Source: a virus
Virus record (IMG/VR): IMGVR_UViG_3300029774_000001
Length of the DNA stretch: 64,000 bases
Strand: one strand, 5' to 3'
In this document: in pieces, positions 1-64,000 of the stretch
Numbering within the stretch: the first letter of the stretch is position 1
How the letters are laid out: every line of letters starts with the position of its first letter
Translations under genes and position numbers: made by a program
The notes under the pieces: generated by a model
Told to the model about the DNA's origin: nothing
Databases searched by the model: none
Seen by the model: only the letters and a program-made list of their open reading frames with translations

Positions 1-1
1 C

Positions 2-3000
2 AATCAAACTTGGACTATGAATCTGACTGTGACAGCCAAAATAACGATAAATGTAAAGTCAAATATACCAAGCGGAACGAATCTAAGCGGTGCTACGGTA
101 AAATACTTTAACCAGACCGGAACGACCGACAGTAGCGGAAATATATCGTTGTACAGAAGTTCCGTAACAAATGGCGTAACAGCAACAGCAACGTATCACG
201 GAAATTATTCCGGAAGCATAACAAGTTCTTCTGCATCTCCGTTCAATGTGGTAATGACACGTTCTACAGCAACAGTTAGCCTTACAGTAAATGAGACATA
301 TTCGGGCGGTAGCATGTTTACTTATCCGTCCATGAAGATGATATTCAGTCCGGCAGCATCAACAAGTCCATTGACACTTGACACAGCCGGAAGCGTATCT
401 TTTGTTTGTTATCTTGGTACCCCGGTTACATTCACCCCACAAACAAGAGCAAATTATTACAGTAATCCAAATAATCAGCTTACATATACAGCAGCCGGAC
501 AATCAAAGACGATTAGTTTGAATTGTAATCAAAAGATAGTGATTAATACGGTAGCAAATATTTACAATATAAACAATACGCTTGCAGGGACAATCACTTA
601 TTTTGGACAAACACTTGCGTCCGGAGGAAGTTTCTATAGAAGTGGATTAGATAGGCCTTTAACGGCAACTGCAACATATTTCAATAACTACGTAGGTACG
701 GTGACAGCCACGCAGACATCTCCCTATACAGTGACGATGAACAGAACGACAAGAACGGTGACAATAACTGTTCAAGAATCAATACCAAGTGTTGGTACCT
801 ATATATTGCCGAGTGTTGTTATAGTAAGAGGTATTCTGTCTAGTTCAAATGCACCAGCAGGAGAAATAACATTGGGTACAGATGCCACAAAAACAAATAC
901 CGTATATGCAGGTATAAATTACACCTACACACCGAAAAACTATGCAAGTTATTACAGTAATGCTTCGCAGAGTCACACATGGACTAATGAAAATGAGAAG
1001 TGGACTATGACATTGAATATAACTGCACGTCTGACATTTAACATAAAGAGTTCTAATTATGGGACAAATATAAGCGGTGTATCATGTTCCTATTTTGGAC
1101 AGACAGGCACGACAGATAGTAGCGGTAATTGGACTGCATACAGAAGTAGTATAGGCAGAGGATATTCGTTTTCCAAGACGAACTACAATAAACTGACTGG
1201 TACATTGTCGGCAGGCCAAGCAAGCCCTCTTAATCTGAAAATGAGCGAGACAAGTTCTTCTATAACATTCACCATAAAGGACTACTATCAAGGAGCAGTA
1301 AAAGGAAATGCGAACGGATGTCCGGTCACAATGACGAATTCGCAATTATCGTCAATCAATTTTACAGGAACGACAAACAGTAGCGGACAGGTGACGTTCG
1401 GCCCAATGATAGCTGGGAATTATAACATAACATGGGGTGGTGGTACGAGCTATTGGGTATCAAGTACGGGAACGATAACAATGCCTCTATCAGCGAACAC
1501 AAGAAATGCAATGAGATTGACGAAGAGTGTAACTAATGTATTCTATTTCCAGGTACCGAATACGAGAACAAAATTTAGATATTGGGCTGTAAACACTCTA
1601 ATGAATCCAGTATATACTACTGGAGGAGTAGCGACAACGGTAACTTTGACAAAAACGGGCGCGACATATTATGATGTTGGAAGTTATACATATATTGCAG
1701 GAGTAGAGACAACGATAAGCACGGCTGTAACGACATATTTCAGAACCGGAAGTAGTACAAATACCGCTACTGTATATTCTATTACTCCTACATACAATTT
1801 TAACAATATACCGGGAATTACAGATACAGCTCCATTATGTTCATATGCGATAAAAGGTATTGTAGTGACTGTACAGAACAGCTATACGAATGCAGCTGTG
1901 AACGGAGCGACAATAAAGATGTATGGTATAAACGGAAGTAATGTCAATACTGGAGCAGGAATGGGAGCGGAACAAGTTGTAACGACGAACAGTGCAGGAC
2001 AAGCGACGGTATATGTGTCCGGATTGACAAACAGATACATAGTAAGTGCGACAAGATACGAGACATTAAACACCACGAACGCGAATACCTCAAACTTTAC
2101 AATCAAGCTGGTGCCGAGTGAGGTAACAATAACAATAACGGTAAACGACGCGAATACAGGAACGAACGTGGGAAGTGGATGTATAGTGAAGCTGTCAAGC
2201 AATAACACCAGCACAGCATATAGCGGCACTACAAACACGAGCGGACAGGTGGTGTTGAAGATAAAGCCGGGCAACTACTGGTGGGAAGCAGGAGGTAGCA
2301 CAACCTGGGGAGGAAACGGAACAGGAGACTGGAATTATCCGAACCGTTCCACCACCTCAATCTCTCTCGTCAAAGACCAGTCCATAACAATAGAGGCTCT
2401 AAAGGTAGGGGTGTGGGTGAAGGACGAATTTAGTAGTAGTAATTTCGGAAAAGACGCAACATCTCGTAAAAATTCGTATTCTGGGTTATATGTAGAACCA
2501 GTTATAGAGGCAAATAAGACATATCCAAGTAGTTCGTGTGCAGCTGTATTGACATATGACCCCAGTAAAGTAAATGAATTAGAGATGATAAATCTAAAAA
2601 CGGTAGCTTCTCTTTTCGTTGACTCCCCTAATGTATATGGAGTTTCAACATTTTTTGATTATAATGGAGCGAATGATTCATATAGACTGTATGGATATAG
2701 TCATATACAAGGTAGTTTTTATTTAAGTCCTTCTTCTAATGGTGATTTTCAAAACTTGAACTACGTATGTTGCGGATTTAGTGGTGCAAATAGGTTAACA
2801 TGGGGGCAATTGAATATAAGAAAAGGTTTTTTAAATTATGTAAAAGGCAATAATGATAGCACTTTAGGTTCAGTGTTTCAAAATAGCAACAATTATTCTG
2901 TACGTAATTCTTTATGTGTTTTAGTAACACAAGAAGAATTAAATTCAATTAATGAAAGCATTAATAGTCAAGAAATAATTGCGATACCCGAAACACCAAA

Positions 3001-3874
3001 TAATAACAATCAAATTAGTATAAGACTTCAATCTTGGGATATCGGCTCTTCTATGAGCTCTTATAGCTTAAAAGTTAATGGGCCTACTGTTGGAAGAAAA
3101 ATCAATATATTCTTTTACAAGAGAGCGTATATTAATCTGTCCAAACATCAATTGATATTGTTTGTATACGGACCTCAAAAGACTTTTTCAGAAGAAAATC
3201 TAACTTTTGATTTTTATGTATTGGTATGGAAAGGTTCTTCTACATGGAATTATATAAATAGTAGTAGTGGTTTGCAATATTGGCATTGTTACAATAACAT
3301 ACCTTCTTCTATTACTAACAATATGGGAGGTAATGTATGGATATCAAAAGATAAGAGATTTATGTTTTATGTTGGCAAGGGTCCTTGGGGAGCGTCGAAA
3401 GGAATAAATATAGTAAGAAGCGCTTCTGTTTTAGTTGATGAAAACGGCTGGGCTGCAACGTCAATAACTATTAATGATAACTTTGTATCAGAATTAAGAA
3501 GCACTCTTGCTAATTATTATGTTCTTGACGTTATATTTAATAAAGATGGTTCTAAAATGATTGCTCTCTGTAATGGACAAAAGGGAGCACAAGGAGGAGC
3601 GATTATTGCTAATTCCTATGTAGAAGGTATACATCCTACTAATATATTTTGTTTTGAAATGCTAAATGGTGGTAAATGGATAAATATACCATATAATATA
3701 GTAGGATTTACTAATTTCTGGAACAAATATAACGCTTCTGGAAGTGGTAAATTGAGACCATTCTTTAGTATTAACCAGAATTATTTAGGGAACACATGGG
3801 ATATGAGTTATGTTTATCCATCGTATAGTGAGAATGCGACAGCATATTATGCTTCTCTTACTTTTAATGATTAA
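2..3874 (+). CDS. Tail fibre / receptor-binding protein (5' end cut by window). Constant repeat-rich N-part joined, in the present orientation, to variable C-terminal domain A
   Basis: Frame is open from nt 2 with no stop before the ATG at 17. The W-T-M-x-L motif at the first residues recurs about 330 aa later, so the ORF continues upstream. Repeated beta-sandwich modules carry G-T-T-D/N-S-S-G and P-G-N-Y motifs. The last ~215 aa are paralogous to minus ORF 3928-5475; both end L-T/S-F-N/G-D. Confidence 0.8.
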   Translation, partial: NQTWTMNLTVTAKITINVKSNIPSGTNLSGATVKYFNQTGTTDSSGNISLYRSSVTNGVTATATYHGNYSGSITSSSASPFNVVMTRSTATVSLTVNETYSGGSMFTYPSMKMIFSPAASTSPLTLDTAGSVSFVCYLGTPVTFTPQTRANYYSNPNNQLTYTAAGQSKTISLNCNQKIVINTVANIYNINNTLAGTITYFGQTLASGGSFYRSGLDRPLTATATYFNNYVGTVTATQTSPYTVTMNRTTRTVTITVQESIPSVGTYILPSVVIVRGILSSSNAPAGEITLGTDATKTNTVYAGINYTYTPKNYASYYSNASQSHTWTNENEKWTMTLNITARLTFNIKSSNYGTNISGVSCSYFGQTGTTDSSGNWTAYRSSIGRGYSFSKTNYNKLTGTLSAGQASPLNLKMSETSSSITFTIKDYYQGAVKGNANGCPVTMTNSQLSSINFTGTTNSSGQVTFGPMIAGNYNITWGGGTSYWVSSTGTITMPLSANTRNAMRLTKSVTNVFYFQVPNTRTKFRYWAVNTLMNPVYTTGGVATTVTLTKTGATYYDVGSYTYIAGVETTISTAVTTYFRTGSSTNTATVYSITPTYNFNNIPGITDTAPLCSYAIKGIVVTVQNSYTNAAVNGATIKMYGINGSNVNTGAGMGAEQVVTTNSAGQATVYVSGLTNRYIVSATRYETLNTTNANTSNFTIKLVPSEVTITITVNDANTGTNVGSGCIVKLSSNNTSTAYSGTTNTSGQVVLKIKPGNYWWEAGGSTTWGGNGTGDWNYPNRSTTSISLVKDQSITIEALKVGVWVKDEFSSSNFGKDATSRKNSYSGLYVEPVIEANKTYPSSSCAAVLTYDPSKVNELEMINLKTVASLFVDSPNVYGVSTFFDYNGANDSYRLYGYSHIQGSFYLSPSSNGDFQNLNYVCCGFSGANRLTWGQLNIRKGFLNYVKGNNDSTLGSVFQNSNNYSVRNSLCVLVTQEELNSINESINSQEIIAIPETPNNNNQISIRLQSWDIGSSMSSYSLKVNGPTVGRKINIFFYKRAYINLSKHQLILFVYGPQKTFSEENLTFDFYVLVWKGSSTWNYINSSSGLQYWHCYNNIPSSITNNMGGNVWISKDKRFMFYVGKGPWGASKGINIVRSASVLVDENGWAATSITINDNFVSELRSTLANYYVLDVIFNKDGSKMIALCNGQKGAQGGAIIANSYVEGIHPTNIFCFEMLNGGKWINIPYNIVGFTNFWNKYNASGSGKLRPFFSINQNYLGNTWDMSYVYPSYSENATAYYASLTFND
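2341..2418. repeat. Left arm of a perfect 78-bp inverted repeat, inside the tail-fibre coding sequence
   Basis: gaaccgttccaccacctcaatctctctcgtcaaagaccagtccataacaatagaggctctaaaggtaggggtgtgggt is the exact reverse complement of 5399-5476. It encodes NRSTTSISLVKDQSITIEALKVGVWV. Confidence 0.95.
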
Positions 3875-5398
3875 ATAAAACGAGCGTCCATACTTTTTTA
3901 ATTGGTATGGACGCTTTTTATAAACTATCAATCTCCGAAACTCAAATTATATCTATACGCATTAAACGGCTCATTCCCTCCAGGATACATGAAGTTAATT
4001 TCTCCATTTACAAAATTGATTAAAGGTTTATAACTATTACCTTTACCGCCAGATGTAGAATTATTATAATCATTCCAAAATGTGTCACCTCCTATATGAG
4101 AACTGTTTAATCTGACAAATTTTTTCTGACTTTCCGACCAAATAAAATAAAGTATTATATCCGGTTGGATACCTTCCGCATAACTATAGGTAGAAGTTGG
4201 GTCTGTAAATGCACCTTTGGAAGAATTTCCAAGAACCATTATTTTATTGGATTTACCGTTGAATATGACATCTAATATATAATAGTTCTGACAAGCATTT
4301 AAGATATCCGTACCTCCTCCTTCCATTTCATAAGAAACTCCAGTCCAGCCATTTTCTCCAAAAAGAGCTGATGAACCTTTTATGGTATGCAATCCCTTAG
4401 AAAATCCTTGATAATTAGCTCCATTCAGTGATATATAGAACAACCATTTTAAATCCGGTGATACCCAATAATCCCCTCCAATTACAGAAGTAATCGCAGA
4501 TGGGATATTGTAATAACACGACCAATTTCCCCCAGATTCCAAATCATCCCCATACTGTCCTACAAGACCTTTCCATATTCCGTAATAAAATTTAGCATGA
4601 GTATCTCCATATGACCTATCTTGTGACTTTACCAATATGATTACTCTTTCATTATCACTTGCCAATACCAGCCACCCCATATGCTCCACTCTACCTTCAT
4701 CTTTATAAGGATATCCAGGTATACTGGAAAAATCTATGATATAATTAGAAACATATTGTAGTGTTATACTTACTACTCTAAATTCATAATTACTATAAGT
4801 TCCAATCATATAAGATTTTATTCTTCCAATTGAACTATGTATTGTTTTAATAACAGAAGCATATTTTCTTACAGAATAATTGTTAAAATATTTATATTGG
4901 TCACTTATAGCATTACCACTATAATATAAATCTGATGAAGTGATTTTCCAAGTATCTTTAACTGAATAATTTCTTAATACTTGAGTTGCAGCCCAACGTA
5001 TTATAGCATTAATTACATAATGTATATATGTAATTACGGGTAATCTTAAATTATCAAAATTATATACGGGATGACTTATTGACACACCAAGATATTTTGT
5101 TATTGCATTTGTACTTACACGAATTGAACTATTATTATCCCATAAATTAGTTTCATCTTTTTTATATAATTTAGCTATACAATATGTTTCAAATGAACTA
5201 TCCGACAAATAAACAGAATGTCCTAATGTATAAATTTTTGTACCAGTAGTTACGAAAAATACAATACCAAAAGAGTTACTGATAGCATACAACTTACTTC
5301 CTTCACTTGGTAAATTTACAATACCCGTATAAGCTCCTTTATATGGTTTGTAATAATCATCTATATACGAGGAATATTGTTCTACTCTTCTGTTCGTT
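2419..5398. other. Putative invertible segment (Mu G-segment-like) with two alternative tail-fibre C-terminal cassettes
   Basis: 2,980 bp bounded by the 78-bp IR. It contains convergent cassette A (+, 2419-3874) and cassette B (-, 3928-5398), separated by a bidirectional hairpin terminator. Confidence 0.7.
3884..3920. terminator. Bidirectional rho-independent terminator between the convergent fibre cassettes
   Basis: 10-bp stem GCGTCCATAC / GTATGGACGC, with a T-run following the hairpin on the + strand (and an A-rich tract upstream of it, giving a T-run on the - strand). Confidence 0.8.
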
Positions 5399-5475
5399 AC
5401 CCACACCCCTACCTTTAGAGCCTCTATTGTTATGGACTGGTCTTTGACGAGAGAGATTGAGGTGGTGGAACGGTT
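3928..5475 (-). CDS. Silent alternative tail-fibre C-terminal cassette B, with no start codon of its own
   Basis: The minus-strand frame reads straight through the right IR arm in the same frame as the left arm (..EALKVGVWV-TNRRVEQ..). A TAG lies immediately outside the IR (5476-5478). There is no ATG before residue ~70, and the track start at 5406 is a GTG inside the IR. The C-terminal ~215 aa are homologous to cassette A. Confidence 0.75.
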   Translation of the reverse strand, partial: NRSTTSISLVKDQSITIEALKVGVWVTNRRVEQYSSYIDDYYKPYKGAYTGIVNLPSEGSKLYAISNSFGIVFFVTTGTKIYTLGHSVYLSDSSFETYCIAKLYKKDETNLWDNNSSIRVSTNAITKYLGVSISHPVYNFDNLRLPVITYIHYVINAIIRWAATQVLRNYSVKDTWKITSSDLYYSGNAISDQYKYFNNYSVRKYASVIKTIHSSIGRIKSYMIGTYSNYEFRVVSITLQYVSNYIIDFSSIPGYPYKDEGRVEHMGWLVLASDNERVIILVKSQDRSYGDTHAKFYYGIWKGLVGQYGDDLESGGNWSCYYNIPSAITSVIGGDYWVSPDLKWLFYISLNGANYQGFSKGLHTIKGSSALFGENGWTGVSYEMEGGGTDILNACQNYYILDVIFNGKSNKIMVLGNSSKGAFTDPTSTYSYAEGIQPDIILYFIWSESQKKFVRLNSSHIGGDTFWNDYNNSTSGGKGNSYKPLINFVNGEINFMYPGGNEPFNAYRYNLSFGD

Positions 5476-5476
5476 C
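5399..5476. repeat. Right arm of the perfect 78-bp inverted repeat
   Basis: Exact reverse complement of 2341-2418. Identity breaks at 2419/5398 and 2340/5477. Confidence 0.95.
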
Positions 5477-5557
5477 TACAGTATTTTTTCGTCGTGTTTG
5501 TTTTCGTAATATCCAAAATTAATCGTATTTTTACCGTGCAATTAATTGTTTTTCAAC

Positions 5558-8500
5558 ATGGAAAAAAGAATAAAGAAAGAAAACCCGTGTGGGGGATTAT
5601 TTTTACCCCAGTCCACACCTATATATGATAACTTGCCTTTCAGTCGTTTTTTTGAAGAAAACGACAAGGAAGTAATACGGTGGGCAGAAAACGTACTTGA
5701 AAAACTGGAAGGAAGGGGGGTTTTGCCCACATTCCTAAAGAAGAAAGAGAACGAGGATTTCCGTGCCTTTTGGGGAACCATAACTCATATATTCGCTTTG
5801 ATAGTTCTGTATGCAAGACAATACAAAAAGATAGACACGAATCAGATTTTATTCGAGATGTTTATTCAGAACAGAGGTCTTGTTACTAATATGGTGGACA
5901 GCCAGGAACAGATGAAATACCTATTCTATAATTACCTGGAAGAATATTCAAAGCGTGGAAGACTTGACATCATAAGCAAGGAAGGCGAGATATTGGGTGA
6001 ATTGTTGCGATTGATAAGATACAATTCTTTGGACGAGTTTATATTTGCCTTGTTGAGACCGGAAGCTACGGGGTGGGCGATGGGTCACAGTTCGCCTACA
6101 TGTGACCGGACGAATACGGTAATGAATGTATCAAAAGCGTATGAATATACAAAAGGAGTAGAGGATTTGAATAATTATCCTCTATTGATACCGGAAAGTA
6201 TAAGCATAACGCAGGACGAAAACGGGGATGATGACGAGATATTCAATGCTATGACATTTTTTGGTAATCAAGCCGTGGGCATAGACGGAAGGGTGGATTT
6301 GGACAAGCTTATAATCATAGACCCGAATCTATCCTACGAAATATCATTGCAAGTAAAAGTGTCGGCTACGGACAATGAAAACCTAAAGTTTGGAGTAGCT
6401 GGGTACGAGACGGTAGACGGAGAGCCGTTGTCTATGGGAATATTGGAAAACGGACAGATAACCGGAAGTTCCTTTTGGTTCCATGAAAACGAATATTTGG
6501 ACATAAAGAATGACGGCATGTATTACTACATAAAAGGAATACTGCTGTCAACGAACGAGAAGTTTTTGAAAGCGCCTGCACTTAATTTCCCGTCTGGGCG
6601 TGCTTTGTCGATAATGCCGGGAATGAAGTATATCGCACCTATATTTATCCAGGAAAGAACGGTCGGAAATCACCCGTATATATATATATACGATTTTCAT
6701 GTGAAACCCTTATATCTGCCGTTTTCACAAGGATATTTGGGTGAACGTGACATTATAGCTGCTTACTATAAAAACAACGCATATCAGAGACAATTTACTG
6801 TAGAGACTTTCTTAAAAAATTACCTTGTTGGATATAAGAACATATTCGGCAGTGAATTGATAAGACCTTATGTAGGAGAGGAAGAATATCAGATATTGTT
6901 CAAGGTGTTTTCAAACCGAAACAAGTACATACCCAATGCAAGGATTACGATAAACGGGGAAGAGCTTGTAACGGACGTGAACGGTGAAGCAAAGATAACG
7001 TTACCGCGCGGACAATGGTATTATGAGGTGGAAGCCGAAAACTTTGAAAACGTGGAAAACTCTTTATTAGTGGACAAGGATGCTGTAGAATATGTACAGT
7101 TAATGGGTGCCGCCTATGAACGGGTGGTTACGTTCTTTGTGCGCGACAAGGAGACAAAAGACTGGATGCAGAATGTGAAAGTGTCCTTTGCAGGAAAGGT
7201 TCAATATACCGGAAGCAACGGTATAGCGACATTCGAGGTGTTCCCCGGTATATACGAATATGTGGCAGAATATGAGGACTATTATACGGTGAGAAGAAAT
7301 GCCGAAATAGTGGATTCTACCAACATAGAAATCGAGATGGAAAAGATACCTTACTATAACGTGACTTTCCGTATAAGGGACGGTGTGGAGCCAGTATCGG
7401 GTGCATCTGTATTAGTGACGGGTGAAGATATTCCTAACCAGACTGGAAGCTCGAATGCGCAGGGACTTGCAACCGGGTTTATATATCCGGCAGGAACGTA
7501 TCATTATAAGGTCGTGAAAGAAGGATATATAACCGTGGAAAAGGATTTTACCATATACGGAAACGCGGTTATAGACATACAGTTCAACCCCATACCGAAA
7601 TATAACATAAACTTTGTCGTGAGAAGCAACGGGTTGCCCGTAGCGAAAGCGGATGTTACTTTCAACGGCACAACCCTACAGACGGAAAGAAACGGGGTTG
7701 TGACATTTGTAGAGGTGGCAGGTTCCTATGCTTGGAAGGTGTCAAAGACGGAATTCAACGGGCAGGAAGGAACGGTGGAAGTCGTGGATAAGGACGTGAC
7801 GGTAGAAGTTGACTTGGTGCAGATAGGCTATCTGATTGATTTTTATGTTACGGACGATAACAATACACCGCTTGACGATGCTTTGGTTACTGTAGGTACG
7901 GAATCAATAAGTACGAGTGGAGGGCAGGCGCAATTTGTCCGTATATCGGGCGGTTATAACTGGACCGTACAGAAGGAAGGATATTATACGAAACAAGGTG
8001 TTGTGACGGTGAACGGAGAGAACAAGAGAGTGGATGTACAATTAAAGCTTGTTACCTACGACATCATATTTACCGTGAGAATGAGCGGACAACCCGTTAA
8101 GAACCAGCCCGTAGTGCTTGGTGTAGGGGAGGATGAACAAACGGTCAATACGGACGCGAGCGGAAACGCAGTCTTTAACCGTGTGCCGGGCAGTTATCCG
8201 TGGAATGTGACAAAAACGGGGTATGAGCCGAGAACAGGAACGGCAGTATTGATAAACCAGCCTTTAGCCATAACGGTAGACCTTGTTAAGCAGACCGGAA
8301 AACTGACGGTAACGGTATTGGATGTGGAAACGAACAATCCTATTAGTAATGCGGTAGTGACGATAAACGGGGAAACGAGATATTCCAACAACAACGGTAT
8401 CGCGGCAAGCTGGACGCTTGAACTTGGTGTGTGGGAGTGGAGCGCGTCTCACCAGGACTATAACCCGGCAAAGGGGAATGTGAACATAACGGCAGGAGAC

Positions 8501-11026
8501 AATGCCTATACTATAAAGATGGCAGAAAAGGCGTCCGTGCCGTTCAACGTGACGTTCCAGGCGACTATAGGAAGTGCGCAGGCTTCTGGGGCGACAATCG
8601 AGATTGTAGGACAAAGCGAAAAGTTGACAACGAACGAATTAGGGTTGGTATCTACGCAATTGTTTTCGGGTACATACGATTATGTGGCAAAATATCCTTA
8701 TTGTTATGACGTGGTGAATTCGTTTACCGTGTACAATTCGGACACCCGTGTTCCTATCAATTTTACCGTAAAGAGGGTGAATGTGAGAATACAGGTTGTC
8801 AATGGCAGCAATATAGGCATAAGTGGGGCACAGGTGACGTTTAACGGAATGACGCAATATTCCGATGGACAAGGATATACGACCTTCAATGTGGAGGCAG
8901 GAAGTTCCGGTACGGCCACGGCAAGCAAGCTTCCCCAATATAACGAGAACAGTACGTTTGTATCGGTAGGGGAATATGATACAAACGCAACGATAGTTCT
9001 TGGTGTAAATACCTATAAAGTTATTTTCGACGTGGTGGACGAGAAAGGGATATCCATAAGAGGAGTGCGTATTGTATGCGGAGGTACGGTAAAGAACACG
9101 GATGGAGCCGGACGTGCGGTATTCGGAACATACGTGCCGCCCCAGACATTAAGCTGGCAGGCGTCAAAGTCCGGGTATCAGAGCCAGAACGGTTCTGTAA
9201 GCATAAGCAATAGCGACGAATATGTTAACGTCGTAATGACGCGTAACAAGTGCCAGGTTACATATAACGTGCGTACAAAGAGCGGTTCTCCTATTTCGGG
9301 CGTGACAGTGGAAGACAATATAAGTTCGGGTGTGACAAGCTCGAACGGTACCGTATCATGGATGGTTCCGTGTAACGATACTTATGCATGGGTGGCAACA
9401 AGTCAGAATTACTTTACGGAGAGCGGAAGTTACACAGTAGGACCGGAAGAGTTCAGCAAGACGATTGACATAATAATGGAAGACGGTGCGGTACTGGAAG
9501 TAAGGGTGTCAAACGGTACGAACATAGTGCTGCCCGTACTTAACACTTCCTCTACTGGACTTAACAATTTGCGTGTGAAATGGGGAGATGGAGACCAGAC
9601 ATTAGGAACAAGTTCGCACACCTATAGTTCCGGAGGAACAAAGATAATATTGTTTGACTTTAACGGAATGTCGGCCAATTTATCGTGGAGTGCAGACGGA
9701 TTTTCAAGTTTTCAGAATTGTTTGACAAAAGTAATCAAGTGGTTTACTGAGGATGTGAGAACGTCATGGGGAAAGGGAGCTTTCCAGGATTGCAGTAGTC
9801 TTGAATCGGTTGTAAGTTGGACCACAAGCCTTATGAGCGGTTCGGCAGATTCGTTCTTTTATGGATGCAGCAGTTTGAGAAGCGTTCCAGCAGGATTGTT
9901 TGATTTTATAACAAGCGGTACATTTGTTAGCACATATAGAGATAGTGGGCTGAGTGGTTCAGTGAACTTGTCGAGTGTGCTTGCAGGGAACTTGATAAAT
10001 GATTACTCCAGTTGTTTTTATGGATGTAAAAATATTTCTTCCGTAAGCGGACAGTTAAGGACGTCAAGTAATGGAACGTCTTTGAATTATATGTTTGCCG
10101 GATGTAGCAGTATGTCAAGTATAAGTAATGATATTGGAGCGACGAATATAAAAACATGTATATATATGTTTTCCGATTGTTCTAATTTGCAATCACCATG
10201 CAGAATAACGTTCAGATATGTTTCGGGAGAGACAATAAACGCATACGGTTTTTGTAATGCTTCGGGCGTATCGTCATTACCGAGCAACATGTTTTCCGGG
10301 ACCGTGGGTGAATTGTTTTTGGGACAGGCGTTTTATAAATGTACCAATCTGTCAAGTGTAAGTTCCGGTGCATTCAATTATACGACGAATGGAGGTACAC
10401 AATGTAATGAAATGTTTTACGGCTGTACAAGCTTGCTGAATGTAAGTGGTGTGACAATCCCCGATATTAGAAATGCGTCCGGTATGTTTCGGAATAGTGG
10501 TTTGACTACTATAACATCATCCTTGTTTTCTGATTCTTCGCAATGTAGTTCTTACACATATTGCTTCAGTGGTTGCAGGAATCTGAGGACGGCAGGTTCG
10601 CAGGGCAATCCTATCACACCGCCCGAACATTCGGTGACGGTAAATATTAATAGTATGTTTGAGAATTGTTCTAATTTGTCGACAACCGAATATGCTTTCG
10701 GTGATGTGACTGTAAATAAACCTGGACCTACCGGAACAGATAATAGTTATATAGAATCGGGGGTACTAAAACATATGAATAGTTGCACGGACGCATTCAG
10801 CGGTTGCTCAAATATGACGTCTCAACCGAGATGGGAATGTATAGTGGCCGGAGTAAAATTACCGACAGTTTATATGCCTTTGTTCTTCTATTTTGAAAAA
10901 CTATTCCAACCGTATCGATTCGGTTTTCCGGATGTTGACAGTCTCCCTAAAAGCGGATGTTTCAGAGGATGTACAAGGATGTATAATTACGCAGATTTCA
11001 ACAGAAATTATCCAGAATGGTTCTAA
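5558..11026 (+). CDS. Giant tail-associated adhesin-like protein: unique N-domain, ~11 beta-sandwich repeats, then BspA/DUF285-like leucine-rich repeats
   Basis: First ATG is at 5558; the track start 5546 is TTG. About 11 tandem ~85-aa modules carry N-G-x-A/V-x-F..P/A-G-x-Y-x-Y/W (carboxypeptidase-regulatory-like). The C-terminal part has repeats of F/MF-x-x-C-x-x-L-x-S-V/I type. Confidence 0.75.
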   Translation: MEKRIKKENPCGGLFLPQSTPIYDNLPFSRFFEENDKEVIRWAENVLEKLEGRGVLPTFLKKKENEDFRAFWGTITHIFALIVLYARQYKKIDTNQILFEMFIQNRGLVTNMVDSQEQMKYLFYNYLEEYSKRGRLDIISKEGEILGELLRLIRYNSLDEFIFALLRPEATGWAMGHSSPTCDRTNTVMNVSKAYEYTKGVEDLNNYPLLIPESISITQDENGDDDEIFNAMTFFGNQAVGIDGRVDLDKLIIIDPNLSYEISLQVKVSATDNENLKFGVAGYETVDGEPLSMGILENGQITGSSFWFHENEYLDIKNDGMYYYIKGILLSTNEKFLKAPALNFPSGRALSIMPGMKYIAPIFIQERTVGNHPYIYIYDFHVKPLYLPFSQGYLGERDIIAAYYKNNAYQRQFTVETFLKNYLVGYKNIFGSELIRPYVGEEEYQILFKVFSNRNKYIPNARITINGEELVTDVNGEAKITLPRGQWYYEVEAENFENVENSLLVDKDAVEYVQLMGAAYERVVTFFVRDKETKDWMQNVKVSFAGKVQYTGSNGIATFEVFPGIYEYVAEYEDYYTVRRNAEIVDSTNIEIEMEKIPYYNVTFRIRDGVEPVSGASVLVTGEDIPNQTGSSNAQGLATGFIYPAGTYHYKVVKEGYITVEKDFTIYGNAVIDIQFNPIPKYNINFVVRSNGLPVAKADVTFNGTTLQTERNGVVTFVEVAGSYAWKVSKTEFNGQEGTVEVVDKDVTVEVDLVQIGYLIDFYVTDDNNTPLDDALVTVGTESISTSGGQAQFVRISGGYNWTVQKEGYYTKQGVVTVNGENKRVDVQLKLVTYDIIFTVRMSGQPVKNQPVVLGVGEDEQTVNTDASGNAVFNRVPGSYPWNVTKTGYEPRTGTAVLINQPLAITVDLVKQTGKLTVTVLDVETNNPISNAVVTINGETRYSNNNGIAASWTLELGVWEWSASHQDYNPAKGNVNITAGDNAYTIKMAEKASVPFNVTFQATIGSAQASGATIEIVGQSEKLTTNELGLVSTQLFSGTYDYVAKYPYCYDVVNSFTVYNSDTRVPINFTVKRVNVRIQVVNGSNIGISGAQVTFNGMTQYSDGQGYTTFNVEAGSSGTATASKLPQYNENSTFVSVGEYDTNATIVLGVNTYKVIFDVVDEKGISIRGVRIVCGGTVKNTDGAGRAVFGTYVPPQTLSWQASKSGYQSQNGSVSISNSDEYVNVVMTRNKCQVTYNVRTKSGSPISGVTVEDNISSGVTSSNGTVSWMVPCNDTYAWVATSQNYFTESGSYTVGPEEFSKTIDIIMEDGAVLEVRVSNGTNIVLPVLNTSSTGLNNLRVKWGDGDQTLGTSSHTYSSGGTKIILFDFNGMSANLSWSADGFSSFQNCLTKVIKWFTEDVRTSWGKGAFQDCSSLESVVSWTTSLMSGSADSFFYGCSSLRSVPAGLFDFITSGTFVSTYRDSGLSGSVNLSSVLAGNLINDYSSCFYGCKNISSVSGQLRTSSNGTSLNYMFAGCSSMSSISNDIGATNIKTCIYMFSDCSNLQSPCRITFRYVSGETINAYGFCNASGVSSLPSNMFSGTVGELFLGQAFYKCTNLSSVSSGAFNYTTNGGTQCNEMFYGCTSLLNVSGVTIPDIRNASGMFRNSGLTTITSSLFSDSSQCSSYTYCFSGCRNLRTAGSQGNPITPPEHSVTVNINSMFENCSNLSTTEYAFGDVTVNKPGPTGTDNSYIESGVLKHMNSCTDAFSGCSNMTSQPRWECIVAGVKLPTVYMPLFFYFEKLFQPYRFGFPDVDSLPKSGCFRGCTRMYNYADFNRNYPEWF
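6940..9480 (+). repeat. In-frame tandem array of ~11 carboxypeptidase-regulatory-like beta-sandwich domains
   Basis: Recurrent V-x-V/F-x-G...D/N-x-x-G-x-A/V-x-F...G-x-Y-x-Y/W...G-Y blocks about every 85 aa. Boundaries are approximate. Confidence 0.6.
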
Positions 11027-11052
11027 TTTTGTAAATAAAAATTTATAAATAT

Positions 11053-11889
11053 ATGGCGCAGATAAATGTTAACAGAAACACTTTTTTAGAAAAAGAAGAA
11101 GTGATGAATATGCAGTCTTTCCTACAGAACTCTTTGCTTGGAAAGATTCTTATTGCCGGAAGTTATACATTCGGCATAGTGACAAACAACCCTACAAAAT
11201 TCAAGTCCGACTTTGAGACTGTGGACACCTTTATAGACAACAAGGCGTTCGAGGTGCAGCAGGGAACACAGGGAGGAACGGTAAGGATATTGCCGGGTAT
11301 GGCGGTAAACTCATTGGGGCAAGTAATAAACATTGTCAACATATACGATAACTTTGCCATCCCGGCAGACAGCGTGTATTACTGGCTAAAAATCGGGTAT
11401 TCGACAAAGAATTACGAAAACGGATATGTGAGTATCAACCAGAAGGGTGTAGTGACCGGAACCGTGGATTTTTCCGGTAAGGTGAGAGGACAGGCAGGGA
11501 AAACCCCGGTAGCGATAAAGTTTTTGAAGGACGACGGTTCACAGCCCCTAAATAATGGTGTATATGAGATAGTCAATATAATAGATAACAAGAATATTGT
11601 ATTAACGTCCGAATCCGATTTTGTTGCGGAAACAAATTTGCAAGTCGTGATACTGGGAACGGTACCTCTTGGAAAGGTATTCACGGACGCACAAATGGAA
11701 GGGCTTTACACCTATGATTGGTTTACGTTGGGGCTGACACAGGAAGTGACCTTGGAACAGCCGCCTACCAAGTCGGTAAACGAGTTTTACATAGCAAGAG
11801 TGAGAAACAACGGTGGTACGGTCACGATTGACAATACGGCAAAAACGGAATATTGGTCTTTGGCAGGCATGCCGAAACCGAAAGAATAA
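11053..11889 (+). CDS. Hypothetical protein (structural module)
   Basis: 278-aa ATG ORF directly after the giant fibre gene; no motif recognised. Confidence 0.6.
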   Translation: MAQINVNRNTFLEKEEVMNMQSFLQNSLLGKILIAGSYTFGIVTNNPTKFKSDFETVDTFIDNKAFEVQQGTQGGTVRILPGMAVNSLGQVINIVNIYDNFAIPADSVYYWLKIGYSTKNYENGYVSINQKGVVTGTVDFSGKVRGQAGKTPVAIKFLKDDGSQPLNNGVYEIVNIIDNKNIVLTSESDFVAETNLQVVILGTVPLGKVFTDAQMEGLYTYDWFTLGLTQEVTLEQPPTKSVNEFYIARVRNNGGTVTIDNTAKTEYWSLAGMPKPKE

Positions 11890-11903
11890 GAAAGGAGGAG
11901 AAA

Positions 11904-12464
11904 ATGAAATTATTATATACAGTAAGTTCCGGATATATGGCAGAACAGCAGAATGTTTCTTATTCGTTGGGTGGCTTTGCATCTTCCACGACAATACCTA
12001 ACGACATGTTCGGTAATTTGTTTGATGAATTGAGTGTAAACACGATAAGAAATGCGAGAAACGAATACCGGGCTATAGTGCTGCACAATGACAGCCAGGA
12101 GGTGGCAAAAGGGGTGAAGATATGGTTCGAGAATCCGGAAACAAATGTGTGTTCGTTTAAGGTAGGTGCCGTGGGAATGATGGAAGGTGCAGACGGAAGC
12201 CGATATATGGGCAGTGCACCTAATATATATAGCAGACCCTATACAGTCCAGTTTTATGAGGCTACAGAGGAAAACCCGGTGTCTATCGGGGATATGCAGC
12301 CAGACCAGATGATAGGTATATGGGTGGAAAGGAGTATAGATAAAGAAAAGGCTTTGGAAGAGTATAACAACGTGGCTGAGAGGGATTTAACAACCGAAAC
12401 GAGATATAAGCCTATTCAGAAGGAAACACAAGAAATGTTAAATATGCAATTTTATTGGGAATAA
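11904..12464 (+). CDS. Hypothetical protein (structural module)
   Basis: ATG at 11904 preceded by AGGAGG. The track start 11853 overlaps the previous gene. Confidence 0.6.
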   Translation: MKLLYTVSSGYMAEQQNVSYSLGGFASSTTIPNDMFGNLFDELSVNTIRNARNEYRAIVLHNDSQEVAKGVKIWFENPETNVCSFKVGAVGMMEGADGSRYMGSAPNIYSRPYTVQFYEATEENPVSIGDMQPDQMIGIWVERSIDKEKALEEYNNVAERDLTTETRYKPIQKETQEMLNMQFYWE

Positions 12465-12573
12465 GCTATTGCGTATGTCATAAACAAATATTATCTTTGT
12501 GGTGTGATTGATAAGGGAGTGTTAAGCCTCCCTTTCTTAATCGGGTTAGACATAAACAAATATTATCTCGAAT
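12465..12573 (+). promoter_or_regulatory. Degenerate copy of the recurrent promoter cassette, plus a hairpin
   Basis: ttgcgtatgtcataa..TATCTTTG (-7 box 12492-12499), then hairpin AAGGGAG/CTCCCTT (12513-12534) and a partial duplication (gacataaacaaatattatct). Confidence 0.45.
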
Positions 12574-12870
12574 ATGAACAATATTGTAGAACTTAACGGA
12601 TTGCAGGGTGTAAAGAGTGAAAAGGTTTACGCCTATTTTTCAACCGAACCGAAAGAGGTGCAGAATGCCCTGGAGCTTGGAATAGCATGTACCGGGGCTG
12701 ATGATAACGGGGCGTACAACATTTATTTTGACGATGAAGAAAACATATGCTGTGAATACATGCAGCGTTGTGTCACGAAGGAGTTTAAAAAGGTGGAAAC
12801 AATAGAAGAAGCTGTGTTGTGGATGGAGGGTTATTTTAATATAAAGGGTTATGACAGAAAAGATTATTAA
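12574..12870 (+). CDS. Hypothetical early protein
   Basis: 98-aa ATG ORF and first gene after the promoter cassette. Confidence 0.6.
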   Translation: MNNIVELNGLQGVKSEKVYAYFSTEPKEVQNALELGIACTGADDNGAYNIYFDDEENICCEYMQRCVTKEFKKVETIEEAVLWMEGYFNIKGYDRKDY

Positions 12871-13117
12871 AAAGGAAGATGTAGAATACAAGCTGACATG
12901 TAGTTTGTTTATGGAATGGAACCGTCCGGCAAAGTATAGATTTAAACTACAGCAAAGAGAGTGCGGAAAAAGGAAATGGTTGGATTTAAAAGGAGAGGAA
13001 TGCTTGGTATATACAGAGAAAGATATTGTTTTGCAGTATGTGAGTAAAGAAGATGTGTTAGAGCTTGCTTTTGAGGAATACAAGAAATACTACCCTAATA
13101 ATGAAATGCTGAAATGA
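12851..13117 (+). CDS. Hypothetical protein
   Basis: 88-aa ATG ORF in tight same-strand packing. Confidence 0.55.
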   Translation: MTEKIIKKEDVEYKLTCSLFMEWNRPAKYRFKLQQRECGKRKWLDLKGEECLVYTEKDIVLQYVSKEDVLELAFEEYKKYYPNNEMLK

Positions 13118-13275
13118 AGACATTAATTTTTGATGTGATGCTGAATGAGCAATATATACACACGTTCAAATATAAATACAATCCTCTGTTTCCTATTGAG
13201 GAGGAAGAGTTAAGGAAGTTTGTGGAAGAGAGATTGCCGACATTGAAAGGGAAGAAATTCAAGATTTTGTTTTAG
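13114..13275 (+). CDS. Hypothetical small protein (53 aa, below the track cut-off)
   Basis: ATGA start/stop overlap with the previous ORF; it fills an otherwise empty gap. Confidence 0.4.
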   Translation: MKTLIFDVMLNEQYIHTFKYKYNPLFPIEEEELRKFVEERLPTLKGKKFKILF

Positions 13276-13278
13276 GGT

Positions 13279-13443
13279 ATGAATCTGAATGCTATCATAA
13301 AGAAATGGTTCTGTCGCCATGAATGGGAGCTGATGTATGAGAGAAAGGTTACGGCATGGGATGAGTTAGGATGTAATAAATATATTGCCAGATATTACGT
13401 CTGCAAGAAATGTGGCAGATACAAGAAAACCAAAAGTTATTGA
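13279..13443 (+). CDS. Hypothetical small Cys-containing protein (54 aa)
   Basis: ATG ORF with C-x-H...C-x-x-C that fills the gap before 13445. Confidence 0.4.
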   Translation: MNLNAIIKKWFCRHEWELMYERKVTAWDELGCNKYIARYYVCKKCGRYKKTKSY

Positions 13444-13444
13444 T

Positions 13445-13687
13445 ATGAAACAGACAGTAGAAAAGGCGTCAATAGAATATGCTGAATCGGTTATTCGTTC
13501 ATTTGGAACATGTGGGGTACCGAATGGAATTTCTGACATCAAGGAAATGATTGCTAATGGTTTTAATAGTGGTGCTGAATGGCAGAAGGAGAAAGCTATT
13601 GAAGCTTTGTCTTCTGTACTGGAGGACTGGGTACATGGTGGTGATGCAGACTGTATAATTGCAGAATTTGAAGAAAAATTGAAATAA
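13445..13687 (+). CDS. Hypothetical protein
   Basis: First ATG in the frame; the track start 13385 is non-ATG and overlaps the upstream small ORF. Confidence 0.55.
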   Translation: MKQTVEKASIEYAESVIRSFGTCGVPNGISDIKEMIANGFNSGAEWQKEKAIEALSSVLEDWVHGGDADCIIAEFEEKLK

Positions 13688-13688
13688 A

Positions 13689-13943
13689 ATGGATGAAAGG
13701 AAAATTCTTTTGTTTAAGAAGGGGTGTTATGATGTTGGAACACGTTTTTCTTTTATTGTAAATGGTAAGATTATCGAAACAGTCATAATTGATGTAATGA
13801 TTGATTATCATAAAAGCATCAATTATGAAAAGCATTCTGTAAGGTATCATTTTTGCACTATGGATAAACATACATTCGATGAATTTTCGGAAAGAGAATT
13901 AGAAGATATGATACATAGAGGGATTGTTTTATATATTGAGTAA
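13689..13943 (+). CDS. Hypothetical protein
   Basis: 84-aa ATG ORF starting 1 nt after the previous stop. Confidence 0.55.
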   Translation: MDERKILLFKKGCYDVGTRFSFIVNGKIIETVIIDVMIDYHKSINYEKHSVRYHFCTMDKHTFDEFSERELEDMIHRGIVLYIE

Positions 13944-13954
13944 TTGAAAAAGCC

Positions 13955-14215
13955 ATGAAAGGAAATATATTTGACAAAATAAGAAAAGCATCTAATAAAT
14001 ACATAGAGTATATGGTTGCTTGTGACTGTGTAGCCAAAGAAGCACAAAAACATATAGATTGGGACAATAATGTTTCGTGTGAATATTATCCCGGTGATGG
14101 AATATGTATAATGATAGACGAGCATGTTTGTTATGCTAATACATTCTTTGACTTGGTAGAAGAATCAGAAAACGGTATGCTTGATAGGGGAACTTTTATG
14201 AGAAATTGTATTTGA
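13955..14215 (+). CDS. Hypothetical protein
   Basis: 86-aa ATG ORF. Confidence 0.55.
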   Translation: MKGNIFDKIRKASNKYIEYMVACDCVAKEAQKHIDWDNNVSCEYYPGDGICIMIDEHVCYANTFFDLVEESENGMLDRGTFMRNCI

Positions 14216-14216
14216 C

Positions 14217-14390
14217 ATGGAAAGATATAGGATTGTGAAAGAAATAGGGTATAGCGGCTGTATTCCGATAGTCGTGTATTGCGTACAAGTCAGAAAAGAC
14301 AAACGTCTTTCGTCTGAATGGGTGAATGTAAAGGGGTTTGATACCTATAGGAAAGCAAGAGAGTTGTTGTTTGTTTTAAACGGTGATTGA
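14217..14390 (+). CDS. Hypothetical small protein (57 aa)
   Basis: ATG ORF that exactly fills the gap 14216-14391. Confidence 0.4.
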   Translation: MERYRIVKEIGYSGCIPIVVYCVQVRKDKRLSSEWVNVKGFDTYRKARELLFVLNGD

Positions 14391-14391
14391 T

Positions 14392-14697
14392 ATGGAAATA
14401 GTTCCCGATTTGATAAAAAGTAATCTATCTAAAAACCAGGTAGAATATATTCAAAAGAAACAGCATGAATATAAATTGACGAACAAGAAGAGGAGGGTTC
14501 CGGGACATATTTTATTTTCATTCAATCTGAAAACGAAAGAGATAAAGAGAGCTTCTATTACCAAAGAAGTTTCAATTGGATTAAACGGGAAACCTATAAT
14601 GAAAACTAAAATAGCTATTGAGCCGGATTGCTATTACGAACAAGCTTTGAATGAAAAGAATTTTAGAAAAAGATTAAAGAGGATTGGGTTAATATGA
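14392..14697 (+). CDS. Hypothetical protein
   Basis: First ATG in the frame; basic protein. Confidence 0.55.
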   Translation: MEIVPDLIKSNLSKNQVEYIQKKQHEYKLTNKKRRVPGHILFSFNLKTKEIKRASITKEVSIGLNGKPIMKTKIAIEPDCYYEQALNEKNFRKRLKRIGLI

Positions 14698-14885
14698 AAA
14701 CAATTAAGATTTCAAATTTACAAGAAGGGGATTTGTTCATATATAAAGGCGTAATGTATGAAATTGTACATAAGGACAAATGGGAAACCTATTGTAAATA
14801 TGTCAATAATAAAAGTCGTTTGGGATGGTTTTCAAGCGAATATTTTTATTGTAAATTTAGTAATTATACAAAAGTAGAGGTTTAA
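14694..14885 (+). CDS. Hypothetical protein
   Basis: 63-aa ORF with ATGA overlap. Confidence 0.5.
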   Translation: MKTIKISNLQEGDLFIYKGVMYEIVHKDKWETYCKYVNNKSRLGWFSSEYFYCKFSNYTKVEV

Positions 14886-14890
14886 GCATT

Positions 14891-15187
14891 ATGAGTAAAT
14901 ATAGATATAGAGAAGTGAAGAATTATATCCACAACGAACTAAAGTTGACTAAAGAGGATATAAAGGAAATTATGGTTCCAATTGTGAAAGAGGAGGTTAA
15001 ACGTATCTTTCAAAACACATATGGAAACGACGTTGATATAGAGAGGTGGGTTCGTTGTATGGTTTCCAACGAGATACAAAGACATGGTGATTACTCTATG
15101 ATAAGGAATTTGTGCAGGGAGATAATTAAGGAGGAAATTACCGATAGGTTGTCAATTGATATAAGCCTTAAAAAGAAAGAGGGGTAA
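14891..15187 (+). CDS. Hypothetical protein
   Basis: 98-aa ATG ORF. Confidence 0.55.
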   Translation: MSKYRYREVKNYIHNELKLTKEDIKEIMVPIVKEEVKRIFQNTYGNDVDIERWVRCMVSNEIQRHGDYSMIRNLCREIIKEEITDRLSIDISLKKKEG

Positions 15188-15190
15188 AAT

Positions 15191-15382
15191 ATGCAGAATG
15201 AAATTTCTTGGAATGAAAATACTCGTTATGAGATTTATAATCCATATAGTGATATTTCTCCTTTAGAACCGTGTGATGTACCCAAAATGAGAAAATATCG
15301 CCTAAAAGATGATAGGTGTACAAACAAACAAATTGCGAAACGCAGGAAGAGGAATAAGAACCGTAAAACACATAGGAAATGA
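15191..15382 (+). CDS. Hypothetical basic protein
   Basis: 63-aa ATG ORF with a K/R-rich C-terminus. Confidence 0.45.
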   Translation: MQNEISWNENTRYEIYNPYSDISPLEPCDVPKMRKYRLKDDRCTNKQIAKRRKRNKNRKTHRK

Positions 15383-15576
15383 GTAGGTTTGAGAAAGAAA
15401 TACTTCCTTTCATGGAAGAGGAAATTATGCGAAAACTCCGTACATACAATGTGTACAGTACAAAGGAGTATGAGGACATACGGAAGGCGGTAAGGTATTC
15501 AATAAGGTTTTGCAAGAAAAATAAAATAGTTCGATGTGAAGATAAAAATTTAAACAAAGAAAGGGACAAGAAATGA
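15379..15576 (+). CDS. Hypothetical protein
   Basis: 65-aa ORF with ATGA overlaps on both sides. Confidence 0.5.
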   Translation: MSRFEKEILPFMEEEIMRKLRTYNVYSTKEYEDIRKAVRYSIRFCKKNKIVRCEDKNLNKERDKK

Positions 15577-16100
15577 AAAAGTACAAGGTTTTATTTTGTG
15601 ATATGGACGGCACGTTAATAGAAACTGCAAGTGGTGAGACGTTTCCAAAGGGGATATGGGACATGAAATTTAAGTTTGATGTCCTGGATGCAATAAAGAA
15701 TTTGAATCCCGAAGAAATTTTTATCGTGACAAACCAGGGAGGGATAGAAAAAGGGTTGGTTCCAGAATCATTTATTTATGTAAAATATGAGTACGTGAGT
15801 TACAGTATAATGGATTATTGCGACATTGATACGCGTTTTAAGTATTGCGGAAGCAATGACAGAAGCAACCCTATGAGAAAGCCAAATACCGGAATGCTTG
15901 AAGAACTTTTTGATAATTACAATACATGGAAAGATTTCAGTTTGGAGGTAGAAGATTGTTTAATGATTGGTGATGCAAGCGGCCTCGAAGGGCAGTTTTC
16001 AGACAGTGACAAGAAAACAGCCGAGAATTTTGGCATAGACTATATGGATGTCAGCGAGTTCGTAAATGTTTACGGGAAAGGGTGTGATTATGGGATTTAA
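15573..16100 (+). CDS. HAD-superfamily (subfamily IIIA) phosphatase, polynucleotide 3'-phosphatase / GmhB-like
   Basis: Motif I D-M-D-G-T-L, motif II V-T-N-Q-G-G-I, R-K-P-N-T-G-M, and motif IV G-D-A-S-G..D. Confidence 0.75.
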   Translation: MKKYKVLFCDMDGTLIETASGETFPKGIWDMKFKFDVLDAIKNLNPEEIFIVTNQGGIEKGLVPESFIYVKYEYVSYSIMDYCDIDTRFKYCGSNDRSNPMRKPNTGMLEELFDNYNTWKDFSLEVEDCLMIGDASGLEGQFSDSDKKTAENFGIDYMDVSEFVNVYGKGCDYGI

Positions 16101-16287
16101 TAGAGGAACAAAGTTAGGCGCAGAAAACAGAAAAGGGCATAGATGGATAAACAACCCCAACAATGCGCATAGAAAGTGTACGAAGTGCGGCTGTATGGTC
16201 GATGTGATTTCCTCAAAAGGAGAAAGTATCTATACATACACAGATACTAAAGGTAACAAATCGGCTGAATGCCCTAATTGTATTTGA
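16090..16287 (+). CDS. Hypothetical small Cys-rich protein
   Basis: First ATG in the frame; C-T-K-C-G-C ... C-P-N-C, zinc-ribbon-like. Confidence 0.5.
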   Translation: MGFNRGTKLGAENRKGHRWINNPNNAHRKCTKCGCMVDVISSKGESIYTYTDTKGNKSAECPNCI

Positions 16288-16289
16288 TT

Positions 16290-16499
16290 ATGGAAGTAAA
16301 GAACGGAATAATAATAGATGGAGTGCTGCATGAAGCTGCGAATTATCCAAATGACTATGAATGTACTATATGTTCTCTTCGTAAGGAATGTGATGAATTA
16401 GAGAATCGTAGTGATGAATGGATTTGCAGGCTTATTGATTGTAAGTATTTTATCAATCGTGGCAAAGTAACAGACATTAAGATAGATAAGGAGGAATAA
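16290..16499 (+). CDS. Hypothetical small Cys-containing protein
   Basis: First ATG (MEVKNG..) in the frame. Confidence 0.5.
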   Translation: MEVKNGIIIDGVLHEAANYPNDYECTICSLRKECDELENRSDEWICRLIDCKYFINRGKVTDIKIDKEE

Positions 16500-16501
16500 C
16501 A

Positions 16502-16996
16502 ATGGAAAGCGATAAACTTATATTAGATGCTTGTTGTGGCAGTAGAATGTTTTGGTTTGACAAGCATAACCCTTTGGTTTTATTTGTAGACAAGCGTTCA
16601 GAAACACTTACAGCTAAGGACAAAGATAGAATCAGAACTATAGATGTAAAACCGGATGTAATAGCCGGTTTTACTAATTTGCCGTTTGAGGATAATTCTT
16701 TTTATATGGTGGTGTTTGACCCACCGCATCTAAAAACACTTGGTGAAACCTCATGGATGGCTAAGAAATACGGTAAACTGCCAAAAGATTGGAAATCACT
16801 TATACACGACGGATTTGCCGAGTGTATGCGCGTCTTGAAACCTAATGGAACGCTCATTTTCAAATGGAACGAAAGTGAGATAAAAGCTTCAGAAGTTTTG
16901 TCCGTTATCCCTTTTAAGCCTCTATTTGGACATACCACTGGAAGGCAGAGCAAAACAATATGGATGTGTTTTATGAAGAGAGAAGACGATGAATAA
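16502..16996 (+). CDS. SAM-dependent methyltransferase, probably DNA N6-A/N4-C type
   Basis: Motif I L-D-A-C-C-G-S and motif IV F-D-P-P-H; small single-domain enzyme. Confidence 0.6.
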   Translation: MESDKLILDACCGSRMFWFDKHNPLVLFVDKRSETLTAKDKDRIRTIDVKPDVIAGFTNLPFEDNSFYMVVFDPPHLKTLGETSWMAKKYGKLPKDWKSLIHDGFAECMRVLKPNGTLIFKWNESEIKASEVLSVIPFKPLFGHTTGRQSKTIWMCFMKREDDE

Positions 16997-17144
16997 TACA
17001 GAAGAAAAGCATTGCAGTATATGCGTGCATTATGAGATATGTGCCAATTTTCAGATGTATTGTCACGCATTGAAAAGACGCATAACGGCAAGAAAGCAGG
17101 CGAAGAACTGTAAGTATTTTGAATATAGATGGAGGAATAAATAA
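16989..17144 (+). CDS. Cys-rich micro-protein (51 aa)
   Basis: ATG overlaps the methyltransferase stop. Contains C-x-x-C, C..C and C. The region is otherwise covered only by implausible minus-strand ORFs. Confidence 0.4.
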   Translation: MNNTEEKHCSICVHYEICANFQMYCHALKRRITARKQAKNCKYFEYRWRNK

Positions 17145-17266
17145 TGCACCAGTGTGACTATTGTTGTTGGTATAACGAAAGATACGGGAATTGCGATTGT
17201 CCGTATGCAATGAAAAAGTCGGCTTGTGATAAAGCTAAAAAGGAGAAAGAAAGGAGTGAGAAATGA
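17144..17266 (+). CDS. Cys-rich micro-protein (40 aa)
   Basis: MHQCDYCCWYNERYGNCDCPY.. with start/stop overlap on both sides. Confidence 0.35.
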   Translation: MHQCDYCCWYNERYGNCDCPYAMKKSACDKAKKEKERSEK

Positions 17267-17409
17267 AATTAAAACATCTATTAGATTGGTATAACGAAAA
17301 CACACCATCAGAAGATGAAGAATACGAAAAGGGATGTCTATCTATCGCCTTGATAGTAGCAATCATTTTCATTGCATTAACGGTTGTAATTTTATCTTAC
17401 GAATTATGA
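17263..17409 (+). CDS. Small membrane protein (48 aa)
   Basis: C-terminal hydrophobic helix LSIALIVAIIFIALTVVIL; ATGA overlaps on both sides. Confidence 0.4.
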   Translation: MKLKHLLDWYNENTPSEDEEYEKGCLSIALIVAIIFIALTVVILSYEL

Positions 17410-17834
17410 AATCAAAACAAGTATTATCAATAGAACAAATGAAGCACTTGCAGGAGCTTGGATTAGATACAAGTGATGCAAGTATGTGCTGGTGTCGCGC
17501 TATCTCACATAAATCTGTAACGTGGGAGCTTGAAATCTATGAGTATGTAATAAACCAAAAACTGGATTCTAATTTTTGGGAAACAACCCCTACTTACACT
17601 TTGCAGGACATTCTGGATAAGTTACCAGAATCAGTACAGGTATATGATTTGTACATATTTAAGAAAGTAGGGTTGTGGTGGCTCAAATATGTAGACGTAA
17701 CGAATAATGGAACCGTTCGTTTAGAAAAAATGCCGAAGTTGATAGATGCAGCCTATTATATGCTGTGTTGGTGCATTCAAAAGGGGTTTGTTAAAACTAA
17801 TAAGGAGGTTAAAGATGGAAGAAAAGAAAATTGA
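17406..17834 (+). CDS. Hypothetical protein
   Basis: ATG at 17406 overlaps the previous stop. An upstream in-frame ATG at 17334 (the track start) would overlap the small ORF 17263-17409. Confidence 0.55.
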   Translation: MKSKQVLSIEQMKHLQELGLDTSDASMCWCRAISHKSVTWELEIYEYVINQKLDSNFWETTPTYTLQDILDKLPESVQVYDLYIFKKVGLWWLKYVDVTNNGTVRLEKMPKLIDAAYYMLCWCIQKGFVKTNKEVKDGRKEN

Positions 17835-18024
17835 TTGGGAACAGAGGCGTTATGAACTGGCAAAGGCTGCAATGCAAGCTTTGATTTCAAACAGTTTCTT
17901 TATGAAAAATTTGGGTATGTATTTGGATGAACATCCAGATAAAAAGATGGATGCAATAGAAGTAGTAGCTATTGAATCAATTAATTATACTGATGTATTG
18001 ATAAAGAAACTGAAAGGAGAATAA
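17815..18024 (+). CDS. Hypothetical protein
   Basis: ATG preceded by AGGAGG; 69 aa. Confidence 0.5.
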   Translation: MEEKKIDWEQRRYELAKAAMQALISNSFFMKNLGMYLDEHPDKKMDAIEVVAIESINYTDVLIKKLKGE

Positions 18025-18026
18025 TC

Positions 18027-18488
18027 ATGGAAGCACATGTAATGAAGCTTGAAAACAACTGTGTAATTGTTGACGAGGAATATTTTAATGAGATAAAGAA
18101 GCAGTCAGAATTTAACCAAGAAAGGATAAACGAGATTGCCGAAGAAAGGTTTTTGGAATATGTCAAAGAAAGCGGTATTGAACTTTCCTATAAAGTAAAC
18201 GGAATACCTTATATGTTTCATTATGATTTGTTGAACGAAATAAATTATGAAGAGAGGGGTTATCCAGAATCCGTATCAGAAAAGGTAAAGTATGCTATCG
18301 CAGACGATATAACCGAGGCTTTGAATGATAAGCTTAAGGGATTGAAAGACGAGGCTTTGAATTATGCCTTAAGTGAGTTTGACAAACGGAAGCACGGTTT
18401 AGAGGCTACTGTAAAAATATGGAAATATTTCGCATTAATCTTTATCATTACGACTATTATTCTAACAATTAGATTATTTATATTGTGA
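18027..18488 (+). CDS. Hypothetical protein with a C-terminal transmembrane helix
   Basis: 153 aa with hydrophobic tail WKYFALIFIITTIILTI. Confidence 0.55.
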   Translation: MEAHVMKLENNCVIVDEEYFNEIKKQSEFNQERINEIAEERFLEYVKESGIELSYKVNGIPYMFHYDLLNEINYEERGYPESVSEKVKYAIADDITEALNDKLKGLKDEALNYALSEFDKRKHGLEATVKIWKYFALIFIITTIILTIRLFIL

Positions 18489-18489
18489 A

Positions 18490-18606
18490 ATGATGTTAAA
18501 ACAGAGACAATTTAGACATAAGCACTTGCGTATCTCATAACATAATCTTATCTTTGCATTGTGAGATTAAGAGATGAAAAGTCAAACAAATAAAAAAGAT
18601 AAGGTT
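18490..18606 (+). promoter_or_regulatory. Recurrent promoter/operator/leader cassette, copy 2
   Basis: ATGTTAAAA box; palindrome GACATAAGCACTTGCGTATCTC (18515-18536); -7 box TATCTTTG (18549-18556); leader ..AAGTCAAACAAATAAAAAAGATAAGGTT-ATG. Confidence 0.7.
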
Positions 18607-18771
18607 ATGAAAGCAAGATTTTTAGAAAAGTTCATTATGATGGAATTTGTGAAAGGCAATTTAAATTCACAGGAACAAGTCAATGAAATGGTTTCTTTGA
18701 TACAGAGAAAGTTAGGTGTGTCAGTAGAGAATGCAAGAGAATTTTTAAGAAAAGCGGTTGGGTTGATTTAA
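18607..18771 (+). CDS. Hypothetical small protein
   Basis: Start moved to the ATG after the conserved leader. The track start 18574 translates the leader as MKSQTNKKDKV. Confidence 0.55.
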   Translation: MKARFLEKFIMMEFVKGNLNSQEQVNEMVSLIQRKLGVSVENAREFLRKAVGLI

Positions 18772-18798
18772 CAATAACAATTTGTTTTCTTCATATTA

Positions 18799-18826
18799 TA
18801 GGGCTATGTTTGTAGCCCTATTTTTA
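18799..18826 (+). terminator. Rho-independent terminator
   Basis: TAGGGCTA-tgtttg-TAGCCCTA followed by TTTTT. Confidence 0.75.
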
Positions 18827-18839
18827 AATCTGAAATAAA

Positions 18840-20294
18840 ATGGCTCAAAAGTTGTCTGCCGGATTCATGGCAGAATTATTCAAGCTTGTGTATATGGATT
18901 TGAATATCACCAGGATGGTGGTAAATAATCTGACTTATCAGTTAATACCCAAAGAGTGGCCCGGGTTCAAATTCTTGCTAAAAGAGGCAACAGAAGTATT
19001 AAAGGAAAAAGATAAGGTTCCTTCTTTGGGCGTGGTGTCCCAAAAATACGCTGATAGTGATTTTGTGATTGAAGCGATAGATGCTGTGCAGTCAGCCGCC
19101 AAAGTAGACAAGGAAATCATTATAGACCAGTTGGAAGCGTACATTAAAGATGTGGAATTCCAGCTACTTTCTAAAAAAGTACATGATTTGTACGAAGAAG
19201 GAAAGAAAGAAGATGCTATACGGGTAAATGCGGAAGAGAGCCAAAGAATTTTATCCCTATCATTAAGGCATGAGGCAGGCGGTTTTCAGAAAGTGTTCTC
19301 TGATTTTGACAAACGAATGAAGAGGAGACGGGAAGAAGAAGAGGGGGAGGTTCCATCACGCGTAATGTTCGGACTTGATAAGATAGACCAGATTTCAGAA
19401 GGCGGTGCCACAATGGAAGATACCGTGTTATGGATAATGCGTTCGGGTGTCGGTAAGTCTACTGTATTGAGATATCACGGTATGCAGGCAGCTTTTGACG
19501 GACACCCGGTCTTGCATATACAGTTGGAGGGCGGTGCGCGTGCGTGTCTGGAAAGATACGACCAGTTTTGGACCGGGCAAAAATACGGGAACATCAGAAA
19601 AGGTGTCATAGATGACAAGTTAGCCGAGAAAATAGAAAAGGCTTTTGAAAACATGAAATCCTATTCCAAGGACATAGATGTTTATTCTTTTGAAAAATTC
19701 GGGCAGGCTACTATGGTGGATATCCGTAACGTGATAGTTTCCTATTACAAGAAAAACGGTTATTATCCGCATGTATTGATATTGGATTCGTTAGACCTTG
19801 TGGCAACAGGAACAAATAGAGTTGTAGACAATAACCCTACATTCAAAAAAGAAAAATTACAGACATGTGCACAACTTTTGAAAAATTTATGTGTAGAGTT
19901 TAAAATGGTGGGATTTACGGCAGCACAAGCCGGAAATGTGCCGTTGGAAATATGGGACAATTCGGACAAAGTGATAGACAGAAGCTATACGGAAGGGGAC
20001 AGGACACTTGTAAAGCCGTTTTCCTTTGTGTTTACCGGGAACCGGACAAGAGAGGAAAAGAAACAGAACATAATGCGTATCTATATGGATAAGGTACGCG
20101 ATTATGATACGGTAAAAGATACCTTCCCTATTGTGACGGATTACGGCAGGGGACGTTTTTGTGACAAGGCGCTGACAGCCGAATATTACGGAGGTGACAA
20201 GGGTTTCACGTCCTCTACTTCTGAAAAGAAGACAAGAAAGAAAAAGGACGAAGGCGGTGAAAAGCAAAATGATGTTAAAACAGAGGTGATTTAG
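18840..20294 (+). CDS. Replicative DNA helicase, DnaB-like (SF4)
   Basis: Walker A R-S-G-V-G-K-S-T, Walker B V-L-I-L-D-S-L-D; RecA-type ATPase domain after an N-terminal helical domain. Confidence 0.75.
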   Translation: MAQKLSAGFMAELFKLVYMDLNITRMVVNNLTYQLIPKEWPGFKFLLKEATEVLKEKDKVPSLGVVSQKYADSDFVIEAIDAVQSAAKVDKEIIIDQLEAYIKDVEFQLLSKKVHDLYEEGKKEDAIRVNAEESQRILSLSLRHEAGGFQKVFSDFDKRMKRRREEEEGEVPSRVMFGLDKIDQISEGGATMEDTVLWIMRSGVGKSTVLRYHGMQAAFDGHPVLHIQLEGGARACLERYDQFWTGQKYGNIRKGVIDDKLAEKIEKAFENMKSYSKDIDVYSFEKFGQATMVDIRNVIVSYYKKNGYYPHVLILDSLDLVATGTNRVVDNNPTFKKEKLQTCAQLLKNLCVEFKMVGFTAAQAGNVPLEIWDNSDKVIDRSYTEGDRTLVKPFSFVFTGNRTREEKKQNIMRIYMDKVRDYDTVKDTFPIVTDYGRGRFCDKALTAEYYGGDKGFTSSTSEKKTRKKKDEGGEKQNDVKTEVI

Positions 20295-20428
20295 ACATAA
20301 GCACTTGCGTATGTCATAACATAATCTTATCTTTGTAGTGTCTTCTTAAGGGAGGCAAGAAAAGAAGGTGAAAGACTGTAAAGAACATCTTTTTTGGGAT
20401 ATATTGTTTATGAATTAGTTTAGAGGAT
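20269..20428 (+). promoter_or_regulatory. Recurrent promoter cassette, copy 3
   Basis: ATGATGTTAAAA (overlaps the helicase 3' end); palindrome 20294-20315; -7 box TATCTTTG 20328-20335; leader variant CTTCTTAAGGGAGG. Confidence 0.7.
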
Positions 20429-20761
20429 ATGAAAAGATATAAAGTTGGAGAAGTATTTGAATACGAAGGCATGATATTGAAAGCGATAGAAGATGATTTG
20501 AAACAAGAAGAAAGTGGATGTAAATATTGTGCTTTAAACAAATTTGTGTGCAGCCATATAGATTGTGGTACAAGAATGAATCCAAGTATTCGTTTTATTG
20601 AAGTTTCAAAAGAAAAACTTTTTGCGGATGCACTGCCAATAATCCAAGGTGCGCCTATGCCACCGCTTGAAGATAATACGAATTTTCTTGATGATTTGGA
20701 TTTGAAGCCGAAAAAGAAAAGCTTTTGGAAACGGTTAATGTTTTGGAGGAAAGATGTTTAG
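20429..20761 (+). CDS. Hypothetical Cys-containing protein
   Basis: 110-aa ATG ORF. Confidence 0.55.
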   Translation: MKRYKVGEVFEYEGMILKAIEDDLKQEESGCKYCALNKFVCSHIDCGTRMNPSIRFIEVSKEKLFADALPIIQGAPMPPLEDNTNFLDDLDLKPKKKSFWKRLMFWRKDV

Positions 20762-21755
20762 GGTTGACAAAAACGAGGTAATATCCGAATTGAATTTGTC
20801 CTTGTTCGGAGCAAAAGGTTTCATGCAGGATAGGAACAAGGAATGCCCTTTTTGTAATAAAAAAGGGAAATGGGGGATAAAATTCAACGATGCCGGGAAT
20901 AATGGTGCATTCCATTGTTTCAAATGTGGCATGAAAACCACCTTAAAAAAATTCTTGGAGAAGATAGGAAGAAAAGACCTCATAAAGCAGGATTACGAGA
21001 ACACGATAAAGATGCAGAAATTGACCCCTCTAATAGACGATGAAGAAGAGGAAACAGCAGAGGAAATCAAGGAATGCACCCTTCCTAAAAAACTGGAATA
21101 TATAGAAAAGGACGAATATTTGGATAAGAGGGGGTTTGTGAAAAGATATTATGAAGAATTCCGTCCGGCAGAAACAAAATTCTTTCTTGAAAGAAAGCTG
21201 CACGATAAGTTCATATTCCAGTTTACAATGAACGGCAAATTAGCCGCATGGCTGGCACGCTCAAAGAAAAGTAAGGAGTGGCACGAAGAGAACCTTCAAA
21301 GATTCAAGGAGGGCAAAGAAAAGCTTGTATTGAGGTATGAAAATTCACGTGACGGATTCTCCCATGTGATAGGAGGATATGACAATATAACGGACGAGAC
21401 GGACACGGTTATAATCGTGGAAGGAATGTTCGACTACATATCGGTAGACACGAAGCTGCACCTTTATGAATCGCCCGATATAAAGTGCGTGTTTACATTC
21501 GGTAACAATATGGGGCTAAGCCAGATAAGGTTATTGAGGGACAAACCGGGCATAAGGAATGTGATTCTGATGTATGACCCGGACAAACCGGAAATGATTA
21601 AGACAGTATCAATGACCCTACAAAGGTACTTCAATGTGCAGATTGCCGAACTGGAAGATAAAAAGAAAGACCCTGGGGACGCAACACAGGAAGAACTCTT
21701 ATGGGCGCTTGACAATATGACGGAACCGATTAATTATTATACTAAGCATTTATAG
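20754..21755 (+). CDS. DNA primase, DnaG-like (zinc finger + TOPRIM)
   Basis: C-P-F-C-x21-H-C-F-K-C zinc finger, TOPRIM I-V-E-G-M-F-D, and M-Y-D-P-D. Confidence 0.8.
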   Translation: MFRVDKNEVISELNLSLFGAKGFMQDRNKECPFCNKKGKWGIKFNDAGNNGAFHCFKCGMKTTLKKFLEKIGRKDLIKQDYENTIKMQKLTPLIDDEEEETAEEIKECTLPKKLEYIEKDEYLDKRGFVKRYYEEFRPAETKFFLERKLHDKFIFQFTMNGKLAAWLARSKKSKEWHEENLQRFKEGKEKLVLRYENSRDGFSHVIGGYDNITDETDTVIIVEGMFDYISVDTKLHLYESPDIKCVFTFGNNMGLSQIRLLRDKPGIRNVILMYDPDKPEMIKTVSMTLQRYFNVQIAELEDKKKDPGDATQEELLWALDNMTEPINYYTKHL

Positions 21756-21813
21756 TATTGATTTTTTGCCATTTATCCTAATTTTTGTTAGATTTGAAGT
21801 CAAAAATAAGGAT

Positions 21814-22305
21814 ATGGAAAAATCGCGGAAAATCAGTCTGGAGCAGTTTGTAATTAACTTGCAATTGGAGTATTTGAGTTGTAGATTACGCTCGATAGTT
21901 TACAATCGTATAGAAAGTGTCGAGCTTGTGAAGATATATAAGGACATAGCGGAGAAGAAGAAAGCAAAAATTCTGAACTTGAAACAAAGGTTCCGTCTTG
22001 GTACGATGTTCGATAGCGACAAGGCGTTTTCTGATTTTTATTTGAAGGAATTTTTGCAGGAATACGGGTTGCCGAACTTGCAATATTCGGAGAAAACGAA
22101 AAAGTCGGTTATGTTTTGGGACAGGTTCCACCTATTGAAACCAGGCACTATAGTGATATACAAGGGAAAGGAATATAAGGTGAAAATAAACCATCCAAAT
22201 GACGATAATGTGGTAATATGGGTTAATGACATACCGGAACAGATTCCTTATACCTACTTCAAAATGAGATGGTTAGAAAAAATCGATATGAAAGATTTAA
22301 AATAA
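21814..22305 (+). CDS. Hypothetical protein
   Basis: First ATG in the frame (MEKSRK..). Confidence 0.55.
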   Translation: MEKSRKISLEQFVINLQLEYLSCRLRSIVYNRIESVELVKIYKDIAEKKKAKILNLKQRFRLGTMFDSDKAFSDFYLKEFLQEYGLPNLQYSEKTKKSVMFWDRFHLLKPGTIVIYKGKEYKVKINHPNDDNVVIWVNDIPEQIPYTYFKMRWLEKIDMKDLK

Positions 22306-22307
22306 TG

Positions 22308-22349
22308 GAGATAACATTTGTTTATCTCAAAATTAAATTGTTATATTTG
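22308..22349 (+). promoter_or_regulatory. Hairpin followed by a -7 box
   Basis: GAGATAA-catttgt-TTATCTC, then TATATTTG (22342-22349), upstream of the MazG gene. Confidence 0.5.
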
Positions 22350-22372
22350 CAGTGTAATTAAAGAACAAAAGT

Positions 22373-22900
22373 ATGAATTATTTCGAGTATGAAGAAAAGG
22401 CGGCTACTACAGCTTGCTATAACGAAAAAGTGGCTTTGTCCTATGTGACGCTTGGCTTGTGTTCGGAGATGGGAGAAACTTACGAGAAAATCAATAACGA
22501 GGCAGAAACGGAAGAAATCTCTAAAGAAATCGGAGATATGTTTTGGTATCTCGCTATGATTCGTAAAGAATGCAATCTCGATATTGAGGGTTGGGATTGG
22601 AAAGAAGCTTTGGCAAATGCGGAAGGTGCAGGCGTGTTTGATTTGCCCGTGGAAGTCGGAAAGATTGCAGACCAGGTTAAAAAGTGGTTGCGTGATGATT
22701 GGAAAGAAGCCGAGCAGAATGTATTCCCGGAAGCAAGAAAGAAAGCTGTTTTGGAAGCCTGGAAAAACGCCTGGAAGGTTATAAACAGTATGATTAACCG
22801 CGTCGGTCTTGATACGGAAAAGATTGCCGAGCAGAATATCGAAAAACTGTTTTCACGCAAACAGCGTGACAAAATTCATGGAGCAGGAGACAACAGATGA
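22373..22900 (+). CDS. mazG: MazG-like nucleoside triphosphate pyrophosphohydrolase
   Basis: E-M-G-E-T-Y-E ... E-I-G-D-M-F-W-Y-L acidic metal-binding helices typical of MazG. Confidence 0.75.
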   Translation: MNYFEYEEKAATTACYNEKVALSYVTLGLCSEMGETYEKINNEAETEEISKEIGDMFWYLAMIRKECNLDIEGWDWKEALANAEGAGVFDLPVEVGKIADQVKKWLRDDWKEAEQNVFPEARKKAVLEAWKNAWKVINSMINRVGLDTEKIAEQNIEKLFSRKQRDKIHGAGDNR

Positions 22901-23478
22901 GAAATTTTGACAAAATATTAATGACCGGGGCGCAGGGTACAGGGAAAACAACCCTATTGAAAGCCTTGCAGAACGAACCGGAATTTGACAACTGGAAGTT
23001 TTACACGAATGTTGTCAGAACGATGGTTGAAGAAGAGGGAATAGCCATCAATAAGGAGGGTACTTCTGAATCACAAAAGAAAATATTCGACAAATACACT
23101 CAAATAATGGAAGATGCTATGAAACAACCTTCCATTAGTGACAGATGTATTATTGATGTGAACGCGTACACTTCATGGCTTTTTGACAACTGTAATCCGA
23201 AAGACAAGGATTATAACAACCTGGCAGAAGAGGACTTCAAAGAAAAGCGCCAGATTGTAAAACGGAAATACGAATTTCCTTTGCTTGTCTATCTTCCTAT
23301 TACATTCAGATTGCAGGGTGACGGTGCGCGTTCGGAAGACGAGGAATACCAGAAGGAAATCGACCGTAAAATAAAGCAGATTGTCGATAATTACGGAATA
23401 CCATATATTTCTGTTTCCGGTTCAACGGAAGAACGTGTGCAGCAGATTAAGGATGCCGTATTTGGAAAGGAGAAGTAA
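22897..23478 (+). CDS. P-loop NTPase, AAA_28 / nucleoside-kinase-like
   Basis: Walker A G-A-Q-G-T-G-K-T-T at the N-terminus; ~190 aa. Confidence 0.6.
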   Translation: MRNFDKILMTGAQGTGKTTLLKALQNEPEFDNWKFYTNVVRTMVEEEGIAINKEGTSESQKKIFDKYTQIMEDAMKQPSISDRCIIDVNAYTSWLFDNCNPKDKDYNNLAEEDFKEKRQIVKRKYEFPLLVYLPITFRLQGDGARSEDEEYQKEIDRKIKQIVDNYGIPYISVSGSTEERVQQIKDAVFGKEK

Positions 23479-23482
23479 GACA

Positions 23483-23842
23483 ATGGAAGTTTCTTTGTTG
23501 ACTTTGAGAAATGTGGGACGGAAGCTTGGAATGCAGAACGTTTCCGGATTTAAGAAAGAAGACCTTTTGCAGCAGGTTGTCGAAAGACTGGAAGCAAAAG
23601 GAAAGACGATTGAAGAATATGCAAAGGAAGTTTCGATAAATACCCAAAAGGGGTATGTCAAGAAAAAGTTTAACCTTTCACCTAAAGGAAAAAACCCGTA
23701 CAAGAAAGGAAGTATATCGTATAAGGTGTGGGAAGAACTCGCAAAGAATGACGGTCGTTCATTCAGCCGGATTGCAAAAGAACTGGGAACGCATTACAAC
23801 GTTGTTTCCGTTTGTTGCAGGAACCATTTTAATAAATCATAA
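23483..23842 (+). CDS. Putative DNA-binding protein: SAP/Rho-N-like N-terminus plus a C-terminal HTH
   Basis: L-T-L-R-N-V-G-R-K-L-G-M-Q-N-V-S-G-F-K-K-E-D-L-L resembles a Rho-N/SAP motif. The C-terminal F-S-R-I-A-K-E-L-G-T-H-Y-N-V-V-S is HTH-like. Confidence 0.45.
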   Translation: MEVSLLTLRNVGRKLGMQNVSGFKKEDLLQQVVERLEAKGKTIEEYAKEVSINTQKGYVKKKFNLSPKGKNPYKKGSISYKVWEELAKNDGRSFSRIAKELGTHYNVVSVCCRNHFNKS

Positions 23843-23873
23843 ACTTGCCGTTTTTATTTGGATTTGATTTCAT

Positions 23874-23910
23874 GGGGAGTGTAAGTAAAATACACTTCAC
23901 TCCCCTTTAC
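23874..23910 (+). terminator. Hairpin terminator
   Basis: GGGGAGTG..CACTCCCC stem followed by TTT. Confidence 0.6.
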
Positions 23911-23921
23911 ACCCTAAAAAT

Positions 23922-25517
23922 ATGGAAGAGTTGTATAAAGACTTAATCAAATATTTGGAAGATAATTTTTTGTCTTTCAATGTTTTAGATAATTATATTG
24001 TAGAAATTGACGGGCAGACATTTGAATTGTTCGAGCCTTTTAAGTGGGATAAGGACGAAAACGGGATTTTCTTTGACGATTCGTTCCAGTGGGTAGGAGA
24101 TAGGACAGAATGTGATAACTATGTTTTCCGGTTTGGCGATGTATGGTATTATCTGAAAAAGGGAGACGAAAACAAGGTAAAACTTAACCGATTGCAGTAT
24201 ATCGGAAAAGCGAATTTGTTTGACGAAAGTTTGAGGTTTGACACCTATATAGGAGTGCATGGTAATTTTGAGTTGATGAACGGGATGCACTTTTATTCCG
24301 ACTGGGTGGAAAAGGCGAAATTCATGGGGATAAGGGCGCTTGGCATATGCGAAAAGAATACGCTTGCATCAGCGTTCAAGTTTCAAAATGCGTGTCTAAA
24401 AAGCGACATAAGACCTATATTCGGTATGGAAGTTACCGTATATAATGAACAGAAGGACGTTAGATATACGGTAAAACTGATAGTCAAGAATAAGGAGGGG
24501 TGGAATAACCTATTGAAAATAAACAAAATTCTGAATGTTGACGAAAAAGGTTTTATCACGGAAAAGGAATTGCAGGAAATGAAAGACGGATGTTTTCTAC
24601 TACTTGACCCGAAAACATGTACGTTTGAAAATCTCCCTATATTGTCAAGAAAATGGAATGACACTTATTACCAGCTTGATACCGTGGAATACAAGAAGAA
24701 TGACCGGGATAAAAAATATCTTGACAATCTGAAAAAGTTCGTGGGTGTGTATAAGCCCGTGGCGGTATGTGACGCTTGGTACCTGGAAAGACGGTGCGCC
24801 CCTATAAGAGAAAAGCTTAACAGATTGGCAAAGGTAGTGAATTATGAGAGTGACAACCAGTACATGAAGAACTATCAAGAGTATTACGAAGAACTGTCAA
24901 AACTGATATTGGACGAAGACAAGTTTTTCGGACTGTTTGAAGAAGCTTTGGTAAATCTTAATTACATATCGGTAAATTGTAATTATTTGCTGGAGACACA
25001 AGTACGGCATGCACCCCAATATGTAATGACAGAAGAGGAGAAAAAGAAATATTCGTCCAATACAGAAATGTTTGAATCGCTTGTATTTGACGGACTGGCA
25101 GAACATCCGGAAATACTGGATAGATACAGTGAAGAAGAACTGACGGAAAGACTGAACACGGAAATATCCATCATAGAAGAAGGCGATGTAGTGGACTACT
25201 TTCTGATGCTGAGGGACATTATCAGATGGGGAAGGGATAATAACATTTTGGTCGGACTGGGGAGAGGCTCCTCCGCTGGCTCTTTGGTGTCCTATCTTCT
25301 TGGTATTGTTAATGTAAACCCGTTGGAATACGAACTCCTATTCAGTCGATTTTTGACAAAGGGTCGTTTAATTCGGCATGAAGAGGAAGAAGTGGTAATG
25401 ATAAACGGAGAAAAAGAAATATCCGGAAATGCTTTTATAAAGATTATCAGAAATGACGAGGAAATGATAATCAGAGCGAAAGAGCTAAAAGAAGGTGACG
25501 AACTGATAAACGAATAG
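23922..25517 (+). CDS. dnaE: DNA polymerase III alpha (DnaE-type), N-terminal fragment: PHP domain plus start of palm
   Basis: PHP-like G-V-H-G-N-F-E-L-M-N-G and palm motif G-L-G-R-G-S-S-A-G-S-L-V-S-Y-L-L-G-I..N-P-L..L-L-F-S-R-F-L. Ends at TAG 25515-25517. Confidence 0.8.
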   Translation: MEELYKDLIKYLEDNFLSFNVLDNYIVEIDGQTFELFEPFKWDKDENGIFFDDSFQWVGDRTECDNYVFRFGDVWYYLKKGDENKVKLNRLQYIGKANLFDESLRFDTYIGVHGNFELMNGMHFYSDWVEKAKFMGIRALGICEKNTLASAFKFQNACLKSDIRPIFGMEVTVYNEQKDVRYTVKLIVKNKEGWNNLLKINKILNVDEKGFITEKELQEMKDGCFLLLDPKTCTFENLPILSRKWNDTYYQLDTVEYKKNDRDKKYLDNLKKFVGVYKPVAVCDAWYLERRCAPIREKLNRLAKVVNYESDNQYMKNYQEYYEELSKLILDEDKFFGLFEEALVNLNYISVNCNYLLETQVRHAPQYVMTEEEKKKYSSNTEMFESLVFDGLAEHPEILDRYSEEELTERLNTEISIIEEGDVVDYFLMLRDIIRWGRDNNILVGLGRGSSAGSLVSYLLGIVNVNPLEYELLFSRFLTKGRLIRHEEEEVVMINGEKEISGNAFIKIIRNDEEMIIRAKELKEGDELINE

Positions 25518-25521
25518 TTGT

Positions 25522-27597
25522 ATGATAGTAAAAAATATTGAAATAAAACGTCGGGCAAAGACCGTATTAGGGTCAATGCCAGATATAGATACCGACTTCC
25601 CAGGCAGAAGACGAGACGAAATAAAAGCTTACATGGAAGAACGGTTCGGTAAGGAGCAGGTTTGTTCGCTTGGCACCTATACTACTCTCCAGCTAAAAGA
25701 GGCAATATCGGACATGGCGCGTGCAGACGGCATACCAGTACAGTTATACAGATGGTTTACCGCTTGTATCGGAGATGACAAGGAAAAGACGATAGAGGAG
25801 TTTTTTAAGACTGTATGCGGAAAGGAAGACCTAAAGAAGTTCGTGAAGGAACATACAGAAACGTTCAACGACATGTTGGTAGTTCTTGGTTCACCTAAAA
25901 GCCAGTCAGTGCATGCGTGTGGAACCGTAGTGTTGCCAGATGGAAAAACATCCTACGAATGGATGCCCGTACATACACAAAAAGGACTTGTAGTTACGGA
26001 CTGGGAAGGTTCGGAAGTGGAAGAGGCAGGCTTCCTAAAGGAAGATGTTTTGGGTATCATACAGTTGGATAAGTTCGAGGAAATGTTACGCTTGATAAAG
26101 GAGAACCACGGAATAGATATTGACATATACAGCTTGCCTTTGGACGATAAGCAGGTATTCGAGTATGCAGGTAAAGGATGGCTGGGAGATGTTTTTCAGC
26201 TTGGTTCAGCAGGATTATCCGGATATTGCGTAAAAATGAAACCGGAAAACATAAACGAACTGTCTGCATGTGTGGCTCTCTACAGACCTGGACCTATGGA
26301 AAACAATTTCCACAACGAATATATTTTGCGGAAGAACGGGGAAAAGGACTGGACAGAAGAAATGCCTATAGGCGGTGAAGAAGTGGTGAAGAAAGATTTT
26401 GGACTACTTGTCTATCAAGAAAGTATAATGTTATTAGCCCAAAAACTTGCCGGATTTGATTCTGAAACAACAGACCTTTTGCGTAAATGTTTGGGGAAGA
26501 AGGATTTAAAGAAGATAAAACTTTATAAAGACAAGTTTATTACTAATTATGCAAAAAATTTTGCTTCTAAGGGTGTCACAAAGGAATACGCGGAAAATCT
26601 TTGGAACCAAATGGAAGAGTTTGCAAAATATTCGTTCAACAAATCTCATTCCGTATGCTATGGTATGACCGCTTATATATGCCTATGGCTTAAGGTACAT
26701 TATCCTATTGAGTATTGGAGTGCTACATTCTCGTTTGCGAAAGATGAAAAGATACCTTATTATGTAAACGAAATACAGCAGTCCGGTGAGATAAAGATAC
26801 ATCCAGTAGATATCAACAAGTCAGATATAAACATTGTGTCCGATTATCGTACAAACAGTATGTATTGGGCATTCAACGCAGTAAAACAATGTGGGGAAAG
26901 AGCACAGGAACATATATCGGAGGAGAAAAAGAAGAACGGGCCTTTTTTCTCTTTGGAGGAATTTATAGACAGATGTGTAATTAAAGGCAGTCCGGTAAAT
27001 AAATCTGTCATTGAGAATTTGATATTTGCAGGAGCGTTCGACGAATTGGAGAATATCCAGGAACCTAAAGACCGTTTGGCGCTTATTGAGATGTACCGCG
27101 AGAACAAAAGGGTTAAGATATTGGAGGATAAGGATTTACTTACCAATATTATGAAAGTCCGCAAAGAACGCAATAATTGGTGGTGGCTGTTGCAGCAAAA
27201 AAGAACGTCCGGTTTTGCATTTTTTGATTATTACGATTTGGTAAATGAATATCATATGCCTAAATTAGACGACGAAACGGAATTCCAGGATGTGTCGCAG
27301 ATAAAATTTTGGGACATTAATTCAAAGAAAACCCGTCGTGCCGTGATAGGCGGTTATGTGATTGAGATAATAGAGAGGAAAAGCAAGAAGGGCATATTTG
27401 CCACTATAGTATTGGAAAGTAATTATGAGTTTATAAATGTAACTATTTTCCCAGAGTTGTTTGAAGAATACGGAGAGTTTTTAAGGGGTAGTAAAAAGAA
27501 CATTTTGTTGGTTAACGGTGTGATTGTGTGGGATAAGTTCAGAGGAGAATATATTTTGCAGGCGAATGTTAATTCATTGTTTACAGTATTGACGTAA
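25522..27597 (+). CDS. dnaE: DNA polymerase III alpha (DnaE-type), C-terminal fragment: catalytic PDxD, fingers, HhH, OB
   Basis: M-P-D-I-D-T-D-F at residues 19-26, then V-H-A-C-G, Y-R-P-G-P-M, Y-Q-E-S-I-M and F-N-K-S-H-S-V-C-Y. Sits in the +1 frame relative to the N-fragment, 4 nt after its stop. Confidence 0.85.
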   Translation: MIVKNIEIKRRAKTVLGSMPDIDTDFPGRRRDEIKAYMEERFGKEQVCSLGTYTTLQLKEAISDMARADGIPVQLYRWFTACIGDDKEKTIEEFFKTVCGKEDLKKFVKEHTETFNDMLVVLGSPKSQSVHACGTVVLPDGKTSYEWMPVHTQKGLVVTDWEGSEVEEAGFLKEDVLGIIQLDKFEEMLRLIKENHGIDIDIYSLPLDDKQVFEYAGKGWLGDVFQLGSAGLSGYCVKMKPENINELSACVALYRPGPMENNFHNEYILRKNGEKDWTEEMPIGGEEVVKKDFGLLVYQESIMLLAQKLAGFDSETTDLLRKCLGKKDLKKIKLYKDKFITNYAKNFASKGVTKEYAENLWNQMEEFAKYSFNKSHSVCYGMTAYICLWLKVHYPIEYWSATFSFAKDEKIPYYVNEIQQSGEIKIHPVDINKSDINIVSDYRTNSMYWAFNAVKQCGERAQEHISEEKKKNGPFFSLEEFIDRCVIKGSPVNKSVIENLIFAGAFDELENIQEPKDRLALIEMYRENKRVKILEDKDLLTNIMKVRKERNNWWWLLQQKRTSGFAFFDYYDLVNEYHMPKLDDETEFQDVSQIKFWDINSKKTRRAVIGGYVIEIIERKSKKGIFATIVLESNYEFINVTIFPELFEEYGEFLRGSKKNILLVNGVIVWDKFRGEYILQANVNSLFTVLT

Positions 27598-27609
27598 AGA
27601 TATTTTGAT

Positions 27610-28140
27610 ATGAAAATTATGGTAGAAATCGGTACCAAGACCGTTGTTTTGGTATCACCGGACAAGGACGAAGAAATAGAACTTGACGATGTTACGACAA
27701 TCAATTACTCGAACCTCTATGGAGAGGCGGTAACGGTATCTGGATTGCTTAACAAGGTCGGTCTAATGAAAGTTGAATATGAGAAGAAAGCGAAGGAAGA
27801 GAAACTGTTTTGTGATGTGTTTGCAGCTAATTTGAGGAAGAAATTAAGGCGAGAAGCGGCTACGAATGGAGGAAGAATAACGATTGATGGAGAATCTTTT
27901 AAGCTGACTGAAAAAGGATTGGAGGACGCTATATTACTCAATGAACAGTATCAGAAAAATCTGATGAATCTTATTGAGATAGAATCGAAGCGAGACAAGT
28001 TAGACACCCTATTTTGGGCAGTACAAAGCAAGGACAAGAAACTTAACAATTTGTTGCCAAAGATTGTACCGCAAGACTTTGAAAAAGAGCTTATTGAAGG
28101 AAAAATAAATACTTTTAAGATAGTGAAAACCGATTATTAA
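27610..28140 (+). CDS. Hypothetical replication-module protein
   Basis: 176-aa ATG ORF between the polymerase and the SSB candidate. Confidence 0.55.
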   Translation: MKIMVEIGTKTVVLVSPDKDEEIELDDVTTINYSNLYGEAVTVSGLLNKVGLMKVEYEKKAKEEKLFCDVFAANLRKKLRREAATNGGRITIDGESFKLTEKGLEDAILLNEQYQKNLMNLIEIESKRDKLDTLFWAVQSKDKKLNNLLPKIVPQDFEKELIEGKINTFKIVKTDY

Positions 28141-28159
28141 TTTTTAAAAATTTTGTGTT

Positions 28160-29497
28160 ATGGCTTTTGACAGAAGTAAGTACAAGAAAGCGAGTGTAGA
28201 ATCAATTGATGAAACAGTAGGAAAAGCAGCCGCAACAATGGGCGGTGGTTTTGGACAAGGCGGCAGAGCCTCATTTTTTAATCTGAGCGAAGACGGAAGA
28301 TATGTATTGCGCGTATTGCCGTCGTTGACAGGGAAACCCTATATGCCGAGAAAGACGGTTAAACTTCCTATTGAGTGTGCGGTATATGACAAGGACGGGA
28401 AAGACACCGGGAAGAAGGAAATCAGACAAAGAGATGTCTTTACTTCTGATATCCACAGCAACCGGATGAATGGAGAAGATGCAGTGCTGACCTATATCAG
28501 CCACGTGTATAACCTGGCAAATGATATCCAGGACAAGGAAGAGCGCGCAAAATTCCTCTATCCCATCAGCGGTTACCGCAACAAGCAAAAACAATGGATA
28601 TGGGGCATGAAAGCCATGCTTAACTATGTGGCTTATGTATGGGACGAAAATGACGTGTACCGTCTTGATTTGCGCCCGGATTGGTGGAAGAAAATGAAGA
28701 ACATTTCTATGGAGCGCGCAGGCGGTTCTGACGATGGTATTATTAATCTTGACATCTTTTCTGACCCGGACGAAGGTTATCCGTTGATTGTCAATGTCAC
28801 CACGGACGAAAACAAAAAGAAAAATTTTGACATTACTTGTGGTATGCCGGATGCTAATAAGCGCCAGACTTGGGACGATTTCTTTGCTAAAAACCGTGTA
28901 TCAGACGAAGTGTTCGGTATCATGGAAGAATTGCCTACCCTGGATGATATGTATGTAGATGTCTTTTCACGTAAAGACTGGGATATGCAGTTGGAAGGAT
29001 TGGAAAGAATCGACGAGGAACAATCATACGGTATTTTCCAAGACGACGTATTCTTGAACAAACTCGAAGAACTTGACAAATTGGTTCCGGAAGAGGACGA
29101 AATCAAGGAAAAGAAAGCTCCTAAAAAAGCCCCCGAGACAAAGAAGGTGAAAACGGAGGAACCGAAAGAAGAGCCAACAAAGACGGAAAAAAAAGCAGGC
29201 GGTTATCCTACATTGACGAACCTCAAAAAGGAACTCCGTGCCTACATTGCCGATAACTACGAAGATAAGGAATTACCGGAAGAGTTGACTGTAGCAGAAC
29301 TCCGTAAATGGTACGACATTGCACAGGAAGGTGGCGAACTGCCTTTTGAGGATTACGAAGAGCCGGAAGACGAAGAAAAAGGAACAGAAGAGACGAAACC
29401 GGAAGATACGGCAGTTGAAGAAAGGGAAGCATCAGCAAGCGTTCCTAACTCTATTGCATCACGGTTGAGAAACTTGAAAGCAAGAACTTCAAAATAA
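28160..29497 (+). CDS. Putative ssDNA-binding protein (gp32-like) with an acidic C-terminal tail
   Basis: Lies in the replication module. Strongly acidic tail (EDYEEPEDEEKGTEE..) and K/E-rich linker. No diagnostic motif, so this is tentative. Confidence 0.4.
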   Translation: MAFDRSKYKKASVESIDETVGKAAATMGGGFGQGGRASFFNLSEDGRYVLRVLPSLTGKPYMPRKTVKLPIECAVYDKDGKDTGKKEIRQRDVFTSDIHSNRMNGEDAVLTYISHVYNLANDIQDKEERAKFLYPISGYRNKQKQWIWGMKAMLNYVAYVWDENDVYRLDLRPDWWKKMKNISMERAGGSDDGIINLDIFSDPDEGYPLIVNVTTDENKKKNFDITCGMPDANKRQTWDDFFAKNRVSDEVFGIMEELPTLDDMYVDVFSRKDWDMQLEGLERIDEEQSYGIFQDDVFLNKLEELDKLVPEEDEIKEKKAPKKAPETKKVKTEEPKEEPTKTEKKAGGYPTLTNLKKELRAYIADNYEDKELPEELTVAELRKWYDIAQEGGELPFEDYEEPEDEEKGTEETKPEDTAVEEREASASVPNSIASRLRNLKARTSK

Positions 29498-29506
29498 ATC
29501 ATACAA

Positions 29507-29529
29507 GGAAGGGTAATTTCTACCCTTCC
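29507..29529 (+). terminator. Hairpin with a weak T-tract
   Basis: GGAAGGGTA-atttc-TACCCTTCC. Confidence 0.5.
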
Positions 29530-29544
29530 ATTATTCCTATTATT

Positions 29545-30165
29545 ATGAAAAATCTTTACAGAATAATTCTCATTTCGGGAATGATAATATTACTCGTATT
29601 GTTATTTCTATCTATCAAGAAGGCAAGGGAAAACGAAAGGTTGATATATGAAGTAGAATTCTATACTGATTCTTTGAACCGATACACAAAAATTTATAAT
29701 TCTGAAAGCTTTTCTAAACTGAAGAAAGAAAACAAAGAATTGTACAATCAATTGAAGGAAAAGGAAGCACTTGTAGAGGCAGTGGAATTTGAATGGAAAT
29801 ACAAGTATGAAGGACTGGAAAAGCAGGTTTCTGAATTAAGAAAAACGGACAGCCTCTATACATTCAAGGAAGAAACCGATACGGTGGGATATGACTTGCA
29901 GGTATGGGCTACACACCTGGCAAAATATAAGATTAACTTTAATATAACCAACAAGTTTTTATTGACAAATCAGCGTATAGGGGACAGTAACCGTATGGAG
30001 ATAACTTCCCAATTGCCCGGAAAGATAGGCGATGTCACAATGTGGACGAAACCGGAGAAAAAGAAAAGATTCGGTTTAGGGTTGTCCGTAGGTGCCGGAT
30101 ATGGAGTATTCAATAAAGATTTTGATGTGTTTGTAGGATTAAGTGGAACATATTTAATTTGGTAA
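29545..30165 (+). CDS. Membrane-anchored hypothetical protein
   Basis: N-terminal TM helix IILISGMIILLVLLFLSI followed by a coiled region. Confidence 0.55.
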   Translation: MKNLYRIILISGMIILLVLLFLSIKKARENERLIYEVEFYTDSLNRYTKIYNSESFSKLKKENKELYNQLKEKEALVEAVEFEWKYKYEGLEKQVSELRKTDSLYTFKEETDTVGYDLQVWATHLAKYKINFNITNKFLLTNQRIGDSNRMEITSQLPGKIGDVTMWTKPEKKKRFGLGLSVGAGYGVFNKDFDVFVGLSGTYLIW

Positions 30166-30167
30166 TT

Positions 30168-30371
30168 ATGTTTGTACAGATAAATAACAAAAGGATAAAG
30201 ATTACTTCTATCAGTAGATACAATGATGAGGGGTATTCACAGTCAACCAAGAAGTTCAGAATAGCTTTAAAAATTTCCAATGTCTGGGAAAGCTTCTATT
30301 TTGACAAGGAAGTAGAGAAAGATAATGTTTTGAAAAATCTTGACAATACATTAAAGGTGACAGCGCTATGA
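30168..30371 (+). CDS. Hypothetical small protein
   Basis: First ATG in the frame; 67 aa. Confidence 0.45.
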   Translation: MFVQINNKRIKITSISRYNDEGYSQSTKKFRIALKISNVWESFYFDKEVEKDNVLKNLDNTLKVTAL

Positions 30372-31396
30372 CCGGGAAAATGATAATAAGTACAGACTGG
30401 CACTTGAAGACGTCCAATATCGAAGAAATAACGGAATTGCAAAGGCAGGAATTGAACGTAGCGGAAGACAACGGTATAACCGACCATGTGTGGCTTGGTG
30501 ACATATTCGATTCCCGTATATCACAGAGGCAGGACGTCTTAAATGCTTTTTCCTCTATACTTGATATGTACGCGAGGATGGGACACACAGTATATTGCAT
30601 TCCAGGAAATCACGATAAGAGCGATTATAGTTCGGACAGGTCGTTTCTTGATGCGTTTAAATATCATAAAGGGTTTAAGTTGATAACTGACTTGGACGCT
30701 TTCGAGATAGGCGGTGTAATATGCTATTTTATGCCGTTTTTCGACAATGCGATATGGTTAAAAGGGATGGGTGATGTGCTGAAAGAAAAGAATCATAAGA
30801 CGCATGTACTTTTTACTCATATTGCTTTCCAGGGAAGCAGGAATAATGACGGTAGCGAGGTAGAAAGCGATATAAAACCTTCTTTGTTTAAAAACTTCGG
30901 TATGGTATTTTCCGGACATTACCACGATTTCCAAGAAATAGGAAAGAATATCGTGCACTTGGGAAGCATCACTCAGAACAATTTCGGGGAAGATGATAAA
31001 AAGGGGTTTTGGTTATTGGATGATGATTTGACATACGCGTTTATTCCGTCAACAGGGAAGCGATACAGAAAGGTTACTGTGAACCTGGAAAACACGACTT
31101 TCAAGCAAGCGGATAAGATTGTAAAAGATTTTCAGAAGAAAAACAAGGAAGATTTTGTGCGCGTGGAATTCGTAGGTACGAAAGATGCAATTTCCTCCAT
31201 TGACAAGGAAGAGTATAGAAAGCTTGGTGTGGATGTCAAAGTTAAGTCCGTAGAACTGGAAACGGAAGAGGTGGAGACAGCAGAAGAAATCAAAGCTTTG
31301 TCCGGTTCCGATATTGCAGAAAAATTCAAGGGATTTTGCGAACAGAACGATTACTCCTATAATGAAGGAATGGAAATTTTAAAGGAGGTGTTATAA
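30368..31396 (+). CDS. sbcD: SbcD/Mre11-type nuclease
   Basis: Metallophosphoesterase motifs D-W-H, G-D-I-F-D, G-N-H-D, F-T-H and G-H-Y-H. Confidence 0.85.
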   Translation: MTGKMIISTDWHLKTSNIEEITELQRQELNVAEDNGITDHVWLGDIFDSRISQRQDVLNAFSSILDMYARMGHTVYCIPGNHDKSDYSSDRSFLDAFKYHKGFKLITDLDAFEIGGVICYFMPFFDNAIWLKGMGDVLKEKNHKTHVLFTHIAFQGSRNNDGSEVESDIKPSLFKNFGMVFSGHYHDFQEIGKNIVHLGSITQNNFGEDDKKGFWLLDDDLTYAFIPSTGKRYRKVTVNLENTTFKQADKIVKDFQKKNKEDFVRVEFVGTKDAISSIDKEEYRKLGVDVKVKSVELETEEVETAEEIKALSGSDIAEKFKGFCEQNDYSYNEGMEILKEVL

Positions 31397-32367
31397 TGGG
31401 ATTGGAAGAATTATTTGGAAGAATAGAGAAACGTTTCGGAAAGGAAGCGGTAGTAGGCAACGATATAAAGGTAGACACCGTGTCTTCCGGCAGCATGGCA
31501 TTTGACGAGATATTAGGAGGAGGTTTTGCACTTGGAAGAATACACGAAATATACGGAGGATTTTCGAGCGGCAAAAGCTCTGCGGCATTGCATCTAAGTG
31601 CATCCGTACAGAAAACGCTTGGGAAAGCGGTAGGGTATGTAGATACGGAACAAGCACTTGACCTGGAATACGCAAAAGCGCTTGGAGTTGATTTAAGCCG
31701 CGACAAGTGGATAATGTCGCAGCCGGATAGTGCGGAACAGGCGCTTGAAATCGTGCGTGAGATGCTGGAGGTGCCGGAAATCGGATTGGTAGTGCTTGAT
31801 TCGGTTGCTGGATTGGTGCCGGAAGCTGTTTTGCAGGGTGAGGCAGGAGATGCAAAGATAGCGCTTGTTGCACGCCTTATGTCACAGCAGTTAAGCATCC
31901 TAAAAAATGTATGTAAGAAAAACGGAAACATTCTCCTATGTATCAATCAGACAAGGCAGAAAATCGGAGGTATGGGATTCGGTCCTACGACAACCACACC
32001 AGGAGGTGAAGCCCTTAAATTCTATGCCACCCAAAGAGCGGAATTTGCCCGTATAGGCACGGAAAAGACCGATGGAGTGGCAACGGCCAATAAGACACAA
32101 ATAAAAGTCGTAAAGAATAAGATTGCACCCCCTTTCCGTGTATGCCAGGTAATGTTAGAGTATGGTGTAGGATTTGACACGATACAGGAGCTTATAGATA
32201 TGTCTATAAGAGAGGGGATTTGCTCTAAAAAGGGTGCTTGGTTTTACTATGGCGAGACCCGGTTAGGACAGGGAATGGATAACGCTAAAAAAGCGTTGTC
32301 GGATAAGGATTTGTTTAATGAAATTAAAAATAAATTGACAGAGACGTTATGTATCCCGAAAGATTGA
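31396..32367 (+). CDS. recA: RecA recombinase
   Basis: G-G-F-A-L-G-R-I-H-E-I-Y-G-G-F-S-S-G-K-S-S, V-V-L-D-S-V-A-G-L-V-P, A-R-L-M-S-Q-Q-L, I-N-Q-T-R-Q-K-I-G and T-T-P-G-G-E-A-L-K-F-Y-A-T-Q-R. Confidence 0.9.
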   Translation: MGLEELFGRIEKRFGKEAVVGNDIKVDTVSSGSMAFDEILGGGFALGRIHEIYGGFSSGKSSAALHLSASVQKTLGKAVGYVDTEQALDLEYAKALGVDLSRDKWIMSQPDSAEQALEIVREMLEVPEIGLVVLDSVAGLVPEAVLQGEAGDAKIALVARLMSQQLSILKNVCKKNGNILLCINQTRQKIGGMGFGPTTTTPGGEALKFYATQRAEFARIGTEKTDGVATANKTQIKVVKNKIAPPFRVCQVMLEYGVGFDTIQELIDMSIREGICSKKGAWFYYGETRLGQGMDNAKKALSDKDLFNEIKNKLTETLCIPKD

Positions 32368-34349
32368 TATTAAGAAATTTTTTGTCATTTGAAGAACTTG
32401 ATTACACCTTTACAAAAGAAACTTTGGGCGTGACTGGAGAGAACCGGACAGAGGAAGACCAGCTAAGCAATGGTAGCGGCAAAACGGGACTGTCACAAGG
32501 CTTGTTCTATGCGATATATGGAGTTAATCTAAGAGGAAAGGAAGACAAGAAACTGATACGTAAAGGCACGAAAGAAGCCTATACCAAGGTTGAAATATTT
32601 TGTCAAAAACGGAAAGAAACACTGATAATTGAGCGTACAATTCCGTTGAAAAGTTCTTCCAAAGTATCGCTGACCCTAAAGAAAGATGATGTGGAGACAC
32701 CCGTAACGGTAGCCACTGTACTGGATGCGAATAAATACGTGATTAACTGGATTGAGATTACACCGGAAGATGCCAAGTCCTATTATATCGTAACCAAGGG
32801 TAATTATTCGTCTTTTTTTCGTTCGTCCAATACGGAGAAACTTGCCTTGATAAGTCGCTTTGTCAATTTCTCCAATATTGACAAGACAAAAGGTGTGATT
32901 TCCGAAAAAGTCGGAATATTGGAACAAGAATTGCACAAAGAAGAATGCTTGAAAAATGTTGCGGAAGGCAAGAAACAAGCCTATGAGGAACAGATACAGC
33001 AAGTGTTAAGCGAAGACCCGGAAGAAAAGAAAAAGGGTGTAATAGGCGAAATTCAGTCCGAAATATATTCTTTACAAATTCTTAATGAAGACCTTGTAAA
33101 GACACGCATTCCCAAAGCGGAAAAGAATATCGAAGGTGTAGACAAGGATATCGAAGGGCTTATAAAGCTGAAAGAAGAAGTAAGTAAAGAACTTGAAAGC
33201 TTCGATATGGATGCTTACAAGGACACCTATAAGGAGATAGACACGGAAATAGCCGGATTGAAGAAAGACAAGTCGAACAAGGAAGAAAGGCGTAAAGATT
33301 ACGCATTGAAATTAGCTGATTATGAGAAGAAATTACAGAAGGTCGAAGTATTGCTTTCTGGCGTCATTGTGTGCCCTAACTGCAATCATAAGTTTTTTAT
33401 GGATGCTGACAAGGATTTTGAAGAACTGGAGGCTGACAAAGAGGCTTATAAAACAGCCATTGATAAGAATACAGTAAAGAAAAACGAATATGAGACCTCT
33501 ATAAACGAACTGGAAGACCTTATCTCCCAATACCAGGATGTAAGAAAAGAAACGGAAGAGGAAGAACGTAAACTGCGTGTCCGTCGTGGAAAGGTGGTTG
33601 ATAAGATGATGGAGGTGGAAGACCGTATAAGGGAGCTTGAACGCGAGAAAAAGGGATATGAAAACTCCATTGTAAAGATGCGTTCAGAAGTTGAGACAAA
33701 CCGTTCTCTCATTGATTCCAAGACTGGGTATATAGAGGAATTGAAAAAGCAGAAAGCGGAAAGACCCTCTATCAAAGACCAGGAAAAGGCGGTAGAAAAA
33801 CTTTCCAAGGACATAGAGGAAGGCAACAAAAAAATTCTTGACAAGAAAAACGAGATTTTCAAAGTACAGCAATGGGATAGCCGTTTTAAAGACTTTAAGA
33901 TGTATCTGGCAATGGAGCAGATAAAGAATATCCAAAGCGCGGCCAATGATGTACTAAAGAAAATGAAAAGTGATTTACGTCTGATGATTGAAGGTTTCAA
34001 ACGGAACGCGAACGGAACGTTGAAAGAGGAGATAACACCCTATGTTTTCCGTGATGAGATGGAAAGCTTTTTCTTTTATTCGGGTGGTGAACAAGCACGT
34101 GTAGAGGTAGCTCTTATCATTGCGATACAAAGCATGATTAACGCGACGAAACAGTATGGAGGCATGGACTTTTTATTACTGGACGAGGTGCTGGAAAGTA
34201 GCGATTCTCTGGGGATAGAAAACATAATTTCCTCTACGGAATTTTTGAAACAGTCTATATTGATTGTTACCCATGTGCCGAAACTCAATGACGAGATAAA
34301 ACAACTGAAAGTAATCAAAGAAAACGGAATATCAAGATTGGAGGTGTAA
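32349..34349 (+). CDS. sbcC: SbcC/Rad50-type ATPase
   Basis: Walker A N-G-S-G-K-T-G, long coiled coil with a C-P-N-C zinc hook, signature S-G-G-E-Q, Walker B L-L-L-D-E-V. Confidence 0.85.
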   Translation: MYPERLILRNFLSFEELDYTFTKETLGVTGENRTEEDQLSNGSGKTGLSQGLFYAIYGVNLRGKEDKKLIRKGTKEAYTKVEIFCQKRKETLIIERTIPLKSSSKVSLTLKKDDVETPVTVATVLDANKYVINWIEITPEDAKSYYIVTKGNYSSFFRSSNTEKLALISRFVNFSNIDKTKGVISEKVGILEQELHKEECLKNVAEGKKQAYEEQIQQVLSEDPEEKKKGVIGEIQSEIYSLQILNEDLVKTRIPKAEKNIEGVDKDIEGLIKLKEEVSKELESFDMDAYKDTYKEIDTEIAGLKKDKSNKEERRKDYALKLADYEKKLQKVEVLLSGVIVCPNCNHKFFMDADKDFEELEADKEAYKTAIDKNTVKKNEYETSINELEDLISQYQDVRKETEEEERKLRVRRGKVVDKMMEVEDRIRELEREKKGYENSIVKMRSEVETNRSLIDSKTGYIEELKKQKAERPSIKDQEKAVEKLSKDIEEGNKKILDKKNEIFKVQQWDSRFKDFKMYLAMEQIKNIQSAANDVLKKMKSDLRLMIEGFKRNANGTLKEEITPYVFRDEMESFFFYSGGEQARVEVALIIAIQSMINATKQYGGMDFLLLDEVLESSDSLGIENIISSTEFLKQSILIVTHVPKLNDEIKQLKVIKENGISRLEV

Positions 34350-34350
34350 C

Positions 34351-34866
34351 ATGAAAGTATTTATGGGATTTGACCCTGGAACAAAGGGGTTTGTTTCGAT
34401 GATTGCGGAAGATGGGTCCTTTATCAAGGCTGAACCTATTTTCCGGGACATTAAGGTAGTGGATATGATAGAGACGGCAAACAGGCTGCTTGCTTTTGTC
34501 GAAGGGTATGAAGTCCGGCATGTTGTGATAGAGGATGTACATGCGCTGTATGGGTCTTCTGCAAAAGGAACGTTTACATTCGGTTATAATTCATGCGTAC
34601 CGGAATTTTTTTGTGCAATTGCCGGATTGCCATACACGAAGATACCGCCTAAAAAATGGCAGTCGGACATGCACAAGGGTATAAAGATGGTAACAAAAAA
34701 CGATGGTACCAAGACAGTAAAGGACGTAAAGAAAATGAGTATCGTGGCTGCACACCGTATTTTCCCGGATGTGAGTTTAAAACGGTCCAGCAGGAGCCTA
34801 AAGGACGATGATAACTTTGCCGATTCTTTATTGATGGCTGAATATGGACGTAGACATTTTAAATAA
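34351..34866 (+). CDS. RuvC-like Holliday junction resolvase
   Basis: G-F-D-P-G-T-K, V-V-I-E-D-V-H, and C-terminal D-N-F-A-D-S-L-L-M-A. Confidence 0.7.
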   Translation: MKVFMGFDPGTKGFVSMIAEDGSFIKAEPIFRDIKVVDMIETANRLLAFVEGYEVRHVVIEDVHALYGSSAKGTFTFGYNSCVPEFFCAIAGLPYTKIPPKKWQSDMHKGIKMVTKNDGTKTVKDVKKMSIVAAHRIFPDVSLKRSSRSLKDDDNFADSLLMAEYGRRHFK

Positions 34867-35194
34867 CAATGGTATGGAAGAGTATATAAGAAAAAGTTTT
34901 GTGGTGCCTAACGCAGCAATAAAGGTTGCTTGTTTTAAGGCAGGAATGACGGAAGAAGATTATTATAATACATTGGGAGAATGCCGAATGTATGGTGATA
35001 ATAAAGAGAAGAACAAAGAATACCAAAGGGAATTGTGCCGGAAGATATTCAGACCGACACCGGAAGAAGAGGAAGAAGATATCAACAGGTGGAAAGAAGA
35101 CGGTGCAAAAGTTATGAGCTTCGAGGATTGTGTAACTTTGGTATTGGAAGGATTGCCAATTAAAACAAAGAAAGATGATATATTGGAAATGTGA
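34844..35194 (+). CDS. Hypothetical protein
   Basis: ATG ORF; an alternative start at 34874 is possible. Confidence 0.5.
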   Translation: MDVDILNNNGMEEYIRKSFVVPNAAIKVACFKAGMTEEDYYNTLGECRMYGDNKEKNKEYQRELCRKIFRPTPEEEEEDINRWKEDGAKVMSFEDCVTLVLEGLPIKTKKDDILEM

Positions 35195-35507
35195 AAACAA
35201 GGAATGCACGGAGTTCGGGAAGGAAATTATAGAGACGCGCCCGATGTTTAAGTACACCGACAAGGGAACCGTGCCTATTAATGTGCCTTATTGTAAGGTA
35301 TGCGGAAAACAGATGGGGTACCGGGAAGAATTGCCGGAAAGTGAAAGTGATATAAACGTGGCGTTCGCTTCTTTTGGTTCCCAGTCCAACGAAAATAAAG
35401 CCTCTATTCTCAAAGATAGATACAAGAAAGGTCTTGAAAAAGACGGTATTAGCGAGGTTATAAAGGCTAAAAGAGATAAAATGACTAAGGATTTTTTCGG
35501 TGGGTGA
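35175..35507 (+). CDS. Zinc-ribbon protein
   Basis: C-E-N-K-E-C ... C-K-V-C-G. Confidence 0.55.
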   Translation: MIYWKCENKECTEFGKEIIETRPMFKYTDKGTVPINVPYCKVCGKQMGYREELPESESDINVAFASFGSQSNENKASILKDRYKKGLEKDGISEVIKAKRDKMTKDFFGG

Positions 35508-35621
35508 TATGTTAAAACAGTGTTAAAATGGCATAAGCAGTTGCGTATCTCATAACATAATCTTATCTTTGCATTGTGAGATTAAGAGATGATAAGTCAA
35601 ACAAATAAAAAAGATAAGGTT
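35508..35621 (+). promoter_or_regulatory. Recurrent promoter cassette, copy 4 (near-identical to copy 2)
   Basis: ATGTTAAAACAGTGTTAAAA boxes; palindrome 35531-35551; -7 box TATCTTTG 35564-35571; same leader as copy 2. Confidence 0.7.
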
Positions 35622-35894
35622 ATGAAATCACTTGAAGAACTTAAGAACAGTATTTACGAGAAGATAAACGAAATCAGAAATTTCGATACTGACGACTCTA
35701 AAGTCTTTAATGAGGATGAGACATACAACTATGAGGAACTGGACGCTTATCTTGAAAGAAACAAGAAAAAGAACTATATGAAAGCCGCTTGCATGAGGAT
35801 GATTAAAAATTATCTTGACAGAATGTATGACGGATGGAAGTTCTACGAGAAGGATTATCTTATTTATGTGAATGACTTTAAAAGATTTGGATAG
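35622..35894 (+). CDS. Hypothetical protein
   Basis: Start moved to the ATG after the conserved leader; the track start 35589 translates the leader. Confidence 0.55.
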   Translation: MKSLEELKNSIYEKINEIRNFDTDDSKVFNEDETYNYEELDAYLERNKKKNYMKAACMRMIKNYLDRMYDGWKFYEKDYLIYVNDFKRFG

Positions 35895-36205
35895 TGAACG
35901 AATTAATAGAAAATATATGGACGCTTGTAGCTCTCACGGGATACAAGTTTATAACAGTGAATTTTTTAGGAACATACAAGGTGTTCCTGGTGGAAAATTT
36001 TGCTACGAAGACAAGGGATAACCCTTTCAATGAGGTACGCGGAGCGGTGGATATAACGGAAGATGTTAAGCACCTTACTTTCCAGTTGTCTGAATTGAAC
36101 CCTATCGGAATAGATACCCGGTTACAGGGAAGACCGAGAAAGGATTTTAAGTTCGGAAGTGACGATTACATTTACTTTATTGCTAACAAGAAAAACGAAT
36201 TTTGA
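35894..36205 (+). CDS. Hypothetical protein
   Basis: GTG start overlapping the previous stop; 103 aa. Confidence 0.45.
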   Translation: MNELIENIWTLVALTGYKFITVNFLGTYKVFLVENFATKTRDNPFNEVRGAVDITEDVKHLTFQLSELNPIGIDTRLQGRPRKDFKFGSDDYIYFIANKKNEF

Positions 36206-36206
36206 T

Positions 36207-36743
36207 ATGGCAAGCGAAAGATTAACGATTAGTGAAAAAGATAGGATTGCAAAAAGCATAATCAAGCCTATTGTAGAACAATCAAGAAAAGAATTTGAAG
36301 ATTTTGGAAGATTTGCCGACGAATTTTTCAAGAAAAATTTACCAAAAGATGTTATTGAATTTATGGATAAATACCCTAATGTAGTAAAAACCAAAGAATG
36401 TATTTATCTGGTAAGTTTTACACGCGAACGAATATACAATATAGTAAGTTATATTGAAGTAAATTATTTTGTATATTCGTTTATAACTGATGCAAAATTT
36501 GAAGAATTGAAAAATTCGACGGAAGCAAAACTTTTTGTCAATAGAATGATTGAGTTAGATAGGAAAGCATCTAATATCAAAAACCGGACAAAATGCGCAC
36601 TTGAAAATATCAATACAACAAAAAAATTGAAAGATAATTTCCCAGAAGCGTATGTTATTCTCACGGAAACTTCTAAAGAAGATGTTAAGAGGAATGAATG
36701 TGACAATATAGAAAAATTACGTGCAGAACTTTCAAAATTATAA
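36207..36743 (+). CDS. Hypothetical protein
   Basis: First ATG (MASERL..). Confidence 0.55.
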   Translation: MASERLTISEKDRIAKSIIKPIVEQSRKEFEDFGRFADEFFKKNLPKDVIEFMDKYPNVVKTKECIYLVSFTRERIYNIVSYIEVNYFVYSFITDAKFEELKNSTEAKLFVNRMIELDRKASNIKNRTKCALENINTTKKLKDNFPEAYVILTETSKEDVKRNECDNIEKLRAELSKL

Positions 36744-36747
36744 TAAT

Positions 36748-38682
36748 ATGGTTAAATCGAATTTAGACCCTAAAGTATTGGAGGGTAAAATAAAAGAATA
36801 TAACAACGCCTATCGTAGAGGCGAACCGGAAATAACGGATGCGGAATTTGACGCGCTTGTAGAACAATTGCATGAGGTCAACCCAGATGCGGATTGGTTC
36901 AAGAAAGGGGTTAATGACGAGGTTTCGGGAAGAAAAGAAACCCTTCCTATCCCCATGTACAGCCTGGAAAAGGTAAAAACTTATGACGAGATTGTAAGGT
37001 GGATAAAGTCATGTGGACTGAAAAATGAAGACCGACTGATTATCACTCCTAAATTTGATGGAATTTCCTTATGCGTGGACGAATATAACAAGAAGGCGTG
37101 GACGCGCGGAAATGGCGAGGTAGGACAGAATTGTACTTCTCATTTTGAACAGATGATTAACCACGGATTTAAGGACGTGAAAAGGACAGAAGGATATTAT
37201 ACTTTCGGAGAAGCCATTTTCCGTAATTCCACTTTCTTGACATTAAAGAAGCGGACAAATTACAAGTCAGCGAGAAATGCGGTAGCAGGTCTTGTCAATT
37301 CTCCTACTGTATCTCCGAATATGAGGGATGTGCAGTATGTAAGGTATGGATATTCTAACGAGGATTGGGACAAGGTAAGCATGATTGCCTTTATGAATGA
37401 CAATTCATCTGTAAAAGTTCGTTATGTAGAAACATTCGTAGAAATAATCATTCATAGCGAAAAGATGTTTAATGAATATATGGACAATATTTTCAAGGGC
37501 ATAACAAATGATTACAAATGCGATGGTCTTGTTATAGACGTGGATAGCGCAAAAATAAGAAAAGAGCTTGGAAGATTGCCGAACGGCAACCCACGTTATG
37601 CAATTGCCTACAAGAACCCGGATTGGTCGGAAAGAGAGGAAACAGAGGTAGAAAATGTAAGATGGCAGATTTCAAAGGACGGCAGATTATCCCCGGTAAT
37701 CGACATTACACCCGTTGAATTGTGCGGAGCTACGGTTTCCAAATGTACAGCATATAATGCCCGTTATGTAAAGGATAATTTTATTATGCCAGGTTCACGT
37801 GTCATTATTTGCCGTTCTGGTGATGTGATACCGAAACATATATTTACCGTGTCTTGGACTACTTTAAAAAGTTGTTTGCCCGACAAGTGTCCCATTTGTG
37901 GGAAACCTTTGGAGATGGACAGAAACAATGTGGACTTGATTTGTTTCAACAAAAATTGTGACGGTGTAATGCTTGCCAAATGTGTATATTTTTTCAATAC
38001 TTTGGGTTTTGAAGAGTTCGGAGAACCGACAATAAAGAAGCTATTCAATGCCGGGTACAAGACACCGGACAGCATTCTCCTATTATCGGAAGAAGACCTT
38101 AAGAAGATTGAAGGCATAGGAAATGTAGGTGCAAAGGTACTGTCAAGACAGTTTGAAAACTTAAAAAAGAAAGGTACGAACTTTGCAAAATTATTGACAG
38201 CCTATAATAAATTTGGGGGTGTAATAGCCGAAAAGACATGCCAAAAAATTCTTGACGGATTAAAGTTATATACTTGTAAAGATGTAGCTGATTTTGCAAA
38301 AGAATGTGATGAAAGTTGGGCGGCTGACATTGAAGACAAAGTTGAAGGTGTCGGATTTAATACAGCTTTAGCATTTGTTTTAGGTATTGAAGATTGGTGG
38401 GCGAATGACGATGATTCTGCACATATCCCTATAACTTATTACGGACTGGAAGAAAAGACCTTTGAAGGACAAATGACGGTTGTATTTACCGGATTTCGTT
38501 CACCGGACACGGAAAAGAAATTGACGGATATGGGGCATAAGATAGGTTCTTCTGTAAGCAAGAAAACAACATGCTTGGTAGTGAAGGAAAAAGGATTGGG
38601 AACCATCAAGGAAAAGAAAGCGGAGCAATACGGAATACCCGTTTTCACGTTTGAGGAATTTAAGGAAAAATTCAATGTTTGA
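36748..38682 (+). CDS. ligA: NAD+-dependent DNA ligase
   Basis: Y-R-R-G-E-P-E-I-T-D-A-E-F-D-A-L, adenylation K-F-D-G, Cys4 zinc finger C-P-I-C-G..C-F-N-K-N-C, HhH region and C-terminal BRCT (V-F-T-G-F). Confidence 0.85.
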   Translation: MVKSNLDPKVLEGKIKEYNNAYRRGEPEITDAEFDALVEQLHEVNPDADWFKKGVNDEVSGRKETLPIPMYSLEKVKTYDEIVRWIKSCGLKNEDRLIITPKFDGISLCVDEYNKKAWTRGNGEVGQNCTSHFEQMINHGFKDVKRTEGYYTFGEAIFRNSTFLTLKKRTNYKSARNAVAGLVNSPTVSPNMRDVQYVRYGYSNEDWDKVSMIAFMNDNSSVKVRYVETFVEIIIHSEKMFNEYMDNIFKGITNDYKCDGLVIDVDSAKIRKELGRLPNGNPRYAIAYKNPDWSEREETEVENVRWQISKDGRLSPVIDITPVELCGATVSKCTAYNARYVKDNFIMPGSRVIICRSGDVIPKHIFTVSWTTLKSCLPDKCPICGKPLEMDRNNVDLICFNKNCDGVMLAKCVYFFNTLGFEEFGEPTIKKLFNAGYKTPDSILLLSEEDLKKIEGIGNVGAKVLSRQFENLKKKGTNFAKLLTAYNKFGGVIAEKTCQKILDGLKLYTCKDVADFAKECDESWAADIEDKVEGVGFNTALAFVLGIEDWWANDDDSAHIPITYYGLEEKTFEGQMTVVFTGFRSPDTEKKLTDMGHKIGSSVSKKTTCLVVKEKGLGTIKEKKAEQYGIPVFTFEEFKEKFNV

Positions 38683-38713
38683 TTGAGTTTCTTTTGTTTG
38701 TTTGACATAGTGG

Positions 38714-38750
38714 GAGAGGCTGGTTTGAGAAAATAAGCCTCTTATTTTTG
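38714..38750 (+). promoter_or_regulatory. Terminator hairpin overlapping a -7 box
   Basis: GAGAGGCT..AGCCTCT, then TATTTTTG (38743-38750). Confidence 0.5.
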
Positions 38751-38764
38751 TAAATCTTTTGGTA

Positions 38765-40456
38765 ATGAGATATTGGTATAGAGATAAGGACTACGTTTAT
38801 ATTGGCTTTAATTATAACGCCAATTTTGTAAATAAAATGAAACGTGATTTCGGAGCCAAATATAACCCGGCTTTGAAAGAGTGGTATTTTGAACCTTCTT
38901 TAGAAAAATCTCTATTGTTAAAATATTTCTTGGATGGAAACGGCTTCAAGAACAAAAAGCCGGAAAGACAGATAGAAATACCTCTAAAGGAAATCAAGCC
39001 CCTTGTAAACGAAAAGGAGTTGAAAGAAATGTTTGATTACCTGGGATTACCGCTACATCTAAGAGATTATCAGATAGAGGGCGTGTCCTATATGGTTAAT
39101 CATGGGAATTGCCTTAATGGTTGCGGACCAGGTGTAGGGAAAACGAGGCAGTCTATAGCACTGGCAGAATTGCTTAACCTATTCCCCTGCATTGTGGTTT
39201 GTCCGGCAACGGTAAAACAAAGCTGGGTCAACGAATGGAAGCTGTGCAACCCTAACAGAACGGTACATGTGATTGATTCAAAGGACGAGACCAACACGGA
39301 CTGGAAAGCGGATGTTACGGTAATAAATTATGACTATCTTTTCAAACGTAGTGCAAAGGAAGAAGGTAAGAAAGAAGTAAAACTTCGTTACAGTCGTTCG
39401 CTTACCAAGAAATGGGGATTGGCGGTAATCGACGAAATACATCTATGTAAGAACCCGAAATCTATACGCTCTAAATGTGTGCAGAAAATTGTGGAGAATG
39501 CAGAAAAAACAATAGGATTAAGCGGTACGGCAATTATGAACAGACCCCAGGAGCTTATCAATATATTGCGGATTCTTGGAAGGTTCAAGGAGATATTCCC
39601 GGATTCGTTATATTATCTCTACAGATATTGCGCTGCAAAGAAAACGCGGTTTGGACTTGTATGTACCGGGGCTTCGTGTACGATGGAGCTGAACAAGGTA
39701 ATAAAGCATTACTGTTATTTCCGGAAGGAATTGCGCGACGTGGTGAACGAATTGCCGCCTATAATCAAACAGACGGTGAATGTGCCGATAACCAATAAAA
39801 AGGAGTATCGGAAGGCAGAAAAGGATTTTATCGAATGGCTTGCTAATATTGACATAGAGGCGGCAGAACGTGCCATACGTGCGGAGCAGCTTGTAAGGTT
39901 GTCCGGATTGAAGAAACTGTCTATAAATGGAAAAATAAAGTTTATTATCCAGTTTTTGAAGGAGTGGAGCGAGGCGAACGAGGATGAGAAAATGATAGTG
40001 TTCGGTATCACGACCGACATACTGGAAAGGCTTGGAAAGGAGTTCAAGAACAGTGAGGTTGTGACCGGGAAATACAGCACGGAAGAAAAGATGCGAAAGG
40101 TTGAGACATGGAAGAAAGAAAAGACCTTCCTATTTGCCAACATTGCATCATTATCTACGGGTATAGACGGTTTGCAGAAACATTGTTACAACATGGCGTT
40201 TATTGAATTGCCGCAACGTCCGGCAGAACTGGAACAGGCGACAGGACGTATAGACCGCATGGGGCAAACGCAGACTATGAACGTCTATTTTTTGCTGTCC
40301 AGTGACACAATAGACACGCAGATACGCGAATTATTAGACGGAAAGATAAAAGTAACGGATGCGGTCAACAAGGGTATTGACGTACAGGTAAGCCGTGACG
40401 ATTCGATGGATATTGCATTGATAAAGAAGTTGAAAGAATGGAAAGAAAAGAAATAA
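38765..40456 (+). CDS. SNF2-family helicase/translocase
   Basis: L-R-D-Y-Q, G-P-G-V-G-K-T, D-E-I-H, and motif VI G-R-I-D-R-M-G-Q. First ATG; the track start is TTG. Confidence 0.85.
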   Translation: MRYWYRDKDYVYIGFNYNANFVNKMKRDFGAKYNPALKEWYFEPSLEKSLLLKYFLDGNGFKNKKPERQIEIPLKEIKPLVNEKELKEMFDYLGLPLHLRDYQIEGVSYMVNHGNCLNGCGPGVGKTRQSIALAELLNLFPCIVVCPATVKQSWVNEWKLCNPNRTVHVIDSKDETNTDWKADVTVINYDYLFKRSAKEEGKKEVKLRYSRSLTKKWGLAVIDEIHLCKNPKSIRSKCVQKIVENAEKTIGLSGTAIMNRPQELINILRILGRFKEIFPDSLYYLYRYCAAKKTRFGLVCTGASCTMELNKVIKHYCYFRKELRDVVNELPPIIKQTVNVPITNKKEYRKAEKDFIEWLANIDIEAAERAIRAEQLVRLSGLKKLSINGKIKFIIQFLKEWSEANEDEKMIVFGITTDILERLGKEFKNSEVVTGKYSTEEKMRKVETWKKEKTFLFANIASLSTGIDGLQKHCYNMAFIELPQRPAELEQATGRIDRMGQTQTMNVYFLLSSDTIDTQIRELLDGKIKVTDAVNKGIDVQVSRDDSMDIALIKKLKEWKEKK

Positions 40457-40899
40457 CAATATTTACCGACGGCAGTTGTGAATGGAAGTCACGTCTTGGC
40501 GGTTGCGGTGTGTATATCCAGGAAGAAGGAAAAGAATACTTTATTTCCAAGGGCTACAGTGACACCACCATAAGCAGATGTGAATTAAGGGCGATATTGC
40601 ATGCCGTGCAGAGTATGAAAAAGGATGTACCTCTAAAGGTTACGATATGGAGCGACAGCCAGTATGCGGTTAGCTGTATGACAGACCCGGAATTAAGACC
40701 GACGGTAAACAAGGATATTATAGAAAAGATAAGACAAGAGCTGGGCGAGCGTAGACGGATGGTCGTGCGTTTCATGAAAGTACGGGGACACGAAAAAGAT
40801 GTAAACAACCCTATAATATACGGGAACCATGTAGCCGATATGCTGGCAGATTATAAGAATTTTGATAATTACGAACTTGATAAAATAATAGAATTATGA
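40438..40899 (+). CDS. rnhA: Ribonuclease HI
   Basis: T-D-G-S-C, C-E-L-R-A-I, W-S-D-S-Q-Y, V-R-G-H and N-x-x-A-D-x-L-A. Confidence 0.85.
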   Translation: MERKEITIFTDGSCEWKSRLGGCGVYIQEEGKEYFISKGYSDTTISRCELRAILHAVQSMKKDVPLKVTIWSDSQYAVSCMTDPELRPTVNKDIIEKIRQELGERRRMVVRFMKVRGHEKDVNNPIIYGNHVADMLADYKNFDNYELDKIIEL

Positions 40900-41366
40900 A
40901 TGAGGATTTTGTTTTTACTAAAGAAGAGAAAGTTAACAAATTGTTTAAAGTTTTGAACGTATTAAGGAACAGTTTGCAGTGTAAACGTATGGTTGTGGGT
41001 GGAAGTATGGCTATGTATATACATGGATTCAATGTGGAACCGCACGACCTGGATATAGAAATAGAAGGGATAAGTGACGATTCATTACGCGTTTTAAAGA
41101 CAATGGCAAGGATAAACAAGGACATGAAAAGCGACATCCTTTCCGAATATCCGGAAACAAATCCTCTATATCGTATAAAGATAGAGGATGTGGACGTAGA
41201 CATATGGGTAATGAATAAGATAGACTACAACAGGACTGTTTTCTACAATAATATAGAATTCGGTGATGTTCTAAGCGTAGTTAAAAAGAAAATGGACATG
41301 AAGCGCGAAAAAGACTATAAATCATTGGTAGATTATATCAATCAGTTAACCTATTTTACAAGATGA
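40896..41366 (+). CDS. Pol-beta-superfamily nucleotidyltransferase-like protein
   Basis: G-G-S-M-A-M-Y-I-H-G-x7-D-L-D-I-E-I fits the G-S-x(n)-D-x-D NTase signature. Confidence 0.5.
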   Translation: MNEDFVFTKEEKVNKLFKVLNVLRNSLQCKRMVVGGSMAMYIHGFNVEPHDLDIEIEGISDDSLRVLKTMARINKDMKSDILSEYPETNPLYRIKIEDVDVDIWVMNKIDYNRTVFYNNIEFGDVLSVVKKKMDMKREKDYKSLVDYINQLTYFTR

Positions 41367-42814
41367 AATGGAGTGACAGACAATTAGCCATTTTCGACGC
41401 ATACGAAAATACACGGAAAAACATTGCCATAGAAGCAACAGCAGGCAGCAGCAAGACAACTTGCATAGTGGAGTGTTGCAGAAGGACACCACCTAATAAA
41501 AAGGTTCTGTTTATGGCATTCAACAAAAGCATTGCGGAAGAATTGAGGGAACGTTTGCCGTCCCATATAGACGTCAACACCTTTCACTCTAAAGGTTTGC
41601 GCGTGCTGCTTTCCAATTTCCGTATAAAACCGAAAATCAACGAGAATAAATGCTTTGTTATCGGGAAGAAAATTCTGGACACAAAGGATATGGACGTGAA
41701 GCAGCAGATTCGATACCTATTCGAGATTCAAATAATATGGAACTACATAAGGGTCAACCTTATTACGGATTACGAGAAGGAAATACCGGGTATCTGTATT
41801 GAAAAGAATATCGAATTCCAGGAACGTATGGTAGGGGACATGGAACAAATTAGAAATGCCTGGCACAAGGAAATGAAGAAGATAAATTCAGTAAAAGAAA
41901 TTAACATTGATTTTACTGATATGCTTTATTTCCCTTACCAACTACTTGATAGTGAGGATTTCCCTAAATATGATATTGTTACCTTGGACGAACAACAAGA
42001 TGCGAATACCTTACAAAAAGAGCTTGCTTTACGCTATATAAAGAAAAGCGGTCGATTTGTAGTTGTTGGTGATTCCAGGCAATGTATATACGGTTTCCAG
42101 GGGAGTTCTTTAGAGGTTTTCAAGTCCTTCCAATCTTATCCCAACACCATAGTATTACCGTTGGATATTACATACAGATGCGGCAAGAACATAGTCGAAG
42201 AAGCTCGAAAAGTTTTTAACAACGGGATTGTTGCTGCATCTAATGCGATAGACGGTATTGTAAGAAAAGGAGAGTTTGATGAAGCGGAAAACGGGGATTT
42301 TATTCTATGCCGGAACAACCTACCTTTGACAACTGTCTTTCTCTATTTGTTAGAAATGGGAAAGAAAGCGACAATAAAAGGTAAGGATTACGGTGATGCA
42401 CTTGTGGCGTTGGTGGATAAGATAAAACATATTGAAGACTTGGACACGATGTGCGAGAAGAAAATTTCGGAACTCAAAGAACGGGGTTTTACTGATATCC
42501 AGGCAAAAAATAACCCTTCCTATGTAACCCTTCTTGAAAAGTGTACTATATTGAAAATGCTTTACAAGAACTGGGGAGACATGAAGAAGCTGGAAGACAA
42601 TATAAAGGAGATATATAAGGACGATACGGAAGGTATCGTATTATCCACTATCCACAAGTCTAAAGGACTGGAAGCAGACCGTGTTTTCTTGCTGAACAAG
42701 AGTTTGATACCCAGCAAGTATGCGAACACGGAAGAAGCATTATATAATGAAAAATGTTTATTGTTTGTGGCCATAACAAGAGCAAGAAAGGAGCTTGTAT
42801 ATTGCAATGTTTAA
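41363..42814 (+). CDS. UvrD/PcrA-like SF1 helicase
   Basis: A-T-A-G-S-S-K-T-T, D-E-Q-Q-D, T-I-H-K-S-K-G-L-E-A-D-R-V-F-L and V-A-I-T-R-A-R-K-E-L. Confidence 0.85.
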   Translation: MKWSDRQLAIFDAYENTRKNIAIEATAGSSKTTCIVECCRRTPPNKKVLFMAFNKSIAEELRERLPSHIDVNTFHSKGLRVLLSNFRIKPKINENKCFVIGKKILDTKDMDVKQQIRYLFEIQIIWNYIRVNLITDYEKEIPGICIEKNIEFQERMVGDMEQIRNAWHKEMKKINSVKEINIDFTDMLYFPYQLLDSEDFPKYDIVTLDEQQDANTLQKELALRYIKKSGRFVVVGDSRQCIYGFQGSSLEVFKSFQSYPNTIVLPLDITYRCGKNIVEEARKVFNNGIVAASNAIDGIVRKGEFDEAENGDFILCRNNLPLTTVFLYLLEMGKKATIKGKDYGDALVALVDKIKHIEDLDTMCEKKISELKERGFTDIQAKNNPSYVTLLEKCTILKMLYKNWGDMKKLEDNIKEIYKDDTEGIVLSTIHKSKGLEADRVFLLNKSLIPSKYANTEEALYNEKCLLFVAITRARKELVYCNV

Positions 42815-43025
42815 CGATGAACCTAAGAAAACCGTATATACGGAAATAGACCGTGAATTCAAGCGCATGAAACCGGGCACGGAATTTTGCCGGATTGAAT
42901 TTATCTCAAAGATAAAGGATTTCCACCCCGGTTCCGTAAGAAGTGGAATAGACCACTTCCTATTAAAGAAAATGAGTAAAGGAGAAGTAAAAAGAATTGA
43001 CAAAGGTAAATACTTGAAGTTATGA
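42807..43025 (+). CDS. Hypothetical protein
   Basis: First ATG; overlaps the helicase stop. Confidence 0.5.
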   Translation: MFNDEPKKTVYTEIDREFKRMKPGTEFCRIEFISKIKDFHPGSVRSGIDHFLLKKMSKGEVKRIDKGKYLKL

Positions 43026-43360
43026 AAAAACAAAAAATGTATATCCCCGTACTTGAACCGGGAAAGAGTGTATCACTTGTGTGTGCAAATAAAGTAACGG
43101 GATTGGAGGACCATTTGCCGACCCAGGAAATGCTGAATATCCACATGGAACAGCAGAAGATAATGATACAGAAGGATAAGGATTATAAGGTACATCCTTT
43201 ATATCTTTTCGTGGAAAAAGAAGAATTCAATGATTTGGTAAGAAGGATAAGAGGAAAGAACAAGAACGCGGAAACGGCTTGTATTCCGCTTGTATGCCAA
43301 TATCCGGCTGTGCCTATATGTGTGCTTTGTCCCAAACAGAAAGAGGAGGCGAAAGAATGA
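43022..43360 (+). CDS. Hypothetical protein
   Basis: 112-aa ORF with ATGA overlap. Confidence 0.55.
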   Translation: MKKQKMYIPVLEPGKSVSLVCANKVTGLEDHLPTQEMLNIHMEQQKIMIQKDKDYKVHPLYLFVEKEEFNDLVRRIRGKNKNAETACIPLVCQYPAVPICVLCPKQKEEAKE

Positions 43361-43785
43361 TATTCGAGTGCACGTTTACCTACATGGCACCCGACCCGAA
43401 TTCGACAAGCGGTAATTATAAAAAGTTTGTCGATGTCATAGCGGTACAGGCAGAAAACTATATGGATGCCGAAACAATGGCAACCGAATACGGGATGTTC
43501 AATATAGACGCGGACTTTGCCATATCTCCTATTAAGGAGGTGATTATAGATTCGGTGCAGCGTAACGAAAAGCACGGGGGACGATGGTACAAATGCACGG
43601 GCGTATACAGTGAGGCAACCGTTTCTGGAAAGCTGAAACAATACAAGCTGGTTATATTGCAACAGCATGAGGACTTTATAAAAGCCTCTACTAAAGCGCT
43701 GGAATACATGCAAGACCTTGTAGGCGAATGCAGACTGACGAAGGTAGAGGAAACTCCTATAATCGAATATGTGGAAAAGGACTGA
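43357..43785 (+). CDS. Hypothetical protein
   Basis: First ATG after the overlap (MIFECTF..). Confidence 0.55.
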   Translation: MIFECTFTYMAPDPNSTSGNYKKFVDVIAVQAENYMDAETMATEYGMFNIDADFAISPIKEVIIDSVQRNEKHGGRWYKCTGVYSEATVSGKLKQYKLVILQQHEDFIKASTKALEYMQDLVGECRLTKVEETPIIEYVEKD

Positions 43786-43896
43786 TATGTTAATTATATG
43801 TTAAAACGACATAAGCAGTTGCGTATGTCATAACATAATCTTATCTTTGTGGTGTGATAAGGAAAACGATAAGTCAAACAACAAAAAGATAAGATT
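43786..43896 (+). promoter_or_regulatory. Recurrent promoter cassette, copy 5
   Basis: ATATGTTAATTATATGTTAAAA; palindrome GACATAAGCAGTTGCGTATGTC 43808-43829; -7 box 43842-43849; leader AAGTCAAACAACAAAAAGATAAGATT-ATG. Confidence 0.7.
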
Positions 43897-44124
43897 ATGA
43901 ATTCAGTATTTAAAGCCAAGAAACAAATGTTAGAAAACACTCTTTCAAAGGTTGCAAAAGTTAGTGTTGAAATAACTTTTGCCCGTGTTAACATGATAAC
44001 GATAGCTTGGGATGAAGAAAACAAAAGCGCATTTGAAAGATTGCAGAACTACTTCAAAGGAAAACTTTTTGGCTACGAATACGACGAGGAATGCGATATG
44101 TCTGTTTGTTGTTTGAATTTATAA
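43897..44124 (+). CDS. Hypothetical protein
   Basis: 75-aa ATG ORF after the cassette. Confidence 0.55.
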   Translation: MNSVFKAKKQMLENTLSKVAKVSVEITFARVNMITIAWDEENKSAFERLQNYFKGKLFGYEYDEECDMSVCCLNL

Positions 44125-44127
44125 CAA

Positions 44128-44149
44128 GAAGGGCTTTTAAAAGCCCTTC
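44128..44149. terminator. Hairpin terminator
   Basis: GAAGGGCTTTT/AAAAGCCCTTC perfect palindrome. Confidence 0.6.
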
Positions 44150-44163
44150 ACAATTACAATACT

Positions 44164-44391
44164 ATGATAAGAATAACCAACCCCAAAGGAGAAACCCAGG
44201 TGCATACGGAAGAAAGCTATGAAAAGCTTCTGTGGCAGTTTGCAGAATCTAAAATGATGGATATGTGGTGCCAGAAACACCATCTTATTCCTATCTATAT
44301 ACACCAGGGAGAACAAATACTTAACAAGATGGTGGTAGAATCATTTTTGGAAGCGTTTAACTATAAAGTAGAAAAGAATTATGAAAACTAA
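44164..44391 (+). CDS. Hypothetical protein
   Basis: 75-aa ATG ORF. Confidence 0.55.
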   Translation: MIRITNPKGETQVHTEESYEKLLWQFAESKMMDMWCQKHHLIPIYIHQGEQILNKMVVESFLEAFNYKVEKNYEN

Positions 44392-44587
44392 GAAATTCGG
44401 AGTAGGCGACAAGGTAAAGATACTCCATTGTTCTGATATGATGCTAATCGGACAGATTACAGAAGTGGCAAGTATATGCGGAACGGAGAGCAACCGCTAT
44501 TATCACTTGAAGATAGACGGTGAACAAAGGGCGTTCATTCCGCAAAATTTGGAATTGGTAGAAAAGCATGAGGAGGATAAAGAATGA
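44381..44587 (+). CDS. Hypothetical protein
   Basis: 68-aa ATG ORF. Confidence 0.5.
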   Translation: MKTKKFGVGDKVKILHCSDMMLIGQITEVASICGTESNRYYHLKIDGEQRAFIPQNLELVEKHEEDKE

Positions 44588-44751
44588 CCTACACAGAAGA
44601 AAGAACCTATTGGCTGGAATGCATGATAAAGGCAAGCAGATACGGACTTGAACCGGAAGTAGCTGTTACAGCACTTGAATACCTAAAGGAAGACCCGAAG
44701 CTAAGCATAAGCCAATGCCTGGAAATGGCGTTAAAAGATTGGGATATATGA
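44584..44751 (+). CDS. Hypothetical small protein (55 aa)
   Basis: ATGA overlaps on both sides; fills the gap. Confidence 0.45.
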   Translation: MTYTEERTYWLECMIKASRYGLEPEVAVTALEYLKEDPKLSISQCLEMALKDWDI

Positions 44752-45143
44752 TACAGAAGATAATCGCTTACCTCTATCAAAAGAAGGTTACGAAGACTTA
44801 TAACGACAACAACGACGGTTTTATTTGCAATTTCGTACTTGAATACAAGGATAAGGGGGATTTTGTACATAAGATGGCATGCTATGCCGTCAACTTTGAA
44901 CCCGTTGTTATTGGAAAGGAGAACCGCTATTTGGTAGAGGTGGATGTGCATGCGGTCCAGAATGTCAAGTACAACAATGACAGGGTATGGATGCCTCAAT
45001 GCAAAGTTATGAAAATGGACTTGTTGTTACAGCCGTGGGAACTTACATTAGCAGAAAACGAAATAGAAACGTATTACGATGGACAGAGAAAAATTTGCGG
45101 AACCAGATATGACAGCAAAACCGGAAGAAATGCTGTGGTTTGA
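44748..45143 (+). CDS. Hypothetical protein
   Basis: First ATG (MIQKII..). Confidence 0.55.
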   Translation: MIQKIIAYLYQKKVTKTYNDNNDGFICNFVLEYKDKGDFVHKMACYAVNFEPVVIGKENRYLVEVDVHAVQNVKYNNDRVWMPQCKVMKMDLLLQPWELTLAENEIETYYDGQRKICGTRYDSKTGRNAVV

Positions 45144-45246
45144 ATCAACAATCAGTGAAAATGTGGAACCGGAGTTTTCATTCGTTGAACAGGAAAAGGA
45201 AGAAGTTTTGGTTTCGTGTACATGGTATTGATTTGGTGAAATAACT

Positions 45247-45278
45247 ATTGTTTATTTCCCTATTAAAACCTACCTTTG
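45247..45278 (+). promoter_or_regulatory. Candidate Bacteroides-type promoter
   Basis: ATTG-N20-TACCTTTG (-7 box 45271-45278), 18 nt before the ATG at 45297. Confidence 0.45.
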
Positions 45279-45296
45279 TAGGTAAAACTTCTATAT

Positions 45297-46433
45297 ATGG
45301 CAAAAAAGATAGAATATACTAAAGAGGACATCTTAAAGGATGCGCCCGATTTCGTGCTTATCGCTTCACCCTACATGCAAGACAAGTATGTAGCTTATGA
45401 GATGGTAAGAAGGGAGCTTGACGAGCACCCCGACCGTTTCATGCAGTACGAAGGAAACGAAGGGTACACCTACGTGATAGACCTTAAGCTTGTCAATATA
45501 AAGGGTATCATGGCGAAACGCGGAGCGTCCCAGGAAGCCATAAACGATGCCACGGAAATCCGTACAAATGTGATGTTACCCCTTCTTGCCAAGTTCCACA
45601 GGGTAAAGAGCGAGTATTTCCATGCCTTTGATTTGCACAATGACAAGGCAAAGGCGCTTGCCAAGCTGACACCTATGCTTCTGGACTTGTTCGGTTCCAT
45701 GCACAACCCCAAAGATATAATCAAGATTATACGTAAAAAGGAGGGTTATTCGCTTGGAGAAGAAGATTTGGTAAAATTCTTCAACAACCACAAATCCTTG
45801 ATAGAGGCAAGGCAAAGCAAGTACGTGATGCGTTCTGACCGCTATAAGGTGGCAACGGAAGCCGGAAGACTGGAAATCATAAATGACTGTATGACAGACT
45901 TGCAGCTTAAATATGAAGAGTTCTGGAGCAAAGGGAATGTGGGAAGTGCACTCAATATCCTAAAGGAAATACGCGCCTTGTTGGAAGCCGCACGGAAGGA
46001 AGTAAAAGGTAATGAAATTAAACTTACAGTTGACGGAAAGATAGACATAAACGCGACACTGCACGGTGAGGAGAACATAAGCCGCGTAATGCGCGACATC
46101 CCCGTAAACAGTCTTATAGTGGGTATGGTGGCTGCAAAATCGGGAATAAAGCCCGAAATACTGATGCACCAGCTCTGCACATCCTATTACAAGGACTTTA
46201 ACGGCTTTGCAAGTAACCCGGTTTTGGGTTCCGAAAAGGTGATGCTGCCAGGAGCACTCATAAAAACCTATGACTGGAAAGAAATAGAAACGGAAAACAA
46301 GAAGTTTGTGGAAGAAATGATACCCGAAGTGGTCGAGGCCGAGATAATAGAAGAACCTTCCAAATCAAAGACAAGAGAACGGCTTCTTAACCGCCTGCGA
46401 CAGATGAAGGGTGTGGAAATTGGAAAGAAATAA
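45297..46433 (+). CDS. Hypothetical protein (378 aa)
   Basis: Long ATG ORF with its own promoter-like element; no motif recognised. Confidence 0.65.
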   Translation: MAKKIEYTKEDILKDAPDFVLIASPYMQDKYVAYEMVRRELDEHPDRFMQYEGNEGYTYVIDLKLVNIKGIMAKRGASQEAINDATEIRTNVMLPLLAKFHRVKSEYFHAFDLHNDKAKALAKLTPMLLDLFGSMHNPKDIIKIIRKKEGYSLGEEDLVKFFNNHKSLIEARQSKYVMRSDRYKVATEAGRLEIINDCMTDLQLKYEEFWSKGNVGSALNILKEIRALLEAARKEVKGNEIKLTVDGKIDINATLHGEENISRVMRDIPVNSLIVGMVAAKSGIKPEILMHQLCTSYYKDFNGFASNPVLGSEKVMLPGALIKTYDWKEIETENKKFVEEMIPEVVEAEIIEEPSKSKTRERLLNRLRQMKGVEIGKK

Positions 46434-46542
46434 TTACATTTTGTTTTGACTTTTAGTTAGATTATGATTTTCAAAATTCATGCGGTGCATGGTCTGCGAC
46501 AGATAGTGTACCTATTTATAAACAATTAAAAAACAAGTAGTT

Positions 46543-46710
46543 ATGGTAAAGATATATGTTGAGGAAGTAATGAAATGCGTAATGGAAAGACTTACAAAAG
46601 AATACGGTCTGACCGAACAACAGGCATTGAAAGAAATTGACATGTGCATGGAAAAACTGTATGTGAAATGGATGCAGAACGAACCGATACCGGAAGAAAA
46701 CAACGATTAA
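46543..46710 (+). CDS. Hypothetical small protein (55 aa)
   Basis: ATG ORF below the track cut-off; replaces implausible minus-strand ORFs. Confidence 0.4.
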   Translation: MVKIYVEEVMKCVMERLTKEYGLTEQQALKEIDMCMEKLYVKWMQNEPIPEENND

Positions 46711-46736
46711 TTAATCCTATAATAATAATAAATAGT

Positions 46737-46934
46737 ATGATAGTAGCAATCGCAACAATGAGAATGGACGAGGACACAACGGTACAGGTACATGTGCCTA
46801 TGGATGTGGAAATAATGCAGGTTCCTCCTACAGACAAGGAAGTAGAGAAAATAAAATCAGTCCTGGAAGAGGAAACCGGGTATAAATTCGTATCTTTGGA
46901 TTCGATAACATGGGATGTGGACTACGAGATTTAA
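46737..46934 (+). CDS. Hypothetical small protein
   Basis: First ATG in the frame. Confidence 0.45.
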   Translation: MIVAIATMRMDEDTTVQVHVPMDVEIMQVPPTDKEVEKIKSVLEEETGYKFVSLDSITWDVDYEI

Positions 46935-46993
46935 AATCAAACGAAAAACTTTATGTTCATTTTTTGAGTATTAGTAGTTAATATCTAATTGAC

Positions 46994-47028
46994 AGCCAGC
47001 AGTTTGTGATAAATAGCTGGCTTTTATT
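46994..47028 (+). terminator. Rho-independent terminator
   Basis: AGCCAGC..GCTGGCT followed by TTTATTAT. Confidence 0.65.
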
Positions 47029-47040
47029 ATATCCTTTTAT

Positions 47041-47148
47041 ATGTTAATTATATGTTAAAAGCACATAAGCACTTGCTTATGTCTAAATAAGGTCTTATAT
47101 TTGCAATGTGATAAGAAAACGAAGTCAAACAAATAAAAACAAAAGATT
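47041..47148 (+). promoter_or_regulatory. Recurrent promoter cassette, copy 6 (perfect palindrome)
   Basis: ATGTTAATTATATGTTAAAA; ACATAAGCA-CT-TGCTTATGT 47063-47082; -7 box TATATTTG 47096-47103; leader AAGTCAAACAAATAAAA. Confidence 0.7.
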
Positions 47149-47409
47149 ATGGCAAGCCCCAAAGTAAGACTGGAAGGAAAGAAAATCGCAGAAAAGGTGA
47201 TGGAGTTTATGGACGAATATTCATTTGACCCTATCTATAAGGAGATAGGGAAGAACGGGGACGACACCTATATCAGCGAGATACTGCGCTGCTTCCCTAC
47301 AAGAAGAATAATAAACGATTTGGACGAACGCGGAGAACTCCATGAAGCATACAAGGAATATGTAGACATGAACGGAGTAACTCTCGTAAAGGACATAGCA
47401 AGAGAATGA
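47149..47409 (+). CDS. Hypothetical protein
   Basis: 86-aa ATG ORF. Confidence 0.55.
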   Translation: MASPKVRLEGKKIAEKVMEFMDEYSFDPIYKEIGKNGDDTYISEILRCFPTRRIINDLDERGELHEAYKEYVDMNGVTLVKDIARE

Positions 47410-47525
47410 CAAACAAGGAAAAGCTCGAACTCGTATCGGAACTTTTCAAGATACCTTACCTGGCAAGTCCGGAAGAATACGGGGAAGCGATAGCGAAGGC
47501 AGCAAGGGAACAATATTACAGATAA
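47406..47525 (+). CDS. Hypothetical micro-protein (39 aa)
   Basis: ATGA overlap; fills the gap. Confidence 0.3.
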   Translation: MTNKEKLELVSELFKIPYLASPEEYGEAIAKAAREQYYR

Positions 47526-47553
47526 TCAATAACCAGCAAAAAAGCAGAACAAA

Positions 47554-47856
47554 ATGAAGACCTATACAGTATATTTCAGTGAACCCGTAACAATAAAGTA
47601 CAAGGGTGACAGATTCAACAAGGAATTGAAAAAGTGGGAACACGATGTGGACTGCGAAGAGACAAGCCCTATGTTCACCTTCCATTCCCTGGCACCTGCA
47701 AAGAAGCTTATCAAGGAGAATATGGACAAGTACATAGATTCCATCATAACGAAAACATGGGCAAACGGTGACTGGGAGAACCTGGGTCCGATAAAGCTTG
47801 CCGGAAACAACAAGACTTTCGTCGCCAATACCCGTCAAAAGGTCGCAAATTATTAA
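47554..47856 (+). CDS. Hypothetical protein
   Basis: 100-aa ATG ORF. Confidence 0.55.
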   Translation: MKTYTVYFSEPVTIKYKGDRFNKELKKWEHDVDCEETSPMFTFHSLAPAKKLIKENMDKYIDSIITKTWANGDWENLGPIKLAGNNKTFVANTRQKVANY

Positions 47857-47947
47857 GAGCACGGAAAGAAGGGGTGAAAATCAAAGTAACCCCTATCTTT
47901 TTGATTTCCAATACAGATATTTTACAAAACTTAAAAATAAAAAGATT

Positions 47948-48871
47948 ATGGATAGAGAAGAATTCCAGAAAAAGTACGATAACAGTATTCTGGTGTGCTG
48001 TACAGAAAACAGTATCAAGAAAGTATTCAATATTTGCGATTTAATGGACTTAACAGTCTCTAAATCAAAACAGATTACTGCTGTATTGATAGGAGAACAA
48101 ACAGCAAAAAGTCCATTGTTCCACGTGGAACAATTCCTCAGTGATTTCTACAGGGGGATAGAAGAAGGAGAAAGGAAAGAGACAAAGATGTTTGAACAGA
48201 GGATGAACAATGCCATATACAAGCTAAAGCAGAAGTACGGAGACACGTATATAATCAAGGGAACCGATATGGCCACATTGATGTGCACAACGGAACTCGG
48301 CATGAATGCAGTCTATAAAGAGGGGGAAGATGTGATACTCATAGAAGAAAAGGGCAGCATACCATGTGTAAGACATTCTGTAAGACAGTTTATTACTGAC
48401 GTGATGTCCGGCATGATTGACGTACTGGACCCATTCATAAACAAGGAGACAACGATTGAAATAAAGGAAGAAGAAGACACGAAAAACATGATTAGTGAAA
48501 CAATCTTCCATCTCACCCATACCCTAACAAAGCTCCTGCTTAAGGTATACGACACGGAAAGAATGGTCTATTCAATTGGATTCGGAAACAAGGAAAGGGT
48601 AATGATAGACAAGGACGATTTCTATGTGTTCCGGAAAGCGGTGCGCCTCCTATATATATGCAACAAGTGGGTAACGAAGGACAACGAGAAGCAATCCAAG
48701 GAACCGGATTTCAAGAAAGGAAACAAAATAATGTACACCATCAAGGACAGCAACGGCAACACATACCCGGTAAGCAGACTGTCGGAAAGAGTGTATGAAT
48801 CAAAGGAGCACAAGACCCTATTCATAATGGACGAAGAAGGGATAGTAACCGGGATATACAAGGAGAAATAA
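47948..48871 (+). CDS. Hypothetical protein (307 aa)
   Basis: First ATG, preceded by AAAAGATT as at many other starts in this window. Confidence 0.6.
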   Translation: MDREEFQKKYDNSILVCCTENSIKKVFNICDLMDLTVSKSKQITAVLIGEQTAKSPLFHVEQFLSDFYRGIEEGERKETKMFEQRMNNAIYKLKQKYGDTYIIKGTDMATLMCTTELGMNAVYKEGEDVILIEEKGSIPCVRHSVRQFITDVMSGMIDVLDPFINKETTIEIKEEEDTKNMISETIFHLTHTLTKLLLKVYDTERMVYSIGFGNKERVMIDKDDFYVFRKAVRLLYICNKWVTKDNEKQSKEPDFKKGNKIMYTIKDSNGNTYPVSRLSERVYESKEHKTLFIMDEEGIVTGIYKEK

Positions 48872-49191
48872 AAAGAGAAAACACCCTCCACGACACCCTA
48901 CAGACCATATTTTATTATTAACCCGTTATACATTTGTTACAATGGTAATAGGGTGTCAAAAGAGGGTATAAAACAATGATAAGAAGAACCGGAAAGGGAC
49001 AGACCCTTTGGCATAAAGGAAAAGGGTTGTTATGTCCGACCCCTACAACATGATTATAAACCGTCAACCTATAATTGTTAATTTGCAAAAGAAAGGGAAA
49101 GGACATATGGAAAGCCGATATGGCGTAGGGAACAGTCCTGGAACGGTTCTTGTATCATTGTAAAACGTGGAACAATCATAAAAATAACATC

Positions 49192-49596
49192 ATGAAAAGA
49201 GAAAAGGAATTCAAGGAGTATCTGAAAGACAAGCGCATAGACCTAACGTCTTGCATAAGGACATATGAGGACTACAATCTGAGAATAACAGAAGTATTGG
49301 ATGCACTGGAAGAACTGGGAATGTCGTACCAAGCAGCATCAAACGTGGTAGACGGAAATATAGAAGTCCTTGTTATTCAGATATCGAACTGGGGAAAGGA
49401 CACGGAAACGATAGACTATGATACATTCGTAGAGAAGTACAGGGAATATGACAAGGAATATGAACCGGAACACTATATAAAGAGCGAAAACGGCAATATG
49501 GTACGTGTAGAACTGGTATGTGTCAGTGCAGGAAAGGACATTGTGATAACATGGAAGGATGCGGAGACCGGGAAGACATACAAGACAACGGAATAA
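49192..49596 (+). CDS. Hypothetical protein
   Basis: First ATG (MKREKEF..). Confidence 0.55.
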   Translation: MKREKEFKEYLKDKRIDLTSCIRTYEDYNLRITEVLDALEELGMSYQAASNVVDGNIEVLVIQISNWGKDTETIDYDTFVEKYREYDKEYEPEHYIKSENGNMVRVELVCVSAGKDIVITWKDAETGKTYKTTE

Positions 49597-49623
49597 CTCT
49601 AATATATTAAAAGACAAAAGATT

Positions 49624-50109
49624 ATGGAAAAGGATTTGAGAAACAACGTCAAGTTTATTTTGTTCTGTACGGAGTGTTTGCAGGCAGGCGTGGTAATGAC
49701 ACCTAAAGAATATGAAGTGGCATTCATGGCGGCAGAAAAGTTTGAAGGATTCGACAACAAGGCATTCGAGAACATGAAGCCGGAACAGTTTGCACCCCGT
49801 ATGAATGCTATGTTGCAAGCTATGTCAAAGCGGAAACAAATCATTGAAGGATTGACATTTAATCTACTGACAAAACGTAATCTCGACGAGCTGGCAAACA
49901 ATGAAAACCTTGTGGAGGAAGTGATGAAAGCAAAACACGTAGCGGCAGCAATGGCAGACGAGATGCTGGAACCGGACGAGAAACTGGAAAAGGTTGTGGA
50001 GGACGGACGACGTGTAATCGAGCATTTCATTGACCAATGGAAGAGCACCCCTAAAGAAGAAGAGAAGAAGGAATACGAGCCGGAAAGTGACGCGGAAATC
50101 GTGGAATAA
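49624..50109 (+). CDS. Hypothetical protein
   Basis: 161-aa ATG ORF. The large minus-strand ORF 49599-50165 is a low-complexity shadow. Confidence 0.6.
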   Translation: MEKDLRNNVKFILFCTECLQAGVVMTPKEYEVAFMAAEKFEGFDNKAFENMKPEQFAPRMNAMLQAMSKRKQIIEGLTFNLLTKRNLDELANNENLVEEVMKAKHVAAAMADEMLEPDEKLEKVVEDGRRVIEHFIDQWKSTPKEEEKKEYEPESDAEIVE

Positions 50110-50136
50110 TCTTTCCGTATACTTATTATTTTCACA

Positions 50137-50160
50137 AAAGCCCCGAAATGGGGCTTTATT
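50137..50160 (+). terminator. Rho-independent terminator
   Basis: AAAGCCCC-gaaat-GGGGCTTT followed by ATT. Confidence 0.6.
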
Positions 50161-50171
50161 ATCAATCAGTT

Positions 50172-50405
50172 ATGGACAAGTCGAAATTAAAAGAAGCAAA
50201 TAGGTTGCACAATAAAATCGAATATTTGAAAGACCAATTAGAACGAATTTCCAGGTTTGAGATGGAGGGAAAGATACAAATAACGAACTCCTACGATTCC
50301 TATTTCTACATTGACGAGGATATAGTGAAAACCTATTTCCCGATGATAAAAGAAAGCATGAAGAAGAAATTGGAGGAGTACGAGCGATTATTTTCAGAAC
50401 TTTAG
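50172..50405 (+). CDS. Hypothetical coiled-coil protein
   Basis: ATG after the hairpin; the track start 50148 lies inside the terminator stem. Confidence 0.5.
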   Translation: MDKSKLKEANRLHNKIEYLKDQLERISRFEMEGKIQITNSYDSYFYIDEDIVKTYFPMIKESMKKKLEEYERLFSEL

Positions 50406-50426
50406 CTCGTTTTGAGATAAAAACAC

Positions 50427-50565
50427 TATCTTTGTTGACGTGATAGATAACTGGTAGGGTTGTATCACGTTGTATTTAAAGGTTAACAAAGGCGGTAGGG
50501 GTTGCAAGTCTGTTATGGCTGGGGGTGAAAGCCTGGTTCAGATAGCTGCAACCCCTATTTTTATT
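50427..50565 (+). ncRNA. Candidate structured leader / attenuator or small RNA upstream of the M15 peptidase gene
   Basis: -7 box TATCTTTG (50427-50434). Hairpin 1 is ACGTGATA..TATCACGT (50438-50470). The long hairpin AGGGGTTGCA..TGCAACCCCT (50497-50556) has an inner GGCT..AGCC helix and is followed by ATTTTTATT. Confidence 0.45.
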
Positions 50566-50581
50566 CAAATTTTGTATCATT

Positions 50582-51049
50582 ATGGAAAGAAAAGAGATTA
50601 TTGGAAGACTGGGAAAGTATTTCACGCTTCCCGAACTTGTATGCCCCCACGTATACGGCAAGTATTCAGAATCGCAGATATGGAGCTTTTTCACGACCGA
50701 GGCACTGAAAACGCTTCTTGTATTGAGAGAAGAAATCCTATGCAAACCCTTCATTATCAACAACTGGAAGAACGGAGGCAGCTATTCCCAGCGTGGTTTG
50801 CGGTGTAATGTATGCGTTCTGTGTAAGGAAAAGACAATGCTTGAAAAGCCGTATATGAGCGCGCACACATTAGGTCGCGCATTTGACGTTACTGTGTCCG
50901 GTATGGAAGCGGAAGCGGCACGGAAAATCATTGTGGACGATTCCGACAAGCTTCCTTATCCTATCAGACTGGAAGATGGTGTTAATTGGCTGCATGTAGA
51001 CACTATGGACCTATGCAACGGCAAGAAAGTGACGCTATTTAATGCGTAA
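50582..51049 (+). CDS. Peptidase M15 (VanY / L-Ala-D-Glu peptidase-like), probable endolysin
   Basis: S-A-H-T-L-G-R-A-F-D (H-x6-D) and W-L-H-V-D zinc ligand motifs. Confidence 0.75.
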   Translation: MERKEIIGRLGKYFTLPELVCPHVYGKYSESQIWSFFTTEALKTLLVLREEILCKPFIINNWKNGGSYSQRGLRCNVCVLCKEKTMLEKPYMSAHTLGRAFDVTVSGMEAEAARKIIVDDSDKLPYPIRLEDGVNWLHVDTMDLCNGKKVTLFNA

Positions 51050-51469
51050 ATATATTTTACTATATTCAGAAAGTATTCTCCCTTATAGGGCAATCGATAC
51101 TACAGTATGCTGTAGCCGCGATTTTGCAAATTTCGTATTTTTATCATTTGTAAATTTAAATTGAAATAATTATGTATCCTACTAAAATAAATATAGCAAA
51201 CAGCAGTAGAAGAATTCGTTTGTCCCTATCCTTTGATGGATGAAGACGAAATCAACGGTTCCGGTGACTGGAAAAGTGAAGAAGGGGTAATTTGATTGTT
51301 TTCGGGATGCCGGGAATTTCGGGTGTTTTGTCCGGTTCCCGGTTTTTCATTTTCCTTATTTTATTGTACACCGAAAAACAACACAATTTTCAGAGTTAGT
51401 GTTAACTGTCTGATAATCACATACCATTTTCTTCTATTTCTAAAAAATATAATGTCACTGAAAGAAAGG

Positions 51470-51581
51470 TTATGTTAATCTTATGTTAAAACGACATAAG
51501 CACTTGCGTATGTCTGATTAAGTACCTATATTTGCAATGTGATAAGGAAACAAGGTCAAACAAATTAAAAGAAATAAGGTT
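51470..51581 (+). promoter_or_regulatory. Recurrent promoter cassette, copy 7
   Basis: TATGTTAATCTTATGTTAAAA; palindrome 51493-51514; -7 box TATATTTG 51527-51534; leader GGTCAAACAAATTAAAA. Confidence 0.7.
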
Positions 51582-51806
51582 ATGAAAGCAGAATTTTACA
51601 AGGTGAGAGGTACGGAAATGGAAGAGATGATGAAGAGAGGTAATAACAACGAAATCTCCTCTATGATTTCCAAGAAACAACAAGCACTTGCCGAGGCACT
51701 TGAAAATGTGGAGTTCTATAAGTCTATCGGGAATATGGAGTTTGCATCCAACGAGCAAAGCCGCGCTAATCTCCTTCAAAGACAACTCGAAATGTTGAAC
51801 AAATAA
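51582..51806 (+). CDS. Hypothetical protein
   Basis: 74-aa ATG ORF after the cassette. Confidence 0.55.
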   Translation: MKAEFYKVRGTEMEEMMKRGNNNEISSMISKKQQALAEALENVEFYKSIGNMEFASNEQSRANLLQRQLEMLNK

Positions 51807-51819
51807 AAATTAAAGAAAT

Positions 51820-51996
51820 ATGAAACTTTTGGAAATACACAAAAACGGAATTAACGCCAATAACAAAACAGTAAGTTACTACGGTTTGGATTATGAGAAA
51901 AAGAAAGTGCTGTTTGAAGTAAAGACACTGGAAGAAGCCATTGAGAAGGGGTCTTGTCTTGGCTATAAAAACGGTGAAATAGTAATAATGTTCTAA
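51820..51996 (+). CDS. Hypothetical small protein (58 aa)
   Basis: ATG ORF below the track cut-off, followed by a hairpin terminator. Confidence 0.45.
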   Translation: MKLLEIHKNGINANNKTVSYYGLDYEKKKVLFEVKTLEEAIEKGSCLGYKNGEIVIMF

Positions 51997-52005
51997 ATTT
52001 AATCC

Positions 52006-52023
52006 GGTAGCCTTCGGGCTACC
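52006..52023 (+). terminator. Tetraloop hairpin
   Basis: GGTAGCC-TTCG-GGCTACC. Confidence 0.55.
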
Positions 52024-52038
52024 ACAATATACACAGTT

Positions 52039-52284
52039 ATGAAAGCAATTGTAGAAAACCCGTTGAATGCCTATCATTCACCAACAGCAATCTCTATTTA
52101 TGTCAATATACTTAACGAAATTACCGAATGTAATGACGAAAAAGAATTAAGAAAGGCAATGAAATTCATTTCTGCGAATTACCCGATTACATTCAATTCT
52201 CTTTTTGATTACGGTTTCGGTTCCAACCATATGTGGGTCAGTGAGAAGGAAAGCGGTAAACGTCTTATTCTTGTTGAATTCTAA
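52039..52284 (+). CDS. Hypothetical protein
   Basis: 81-aa ATG ORF. Confidence 0.55.
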   Translation: MKAIVENPLNAYHSPTAISIYVNILNEITECNDEKELRKAMKFISANYPITFNSLFDYGFGSNHMWVSEKESGKRLILVEF

Positions 52285-52296
52285 AAATTTTACATT

Positions 52297-52479
52297 ATGA
52301 AAAAACAGCTTATAAATTTCTTCAACGGCCGTTTCGGCAAGAAAATATTGAAAGCCAAATATCGTGAATGGTGGGTACGTTTCTGGTACGGAGTAGGAGC
52401 AATCGTTTGCACTTTCCTATTCTTTGGAATGATACAGTTTATGTCCTGGATTTCTGATTTGATTAATTATGTTTTCTAA
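52297..52479 (+). CDS. Small membrane protein
   Basis: TM helix GVGAIVCTFLFFGMIQF. Confidence 0.5.
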   Translation: MKKQLINFFNGRFGKKILKAKYREWWVRFWYGVGAIVCTFLFFGMIQFMSWISDLINYVF

Positions 52480-52498
52480 TAAAAAATATTTTACAATT

Positions 52499-53173
52499 AT
52501 GAAAAAGGTATTATGTGACAAAGACGGGAAATTTATTTCCATACATGATAGTGATTACTATTTAATGGAGCTTAACGACGGCGATTGTCTGACGCATGAA
52601 GACGGTACGATAGTGATATACAAGGAAAGTGAAGAAGACCCGTTGCTGGAAAACATGTACTTCCATGCCTATTATAAAAACGGCAGACTTCATCTTTCAA
52701 AAAGAGCTTCTTCCTTTTATGATTATGTCAGTTGTGGATACAGATTCTCTACAGAAGAAGAAAAGAAGCGTATAAACAACGCTCTTTCTGAAAATGAGTT
52801 ATACTATGACGAGAAAGAGAAATGCCTTAAAAAGCTTCGTTGGCGTGCTGTAATAGGTAATCATTATTACAGTATCAATTTTGATTCTTTTACAATCTTC
52901 CAAGCTACGGAAACGGACGAATCGATAGACAATTCGCGATACAAGAACCTTACTATTTCCAGACAAAGGAAGAAGCGGAAAAGAAACTGTTTGAGATTAA
53001 AGCGGCTCTCAATGATTAAGAAGGAGTGTTACGTGTGGGTCGGACATATTGTCGAATACCAGGGAATGACGTTACGAAAAGTCCGACCGGGCAAATACGT
53101 AATCATTTCTCCGTGTTCCCTGGTTTCTCGACCCGTCTATATTGACAGGAACGAAAATTTGCACGTTCTTTAG
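52499..53173 (+). CDS. Hypothetical protein; possibly two genes or frame-disrupted near 52.9-53.0 kb
   Basis: First ATG (MKKVLC..). The R/K-rich stretch RQRKKRKRN coincides with a more natural alternative frame (..YYFQTKEEAEKKLFEIKAALND*) that ends at an ATGATTAA overlap. Confidence 0.45.
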   Translation: MKKVLCDKDGKFISIHDSDYYLMELNDGDCLTHEDGTIVIYKESEEDPLLENMYFHAYYKNGRLHLSKRASSFYDYVSCGYRFSTEEEKKRINNALSENELYYDEKEKCLKKLRWRAVIGNHYYSINFDSFTIFQATETDESIDNSRYKNLTISRQRKKRKRNCLRLKRLSMIKKECYVWVGHIVEYQGMTLRKVRPGKYVIISPCSLVSRPVYIDRNENLHVL

Positions 53174-53210
53174 TATCAATTATTTGTTTTATTTTTATAT
53201 ATTTGCAGCT

Positions 53211-53513
53211 ATGGTAACAGCGATTTTTGTGTGTTTGATTGTTCTTACGGTAGTCCTTATCACTCTCCTTTTGTGGTGCATAGGGGCGGTTACGGGAATT
53301 CAGAAAAGAATGAATGTTCTTCTTTATACGGTCTCCTATATAGACCTTATCCAAAGAAAGCGGTTCATCCGGTATCTGGACCAGCTTTCCAGGAAGATGA
53401 GCTGTAATGAGGACGAGATGGAGGACAATCAGAAACAATTCCTATTCCATTTAAGCCAGGAATTGACGAGCGAAATAAAAAGGATGGAAGACGATTATAA
53501 AGACTTGATATGA
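53211..53513 (+). CDS. Membrane-anchored hypothetical protein
   Basis: ATG at 53211 with an N-terminal TM helix; TATATTTG box at 53198-53205. Confidence 0.5.
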   Translation: MVTAIFVCLIVLTVVLITLLLWCIGAVTGIQKRMNVLLYTVSYIDLIQRKRFIRYLDQLSRKMSCNEDEMEDNQKQFLFHLSQELTSEIKRMEDDYKDLI

Positions 53514-53911
53514 GCAAAAAGAATGAATTCACATACGACGGGGGAAGCATGTACATAGATTGGCTTTGTTATTCCAACAAGCTTATTTTGCTTCGTGACA
53601 GCCACATTATAAGCGGTGAGGACAGAACGTCTGTTGCCCGTGCCCTAAAATGCAAGACTGGTGATATCCTTTGTCTTGTGCTGGGACAGAACATCAGCTA
53701 TTTCGGATATAGCAAGCTGATTGAGGATATGGGGGGACGGACAACGGAAAGTATCGTAAAGTCCGAGAACCCGGTATTTTCTTCCGTCTACTGGACTGGC
53801 GACAAGAAAGCGGCTATCACATCACACACTATTTTCATTCCCTGGAAAGAACTTAAGGAGATTATCAAGGAATGGGACTATCCGACATACTTTCATCCCG
53901 ACATAGTTTAG
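53510..53911 (+). CDS. Hypothetical protein
   Basis: 133-aa ORF with ATGA overlap. Confidence 0.55.
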   Translation: MSKKNEFTYDGGSMYIDWLCYSNKLILLRDSHIISGEDRTSVARALKCKTGDILCLVLGQNISYFGYSKLIEDMGGRTTESIVKSENPVFSSVYWTGDKKAAITSHTIFIPWKELKEIIKEWDYPTYFHPDIV

Positions 53912-54004
53912 AACCTTCTTTCTCTAAATTTTATATATATTTGTTTGACTGACACCCGGTTACGCTCTTCGTGAAAGAATGTTTCTGGGTGTTTTCTTTG
54001 TGGT

Positions 54005-54119
54005 TATATGTTAAAATAGTGTTAAAATGACATACGCAGTTGCTTATGTCCAAATAAGTCCTTATATTTGCAATGTCTTCTTAAGGGAGGCGGTTAATTA
54101 AGTCAAACAAATAAAGATT
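54005..54119 (+). promoter_or_regulatory. Recurrent promoter cassette, copy 8
   Basis: TATATGTTAAAATAGTGTTAAAA; palindrome GACATACGCAGTTGCTTATGTC 54029-54050; -7 box TATATTTG 54063-54070; CTTCTTAAGGGAGG plus the AAGTCAAACAAATAAA leader. Confidence 0.7.
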
Positions 54120-54350
54120 ATGGAAAAGGAAGTTAAAGTAGTAAGAGGTTTTACAGTCAGCATGGGTGATGATTATGTAGAATTTTTCAATAATATCGAG
54201 GACGCAAAGAACAATTACGAAATGATGAAAGAACGTTTTGTTGGCGTCCATCTCTATTATGCCAAGAAATCTTATAACACTAAAGGTTATCCAAACGTGA
54301 ACATCTCTTTGGTGGAAATTTACCGTAACAATTACGGTCTTCCCTATTAA
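54120..54350 (+). CDS. Hypothetical protein
   Basis: 76-aa ATG ORF. Confidence 0.55.
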   Translation: MEKEVKVVRGFTVSMGDDYVEFFNNIEDAKNNYEMMKERFVGVHLYYAKKSYNTKGYPNVNISLVEIYRNNYGLPY

Positions 54351-54385
54351 TCTACAATTGTCAAACAAATAAAATTTTGAAAATC

Positions 54386-54739
54386 ATGGTACACAGCAAA
54401 GAACAAATCGAGGAAATTATGTTGTCTCTTTATGAACAACTTGGAGGACACAAATTCATAGTAGCAACCGGAAGCAAGTTTACTGGATATGCAGAAGACA
54501 AAAACGGTAATCTCGAACAATACATTTCCCTGGCACGCAATGCCAGCAGTGCAAACAAACTTAAAATCACTTATGACGAAGGTTTAGACCTCTATAACGT
54601 ACTCTTTGAGAGACAGACGTTCAACAAAAAGACATTCCAGATAAGCAAGAAAGAAATCGCTTCCTACAATGGCATCTATTGCGACCAATTGGTACCTATT
54701 TTCGAGAGTGTAACCGGGATGTACACAAGACTGTTTTAA
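54386..54739 (+). CDS. Hypothetical protein
   Basis: First ATG, preceded by GTCAAACAAATAAAA leader-like sequence. Confidence 0.55.
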   Translation: MVHSKEQIEEIMLSLYEQLGGHKFIVATGSKFTGYAEDKNGNLEQYISLARNASSANKLKITYDEGLDLYNVLFERQTFNKKTFQISKKEIASYNGIYCDQLVPIFESVTGMYTRLF

Positions 54740-54764
54740 TCACAATAAAATATTTTACAAGAAC

Positions 54765-54956
54765 ATGAGAACATTAAGCAAAGGAAATTTCCGGGTCGTA
54801 TATGACCCGGCAAAGGACGAAAGCATGAGCATGATTGCCGTCTACAAGAAGAACCTGGACGGCACGTTATCCCTAATCAGTAAGGAGATGGGAGAAGAAA
54901 ATGATAACGAGGTTCTGAGAGAACAAGCAATGAAAATCATTAATGAACTTAAATAA
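54765..54956 (+). CDS. Hypothetical protein
   Basis: 63-aa ATG ORF. Confidence 0.5.
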   Translation: MRTLSKGNFRVVYDPAKDESMSMIAVYKKNLDGTLSLISKEMGEENDNEVLREQAMKIINELK

Positions 54957-54971
54957 TAGGAGGATTAAATT

Positions 54972-55196
54972 ATGAATGCAGGTATCATATTTTTAACTAT
55001 CATTATTTTTATCGTTCATCTTATGCTGAGTGCCGAGGTAGGTTCTACGGCAGAAAGGATGAACCGAAGTTTCGGAGTGTGGATGCTTATGGCACTTATC
55101 ATTTCCCCGTTTATCGCAGCCATCTTTGTTCACTGCCTGGGGACTATTCCGGTTCCCGAAAAGAAGGAGGATTCAAAGAATGAAACCGAGAAGTAA
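54972..55196 (+). CDS. Small two-TM membrane protein
   Basis: Two hydrophobic helices (IIFLTIIIFIVHLML and WMLMALIISPFIAAIFV). Confidence 0.5.
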   Translation: MNAGIIFLTIIIFIVHLMLSAEVGSTAERMNRSFGVWMLMALIISPFIAAIFVHCLGTIPVPEKKEDSKNETEK

Positions 55197-55515
55197 TAGG
55201 TATATCTACTATTATGACAAGCGGTCTAAAAACAAGCCGTACCGGGTTATAATAGAAGTTGAGAAGAAGAAGTACAATATCGGTTATTTCCGAACCGTGG
55301 AAGAAGCGAGGACAGCCCGTGACGAGTTCATCCGGAATCATTTTTCCGTCTCCATAAGCTGGCAACGGTTACAGGAAATGAATGTGATTGTGGATAAGAT
55401 TGCCGAACTTTCGGAAATACTGTCTTCCTATAGGGATATTTCTACGAATGAGGTTTGCCGGAAAATCGGGAATATCAAGCGGAACGCGGTTTCCATAAAG
55501 AAAATTATAGTATAA
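55180..55515 (+). CDS. AP2-domain DNA-binding protein
   Basis: Y-R-V-x-I-x-x-x-K-K-K-Y-N-I-G-Y-F-R-T-V-E-E-A-R-T-A-R-D-E fits the AP2/integrase DNA-binding fold. AAGGAGG lies upstream of the ATG. Confidence 0.6.
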   Translation: MKPRSNRYIYYYDKRSKNKPYRVIIEVEKKKYNIGYFRTVEEARTARDEFIRNHFSVSISWQRLQEMNVIVDKIAELSEILSSYRDISTNEVCRKIGNIKRNAVSIKKIIV

Positions 55516-55592
55516 ATATACACTCAATTTGTATAATTATTCATTTTTGTTTTGTAGTATGAGAACCTGGGTTTAGCGAAACCCGACAGACT

Positions 55593-55621
55593 GGGACGTT
55601 GTGAAACGTCCCTTTTCTTTT
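55593..55621 (+). terminator. Rho-independent terminator ending the long + strand gene block
   Basis: GGGACGTT-gtga-AACGTCCC followed by TTTTCTTTTC. A second hairpin GGGTTT-agcg-AAACCC lies at 55569-55584. Confidence 0.8.
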
Positions 55622-55640
55622 CTAAATCTTGACAACCGAG

Positions 55641-56096
55641 TTAATAATACTTGAAGAATGACAAAAAACCATAATCTACCAGTCCTTTTTCTACTGCATT
55701 CGCTTCTTGTTCAAACACGATTGCATGGTAACAGTCATGGTTTATAGCCTTGATTCTCTTAATCCATTTCTTTATACCGCCACTGAAACCAGGGTGATAC
55801 TTGATTAAGGCTCCTATTACACGTACAAACCATTCCAGGGCGTAATACAGATAGAACGTCAACGGGATAAGGAGAAGTAGCCAGGGGCACGAGAAAACGC
55901 CTGCAAGACCGCTAAAAAGCACGGTGCCCGGTATCATTAATGATTTCCATTGATAGGAATGCGTTTCTTCATGTTTTAGGAATTCTTCGTCATAATACTC
56001 TTTCGTTTTCTTGCAAAGCAACCAGCAAAAAATTAGGATTGCGGAAAAGGTCGGAATGATAATTTTCGCAATTTTCGATTCATAAACTACTTTCAT
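55641..56096 (-). CDS. Membrane zincin-like protein (HExxH; DUF3267-like), lone antisense gene
   Basis: H-E-E-T-H motif between hydrophobic helices; 3-4 predicted TM segments. It is the only complete minus-strand gene with its own start. Confidence 0.55.
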   Translation of the reverse strand: MKVVYESKIAKIIIPTFSAILIFCWLLCKKTKEYYDEEFLKHEETHSYQWKSLMIPGTVLFSGLAGVFSCPWLLLLIPLTFYLYYALEWFVRVIGALIKYHPGFSGGIKKWIKRIKAINHDCYHAIVFEQEANAVEKGLVDYGFLSFFKYY

Positions 56097-56282
56097 ATTT
56101 TACAATTTTTAAGATTAAACACGTGTAAAGGTAGGCTTTTTCGAGGAAATTTCTGTCAATATTTATTACTATTTATAACTATCTGGAAATCAACACTTTG
56201 ACATTTTACCATAAGGGTATTATCTAACCCCTAAAGGGGTACGTAGTTCCCTTTCTTCTTTTACCCTTACGGGTATATTAAT

Positions 56283-56460
56283 AGGAGGAAGAACTGCAAT
56301 ATAGCAATAGGGGGTTTGGGGGAGGAAGGGGAAAGAGTGAAAAATGGGGAAGGGGGATAAAGTGAGATATGGAAAGTGTTAACGGAAGTAAAAAAGAAAG
56401 GGGAGACGAAGCGAAAGAAAGAAGACGAAAACAAGAAGGGATTTTGGGAAAAAGGCGCGC
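56283..56460 (+). repeat. Polypurine (A/G) tract with five G4-5 runs
   Basis: About 175 nt almost entirely A/G on the + strand. G-runs at 56310-14, 56318-22, 56328-31, 56346-49 and 56352-56. Confidence 0.85.
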
Positions 56461-56485
56461 CCGGCAAAAATTTTCTCGAAAAAAT

Positions 56486-56516
56486 TTTGTGGATTGAAAA
56501 ATAATCCCTATGTTTG
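56486..56516 (+). promoter_or_regulatory. Canonical Bacteroides-type promoter
   Basis: TTTG (56486-89) - 19 nt - TATGTTTG (56509-16), preceded by AAAAATTTT-ctcga-AAAAATTTT A-tracts. Confidence 0.65.
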
Positions 56517-56728
56517 CAGTGCTTAAACAAATGGCGGCTCAGTTCTGAAAAGAGCTGGGAACCGCAAAAGAAAAGGGGTTATCTGTAGATTACGCTTTTA
56601 CAAATACCGCTTTTAAAAATTTCCCCTTTTCTTTTTGTTTTGTAAGCAGGTGTTTGTAGGCGTTAATATCCTTGAGCAAGATATTTGTAAAAATGGAAAT
56701 TTTGTAAAAGAAGCGTAATCTATAGAAA

Positions 56729-58027
56729 ATGAAAAAAGATACAGAAAAATCGGCATCACGCCAGGACATTCCAGAAAAGATTAAATCTCCTATTAAGGAT
56801 TTTAAGAATATACAGACTATCCAGGATTATGAGTATTGCTGCGTATTGTGCGCTATTAGATTGATAAACAACAAGTATTGCAAGAGAAATCAGAAGAAGT
56901 ATCAGTATAAGACGTTTTGGAAAAGAAGTTTTACTACACAAGAACTGTCATTGAAGATTGCGGAAGAAGTGGGTATTTCCTACAGAAAAGCGAAGGATTA
57001 TATCAAGTTTTTAAGACTGAATGACTACATTAAATTCCCCGAAAAGGATGTATGTACAATCATAAACAAGGATTTCAAGGATGTAACGGAAGAGATGTAT
57101 TTACCGGATTATTTGCGTTATGTGATTAAGGAGAAAGGGGTAAAATGGTCTCCTATTTTTACAAGGATATTGAATTACATTTCAAAGAAGATAAGATATT
57201 ACAAGTATTGTAAAGAGATTGCAGAGTATAATTTGGACGTATGGAATGACGAGGAATCAAAGAAAGACGAGATTTTAAAGATAGTTGAATGGCTGTACAA
57301 TAACGAGGACTGGAAGGAATCGGATTATGACAAGGTTTATGAAAAGGCTGTAAAGATGGCGCATAAGCACGCATTAGAGGCTATAAAATGGAACAATTGC
57401 GAAGTATCGTTCTATGAAAGCCCTAAACGTATTGCAAGCCGTATGAAATGCAGTGTAGACACAGTGAGAAAGTTTATAAAGGCATTGAAAGAGATTTTTG
57501 GAGAAAGAGTATACATGAAGCCGGAAAAGGCGACTAAATCAATGAGATACAACCCTAATTTGAATAACTATACAATATCATTGCCGGACAGGGAAGAATG
57601 GAAGAATATGTTTGCAAGAAGATTCGAGAAGATTAAGGAAGGTGTTTCAAGGGTAAAGGATTCTGTTTATTATCTCAAAAGAGTTTGGTTCAGAAAAGAA
57701 AAGGGTTATTTGTGGGAAGACAAGGAGTTCAATAGAATAGCAAAAAGAAGTGCTACTGTAACGTGTGGAGAAAAGGAATTGCCGTGCAAAAAGAGGTTGA
57801 GTTTTTATTACACCCTAAAAAAGAACTTGGAATACTGGGAGGACAATTTCGAGAAGGAAAAGGAAATAGAAGAAGAAAAGGAACGTTTTTATAAGTCTGA
57901 AATACAAAGGGAGGTTGAAGAAAACAGCAGAATTGATTTGGTGGCGAAATATCGCTGTCACGAGGCACCCGAATATGAAAATTACAACCCTAATGAATTT
58001 GAAGCATATAGAGTATGGAAACGGTAA
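56729..58027 (+). CDS. Putative DNA-binding regulator / initiator-like protein with two HTH-like segments
   Basis: T-T-Q-E-L-S-L-K-I-A-E-E-V-G-I-S-Y-R-K-A-K-D-Y-I and S-P-K-R-I-A-S-R-M-K-C-S-V-D-T-V-R-K-F-I resemble wHTH recognition units. Confidence 0.45.
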   Translation: MKKDTEKSASRQDIPEKIKSPIKDFKNIQTIQDYEYCCVLCAIRLINNKYCKRNQKKYQYKTFWKRSFTTQELSLKIAEEVGISYRKAKDYIKFLRLNDYIKFPEKDVCTIINKDFKDVTEEMYLPDYLRYVIKEKGVKWSPIFTRILNYISKKIRYYKYCKEIAEYNLDVWNDEESKKDEILKIVEWLYNNEDWKESDYDKVYEKAVKMAHKHALEAIKWNNCEVSFYESPKRIASRMKCSVDTVRKFIKALKEIFGERVYMKPEKATKSMRYNPNLNNYTISLPDREEWKNMFARRFEKIKEGVSRVKDSVYYLKRVWFRKEKGYLWEDKEFNRIAKRSATVTCGEKELPCKKRLSFYYTLKKNLEYWEDNFEKEKEIEEEKERFYKSEIQREVEENSRIDLVAKYRCHEAPEYENYNPNEFEAYRVWKR

Positions 58028-58257
58028 GTGAATACATATACAATGACTATGAAAGCGAAGACGTAGAACTGTACGCGGAACAGATGATAAGGGAACGCAT
58101 AGCGCGTGACGAGAAGCGACGCGAACAGATAGAAAAGGCTTTGGCGAAAGCCGAAAGGGACAGGAAACGGATTGCCAACAGAAGAAGGAAGTATGTAAAG
58201 GACAATCCTATAAGGGCGAAGTATAAATACCCAGGACTGGGGAAATATTCAAGTTAA
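58015..58257 (+). CDS. Hypothetical charged coiled protein
   Basis: 80-aa ATG ORF. Confidence 0.5.
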   Translation: METVSEYIYNDYESEDVELYAEQMIRERIARDEKRREQIEKALAKAERDRKRIANRRRKYVKDNPIRAKYKYPGLGKYSS

Positions 58258-58336
58258 AAGCTTGGTTATTTGGATGATAATGCCTATTTTTACCGTTGTA
58301 ATTGCAATTTCGTTATAACTTAAAAAGGCATTATTC

Positions 58337-59029
58337 ATGGATAATAATAGAAAAGAAGAGAAAGTGTTCGGACGTGCACAATTTGAACAATTTCTCATTG
58401 ACAACGACTACGAAGCGTTCACCGCAAAGCAGGTAGCGGCTTTTGCTACTGATGTTTTGAACAAGTCAGAAAACAACGAGATGGACGAGTTCGAGAAAGC
58501 ATGTGCGGCTGCGGACTGGAAATCACTTGAAACGGTTAAAGTGCTGAATGACATTTACGAGGAAGAACCTATGTTCATAAGACCCTCACAAGTGGAAGTG
58601 ATACCGGGAAAGGAAGGAATTTTCAAATCAATGTCCGAGAACCGGGACATGTTGCGATACAAGGAAACCCCTCTAAACATTTTCAAGGGCATAGCCGGAA
58701 TGTGCGTATCTGACAATATAGAGAAGGCACGGAAGGGCGAACCAATCGGAACTGTCAAAAGCTGGGGAGGGAAGGAATATGTGAAGACCGCGAACGGCTG
58801 GGTACGACGCCAGGGAATCAAGACAAAGGAGACCGCGAAGGAGGAGAAGCCGAAAGAAAAGAAAGGCGGTTTCCCTACAGTTGAAAAACTCGTGGCTGCG
58901 GCCGCAAAGTCGGGGCACAACCCTAAAGAGGCAGAGAACGTTATCAGAGAACGCTATGACTATCTGAAAAAGAAATATCCGGAAGCCTCACCAAGTAAAC
59001 TTGTACACATTGCATATACAATTTCCTAA
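58337..59029 (+). CDS. Hypothetical protein
   Basis: 230-aa ATG ORF. Confidence 0.6.
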   Translation: MDNNRKEEKVFGRAQFEQFLIDNDYEAFTAKQVAAFATDVLNKSENNEMDEFEKACAAADWKSLETVKVLNDIYEEEPMFIRPSQVEVIPGKEGIFKSMSENRDMLRYKETPLNIFKGIAGMCVSDNIEKARKGEPIGTVKSWGGKEYVKTANGWVRRQGIKTKETAKEEKPKEKKGGFPTVEKLVAAAAKSGHNPKEAENVIRERYDYLKKKYPEASPSKLVHIAYTIS

Positions 59030-59042
59030 AATTCCGTCGCAT

Positions 59043-59546
59043 ATGATTATGGGAAAACTACATAAAATAAGGGAATACGTAATGAGTTTATATTTTCCCG
59101 TGTTGTTGAGCATACCTATCTCTTTTTCCAACACGGCATCCTTCATTGAGAAATATGTGTTTCGGGACTGGGAGTTCTTGAAATACCTAATGATTCTTAT
59201 AGTGATAGACACACTTGTAAGCTGGGTATATCATATCAAGAACAAGGACTTTTCAAGCAAGGGCTTTTCAATGATTATCACAAAGCTTTTCATTTATTCC
59301 GCTATTCTGATTGTTTCGCATGTGATGGGGAACTTTACGGTGGAAGGCGGCAATGTGGAGATATACACATGGTTCCGTGCCGTGGTGTGTAACGCGCTTA
59401 TAATACGAGAATCAATCTCAATCGTGGAGAACGCGGCAAAGGTAAGCCCTACTTTGGTACCTCAGAGAATAAGAAAATATCTGTCTGATTTCGACGAATT
59501 CGGAGACAAGAAACCGGAGACGATAAAGGAAATGAAAGGAGAATGA
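59043..59546 (+). CDS. Holin (phage_holin_4_1-like)
   Basis: Three to four TM helices and the conserved R-E-S-I-S-I-V-E-N-A-A-K motif. Confidence 0.65.
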   Translation: MIMGKLHKIREYVMSLYFPVLLSIPISFSNTASFIEKYVFRDWEFLKYLMILIVIDTLVSWVYHIKNKDFSSKGFSMIITKLFIYSAILIVSHVMGNFTVEGGNVEIYTWFRAVVCNALIIRESISIVENAAKVSPTLVPQRIRKYLSDFDEFGDKKPETIKEMKGE

Positions 59547-59893
59547 CTATGGCACAAGGCGATTATTTGCCCGGAACCTATTCAAGGGTCGGAACGGAAG
59601 AAAACCCGGGCACATACCTTGGAGGAGGTTCGGGCGGTACTTCACAAACAATGCCGCCAAAGGTGAAGAAGGTATGGGTACTGGACAACGATAGATGGAA
59701 CATGCGCAATTATTGGATTTCCGGAGGGAAGTTCAGTATTCCGGCAGTATGGGTACTTACCAAAGGGGTTTGGGACAACTTCGGCAAATGGATGAAAGAC
59801 GGAGTTTGGAGAATGGGACAGCTCATTTTCTCTACAGACAATATTTGGCATGATAATTTCGTATGGTATAACGATTTAAAGTTTAAATTTTAG
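59543..59893 (+). CDS. Hypothetical Trp-rich protein
   Basis: 116-aa ORF with ATGA overlap with the holin gene. Confidence 0.55.
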   Translation: MTMAQGDYLPGTYSRVGTEENPGTYLGGGSGGTSQTMPPKVKKVWVLDNDRWNMRNYWISGGKFSIPAVWVLTKGVWDNFGKWMKDGVWRMGQLIFSTDNIWHDNFVWYNDLKFKF

Positions 59894-59898
59894 AGATT

Positions 59899-60420
59899 AT
59901 GAAAAAAGCAGCTTTTTATCAAATACAGGACGGTGATACCGGGGCACAGGTTGCACAGGGATTGCAAGGCAATTTCGAGGCTTTGCAACAGGAGATAGAG
60001 GCAATTCCTTCCTATTCATTGCCTATTAAGATGGACCCTAATAGTGGAATTATCAACAGTGAGGAGGACTATAACAGTATTCTTCCCGAATCCTATCTGA
60101 CGGAATATCCGTGGCAGGCTGAATATGCAGGCGGTCTTCCTTGGTTATGGATGAACTTCAAGGCGAAGGTATCGGAAGGTACTCAGATTTGTATTAAGCA
60201 TAACAACAAGTTCTGCGAGTTCACCAACATTCCAGAAACTATCGGCATCGTATCTGTTGACAAGAAGATTCTGACAATGAAGGAGAAGAACGAATATCTG
60301 GGTTTCGAGTGTCAGAAGGATTTGGGTGTACAGAAAGTGGACTTGAAAGGCATTTACCAGGTTTACGTACTGGGTGCTGACGGTTCCGTGGAACAGGAAA
60401 TTGTATTTGAATGTAAATAA
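59899..60420 (+). CDS. Hypothetical protein (structural module)
   Basis: 173-aa ATG ORF. Confidence 0.55.
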   Translation: MKKAAFYQIQDGDTGAQVAQGLQGNFEALQQEIEAIPSYSLPIKMDPNSGIINSEEDYNSILPESYLTEYPWQAEYAGGLPWLWMNFKAKVSEGTQICIKHNNKFCEFTNIPETIGIVSVDKKILTMKEKNEYLGFECQKDLGVQKVDLKGIYQVYVLGADGSVEQEIVFECK

Positions 60421-60443
60421 AAACCATTAAAAAAGAAAAGATT

Positions 60444-61016
60444 ATGAGACTATACAGATTTTTGGACGAAGACAAGAATATTGATGTGACATTGGTAACG
60501 GACGGAAGTTGCGACCAGAAGAAAGTATTCATTACCGAATCACCGCGCGGAATTACCCCTAAAGGAAACGTGACGGACCCGGAAGGCGGTTCAGAGCTTT
60601 TGAAGCTTGGTTTCAAATGGAATGTAGGTGAAGCCGTGATGCACGAGGAACTTGTAGCATTTGCAGAAGAAAAGGGTTTGGAATTAATTATCGACCCCCA
60701 GGGATTGAATGAAATCGTTGCGGTAACGGCAGAATGGAACGATGCAGATGCGTGTGTAATCACCATTAAAACAAGTGTTCCGGCAAAGAAGGATGTCGAC
60801 ATTTATTTCCCTAATAGCGTGAATCTGAATGAGAGCGCAGAAAGATTCGGTGTAATCAGAGGAGACCGCAAAACCCTCTCTACAAAAGTTATGTCCGGTA
60901 AACCTATGGCGTTCACGTTGACTGACCTTGGTCTGGATGCAAAGGAGGATTTGAATGTAGTTGTAATGACCGACAATAATACGTGGCGTGAAGAACTTGT
61001 GGCACAAAACGCATAA
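60444..61016 (+). CDS. Hypothetical structural protein, paralogous to the N-terminus of the next gene
   Basis: MRLYRFLDEDKNIDVTLVTDGSCDQKKVFITES versus MLRLLFTTEDNVHQMTVVTDGIDGQMKVFVTES. Confidence 0.6.
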   Translation: MRLYRFLDEDKNIDVTLVTDGSCDQKKVFITESPRGITPKGNVTDPEGGSELLKLGFKWNVGEAVMHEELVAFAEEKGLELIIDPQGLNEIVAVTAEWNDADACVITIKTSVPAKKDVDIYFPNSVNLNESAERFGVIRGDRKTLSTKVMSGKPMAFTLTDLGLDAKEDLNVVVMTDNNTWREELVAQNA

Positions 61017-61020
61017 GGAT

Positions 61021-62523
61021 ATGTTACGGTTATTGTTTACAACAGAGGACAATGTTCACCAAATGACCGTCGTAACCGACGGAATCGACGGTCAGATGAA
61101 GGTTTTCGTTACAGAAAGCCTCTATGGTGACGTGGAATATTATAAGGGGCTGGGTATCGTGATTGAACCCGGACACACCTATAATATCGGACAGTTCAAG
61201 GAATGGGCGTTTAAGGCGCTTGTTAAGCTTATCTCATATCCGGAAGGATTCGGAGAAGAAGGCGCGGTATTGTCGGACGTGCAGGAAGTTGTGGAATACG
61301 TATTGGAGACTAAAGAACCTACACTCAATTTCCCTGCAAAGGGAGGTGATGATATGTGCGTAGTGACGTCTTCAAAGCAGACTTTCAAGAATGGACAACC
61401 AGTAGGACATCCGGAAGGCGTACCAGTGGAATTCTCAATATCTGGGGCAGGATTCAAGGTTGACGGTGGAGGACAAGTAACGGTTGACGAGAACCCCAAC
61501 AACACGACAAGAAAAGCGGTAGTGACGGTTAAACAGAATGAAAGCGGAAAGACATTGCAGATTACATGCAACCAGGCTGCATCTACTGTAACCTACGAAT
61601 ATGCGCTTACAGTAGACCCGACAGCGGTAACGTTCGACGGTGCAGGAGGTGAAAAGCTGGTTACCGTGACTTCTACAAGAACAAAAGTTCTGAACGGGGT
61701 AAAACAGCAGGCAGAAAGCTATCCTACGGACATAGAGCTTGCAGGTGAGGGATTCAGCTATGAAGTGAGCGGAAACAACTACAATCTGAAAGCCGAGGAG
61801 AATACCGGGACCTCACAGAGAACAGGAAAGGCAACCATTTCACAGGAAGGCGGAAAGACCGTACAGATGAACTTGACACAGAATGCGGCTACGGTGACGT
61901 ATGACTATGCACTTACAGCCAACTCACAGACCATACAGTTTGTAGCGCTTGGAGAAACGAAGAGTTTACAAGTTGTTTCAACAAGACAGAAAAAAGTTAA
62001 CGGTAAACCGTCTGGTGATGTCGAGAAGGTAGATACGACTGCACAAATTACCGGAACCGGATTTAGCGAGACTTCATCAGAAACCACCAATGGAGAGAAT
62101 TATAGCATAGTGGCAGCAGAGAACAAGGCAGAAACAGCTAATAACGGTTCTATTACCATTACACAGACTGGAAGTAACAAGACGGTAAAGGTTACGTTAA
62201 CACAGCTTGCAGCGACAGTTACCTATGAATATACATTGACTACAGACCCGACAACACTTTCATTTGCAGCAGCAGGAGAAACAAAGATATTCGGTGTTTC
62301 AAGCAAGAAGCAGAAGAAAGTGAATGGGAAGAATGACGGTTCACCTATGACGGTTGACTACACTACTGTAGTGAGTGGTACGGGATTTACCAAGGGTTCT
62401 ACTGAATATTCTGTAGTGGCGGATGCAAATACTGGCGCACAGCGTACCGGAACGGCAGTTGTTACGGCAGTAGAAGGAGGAAAGAAAGCGACGGTAAACC
62501 TTACACAATTGGCTGGAGAATAA
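61021..62523 (+). CDS. BACON/Ig-like repeat protein, candidate capsid or tail decoration
   Basis: First ATG (MLRLLF..). Four ~100-aa repeats with the pattern TVTYEYALT..P..L.F.A.GE.K...V.S...K.VNG...GTGF....Y.V.A..N.....R.G...T....K...V.LTQ.A. Confidence 0.65.
   Translation: MLRLLFTTEDNVHQMTVVTDGIDGQMKVFVTESLYGDVEYYKGLGIVIEPGHTYNIGQFKEWAFKALVKLISYPEGFGEEGAVLSDVQEVVEYVLETKEPTLNFPAKGGDDMCVVTSSKQTFKNGQPVGHPEGVPVEFSISGAGFKVDGGGQVTVDENPNNTTRKAVVTVKQNESGKTLQITCNQAASTVTYEYALTVDPTAVTFDGAGGEKLVTVTSTRTKVLNGVKQQAESYPTDIELAGEGFSYEVSGNNYNLKAEENTGTSQRTGKATISQEGGKTVQMNLTQNAATVTYDYALTANSQTIQFVALGETKSLQVVSTRQKKVNGKPSGDVEKVDTTAQITGTGFSETSSETTNGENYSIVAAENKAETANNGSITITQTGSNKTVKVTLTQLAATVTYEYTLTTDPTTLSFAAAGETKIFGVSSKKQKKVNGKNDGSPMTVDYTTVVSGTGFTKGSTEYSVVADANTGAQRTGTAVVTAVEGGKKATVNLTQLAGE
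61300..62520 (+). repeat. Four in-frame tandem BACON-like domain repeats
   Basis: Unit starts are near 61300, 61576, 61882 and 62206. Confidence 0.65.
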
Positions 62524-62535
62524 AAATTGTTTACA

Positions 62536-64000
62536 ATGGGAAAGAGAAAAGGAAAGATAATACAAAAAGCGGAAAAGCCGGATTTGGTTGCAAGTCTTTC
62601 GAGTTTGTCCATTGAAGAGATAGACATGCTGCAAAAGGCTGCACCTATGGCATTCCAAAGCAAATTGCAGGCTGCGTTAAACTCAAACGATGCAGGGGAG
62701 ATAATGAAGGCTAATTTGTATCTGGGAGAAATCAATAGACAGCCTACAAAAATTCAGTCTGTTTTCTTTGACCCTAACGACATATCTGGTAACGGAAGAG
62801 GATTCAAGGATTCTAAAGGGGTTCTGTCCTTTTCCGTATTGCGCCGGATGGGGGACATTCATATAGTGAAAAGTATCGTGTCTACACGCGTGGAGCAGAT
62901 AATGAACTTTATGGACTTTTCGGAAGACGAGCAGAAGGAGGGTTTCACAATCAGAAAGAAGAAGAGCCTTTTTTCTACCGGGGATGAGAAATTGACAAAC
63001 GAGGACAAGAAAAAGATTTCAAAGATAGTTGATTTCCTGGAAAAGGGAGGATGGACGGACAAATGGGACAATGTGGACAGTTTGCAGGAATTTGTAAGTA
63101 AAATAATGTCGGATAGTCTTACATTAGACCAGTTGGCCTTTGAAATGGTCCGCAACAGAATGTGGGAATTGCAGAAGTTCCGCGCTGTGGATGCTTCTCT
63201 GATACGTTTTCTTGACAGCGTAGACCCCAGACAAAGGGAAGGTTTCGAGCAGTACAGATTCAAGGGGCATTTGCCGCGTTACTGCATGGTGTGGGATGAA
63301 ATGATTCTTCATAACCCTATAACGAAGGAACCGATATTGTATTACCCATGGGAGCTTGGATTCGGTATCAGAAACAAGACATCTGATGTAAGAAGAAACG
63401 GGTATGGAGTATCGGAATTGGAAACGTTGGTGAATATCATAACCTGGATATTATGGGGCTTTTCTTATAATGCGAATTTCTTTTGCGTTTCACCGGAAAC
63501 ACTCGTTACGACGAATAAGGGTTTAAGAAGAATAAAGGATTTGGTAGGTACAGAATTTGAAGTTTTTGACGGTGTGGAATACTGTAAGGCATCCGCATAT
63601 AAGACAAGAATAGATGATTTGTACGAAACAAGACTGTATAACGGCTTAAAGATAAGAACAAGCCGCGAACACAGATTCTTGACTATAACGGATAAAGATA
63701 AATCTCCTAAATGGAAAGAACAAAAGGATTTGACTACGGATGATTATTGTTTAGTAGATATAAATACTTATGGAGATTTTCATGAGGAAGATTATTTCAT
63801 AGGAAGAGAATATTTTAGAGAATTTACTAACCCAACAAAGGAAGCTGTTCTTAAAAAAGAAAAAACTTTTACCCCTTCTTTGGAGATGGTGAAAGATAAG
63901 TATTTTTGGGAAATGATTGGTTTTGCTTTAGGGGATGGTACCTGGTTGGAACATATACTTGAAATTTTCCCACACCATACAAAAGATAAAAAACTTTTTG
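62536..64000 (+). CDS. Probable portal protein (3' end beyond the window), interrupted by an intein
   Basis: ATG at 62536 and open to the window end (absent from the ORF track because no stop is reached). Portal call rests on position at the head-morphogenesis end, the R-N-G-Y-G-V-S-E-L-E segment, and absence of a Walker A motif; it is tentative. Confidence 0.5.
   Translation, partial: MGKRKGKIIQKAEKPDLVASLSSLSIEEIDMLQKAAPMAFQSKLQAALNSNDAGEIMKANLYLGEINRQPTKIQSVFFDPNDISGNGRGFKDSKGVLSFSVLRRMGDIHIVKSIVSTRVEQIMNFMDFSEDEQKEGFTIRKKKSLFSTGDEKLTNEDKKKISKIVDFLEKGGWTDKWDNVDSLQEFVSKIMSDSLTLDQLAFEMVRNRMWELQKFRAVDASLIRFLDSVDPRQREGFEQYRFKGHLPRYCMVWDEMILHNPITKEPILYYPWELGFGIRNKTSDVRRNGYGVSELETLVNIITWILWGFSYNANFFCVSPETLVTTNKGLRRIKDLVGTEFEVFDGVEYCKASAYKTRIDDLYETRLYNGLKIRTSREHRFLTITDKDKSPKWKEQKDLTTDDYCLVDINTYGDFHEEDYFIGREYFREFTNPTKEAVLKKEKTFTPSLEMVKDKYFWEMIGFALGDGTWLEHILEIFPHHTKDKKLF
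63484..64000 (+). mobile_element. Intein (Hint domain + LAGLIDADG homing endonuclease), N-terminal part
   Basis: Block A C-V-S-P-E-T-L-V-T-T-N-K-G starts at Cys 63484. Block B is T-S-R-E-H-R-F-L-T and the LAGLIDADG motif is F-W-E-M-I-G-F-A-L-G-D-G-T. The extein sequence ..SYNANFF stops abruptly before it. Confidence 0.8.

Follow-up and report, generated by a model that had tools for sequence, protein, structure and literature searches.

Tail-fibre tips are switched by the Mu G, P1/P7 C, e14 P and p15B Min segments, which are inverted by the serine invertases Gin, Cin, Pin and Min. These enzymes combine a Resolvase catalytic domain with a C-terminal HTH, and the reaction depends on Fis and a recombinational enhancer. 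In these systems a tail-fibre gene contains a segment of ~3 kb between inverted repeats, a constant N-terminal part is followed by one of two convergent alternative C-terminal parts, and host-recognition tips are swapped in frame, the second cassette having no start of its own. The P1 C segment is bounded by inverted repeats of ~0.6 kb, at which flipping is recA-dependent, and the genomes of herpesviruses and plastids form isomers by flip-flop through inverted repeats. Recombinase-independent flip-flop isomerization has been described for a region of ~30 kb bounded by inverted repeats in Anabaena cyanophages (bioRxiv 10.64898/2026.02.14.705889). C-terminal specificity domains of surface-recognition proteins are also exchanged by shufflons (R64 Rci) and by intragenic and hsdS inversions in Bacteroidales, which store silent alternative ends antisense and use tyrosine or Mpi-type invertases (PMC9881135, PMC7641763).

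Here we describe a locus at positions 2341–5476 of a 64-kb stretch of viral DNA (the window), in which two pre-made alternative tips for a giant tail-fibre protein appear to be kept on one 3-kb segment. The phage is an abundant, uncultured member of the human gut community with a genome of ~103–107 kb, and it probably infects Bacteroidota.

Results

Structure of the locus

2..2340, plus strand: giant baseplate-wedge/fibre protein, 3′ part of the constant region, cut by the left window edge
2341..2418, plus strand: left arm of the 78-bp inverted repeat, coding for the junction peptide NRSTTSISLVKDQSITIEALKVGVWV
2419..3874, plus strand: cassette A (type 6), presently expressed C-terminal tip, 485 aa, TAA at 3872–3874
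3876..3922, either strand: hairpin between the convergent cassettes, from inverted repeat and folding
3928..5398, minus strand: cassette B (type 1), presently silent alternative tip, 490 aa, TGA at 3930–3928
5399..5476, minus strand: right arm, exact reverse complement of the left arm
5476..5478, minus strand: TAG that ends the minus-strand frame, just outside the right arm and overlapping its first base
5546..11026, plus strand: second giant fibre-like protein, next gene, 1,826 aa, probable ATG at 5558

A repeat search and direct reading found the two arms to be exact reverse complements (78/78) separated by 2,980 nt. Widening the repeat to 85 nt reduced the match to 96 %, as identity stops abruptly on both sides. 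A perfect inverted repeat of 78 nt in 64 kb far exceeds chance, and neither a third copy of the repeat nor a third cassette was found across the whole window. The preliminary description of this DNA had reported the repeat, its sharp ends and the interval correctly, but had called 78 bp unusual against the classical systems; the P1 C segment mentioned above indicates that long repeats are not unprecedented.

The left arm lies in frame within the plus-strand giant ORF and encodes a junction peptide of 26 aa, and the right arm is read on the minus strand in the identical frame. The giant ORF had been described as starting at position 17 and encoding 1,285 aa; it is instead open from base 2 and truncated at the window edge, and belongs to a fusion of ~3,400 aa, the full-length ORF in relatives having 3,405–3,427 aa (~3,410 aa). 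A Baseplate_J match was found in the giant ORF of one relative, the N-terminus of another (L008) resembles the baseplate wedge subunit phrog_6 (E = 3e-30), and CarboxypepD_reg-type repeats are present in the giant fibre protein of relatives. The final ~2.6 kb 5′ of the repeat are hypervariable from genome to genome. The cassette fold was predicted to be a beta-propeller (mean pLDDT 68) resembling glycan-active enzymes and viral attachment proteins, with a TM score of 0.37 at most. From the baseplate-wedge N-terminus and this predicted tip we identify the giant protein as a tail fibre and the cassettes as its putative receptor-binding tips.

Cassette B is in frame with the right arm but lacks a start codon of its own 5′ of the repeat; in this frame an ATG is absent and the earliest candidate start is a GTG within the arm, at 5406. 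Cassettes A and B share 32 % identity over the C-terminal 246 aa (E = 4e-31). The hairpin between them folds at −22.4 kcal/mol on the plus strand (z = −7.8) and −21.0 kcal/mol on the minus strand (z = −5.9), and is probably a bidirectional terminator; a simple terminator scan did not pick it up because its loop is longer than 8 nt. In relatives the orientation of this loop turns together with the segment. ORF reading and folding thus agreed with the earlier account of two convergent in-frame cassettes split by a hairpin, and direct reading with its placement of the TAG. The next gene encodes four CarboxypepD_reg domains, a BspA-type LRR and DUF285, and makes up the right flank of the switch, which is conserved (92–100 % identity in relatives).

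Both orientations among related phages

Comparison was based upon ~90 related genome loci, including 47 complete segments and 44 further ENA loci. The complete segments contained ~9 cassette types in 23 ordered combinations, each of the six major types being found expressed in some genomes and silent in others, and the same pattern was seen across the ENA loci. Type 6, the type of cassette A, occupied the expressed slot in eight sampled genomes and the silent slot in three. Type 1, the type of cassette B, was silent in 13 genomes and formed an in-frame fusion with the giant ORF in six (L014, L199, L200, L206, L214 and L228), one of which (L199) carries the A/B pair of the window inverted; the start sequence of type 1 also follows the left arm in L061, L064, L071, L085 and L098. 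These fusions support the proposal, made in the preliminary description on the model of Mu G and P1 C, that inversion swaps the C-termini in frame.

Reciprocal arrangements were seen in 36 genome pairs. In the best of these, L225/L226, the inner 3,056 nt match at 99.84 % in inverted orientation, differing at 5 nt, and the right flanks are 100 % identical, whereas the left flanks are 75–82 % identical; reciprocal pairs always differ at some other place. A lineage at 58 % identity had a single orientation in all six sampled genomes. These comparisons are between samples and were all made on metagenome assemblies, and short-read assemblers may orient a repeat-bounded segment arbitrarily. Taken as a whole, the comparison of related phages that had been proposed earlier found both orientations (for example, in L225/L226 and L199) and indicates that, over evolutionary time at least, inversion does take place; the cassette segment most likely flips.

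In 40 of 44 genomes the silent cassette was still an intact, in-frame ORF, and cassette dN/dS (0.25–0.48) was equal in comparisons between expressed cassettes, between silent cassettes and between the two, from which it follows that each cassette must often be expressed.

Evolution of the repeat

The left arm is 93–100 % conserved in relatives, compared to 72–90 % identity in their upstream flank, and conservation at synonymous sites is 0.91 in the repeat versus 0.76 upstream. Its boundaries drift, with 62-, 78- and 83-nt variants among relatives, a frequent one being a right arm reduced to positions 17–78 (62 nt). Arms differed by a mean of 0.88 nt within a genome and 3.59 nt between genomes (permutation p < 1e-4), and variants common to both arms of a genome ranged over positions 13–73. 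The arms thus appear to evolve in concert within genomes, although metagenome assemblers may merge small differences between arms and inflate this signal. Identical arms were also present in the MEGAHIT k141 contigs L012 and L015, in which each arm assembles independently. In ~37 % of genomes the arms differ at 1–7 positions, so homogenization is incomplete.

Deeper lineages have the same architecture with unrelated repeats of 66, 67, 65, 45, 41 and 40 nt, of which five are perfect and one, the 65-nt repeat, is 98.5 % identical. The repeat core had no occurrence in 185,579 GTDB species genomes.

Search for a recombinase

No Pfam match to a serine or tyrosine recombinase was found in the window among the scanned ORFs of at least 60 aa; two ORFs were left out of the scan because they were recognizable as the C-terminal part of Pol III alpha (25522–27597) and DNA ligase (36721–38682). 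The earlier statement that no recombinase is visible in the 64 kb therefore holds at Pfam sensitivity for these ORFs. As had also been suggested, the rest of the genome was searched, on relatives (including one of 107 kb), with ORFs of at least about 80–100 aa scanned by Pfam and precomputed Pfam matches used for ~10 kb, and these scans, which covered nearly all of the remaining ~43 kb, turned up no functional invertase gene. The sole recombinase homologue was a 151-aa HTH+Resolvase protein of IS607-TnpA-like architecture. Its alignment with ISC1926 TnpA (PDB 6DGC) puts Met, Lys, Ser and Gly where the catalytic Ser, Asp, Arg and Arg should be, and on this evidence the protein is catalytically dead. 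Many ORFs of the phage have no annotation.

Phage_integrase had no match in the window or in the scans of relatives. With an integrase absent and the repeat core missing from bacterial genomes, the phage appears to be lytic. No gix/hix-like site was present in the whole window at ≤3 mismatches to TTNTCNNAAACCNNGGTTTNNGANAA, the consensus of the gix/cix/hix crossover sites, which are imperfect palindromes of 26 bp located at the ends of the repeats.

The window does carry a set of genes for general recombination:

30368..31396, plus strand: SbcD/Mre11-like nuclease (Metallophos; phrog_100 SbcD-like, E = 3e-54)
31396..32367, plus strand: RecA/UvsX-like strand-exchange protein (Pfam RecA, E = 2e-73; phrog_97 UvsX-like, E = 1.5e-67)
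32349..34349, plus strand: SbcC/Rad50-like ATPase (phrog_77 SbcC-like, E = 2e-46; no Pfam match at E ≤ 0.001)
34351..34866, plus strand: RuvC-like Holliday-junction resolvase (phrog_1770, E = 8e-20)

Judged by these matches, a general recombination toolkit is encoded at 30368–34866, in which the RecA/UvsX-like protein is a candidate driver of recombination between the arms and the SbcD/Mre11-like nuclease a candidate part of the machinery.

Discussion

Our study suggests, with modest confidence, that 2341–5476 is a two-state inversion switch of the fibre tip, flipped by the general homologous recombination of the phage, with the arms kept identical by gene conversion. Transcription and translation would pass from the constant part, by way of the left arm and its 26-aa junction, into whichever cassette of ~485 aa faces it, while the opposite cassette would lie antisense, without a start codon, and be silent. 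Recombination between the arms would invert the 3-kb segment and swap the tips in frame. Since the search of a near-complete relative genome turned up no functional invertase, flipping is probably due to general recombination between the short arms and not to a dedicated enzyme of the Gin/Hin or tyrosine type. During replication this may be carried out by the UvsX/RecA-like recombinase, SbcCD-like nuclease and Holliday-junction resolvase of the phage, and the accompanying gene conversion would keep the arms identical. We assume that recombination is efficient at 40–78 bp of homology, by analogy with T4 and lambda. The RecA/SbcCD/RuvC module had been named earlier as one option, and the evidence now favours it. 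The conserved junction and central hairpin would also let co-infecting relatives swap cassettes, which would account for ~9 types in 23 ordered combinations.

The same switch could instead be catalysed by an unrecognized site-specific recombinase, either a host (Bacteroidales) invertase or a phage protein of novel fold, with separate gene conversion keeping the arms alike. Invertases that act on many loci are abundant in Bacteroidales genomes (PMC7641763, PMC9881135), the higher synonymous conservation of the repeat could reflect a protein-binding site, and the phage has many unannotated ORFs as well as a conserved recombinase-derived DNA-binding protein. We nevertheless consider this explanation unlikely, if far from negligible. 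None of the four catalytic residues is kept in the only recombinase homologue, a gix/hix-like site is absent from the window and the repeat core from GTDB genomes, and the outer 16 nt of the repeat are dispensable. Moreover, variants shared by the arms across the whole repeat could not be produced by conservative exchange at a fixed point, and deeper lineages have unrelated repeats that differ in length and position but are, with one exception, perfect. Concerted evolution, drifting boundaries, lineage-specific repeats and synonymous conservation are best read as indicating that homology between the arms matters, not one specific site.

It seems improbable to us that a programmed switch is lacking, with the silent cassette acting only as a reservoir and rare recombination of co-infecting phages over evolutionary time producing the orientations and combinations, each orientation being effectively fixed within its population. 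The 23 ordered combinations do indicate exchange between genomes, reciprocal pairs always differ elsewhere, as in the left flank of L225/L226, and one lineage has a single orientation in six genomes. Against this, silent cassettes are intact and constrained as expressed ones are, perfect repeats have been kept independently in at least four sequence classes, and only 5 of the 3,056 nt of the segment differ between L225 and L226. It is more improbable still that cassette B is expressed separately and simply has a 26-aa adaptor motif in common with the fibre, or that the orientations are assembly errors at the repeat. The GTG within the arm could in principle start a 492-aa protein, gene callers annotate the silent cassette as a separate ORF, several contigs end at the repeat and some contigs of ~3.1 kb equal the segment in size. 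However, the arm is immediately preceded by a TAG, with no in-frame ATG, the 78/78 identity extends to synonymous sites, and in other genomes these cassette types continue the 3,400-aa ORF in frame, also in k141 MEGAHIT contigs, which were assembled with a k-mer longer than the repeat. Assembly errors could not give rise to so many different pairings of cassettes.

Compared to Mu G-type systems, the locus has the same layout, being a ~3-kb segment bounded by inverted repeats within a tail-fibre gene, with a constant N-terminal part, two convergent alternative C-termini that swap in frame, and a second cassette without its own start. The likeness to Mu G, P1 C and Min put forward earlier therefore stands for the logic. 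Membership of the Gin/Cin family is rejected, as no invertase gene was found, adjacent or in the near-complete relative genome, and no 26-bp gix/cix/hix-like site in the window. The locus also differs in having no tail-fibre assembly (U/U′) genes within the segment, a repeat sequence that varies between lineages, a fibre that is a 3,400-aa baseplate-wedge fusion, and a phage that appears lytic and probably infects Bacteroidota.

With the flip-flop systems of Anabaena cyanophages, herpesviruses, plastids and P1 it shares both orientations among close relatives, repeats that diverge between lineages but stay in place, and the lack of an identified dedicated recombinase, general recombination during replication being invoked. 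Arm identity is maintained here rather than a particular sequence, although assembly could exaggerate that identity, and general recombination machinery is encoded in the genome. Their repeats measure 400 nt to several kb and invert large gene blocks with the coding sequence unchanged, whereas here arms of only 40–78 nt sit within an ORF and join it to alternative protein ends. The best reading of the sequence comparisons overall is Mu-G-like logic with homologous recombination as the driver.

Shufflons and the Bacteroidales inversions likewise exchange C-terminal specificity domains and store silent ends antisense. These systems pair a neighbouring tyrosine or serine recombinase with short, conserved recognition repeats and often comprise several segments; none of these features was found here, and assignment to the shufflon/tyrosine-recombinase class (Rci, Bacteroidales Tsr-type) failed on the missing Phage_integrase match and the lineage-specific repeat sequence. 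The diversity-generating retroelements of gut phages offer a functional analogy only, in the rapid diversification of a receptor-binding tip of a Bacteroidota phage. Their mechanism is unrelated, using a reverse transcriptase, of which none was found in this phage, and template and variable repeats, whereas the choice here is between two pre-made cassettes.

Repeat arms, reading frames and cassettes

The preliminary description had read this region as an invertible tail-fibre cassette within a perfect inverted repeat, and its layout was confirmed upon re-examination:

2341-2418, plus strand: left arm of the inverted repeat, in frame inside the long ORF of the giant baseplate-wedge/fibre gene
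2419-3874, plus strand: cassette A (type 6), 485 aa, in the expressed slot
3876-3922: hairpin between the cassettes (-22.4 / -21.0 kcal/mol, z = -7.8 / -5.9)
5398-3928, minus strand: cassette B (type 1), 490 aa, in the silent slot
5399-5476, minus strand: right arm, read in the same frame
5478-5476, minus strand: TAG stop directly before the right arm
5546-11026: next gene, 1,826 aa, four CarboxypepD_reg domains and BspA-type LRR / DUF285

The arms are exact reverse complements (78/78) and identity ends sharply, the match falling to 96% when extended to 85 nt. A GTG within the right arm is the first possible start for the minus-strand frame. The two cassettes fill the 2,980-nt interval as had been proposed, and are paralogous, with 32% identity across the C-terminal 246 aa (E = 4e-31). 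The giant ORF does not begin at position 17; its frame is already open at base 2 and the window edge truncates it. The hairpin was overlooked by a simple terminator scan because of its long loop. No third repeat copy or third cassette was found in the window. The 80 nt that separate the right arm from the next gene (5477-5557) carry a minus-strand TAATTTTG motif directed into the silent cassette; this resembles the Bacteroides -7 promoter element, TAnnTTTG, and could drive antisense or read-in transcription.

Orientation of the segment among related genomes

About 90 repeat-bearing loci were gathered from IMG/VR, ENA and JGI assemblies, 47 of them with complete segments, whose cassettes form approximately nine sequence types in 23 ordered combinations. 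The comparison of related phages that had been suggested for detecting both orientations did find both, with all six major cassette types present in both slots. Type 1, silent in the window, occupied the expressed slot 6 times and the silent slot 13 times, and type 6, expressed in the window, 8 and 3 times, respectively. Reciprocal order of the same two types was seen in 36 genome pairs. In the closest of the pairs compared, L225 and L226, the 3,056-nt interior is 99.84% identical when reversed and the right flank is 100% identical; reverse-orientation identity was 99.2% for L213/L224 and 98.9% for L219/L221, and a further locus (L199) carries the window's own A/B pairing inverted. In genomes that have the type of cassette B in the expressed slot, the giant ORF continues in frame into the cassette, with 481-496 aa to the stop, and the loop of the central hairpin changes orientation together with the segment. 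Taken together, this is strong evidence from sequence comparison that inversion recurs among related genomes.

The silent cassette was intact in 40 of 44 genomes. Values of dN/dS were 0.25-0.48, apart from 0.8 for type 3, which has barely diverged, and were indistinguishable whether two expressed cassettes, two silent ones or one of each were compared; relative to the pace of sequence change, no cassette therefore spends long in the silent state. Damaged cassettes were also observed, the silent one being interrupted in L014 (2850-4321) and L204, and L223 having a stop immediately past the left arm; the switch may be locked or decaying in such genomes. Among six genomes of a deeper lineage (the 58%-identity lineage), no reciprocal orientations were found, with one orientation throughout. 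No contigs from the same sample were found in opposite orientation; only the PPYF01 assembly had two relevant contigs, and these represent two strains rather than two orientations, because their cassette types differ.

All of the comparative data are assemblies, and the orientation differences might be read as assembly errors. A repeat longer than the k-mer allows the assembler to choose an orientation from pair information or to break the contig, and bubble merging can erase arm-to-arm differences. Several contigs indeed terminate within the repeat or at its edge, for which reason it probably contributes to assembly breaks near the fibre genes of this lineage. However, three MEGAHIT contigs assembled with a k-mer longer than the repeat (k141; L012, L014 and L015) have these features too, and neither the in-frame fusions nor the many cassette pairings could arise through assembly error.

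Search for a recombinase

A second alternative is that a host invertase, or an unrecognised phage enzyme, inverts the segment, which we consider unlikely, although far from negligible. Phage tail-fibre inversion switches are textbook cases and, to our knowledge, all those characterised depend upon Gin-family invertases in temperate enterobacterial phages. The absence of a recombinase gene from these 64 kb, noted in the preliminary description, held when every ORF of at least 60 aa from 12 kb onward, except two recognisable as polymerase and ligase, was compared with Pfam: no Resolvase, Recombinase, Phage_integrase or transposase domain was found. The rest of the genome had been put forward as a possible source of the enzyme, and nearly all of the remaining ~43 kb was walked, the first ~10 kb in an ENA scaffold (L019) that encodes the window's 511-aa protein exactly, and the rest in IMG/VR contig 3300045988_105286 (107,150 bp), in which ORFs of about 80-100 aa or more were scanned. 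This search found no working invertase and a single recombinase-like match, a 151-aa IS607-TnpA-like protein.

This protein is encoded in the structural module outside the window (L051:17400-17855), comprises HTH_17 and Resolvase domains (E = 1.4e-7) and is near invariant in about 27 relatives. Compared with the catalytic domain of ISC1926 TnpA (PDB 6DGC), it has Met for Ser and Lys-Ser...Gly for Asp-Arg...Arg, and stops short of the E-helix. With four of four catalytic residues substituted and the E-helix region missing, it was ruled out as the invertase; judged by these residues it cannot act as a serine recombinase by known chemistry, and it looks like a domesticated, catalytically dead recombinase. 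No gix/hix-like 26-bp site was found in the window in a consensus search. An 11-bp palindrome within the repeat (TAGAGGCTCTA) was rejected as a recombinase site, being not beyond chance expectation and not kept in other lineages.

Homology between the repeat arms

Four lines of evidence, namely concerted evolution of the arms, drifting boundaries, lineage-specific repeats and the presence of the machinery, point to homology rather than a specific site. Comparison of left and right arm within each of 41 non-redundant genomes gave a mean difference of 0.88 nt, with 63% identical, compared to 3.59 nt and 2.3% for a left arm against another genome's right arm (permutation p < 1e-4); in genomes of the L016, L017 or L205 type the arms differ at 4-7 positions. 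Variants common to both arms range from position 13 to 73. A conservative exchange confined to one point is unable to transfer variants between arms on both sides of the crossover, whereas repair of heteroduplex DNA in homologous recombination is able to do so. The boundaries also vary, as a common right arm matches at positions 17-78 only (62 nt), and identity in L018 is 5 nt longer.

The deeper relatives have repeats of their own. In the 75% lineage, a figure that refers to the neighbouring 305-aa protein encoded just upstream of the giant gene, L278 carries a perfect 66-nt repeat of unrelated sequence around 2,781 nt with two ~480-aa cassettes. This repeat lies ~50 nt further downstream, and for this reason an exact 36-nt search of that lineage found one arm copy only. 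The 58% lineage has repeats of 67, 65, 45, 41 and 40 nt around 1.5-kb segments, four of them perfect and the 65-nt one 98.5% identical, which differ from each other at synonymous sites. The phage itself encodes a T4-like recombination set, and the T4 and lambda systems recombine a few tens of bp efficiently.

In the model we favour, the phage's own UvsX/SbcCD/resolvase recombination would invert the two receptor-binding cassettes often enough to be useful while the genome replicates, by means of short (40-78 bp), self-homogenising inverted repeats placed within the fibre gene. The repeat junction may double as a hotspot for cassette swaps between co-infecting relatives. Conservation of the repeat between genomes is 0.955, against 0.86-0.89 in its surroundings (third codon positions, 0.91 against 0.76), which fits a role as a landing pad for such exchange; the same idea is supported by the large number of cassette pairings and by conservation of the central hairpin (GGTAACTATATACC...GGTATATAGTTACC). 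In its full form, the proposal is that a whole abundant gut-phage family practises host-range phase variation by short-repeat homology and ordinary phage recombination, with no dedicated recombinase and with the same junction as its cassette-swap hotspot; to this we attach an even chance of being correct.

Relation to known systems

The logic of the switch is shared with Mu G, P1 C and p15B Min, although neither of the two defining features of that family that were tested, an invertase and its crossover site, was found here. Shufflon-type and Bacteroidales invertase systems differ likewise, as the present locus lacks both a tyrosine recombinase and short conserved repeats. Mechanistically, the closest parallel comes from Anabaena cyanophages, where PCR revealed recombinase-independent isomerisation of a 30-kb region via long inverted repeats (bioRxiv 10.64898/2026.02.14.705889), but those repeats are 400-700 nt and coding sequence is not rewired. 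Systematic screens for gene-altering inversions include tail fibres, yet in prophages with nearby recombinases (PMC9881135), and the viral invertons reported by TPMM belong to other phages. No description of this switch was found in a full-text literature search. The switch is of interest chiefly for its missing invertase, for repeats that differ between lineages yet keep themselves identical, and for how abundant the phage is.

The same switch logic thus appears in a very common, apparently unintegrated, uncultured gut phage lineage in which no working invertase was found. If the model is true, inversion of coding sequence can be programmed through homology alone. Should general recombination suffice, searches demanding a nearby recombinase miss such switches, any recombination-proficient phage with short intragenic inverted repeats becomes a candidate for programmed variation, and each virion population would hold two receptor specificities from a pool of at least nine. 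This would bear upon the encounter of gut phages with phase-variable Bacteroidales surfaces, host-range prediction and phage engineering.

Fibre gene and predicted cassette fold

In relatives the giant ORF is 3,405-3,427 aa long, with an N-terminal match to baseplate wedge / Baseplate_J (phrog_6, E = 3e-30) and with CarboxypepD_reg-like repeats. Neither cassette, nor the pair of small genes that follow the second fibre gene, had a match in Pfam or PHROGs, and the cassette family (34 clusters) is confined to the window's phage lineage. AlphaFold predicted an all-beta propeller for cassette B (25-sequence alignment, mean pLDDT 68, pTM 0.76). Foldseek matched this model to PL24 ulvan lyase, WD40 propellers, neuraminidases and paramyxovirus attachment proteins, at TM ≤ 0.37 only; the model fits a glycan-recognising tip, and nothing more specific.

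The ~2.6 kb of the giant gene that lead up to the repeat (window ~1-2340) are hypervariable. In L094 compared to L092 (17053-19722), identity there is 82% with a ~540-nt indel, whereas the preceding 17 kb is 97% identical, which suggests a second exchangeable module ahead of the repeat junction. Many 84-89-kb IMG/VR contigs end a few nt from the start of the giant gene (L058, L063, L070, L078, L081, L084, L090, L106 and others), so that either the variable fibre region routinely interrupts assembly or the genome physically ends there. If the former, published genomes would be ~18 kb too short.

Genome and relatives of the phage

Genomes of this lineage are 103-107 kb. A marker protein (11053-11889) was present in 1,330 blocks of the assembly collection, mostly from human gut. 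ENA samples carrying the phage include ERZ28635398 / SAMN05971479, with a 103-kb scaffold that codes for an exact copy of the window's 511-aa protein, ERZ1309940 and ERZ27242454. The nearest cultured relatives are the Bacteroides thetaiotaomicron phages DAC16-23 and SJC03, with 35% terminase identity. With 1-8000 and 20000-44000 as nucleotide queries, the phage collection yielded no close relative, the sole match being 286 nt of Bacteroides phage EMB1. The repeat core is absent from 185,579 GTDB species genomes, which gave no prophage, host-site or host hint, and nothing therefore points to a prophage state.

The rest of the window holds a replication/recombination module followed by lysis and early structural genes. 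Its products include a PNK phosphatase, Toprim primase, AAA_28 protein, split Pol III alpha, SbcD-like, RecA/UvsX-like and SbcC-like proteins, Holliday-junction resolvase, SNF2 helicase with RNase H, UvrD-like helicase, holin and a BACON-domain protein. Two adjacent ORFs share the coding of DNA polymerase III alpha, 23922-25517 (PHP and the start of the polymerase domain) and 25522-27597 (the remainder); in L014, from 20617 onward, the latter part reaches 827 aa and shows a faint match to an intein.

Beyond the window, relatives encode a portal protein with an intein, a zeta-toxin-like gene, a NUDIX protein, capsid protein, GIY-YIG endonuclease, DUF3560 protein, RNase T exonuclease, terminase, TnpB, a tail-tube initiator and a 932-aa protein that matches no family and may, as our guess, be the tape measure. 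The portal gene (1,000 aa; L019 11549-14551) lies just past the window's right end, has an intein with a LAGLIDADG endonuclease, and is followed by the zeta-toxin-like gene. The GIY-YIG / NUMOD homing endonuclease lies in the structural module (L051 15662-16555), and the neighbouring gene is offset by ~880 nt among loci, which suggests that this endonuclease is present in some relatives and absent in others. Genes for TnpB (OrfB_IS605 / Cas12f-like TNB), of which the window has none, occur at differing positions (L009 18196-19380, L011 18109-19323, L012 12136-13350, L018 12240-13454 and L072 7934-9160), suggesting that TnpB-only elements are active in this phage lineage.

Follow-up and report, generated by a model that had tools for sequence, protein, structure and literature searches.

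In several temperate phages, operators are dispersed among many sites: phiC31 has inverted repeats beside conserved early promoters, P1 has its C1 operators and mycobacteriophage L5 its stoperators. In these regulons the binding protein is the lysogeny repressor, and a single protein controls many transcription units. At T4 middle promoters, MotA acts with AsiA at the MotA box (-30), and lambda CII straddles the -35 element. The 64,000-nucleotide stretch of viral DNA analyzed here (the window) carries a repeated promoter cassette. Like the phiC31, P1 and L5 regulons, it places one short conserved sequence at many promoter-proximal intergenic sites of the early region, protein-binding there and putatively so here. 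Those phages are temperate, whereas neither an integrase nor a repressor was found in the 64 kb, and no prophage copy was found in one genome per species from 185,579 species. With the MotA and CII promoters, the cassettes share a phage-specific element in the -35 region, a retained host -10-type element and, putatively here, a temporal class. Unlike those two, the element here keeps the host TTG at -33 within its sequence, and it is a 22-bp dyad in place of a 9-bp asymmetric box or direct repeats. A MotA, AsiA or CII homologue was not detected in the 64 kb.

The PeSL (promoter-early stem-loop) cassettes of T4-type phages are also composite units of tens of bp, repeated many times (Arbiol et al. 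2010, PMC2839356; Comeau et al. 2014, PMC4122927). Each likewise spans the interval between two genes, beginning at the stop codon of the first, passing an AT-rich region and an early promoter of host type, and ending at the translation start of the second; they stand mostly before small ORFs of unknown function and also flank replication genes. As here, recombination between copies inserts, deletes, replaces and moves genes among close relatives. However, the PeSL promoter is of the sigma-70 type, and that of our cassettes is of the Bacteroidota -33/-7 type. The stem-loops of PeSL have no fixed sequence or position and have been shown to act as terminators, whereas in the dyad both are fixed and pairing is not kept; the leader here also differs in lacking a Shine-Dalgarno sequence. 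Canonical Bacteroidetes primary-sigma promoters (Baez et al. 2019, PMC6847099) share the -7 box, the TTG at -33 and the A at -12, -13, -6 and -3 before the ATG, but little is conserved in them past the -7 box, whereas here ~100 nt are, including the dyad and phased upstream boxes.

Eight cassettes in the early/replication region

The window contains eight + strand cassettes, seven complete and one degenerate (12435), where chance predicts none, and all are confined to the early/replication region (12.4-55.5 kb). The dyad pattern CATAAGCASTTGCKTATSTC, allowing <=3 mismatches, matches at these eight places only (expected 0.00, 100 shuffles). A profile HMM of the core, run over the whole window, returns exactly eight + strand copies, seven with E<=2e-17 and one (12457-12508) with E=9e-8. 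The preliminary description of eight repeated + strand copies is thus confirmed by both searches. In addition, all 12 occurrences of the half-site ACATAMGCA in the window fall within cassettes (expected 1.08). The paralogous cassettes are 63-100% identical across 48-104 nt, and their flanks are unrelated.

Each cassette is ~110 bases long and stands at the start of an early or DNA-replication gene block, one per block. Its parts follow in a set order: phased ATGTTAA boxes, the 22-bp dyad, a 12-nt spacer, a TAnnTTTG -7 box, the predicted start (+1 at the G of GTGA/GTCT) and a leader. The dyad and the -7 box are near-invariant among paralogues, whereas the spacer and the bases from -4 to -1 vary freely. 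The gap between dyad and -7 box measures 12 nt in 8/8 copies and not 13-14 nt as first described; the 20 nt given from dyad centre to -7 box is correct when counted from the G of sTTG to the TA of the box.

Cassette 1 (12435..12576, +) is the degenerate copy, with box ATGTTAAAT at 12435, dyad at 12458-12479 (GGAATAAGCTATTGCGTATGTC), -7 box at 12492-12499, predicted +1 at 12504 and a 70-nt leader to the ATG at 12574. The leader holds a hairpin (AAGGGAG..CTCCCTT) and a partial spacer duplicate (12540-12568). A copy is indeed present at 12465, where it had been placed, but it starts at ~12435, with the box and a left dyad arm that matches at 7/10 positions inside the 3' end of ORF 11853-12464. 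Cassette 2 (18490..18609, +) has a box at 18493-18501, dyad at 18515-18536, -7 box at 18549-18556, predicted +1 at 18561 and a 46-nt leader to the ATG at 18607 (54-aa ORF); a terminator-like hairpin (18798-18828) and then a DnaB-like helicase lie downstream. In cassette 3 (20269..20431, +), which heads the primase and DnaE polymerase block, the boxes lie in the helicase 3' end and the helicase stop TAG (20292-20294) is at the edge of the dyad (20294-20315), followed by the -7 box (20328-20335), predicted +1 (20340) and an 89-nt leader with a GTCTTCTTAAGGGAGGC 5' hairpin before the ATG (20429). The copies had all been called intergenic, which is true only in part, since cassettes 1 and 3 overlap coding ends.

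Cassette 4 (35508..35624, +) heads the ligase and helicase block, with boxes at 35509 and 35521, dyad at 35530-35551, -7 box at 35564-35571, predicted +1 at 35576 and a 46-nt leader to the ATG at 35622 (90-aa ORF). Cassette 5 (43786..43899, +) has two TATGTTAA boxes 11 nt apart, dyad at 43808-43829, -7 box at 43842-43849, predicted +1 at 43854 and a 43-nt leader to the ATG at 43897 (75-aa ORF). Two boxes are also found in each of the last three. Cassette 6 (47041..47151, +), downstream of a terminator-like hairpin (46994-47027), has its dyad at 47062-47083, of which the inner 20 bp (47063-47082) are perfectly palindromic, as already reported; the -7 box (47096-47103), predicted +1 (47108) and a 41-nt leader to the ATG (47149) follow. 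Cassette 7 (51470..51584, +) has its dyad at 51493-51514, -7 box at 51527-51534, predicted +1 at 51539 and a 43-nt leader to the ATG at 51582 (74-aa ORF). Cassette 8 (54005..54122, +) lies downstream of a terminator-like hairpin (53952-53999), and its unit ends at another (55593-55622); the dyad (54029-54050), whose A/C variable positions are swapped between arms, precedes the -7 box (54063-54070), predicted +1 (54075) and a 45-nt leader with a 5' hairpin (ATG 54120).

Promoter geometry, host and leader

The Bacteroidota -33/-7 consensus is TTTG/TANNTTTG, with positions T-12 A-11 T-8 T-7 T-6 G-5 (PMC6847099). In the cassettes, the -7 box is a perfect TAnnTTTG, and a TTG lies 20 nt upstream with its G at -33 in the same numbering. 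The proposed Bacteroides sigma-factor geometry therefore appears sound, as the two elements match a primary-sigma promoter. The ATGTTAA boxes lie at ~-58 and ~-69, and their spacing of 11-12 nt equals one helical turn. Plain promoters without the dyad occur at 22311..22361 (+; TTTG, 21 nt, TATATTTGCAGTGT) and 56509-56516. Since the former has the TTTGCA-TGT part of the core without the dyad, this part is generic. Matches to sigma-70-type promoters show no enrichment (47 against 42.7 expected).

The host of this gut phage is probably Bacteroides, as far as sequence can tell. The polymerase is DnaE-type, with its nearest relatives in Cellulophaga and Bacteroides phages, and the 90-aa ORF gene of cassette 4 shares 87% nucleotide identity with a gene of B. 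uniformis phage EMB1, where the counterpart lacks the dyad but is preceded by a TATATTTGCAATGTC promoter and a leader that ends similarly. The phage is probably virulent and ~105 kb long, and its genome is not crAss-like.

The leaders are usually 41-46 nt long, 51% A and unstructured, with minimum free energies of -0.9 to -3.4 kcal/mol and z near 0 in five copies. The leader motif described as conserved, AAGTCAAACAAATAAAA, is present in 6/8 window copies and missing at 12435 and 20269. The frequency of A reaches 0.95 at -12, 0.89 at -13 and 0.88 at -6, while at -3 the base is always A or G. Such a leader fits the optimum for translation starts known from Bacteroidetes (A at -12, -13 and -6; A/G at -3) rather than a structured riboregulator. 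An Rfam search of the leaders gave zero matches, and no conserved fold was found. The case for shared post-transcriptional control is therefore weaker than first stated.

Conservation of the dyad and alternative readings

The dyad consensus, GACATAMGCA-ST-TGCKTATSTC (22 bp), spans -46 to -25 and is centred at -35.5, so that its central sTTG coincides with the expected position of the -33 element. Because the dyad straddles this element, a bound dimer would overlap the contact of sigma region 4. In 78 of 102 unique copies, the variable arm position does not pair (A/G in 65, C/T in 13), and in the others it reads A/T (13) or C/G (11); compensatory changes are absent. This independent, uncompensated variation of the half-sites fits a putative protein site. 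Since the sequence is kept and the pairing is not, a dimeric DNA-binding protein is favored over a hairpin. The preliminary description had a dimeric regulator on the palindrome occluding or recruiting polymerase; the regulator itself is consistent with these data, with occlusion as the favored reading and recruitment as a rival one.

The motif scan, proposed there for the whole genome and relatives, gave the eight window copies and also places the cassette at syntenic sites in >60 related ~105-kb viral contigs; in 141/160 pattern matches in viral contigs, the -7 box stands at the fixed distance. Since the contigs with cassettes all belong to a single tight clade (helicase >=94% identical), this orthologous conservation is weak evidence. 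Third codon positions of the helicase show a diversity of 0.151 at helicase-ascertained loci, where the dyad shows 0.076 and the -7 box 0.041; for leaders and boxes the values are 0.03-0.11, compared with 0.14-0.28 for third positions. In a group of more distant phages, whose helicase is 66-67% identical, another element stands upstream, and the dyad is therefore specific to this lineage. Among the relatives, the first small ORF after a cassette is lost, replaced or moved between cassettes; the 43897 gene, for instance, lies behind the cassette-2 site in some of them. About two dozen groups of small first ORFs, clustered by their first 12 residues only, follow cassettes, which may act as recombination junctions.

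The phage dyad was unexpectedly found upstream of unrelated genes in Bacteroidales chromosomes. In Bacteroidales genomes and metagenome contigs, several loci share a 50-51-bp element, AAAGTGGCATACGCACTTGCGTATGTCATTTTTTTTGTGTAYYTTTGCA, with 96-98% identity to one another; it precedes hflX (after rpsO) and two permease genes, one mlaE-like and one fecCD-like. It has the dyad of the cassettes and the 12-nt spacing to a TAnnTTTG box. These dyads form perfect hairpins followed by T8, with the look of a terminator, a point against the reading favored below.

Paralogue similarity could owe much to gene conversion, and the cassette might then be a spread segment with no regulatory meaning beyond a strong promoter, the dyad being a passenger. 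Cassettes 2 and 4 are 97% identical across 99 nt, recombination between cassettes is directly visible in the relatives, and at the helicase site, the only one without ascertainment bias, the adjoining spacer is conserved at least as well as the dyad. We regard this as quite improbable, because paralogue conservation is patterned, with spacer diversity reaching 0.25-0.33 at three sites, and because the dyad keeps its distance to the -7 box in bacterial chromosomes whose flanks otherwise differ. It is highly improbable that the dyad works as a nucleic-acid stem-loop, either terminating or attenuating upstream read-through as in PeSL or extruding as an N4-like promoter for a phage RNA polymerase. 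PeSL stem-loops may overlap the -35 box (PMC2839356), 5/8 cassettes lack a separate terminator-like hairpin directly before them, with 4 of those 5 abutting or overlapping the upstream stop codon, and the bacterial version folds at -15.5 kcal/mol. However, what is conserved is sequence and not structure: RNA hairpin energies of dyad copies range from -0.9 to -15.7 kcal/mol, and 3/8 window dyads have folds of -2.8 kcal/mol or weaker. The phage dyad is not followed by a T-run, and terminator-like hairpins separate from the dyad stand upstream of cassettes 6 and 8. The N4-type promoter suggested earlier fits poorly, as the distance to a host-type -7 box is fixed and the search of the 64-kb window yielded no phage RNA polymerase.

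It is possible, if unlikely, that the promoters depend on a phage activator that binds the dyad and replaces or assists -33 recognition, as in middle-type promoters. Position -36 is never T in the copies seen (sTTG, not TTTG), including helicase-ascertained loci, whose selection did not depend on that base; an activator, too, can use a dyad centred near -35; cassettes head replication genes, which are often middle genes; and the dyad-less promoters (22342, 56509) could represent the actual immediate-early or late promoters. In contrast, the perfect -7 box and the TTG at canonical distance make the promoter look self-sufficient, the -33 element is weakly conserved anyway in related F. johnsoniae data (PMC6847099), the first small-ORF block after the structural genes (12.5-18.5 kb) looks typically early and is also headed by a cassette, and no MotA/AsiA-like or sigma-like protein was detected. 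Rather doubtful is the proposal that a host transcription factor uses the dyad as its operator, with the phage early and replication operons in a host regulon or a host promoter element borrowed. The AAAGTGGCATACGCACTTGCGTATGTCATTTTTTTTGTGTAYYTTTGCA element, with its matching dyad and spacing, and the lack of a clear phage-encoded regulator in the window speak for it. However, only one exact site was found in each genome scanned, the genomes are uncultured Bacteroidales assemblies (RUG644, UBA2800) that are at most candidate hosts of this phage, and the three downstream genes form no obvious regulon. Moreover, the bacterial copies resemble terminator-plus-promoter composites, and lineage specificity of the dyad also argues against a host factor.

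A putative operator for coordinated control

We favor, at a probability of roughly 60%, the reading that the cassettes form one co-regulated class of host-polymerase promoters, in which the dyad is a putative operator for a dimeric protein that most likely represses all units together. Each cassette would start a transcription unit read by a Bacteroides-type host RNA polymerase with its primary sigma factor, serving early, nucleotide-metabolism, replication and recombination genes. Because the dyad sits on the -33 of a promoter that looks self-sufficient, a sequence-specific dimer would most likely compete with sigma region 4 and turn all units off together, either in a Cro-like early shut-off or by host-factor gating. 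The window yielded no convincing DNA-binding regulator; the weak candidates are 23483-23842 (weak Rho_N plus HTH), an AP2-like segment at 55126-55515 (low-confidence model, no significant fold match) and 56729-58027 (weak wHTH matches). The phased A/T boxes may be an upstream element (UP-like or curvature) or auxiliary sites, and the leader, which has no Shine-Dalgarno sequence, may nevertheless give strong translation.

The cassettes, ~100 bp long and near-identical, would incidentally also serve as substrates for homologous recombination, by which small accessory ORFs are shuffled as in PeSL. If the dyad answered to an activator instead, the cassettes would fire only once an earlier phage protein had been made, and if it answered to a host factor, the course of infection would follow host physiology.

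Layout of the repeated cassette

The cassettes, each ~110 bp long and on the + strand, begin at about 12435 and at 18490, 20269, 35508, 43786, 47041, 51470 and 54005 (copies 1-8), and the eight sequences have one evident layout in common. The repetition reported in the preliminary description is real. With up to three mismatches allowed, the dyad pattern matches the window at eight places only (on both strands, because the dyad is palindromic) and is found in none of 100 dinucleotide-preserving shuffles. A profile HMM of 102 unique copies gives exactly eight + strand matches in the window, seven at E<=2e-17 and that of copy 1 (12457-12508) at E=9e-8; its sole further, weak match is a plain promoter at 22311-22356. 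The half-site ACATAMGCA occurs 12 times in the window against 1.08 expected, never outside the cassettes. Enrichment in the window was also seen for the -7-box-plus-start pattern, for the leader motif and for the ATGTTAAAA box, and all of these are co-located. A repeat finder likewise recovered the copies, as families 48-104 nt long whose members are 63-100% identical and whose flanks are unrelated. Every cassette lies within 12.4-55.5 kb, and none occurs in the 19.7 kb of flanking sequence, presumed to hold late genes.

Some details of the layout had to be revised. Copy 1 had been placed at 12465; it starts about 30 nt earlier and overlaps the end of ORF 11853-12464, so that the description of all copies as intergenic fails for it, as it does for copy 3 (helicase stop codon). 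The gap between dyad and -7 box is 12 nt rather than 13-14 nt, and the AAGTCAAAC leader motif is present in six of the eight copies and absent from the other two. In the leader of cassette 1, a GGGAG..CTCCC hairpin precedes an 83%-identical second copy (12540-12568) of the dyad-arm-plus-spacer segment 12468-12496 (TTAGACATAAACAAATATTATCT), which is a partial internal duplication of the cassette. A mini-ORF reading of the ATGTTAA boxes (MLIIC*) was rejected; copies 2, 3 and 8 do not keep it, and we therefore consider it a by-product of the 11-nt direct repeat.

We numbered cassette positions by the Bacteroidetes scheme, in which RNA-seq of F. johnsoniae gives T-12 A-11 T-8 T-7 T-6 G-5 and a -33/-7 consensus of TTTG/TANNTTTG (PMC6847099). 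The -7 element TAnnTTTG (TAHHTTTG; consensus of PMC6847099) is perfect in all eight window copies, as TATCTTTG or TATATTTG. The -33 TTTG, expected about 19-21 nt upstream, corresponds to an sTTG whose G precedes the TA of the box by exactly 20 nt; it keeps three of the four consensus bases, its first base being C or G and never T. This sTTG, at -36 to -33, is the centre of the dyad GACATAMGCA-ST-TGCKTATSTC, which consequently spans -46 to -25 and is centred at -35.5. Further upstream, (A/G)TGTTAA boxes at about -58 and -69 are 11-12 nt apart and thus on the same face of the helix, and the predicted +1 is the G of GTGA/GTCT, at 12504, 18561, 20340, 35576, 43854, 47108, 51539 and 54075 for copies 1-8. 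Across the 102 unique copies, the dyad and the -7 box have near-maximal information content; that of the upstream boxes and the earliest transcribed positions is moderate, and most of the 12-nt spacer has little. A TTTGCA-TG core is common to the plain promoters at 22342 and 56509 and to a promoter of Bacteroides phage EMB1, all of which lack the dyad, so the core is generic and the dyad an add-on. Sigma-70-type promoters were considered as well and are not enriched. Taken as sequence, the cassettes are very likely promoters for the host RNA polymerase that head the early and replication transcription units (probability roughly 0.85). Terminator-like hairpins with T-runs stand just upstream of cassettes 6 and 8, and further terminator-like hairpins follow the first small ORF in unit 2 and close unit 8. 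The one in unit 2 (18798-18828, -13.6 kcal/mol, with a T-run) separates the 54-aa first ORF from the helicase gene and may attenuate transcription past the small ORF.

A structured leader or known RNA family was rejected: the leader has no Rfam match and contains no tRNA, and five of the eight leaders (-0.9 to -3.4 kcal/mol) fold no better than shuffles, the GTCTTCTTAAGGGAGGC variant forming just a small 5'-terminal hairpin. The 66 unique leaders are 51% A, with A frequencies of 0.95 at -12, 0.89 at -13 and 0.88 at -6, and always have A or G at -3. Such bases are reported to favour translation initiation in Bacteroidetes, a group in which Shine-Dalgarno sequences are lacking (PMC6847099). Among orthologues, diversity in leader and box is 0.03-0.11, against 0.14-0.28 at third codon positions of the adjacent genes. 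Our preferred reading of the leader is a region optimised for starting translation, which travels with the promoter; a common RNA-binding factor acting at GTCAAAC is also possible.

The dyad and its candidate factors

In the phage copies the sequence of the dyad is kept and its pairing is not. At position 7, each arm chooses A or C independently of the other; the unique copies comprise 65 A/G and 13 C/T combinations, which do not pair, against 13 A/T and 11 C/G, and pairing falls below the expectation under independence. The right arm often carries CTC with no compensating change in the left arm, and loci ascertained by their helicase show an extra left-arm variant, ACATACTCA, that is likewise uncompensated. 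Predicted RNA hairpin energies range from -0.9 to -15.7 kcal/mol, three of the eight window copies being at -2.8 or weaker, and no T-run follows the dyad. Such a pattern reads as the signature of two half-sites recognised by a dimeric protein, not of a terminator or a hairpin promoter, and the dyad is likely to be the site of a dimeric, sequence-specific factor.

In N4-type hairpin promoters, a conserved short hairpin is recognised by the phage virion RNA polymerase, and the preliminary description had offered this mechanism as an alternative. It does not fit this genome, in which the hairpin structure is not conserved and which is neither crAss-like nor N4-like. No RNA polymerase was detected in the window when the large ORFs were compared with PHROGs, Pfam or PDB sequences, a search that very divergent enzymes could escape. 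A virion-polymerase promoter of crAss-like or N4-like type was rejected, in addition to the unconserved hairpin, on the DnaE-type DNA polymerase, which is closest to that of Cellulophaga phiST-type phages (40% aa identity; 34% for Bacteroides DAC/SJC phages). This polymerase is split into adjacent ORFs 4 nt apart, 23922-25517 (531 aa) and 25522-27597 (691 aa), the second of which aligns over its full length to a Cellulophaga phage gene for 'DNA polymerase III alpha'.

With its centre at -35.5, a bound dimer would overlap the -33 sigma contact. Because of this overlap, and because the promoter looks self-sufficient, we favour negative control, and a repressing or shut-off factor is our tentative choice. 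Activation seems less likely. In T4 middle promoters an activator box replaces the host -35 element, and the phage encodes MotA and AsiA; the element here occupies the -35 region but retains the TTG. No homologues of MotA or AsiA were detected among the window ORFs, although proteins of this kind are small and evolve fast. The dyad-binding factor could be encoded by phage or host. When nearly all window ORFs were searched for a regulator with PHROGs and Pfam, the outcome was limited to weak HTH or AP2 hints: ORF 23483-23842 (Rho_N, E=1.3e-3; HTH matches sub-threshold), ORF 55126-55515 (an AP2-like segment in PHROGs) and ORF 56729-58027 (sub-threshold wHTH matches). Both AlphaFold models made were of low confidence, and the one searched against the PDB, that of ORF 55126-55515 (pLDDT 66), had no significant match, a plant AP2 domain ranking 42nd at E=2.8. 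Co-variation of operator and regulator cannot be used here, because the cassette-bearing contigs form one tight clade and the nearest relatives that a helicase comparison yields (66-67% identical) already differ in their element.

Scanning for the 20-nt dyad in 185,579 species, one genome each, brought up two chromosomal matches in uncultured Bacteroidales but none in a prophage, a result that speaks against a temperate lifestyle; a metagenome scan added at least two more. The matches (6630-6680 in L180, 1073-1123 in L179, 3569-3618 on the - strand of L181 and 4561-4610 in L182, all comparison sequences) share a 50-51-bp element that is 96-98% identical, while the loci around it are unrelated. 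The genes that it precedes are hflX (where it comes just after rpsO) and two permease genes, one mlaE-like and one fecCD-like. This element, AAAGTGGCATACGCACTTGCGTATGTCATTTTTTTTGTGTAYYTTTGCA, contains the phage dyad and the identical 12-nt gap to a TAnnTTTG box (TAYYTTTG). Its dyad forms a perfect hairpin (-15.5 kcal/mol) followed by T8 (T8-10 across loci), and it therefore looks like a terminator fused to a promoter. Where the dyad matches, chance would place a -7 box at precisely this spacing about 1 time in 4,096; the resemblance thus reflects common descent or a common binding factor. The dyad might then be the operator of a Bacteroidales host transcription factor to which all early and replication operons would be wired, a reading we regard as improbable. 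Conversely, the bacterial terminator-promoter elements may be domesticated copies of the phage cassette.

Gene exchange at cassette sites

A scan of viral contigs with the 17-nt dyad core found at least 116 stretches and, among the matches listed, 160 hits. The -7 box stands at its fixed distance in 141 of these, and the remaining hits listed lie mostly in unrelated, cassette-free sequence; that in comparison sequence L040 is a cassette with the box TATATTTA. All cassette-bearing contigs belong to one tight clade (helicase at least 94% identical), so orthologous conservation alone tells little. One site was ascertained by way of the helicase instead of the dyad; there the dyad (0.076) and the spacer (0.075) are about equally diverse, the -7 box has a diversity of 0.041, and third codon positions of the helicase have 0.151.

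Within this clade, flank typing shows the cassette sites to be syntenic, and it is the first ORF behind them that changes. After ORF 18027-18488, 14 copies precede the 18574 gene and 6 a homologue of the 43897 gene, the 75-aa first ORF behind cassette 5. At the site after ORF 43279-43785, 6 copies are followed by the 43897 gene itself, and 7 lead directly into the 44164 gene. The site after the helicase leads to the 20429 gene (5), directly to the primase (8) or to a 52039 homologue (1), and that after ORF 53510-53911 to the 54120 gene (11) or the 54765 gene (6). On contig 3300045988_097873 the 43897 homologue stands behind the cassette-2 site and the cassette-5 site directly drives the next gene; contig 3300029501_000001 likewise has the homologue at the cassette-2 site. 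By eye the coding sequence of the moved homologue is similar, its leader goes with the gene, and the upstream boxes remain with the site. Across the clade, the cassettes are followed by about two dozen groups of small first ORFs, most of them 43-126 aa, the grouping being based on the first 12 residues only. The cassettes are observed to be junctions at which genes are gained, lost and moved. Behind cassette 6 (47149-47553 region), the first gene has 86 aa here, whereas most relatives that fall in its 90% cluster have 125 aa, and a 144-nt stretch without a called gene follows it, which suggests truncation or a frameshift in this genome.

A repeated promoter-leader cassette of another type, cTGTTG-N20-TATCTTTAGG, occurs in more distant relatives (helicase 66-67% identical, GC 31%); it has no dyad, and its A/C-rich leader, similar to the one described above, ends in ATTATG (4942-5016 in L172, 3932-4015 and 5880-5950 in L173, and in L184-L191). 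The cassette habit thus predates this operator. The gene behind cassette 4 has 87% nt identity to a gene of B. uniformis phage EMB1 (ON721384). The EMB1 homologue (L183, 1400-1520) is preceded by TATATTTGCAATGTC and a leader ending AAAAAGATAAAGTTATG, which resemble the cassette but lack the dyad and boxes. This case suggests that small genes and their translation starts may be exchanged between unrelated Bacteroides phages.

The window encodes a DnaB-like helicase, primase, the split polymerase, SbcCD, a UvsX/RecA-like recombinase, a Holliday-junction resolvase, NAD-dependent ligase, RNase H, two further helicases, a methyltransferase, MazG, dTMP kinase, an endolysin-like protein and a holin. 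No integrase, repressor or sigma factor was detected in it, and two giant + strand ORFs at its left end have no informative match. Between these lies a lone 492-aa ORF on the - strand (3928-5406), without a family match and bounded by a strong bidirectional terminator-like hairpin (3877-3921, -20.5 kcal/mol). About 420 nt between the endolysin-like gene and cassette 7 (51050-51470) hold no convincing ORF, tRNA or Rfam match. The 1.2 kb at 55516-56728, with little + strand coding, contain a terminator-like hairpin (55593-55622), a membrane-like 151-aa ORF on the - strand (55641-56096), long purine/G-rich runs about 56290-56420 and, at 56509, a plain TATGTTTG promoter preceding a 432-aa protein with two weak winged-helix matches; this region could be an origin or the early/late boundary. 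The relatives are ~105-108-kb viral contigs, and their proteins, all annotated 'hypothetical', recur on hundreds of public contigs. No cultured relative among 50,697 deposited phage genomes carries the cassette, and literature on the motif and TAnnTTTG in phages, on Flandersviridae and on phiC31 yielded no description of the element.

Known systems and significance

Two kinds of arrangement are already known: repeated early-promoter cassettes that also serve as junctions for recombination, and scattered operators through which one protein commands many units. PeSL cassettes of T4-type phages show gain, loss, replacement and translocation of small ORFs between copies, and recombination between them yields encapsidated mini-circles (PMC2839356; PMC4122927). 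Like PeSL, the cassettes here are many near-identical copies with a host-type early promoter between an upstream stop and a downstream start codon, they preferentially precede small ORFs whose function is unknown, and they show indels, replacements and translocations among close relatives. Unlike PeSL, they appear to lack a stable terminating or attenuating stem-loop, as judged from unconserved pairing, scattered folding energies and the missing T-run; the separate hairpins upstream of two cassettes also count against the dyad in that role. The present version departs from the known kind on three points: its promoter is of the Bacteroidota -33/-7 type, a dyad of fixed sequence lies over -33 in place of the variable stem-loop, and its leader has no Shine-Dalgarno sequence and agrees with the Bacteroidetes optimum. 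In dispersed repressor-operator regulons such as those of phiC31 CIR and P1 C1, the lysogeny repressor of a temperate phage binds repeated operators. A conserved operator-like sequence is also repeated here at many promoter-proximal sites, but the 64 kb, with ~40 kb lying outside the window, gave no integrase or repressor family match that would mark a temperate phage.

To our knowledge, almost nothing has been reported on the timing of gene expression in non-crAss-like Bacteroides phages. The cassette provides a precise, testable regulatory unit for an abundant uncultured clade of gut phages; its predicted 22-bp operator could serve as bait for the regulator, and the compact, strong promoter-leader may be useful in Bacteroides engineering. 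In addition, the idea of regulatory cassettes as recombination junctions is extended from T4-type coliphages to Bacteroidota phages. Our analysis also raises the question of whether the operator is common to phage and host, which, if true, would make the finding more interesting. Whether by a host factor or by domestication, a promoter-operator module would then be common to phage and host chromosomes, and, with a host factor at the dyad, the physiological state of the host would gate the lytic programme.
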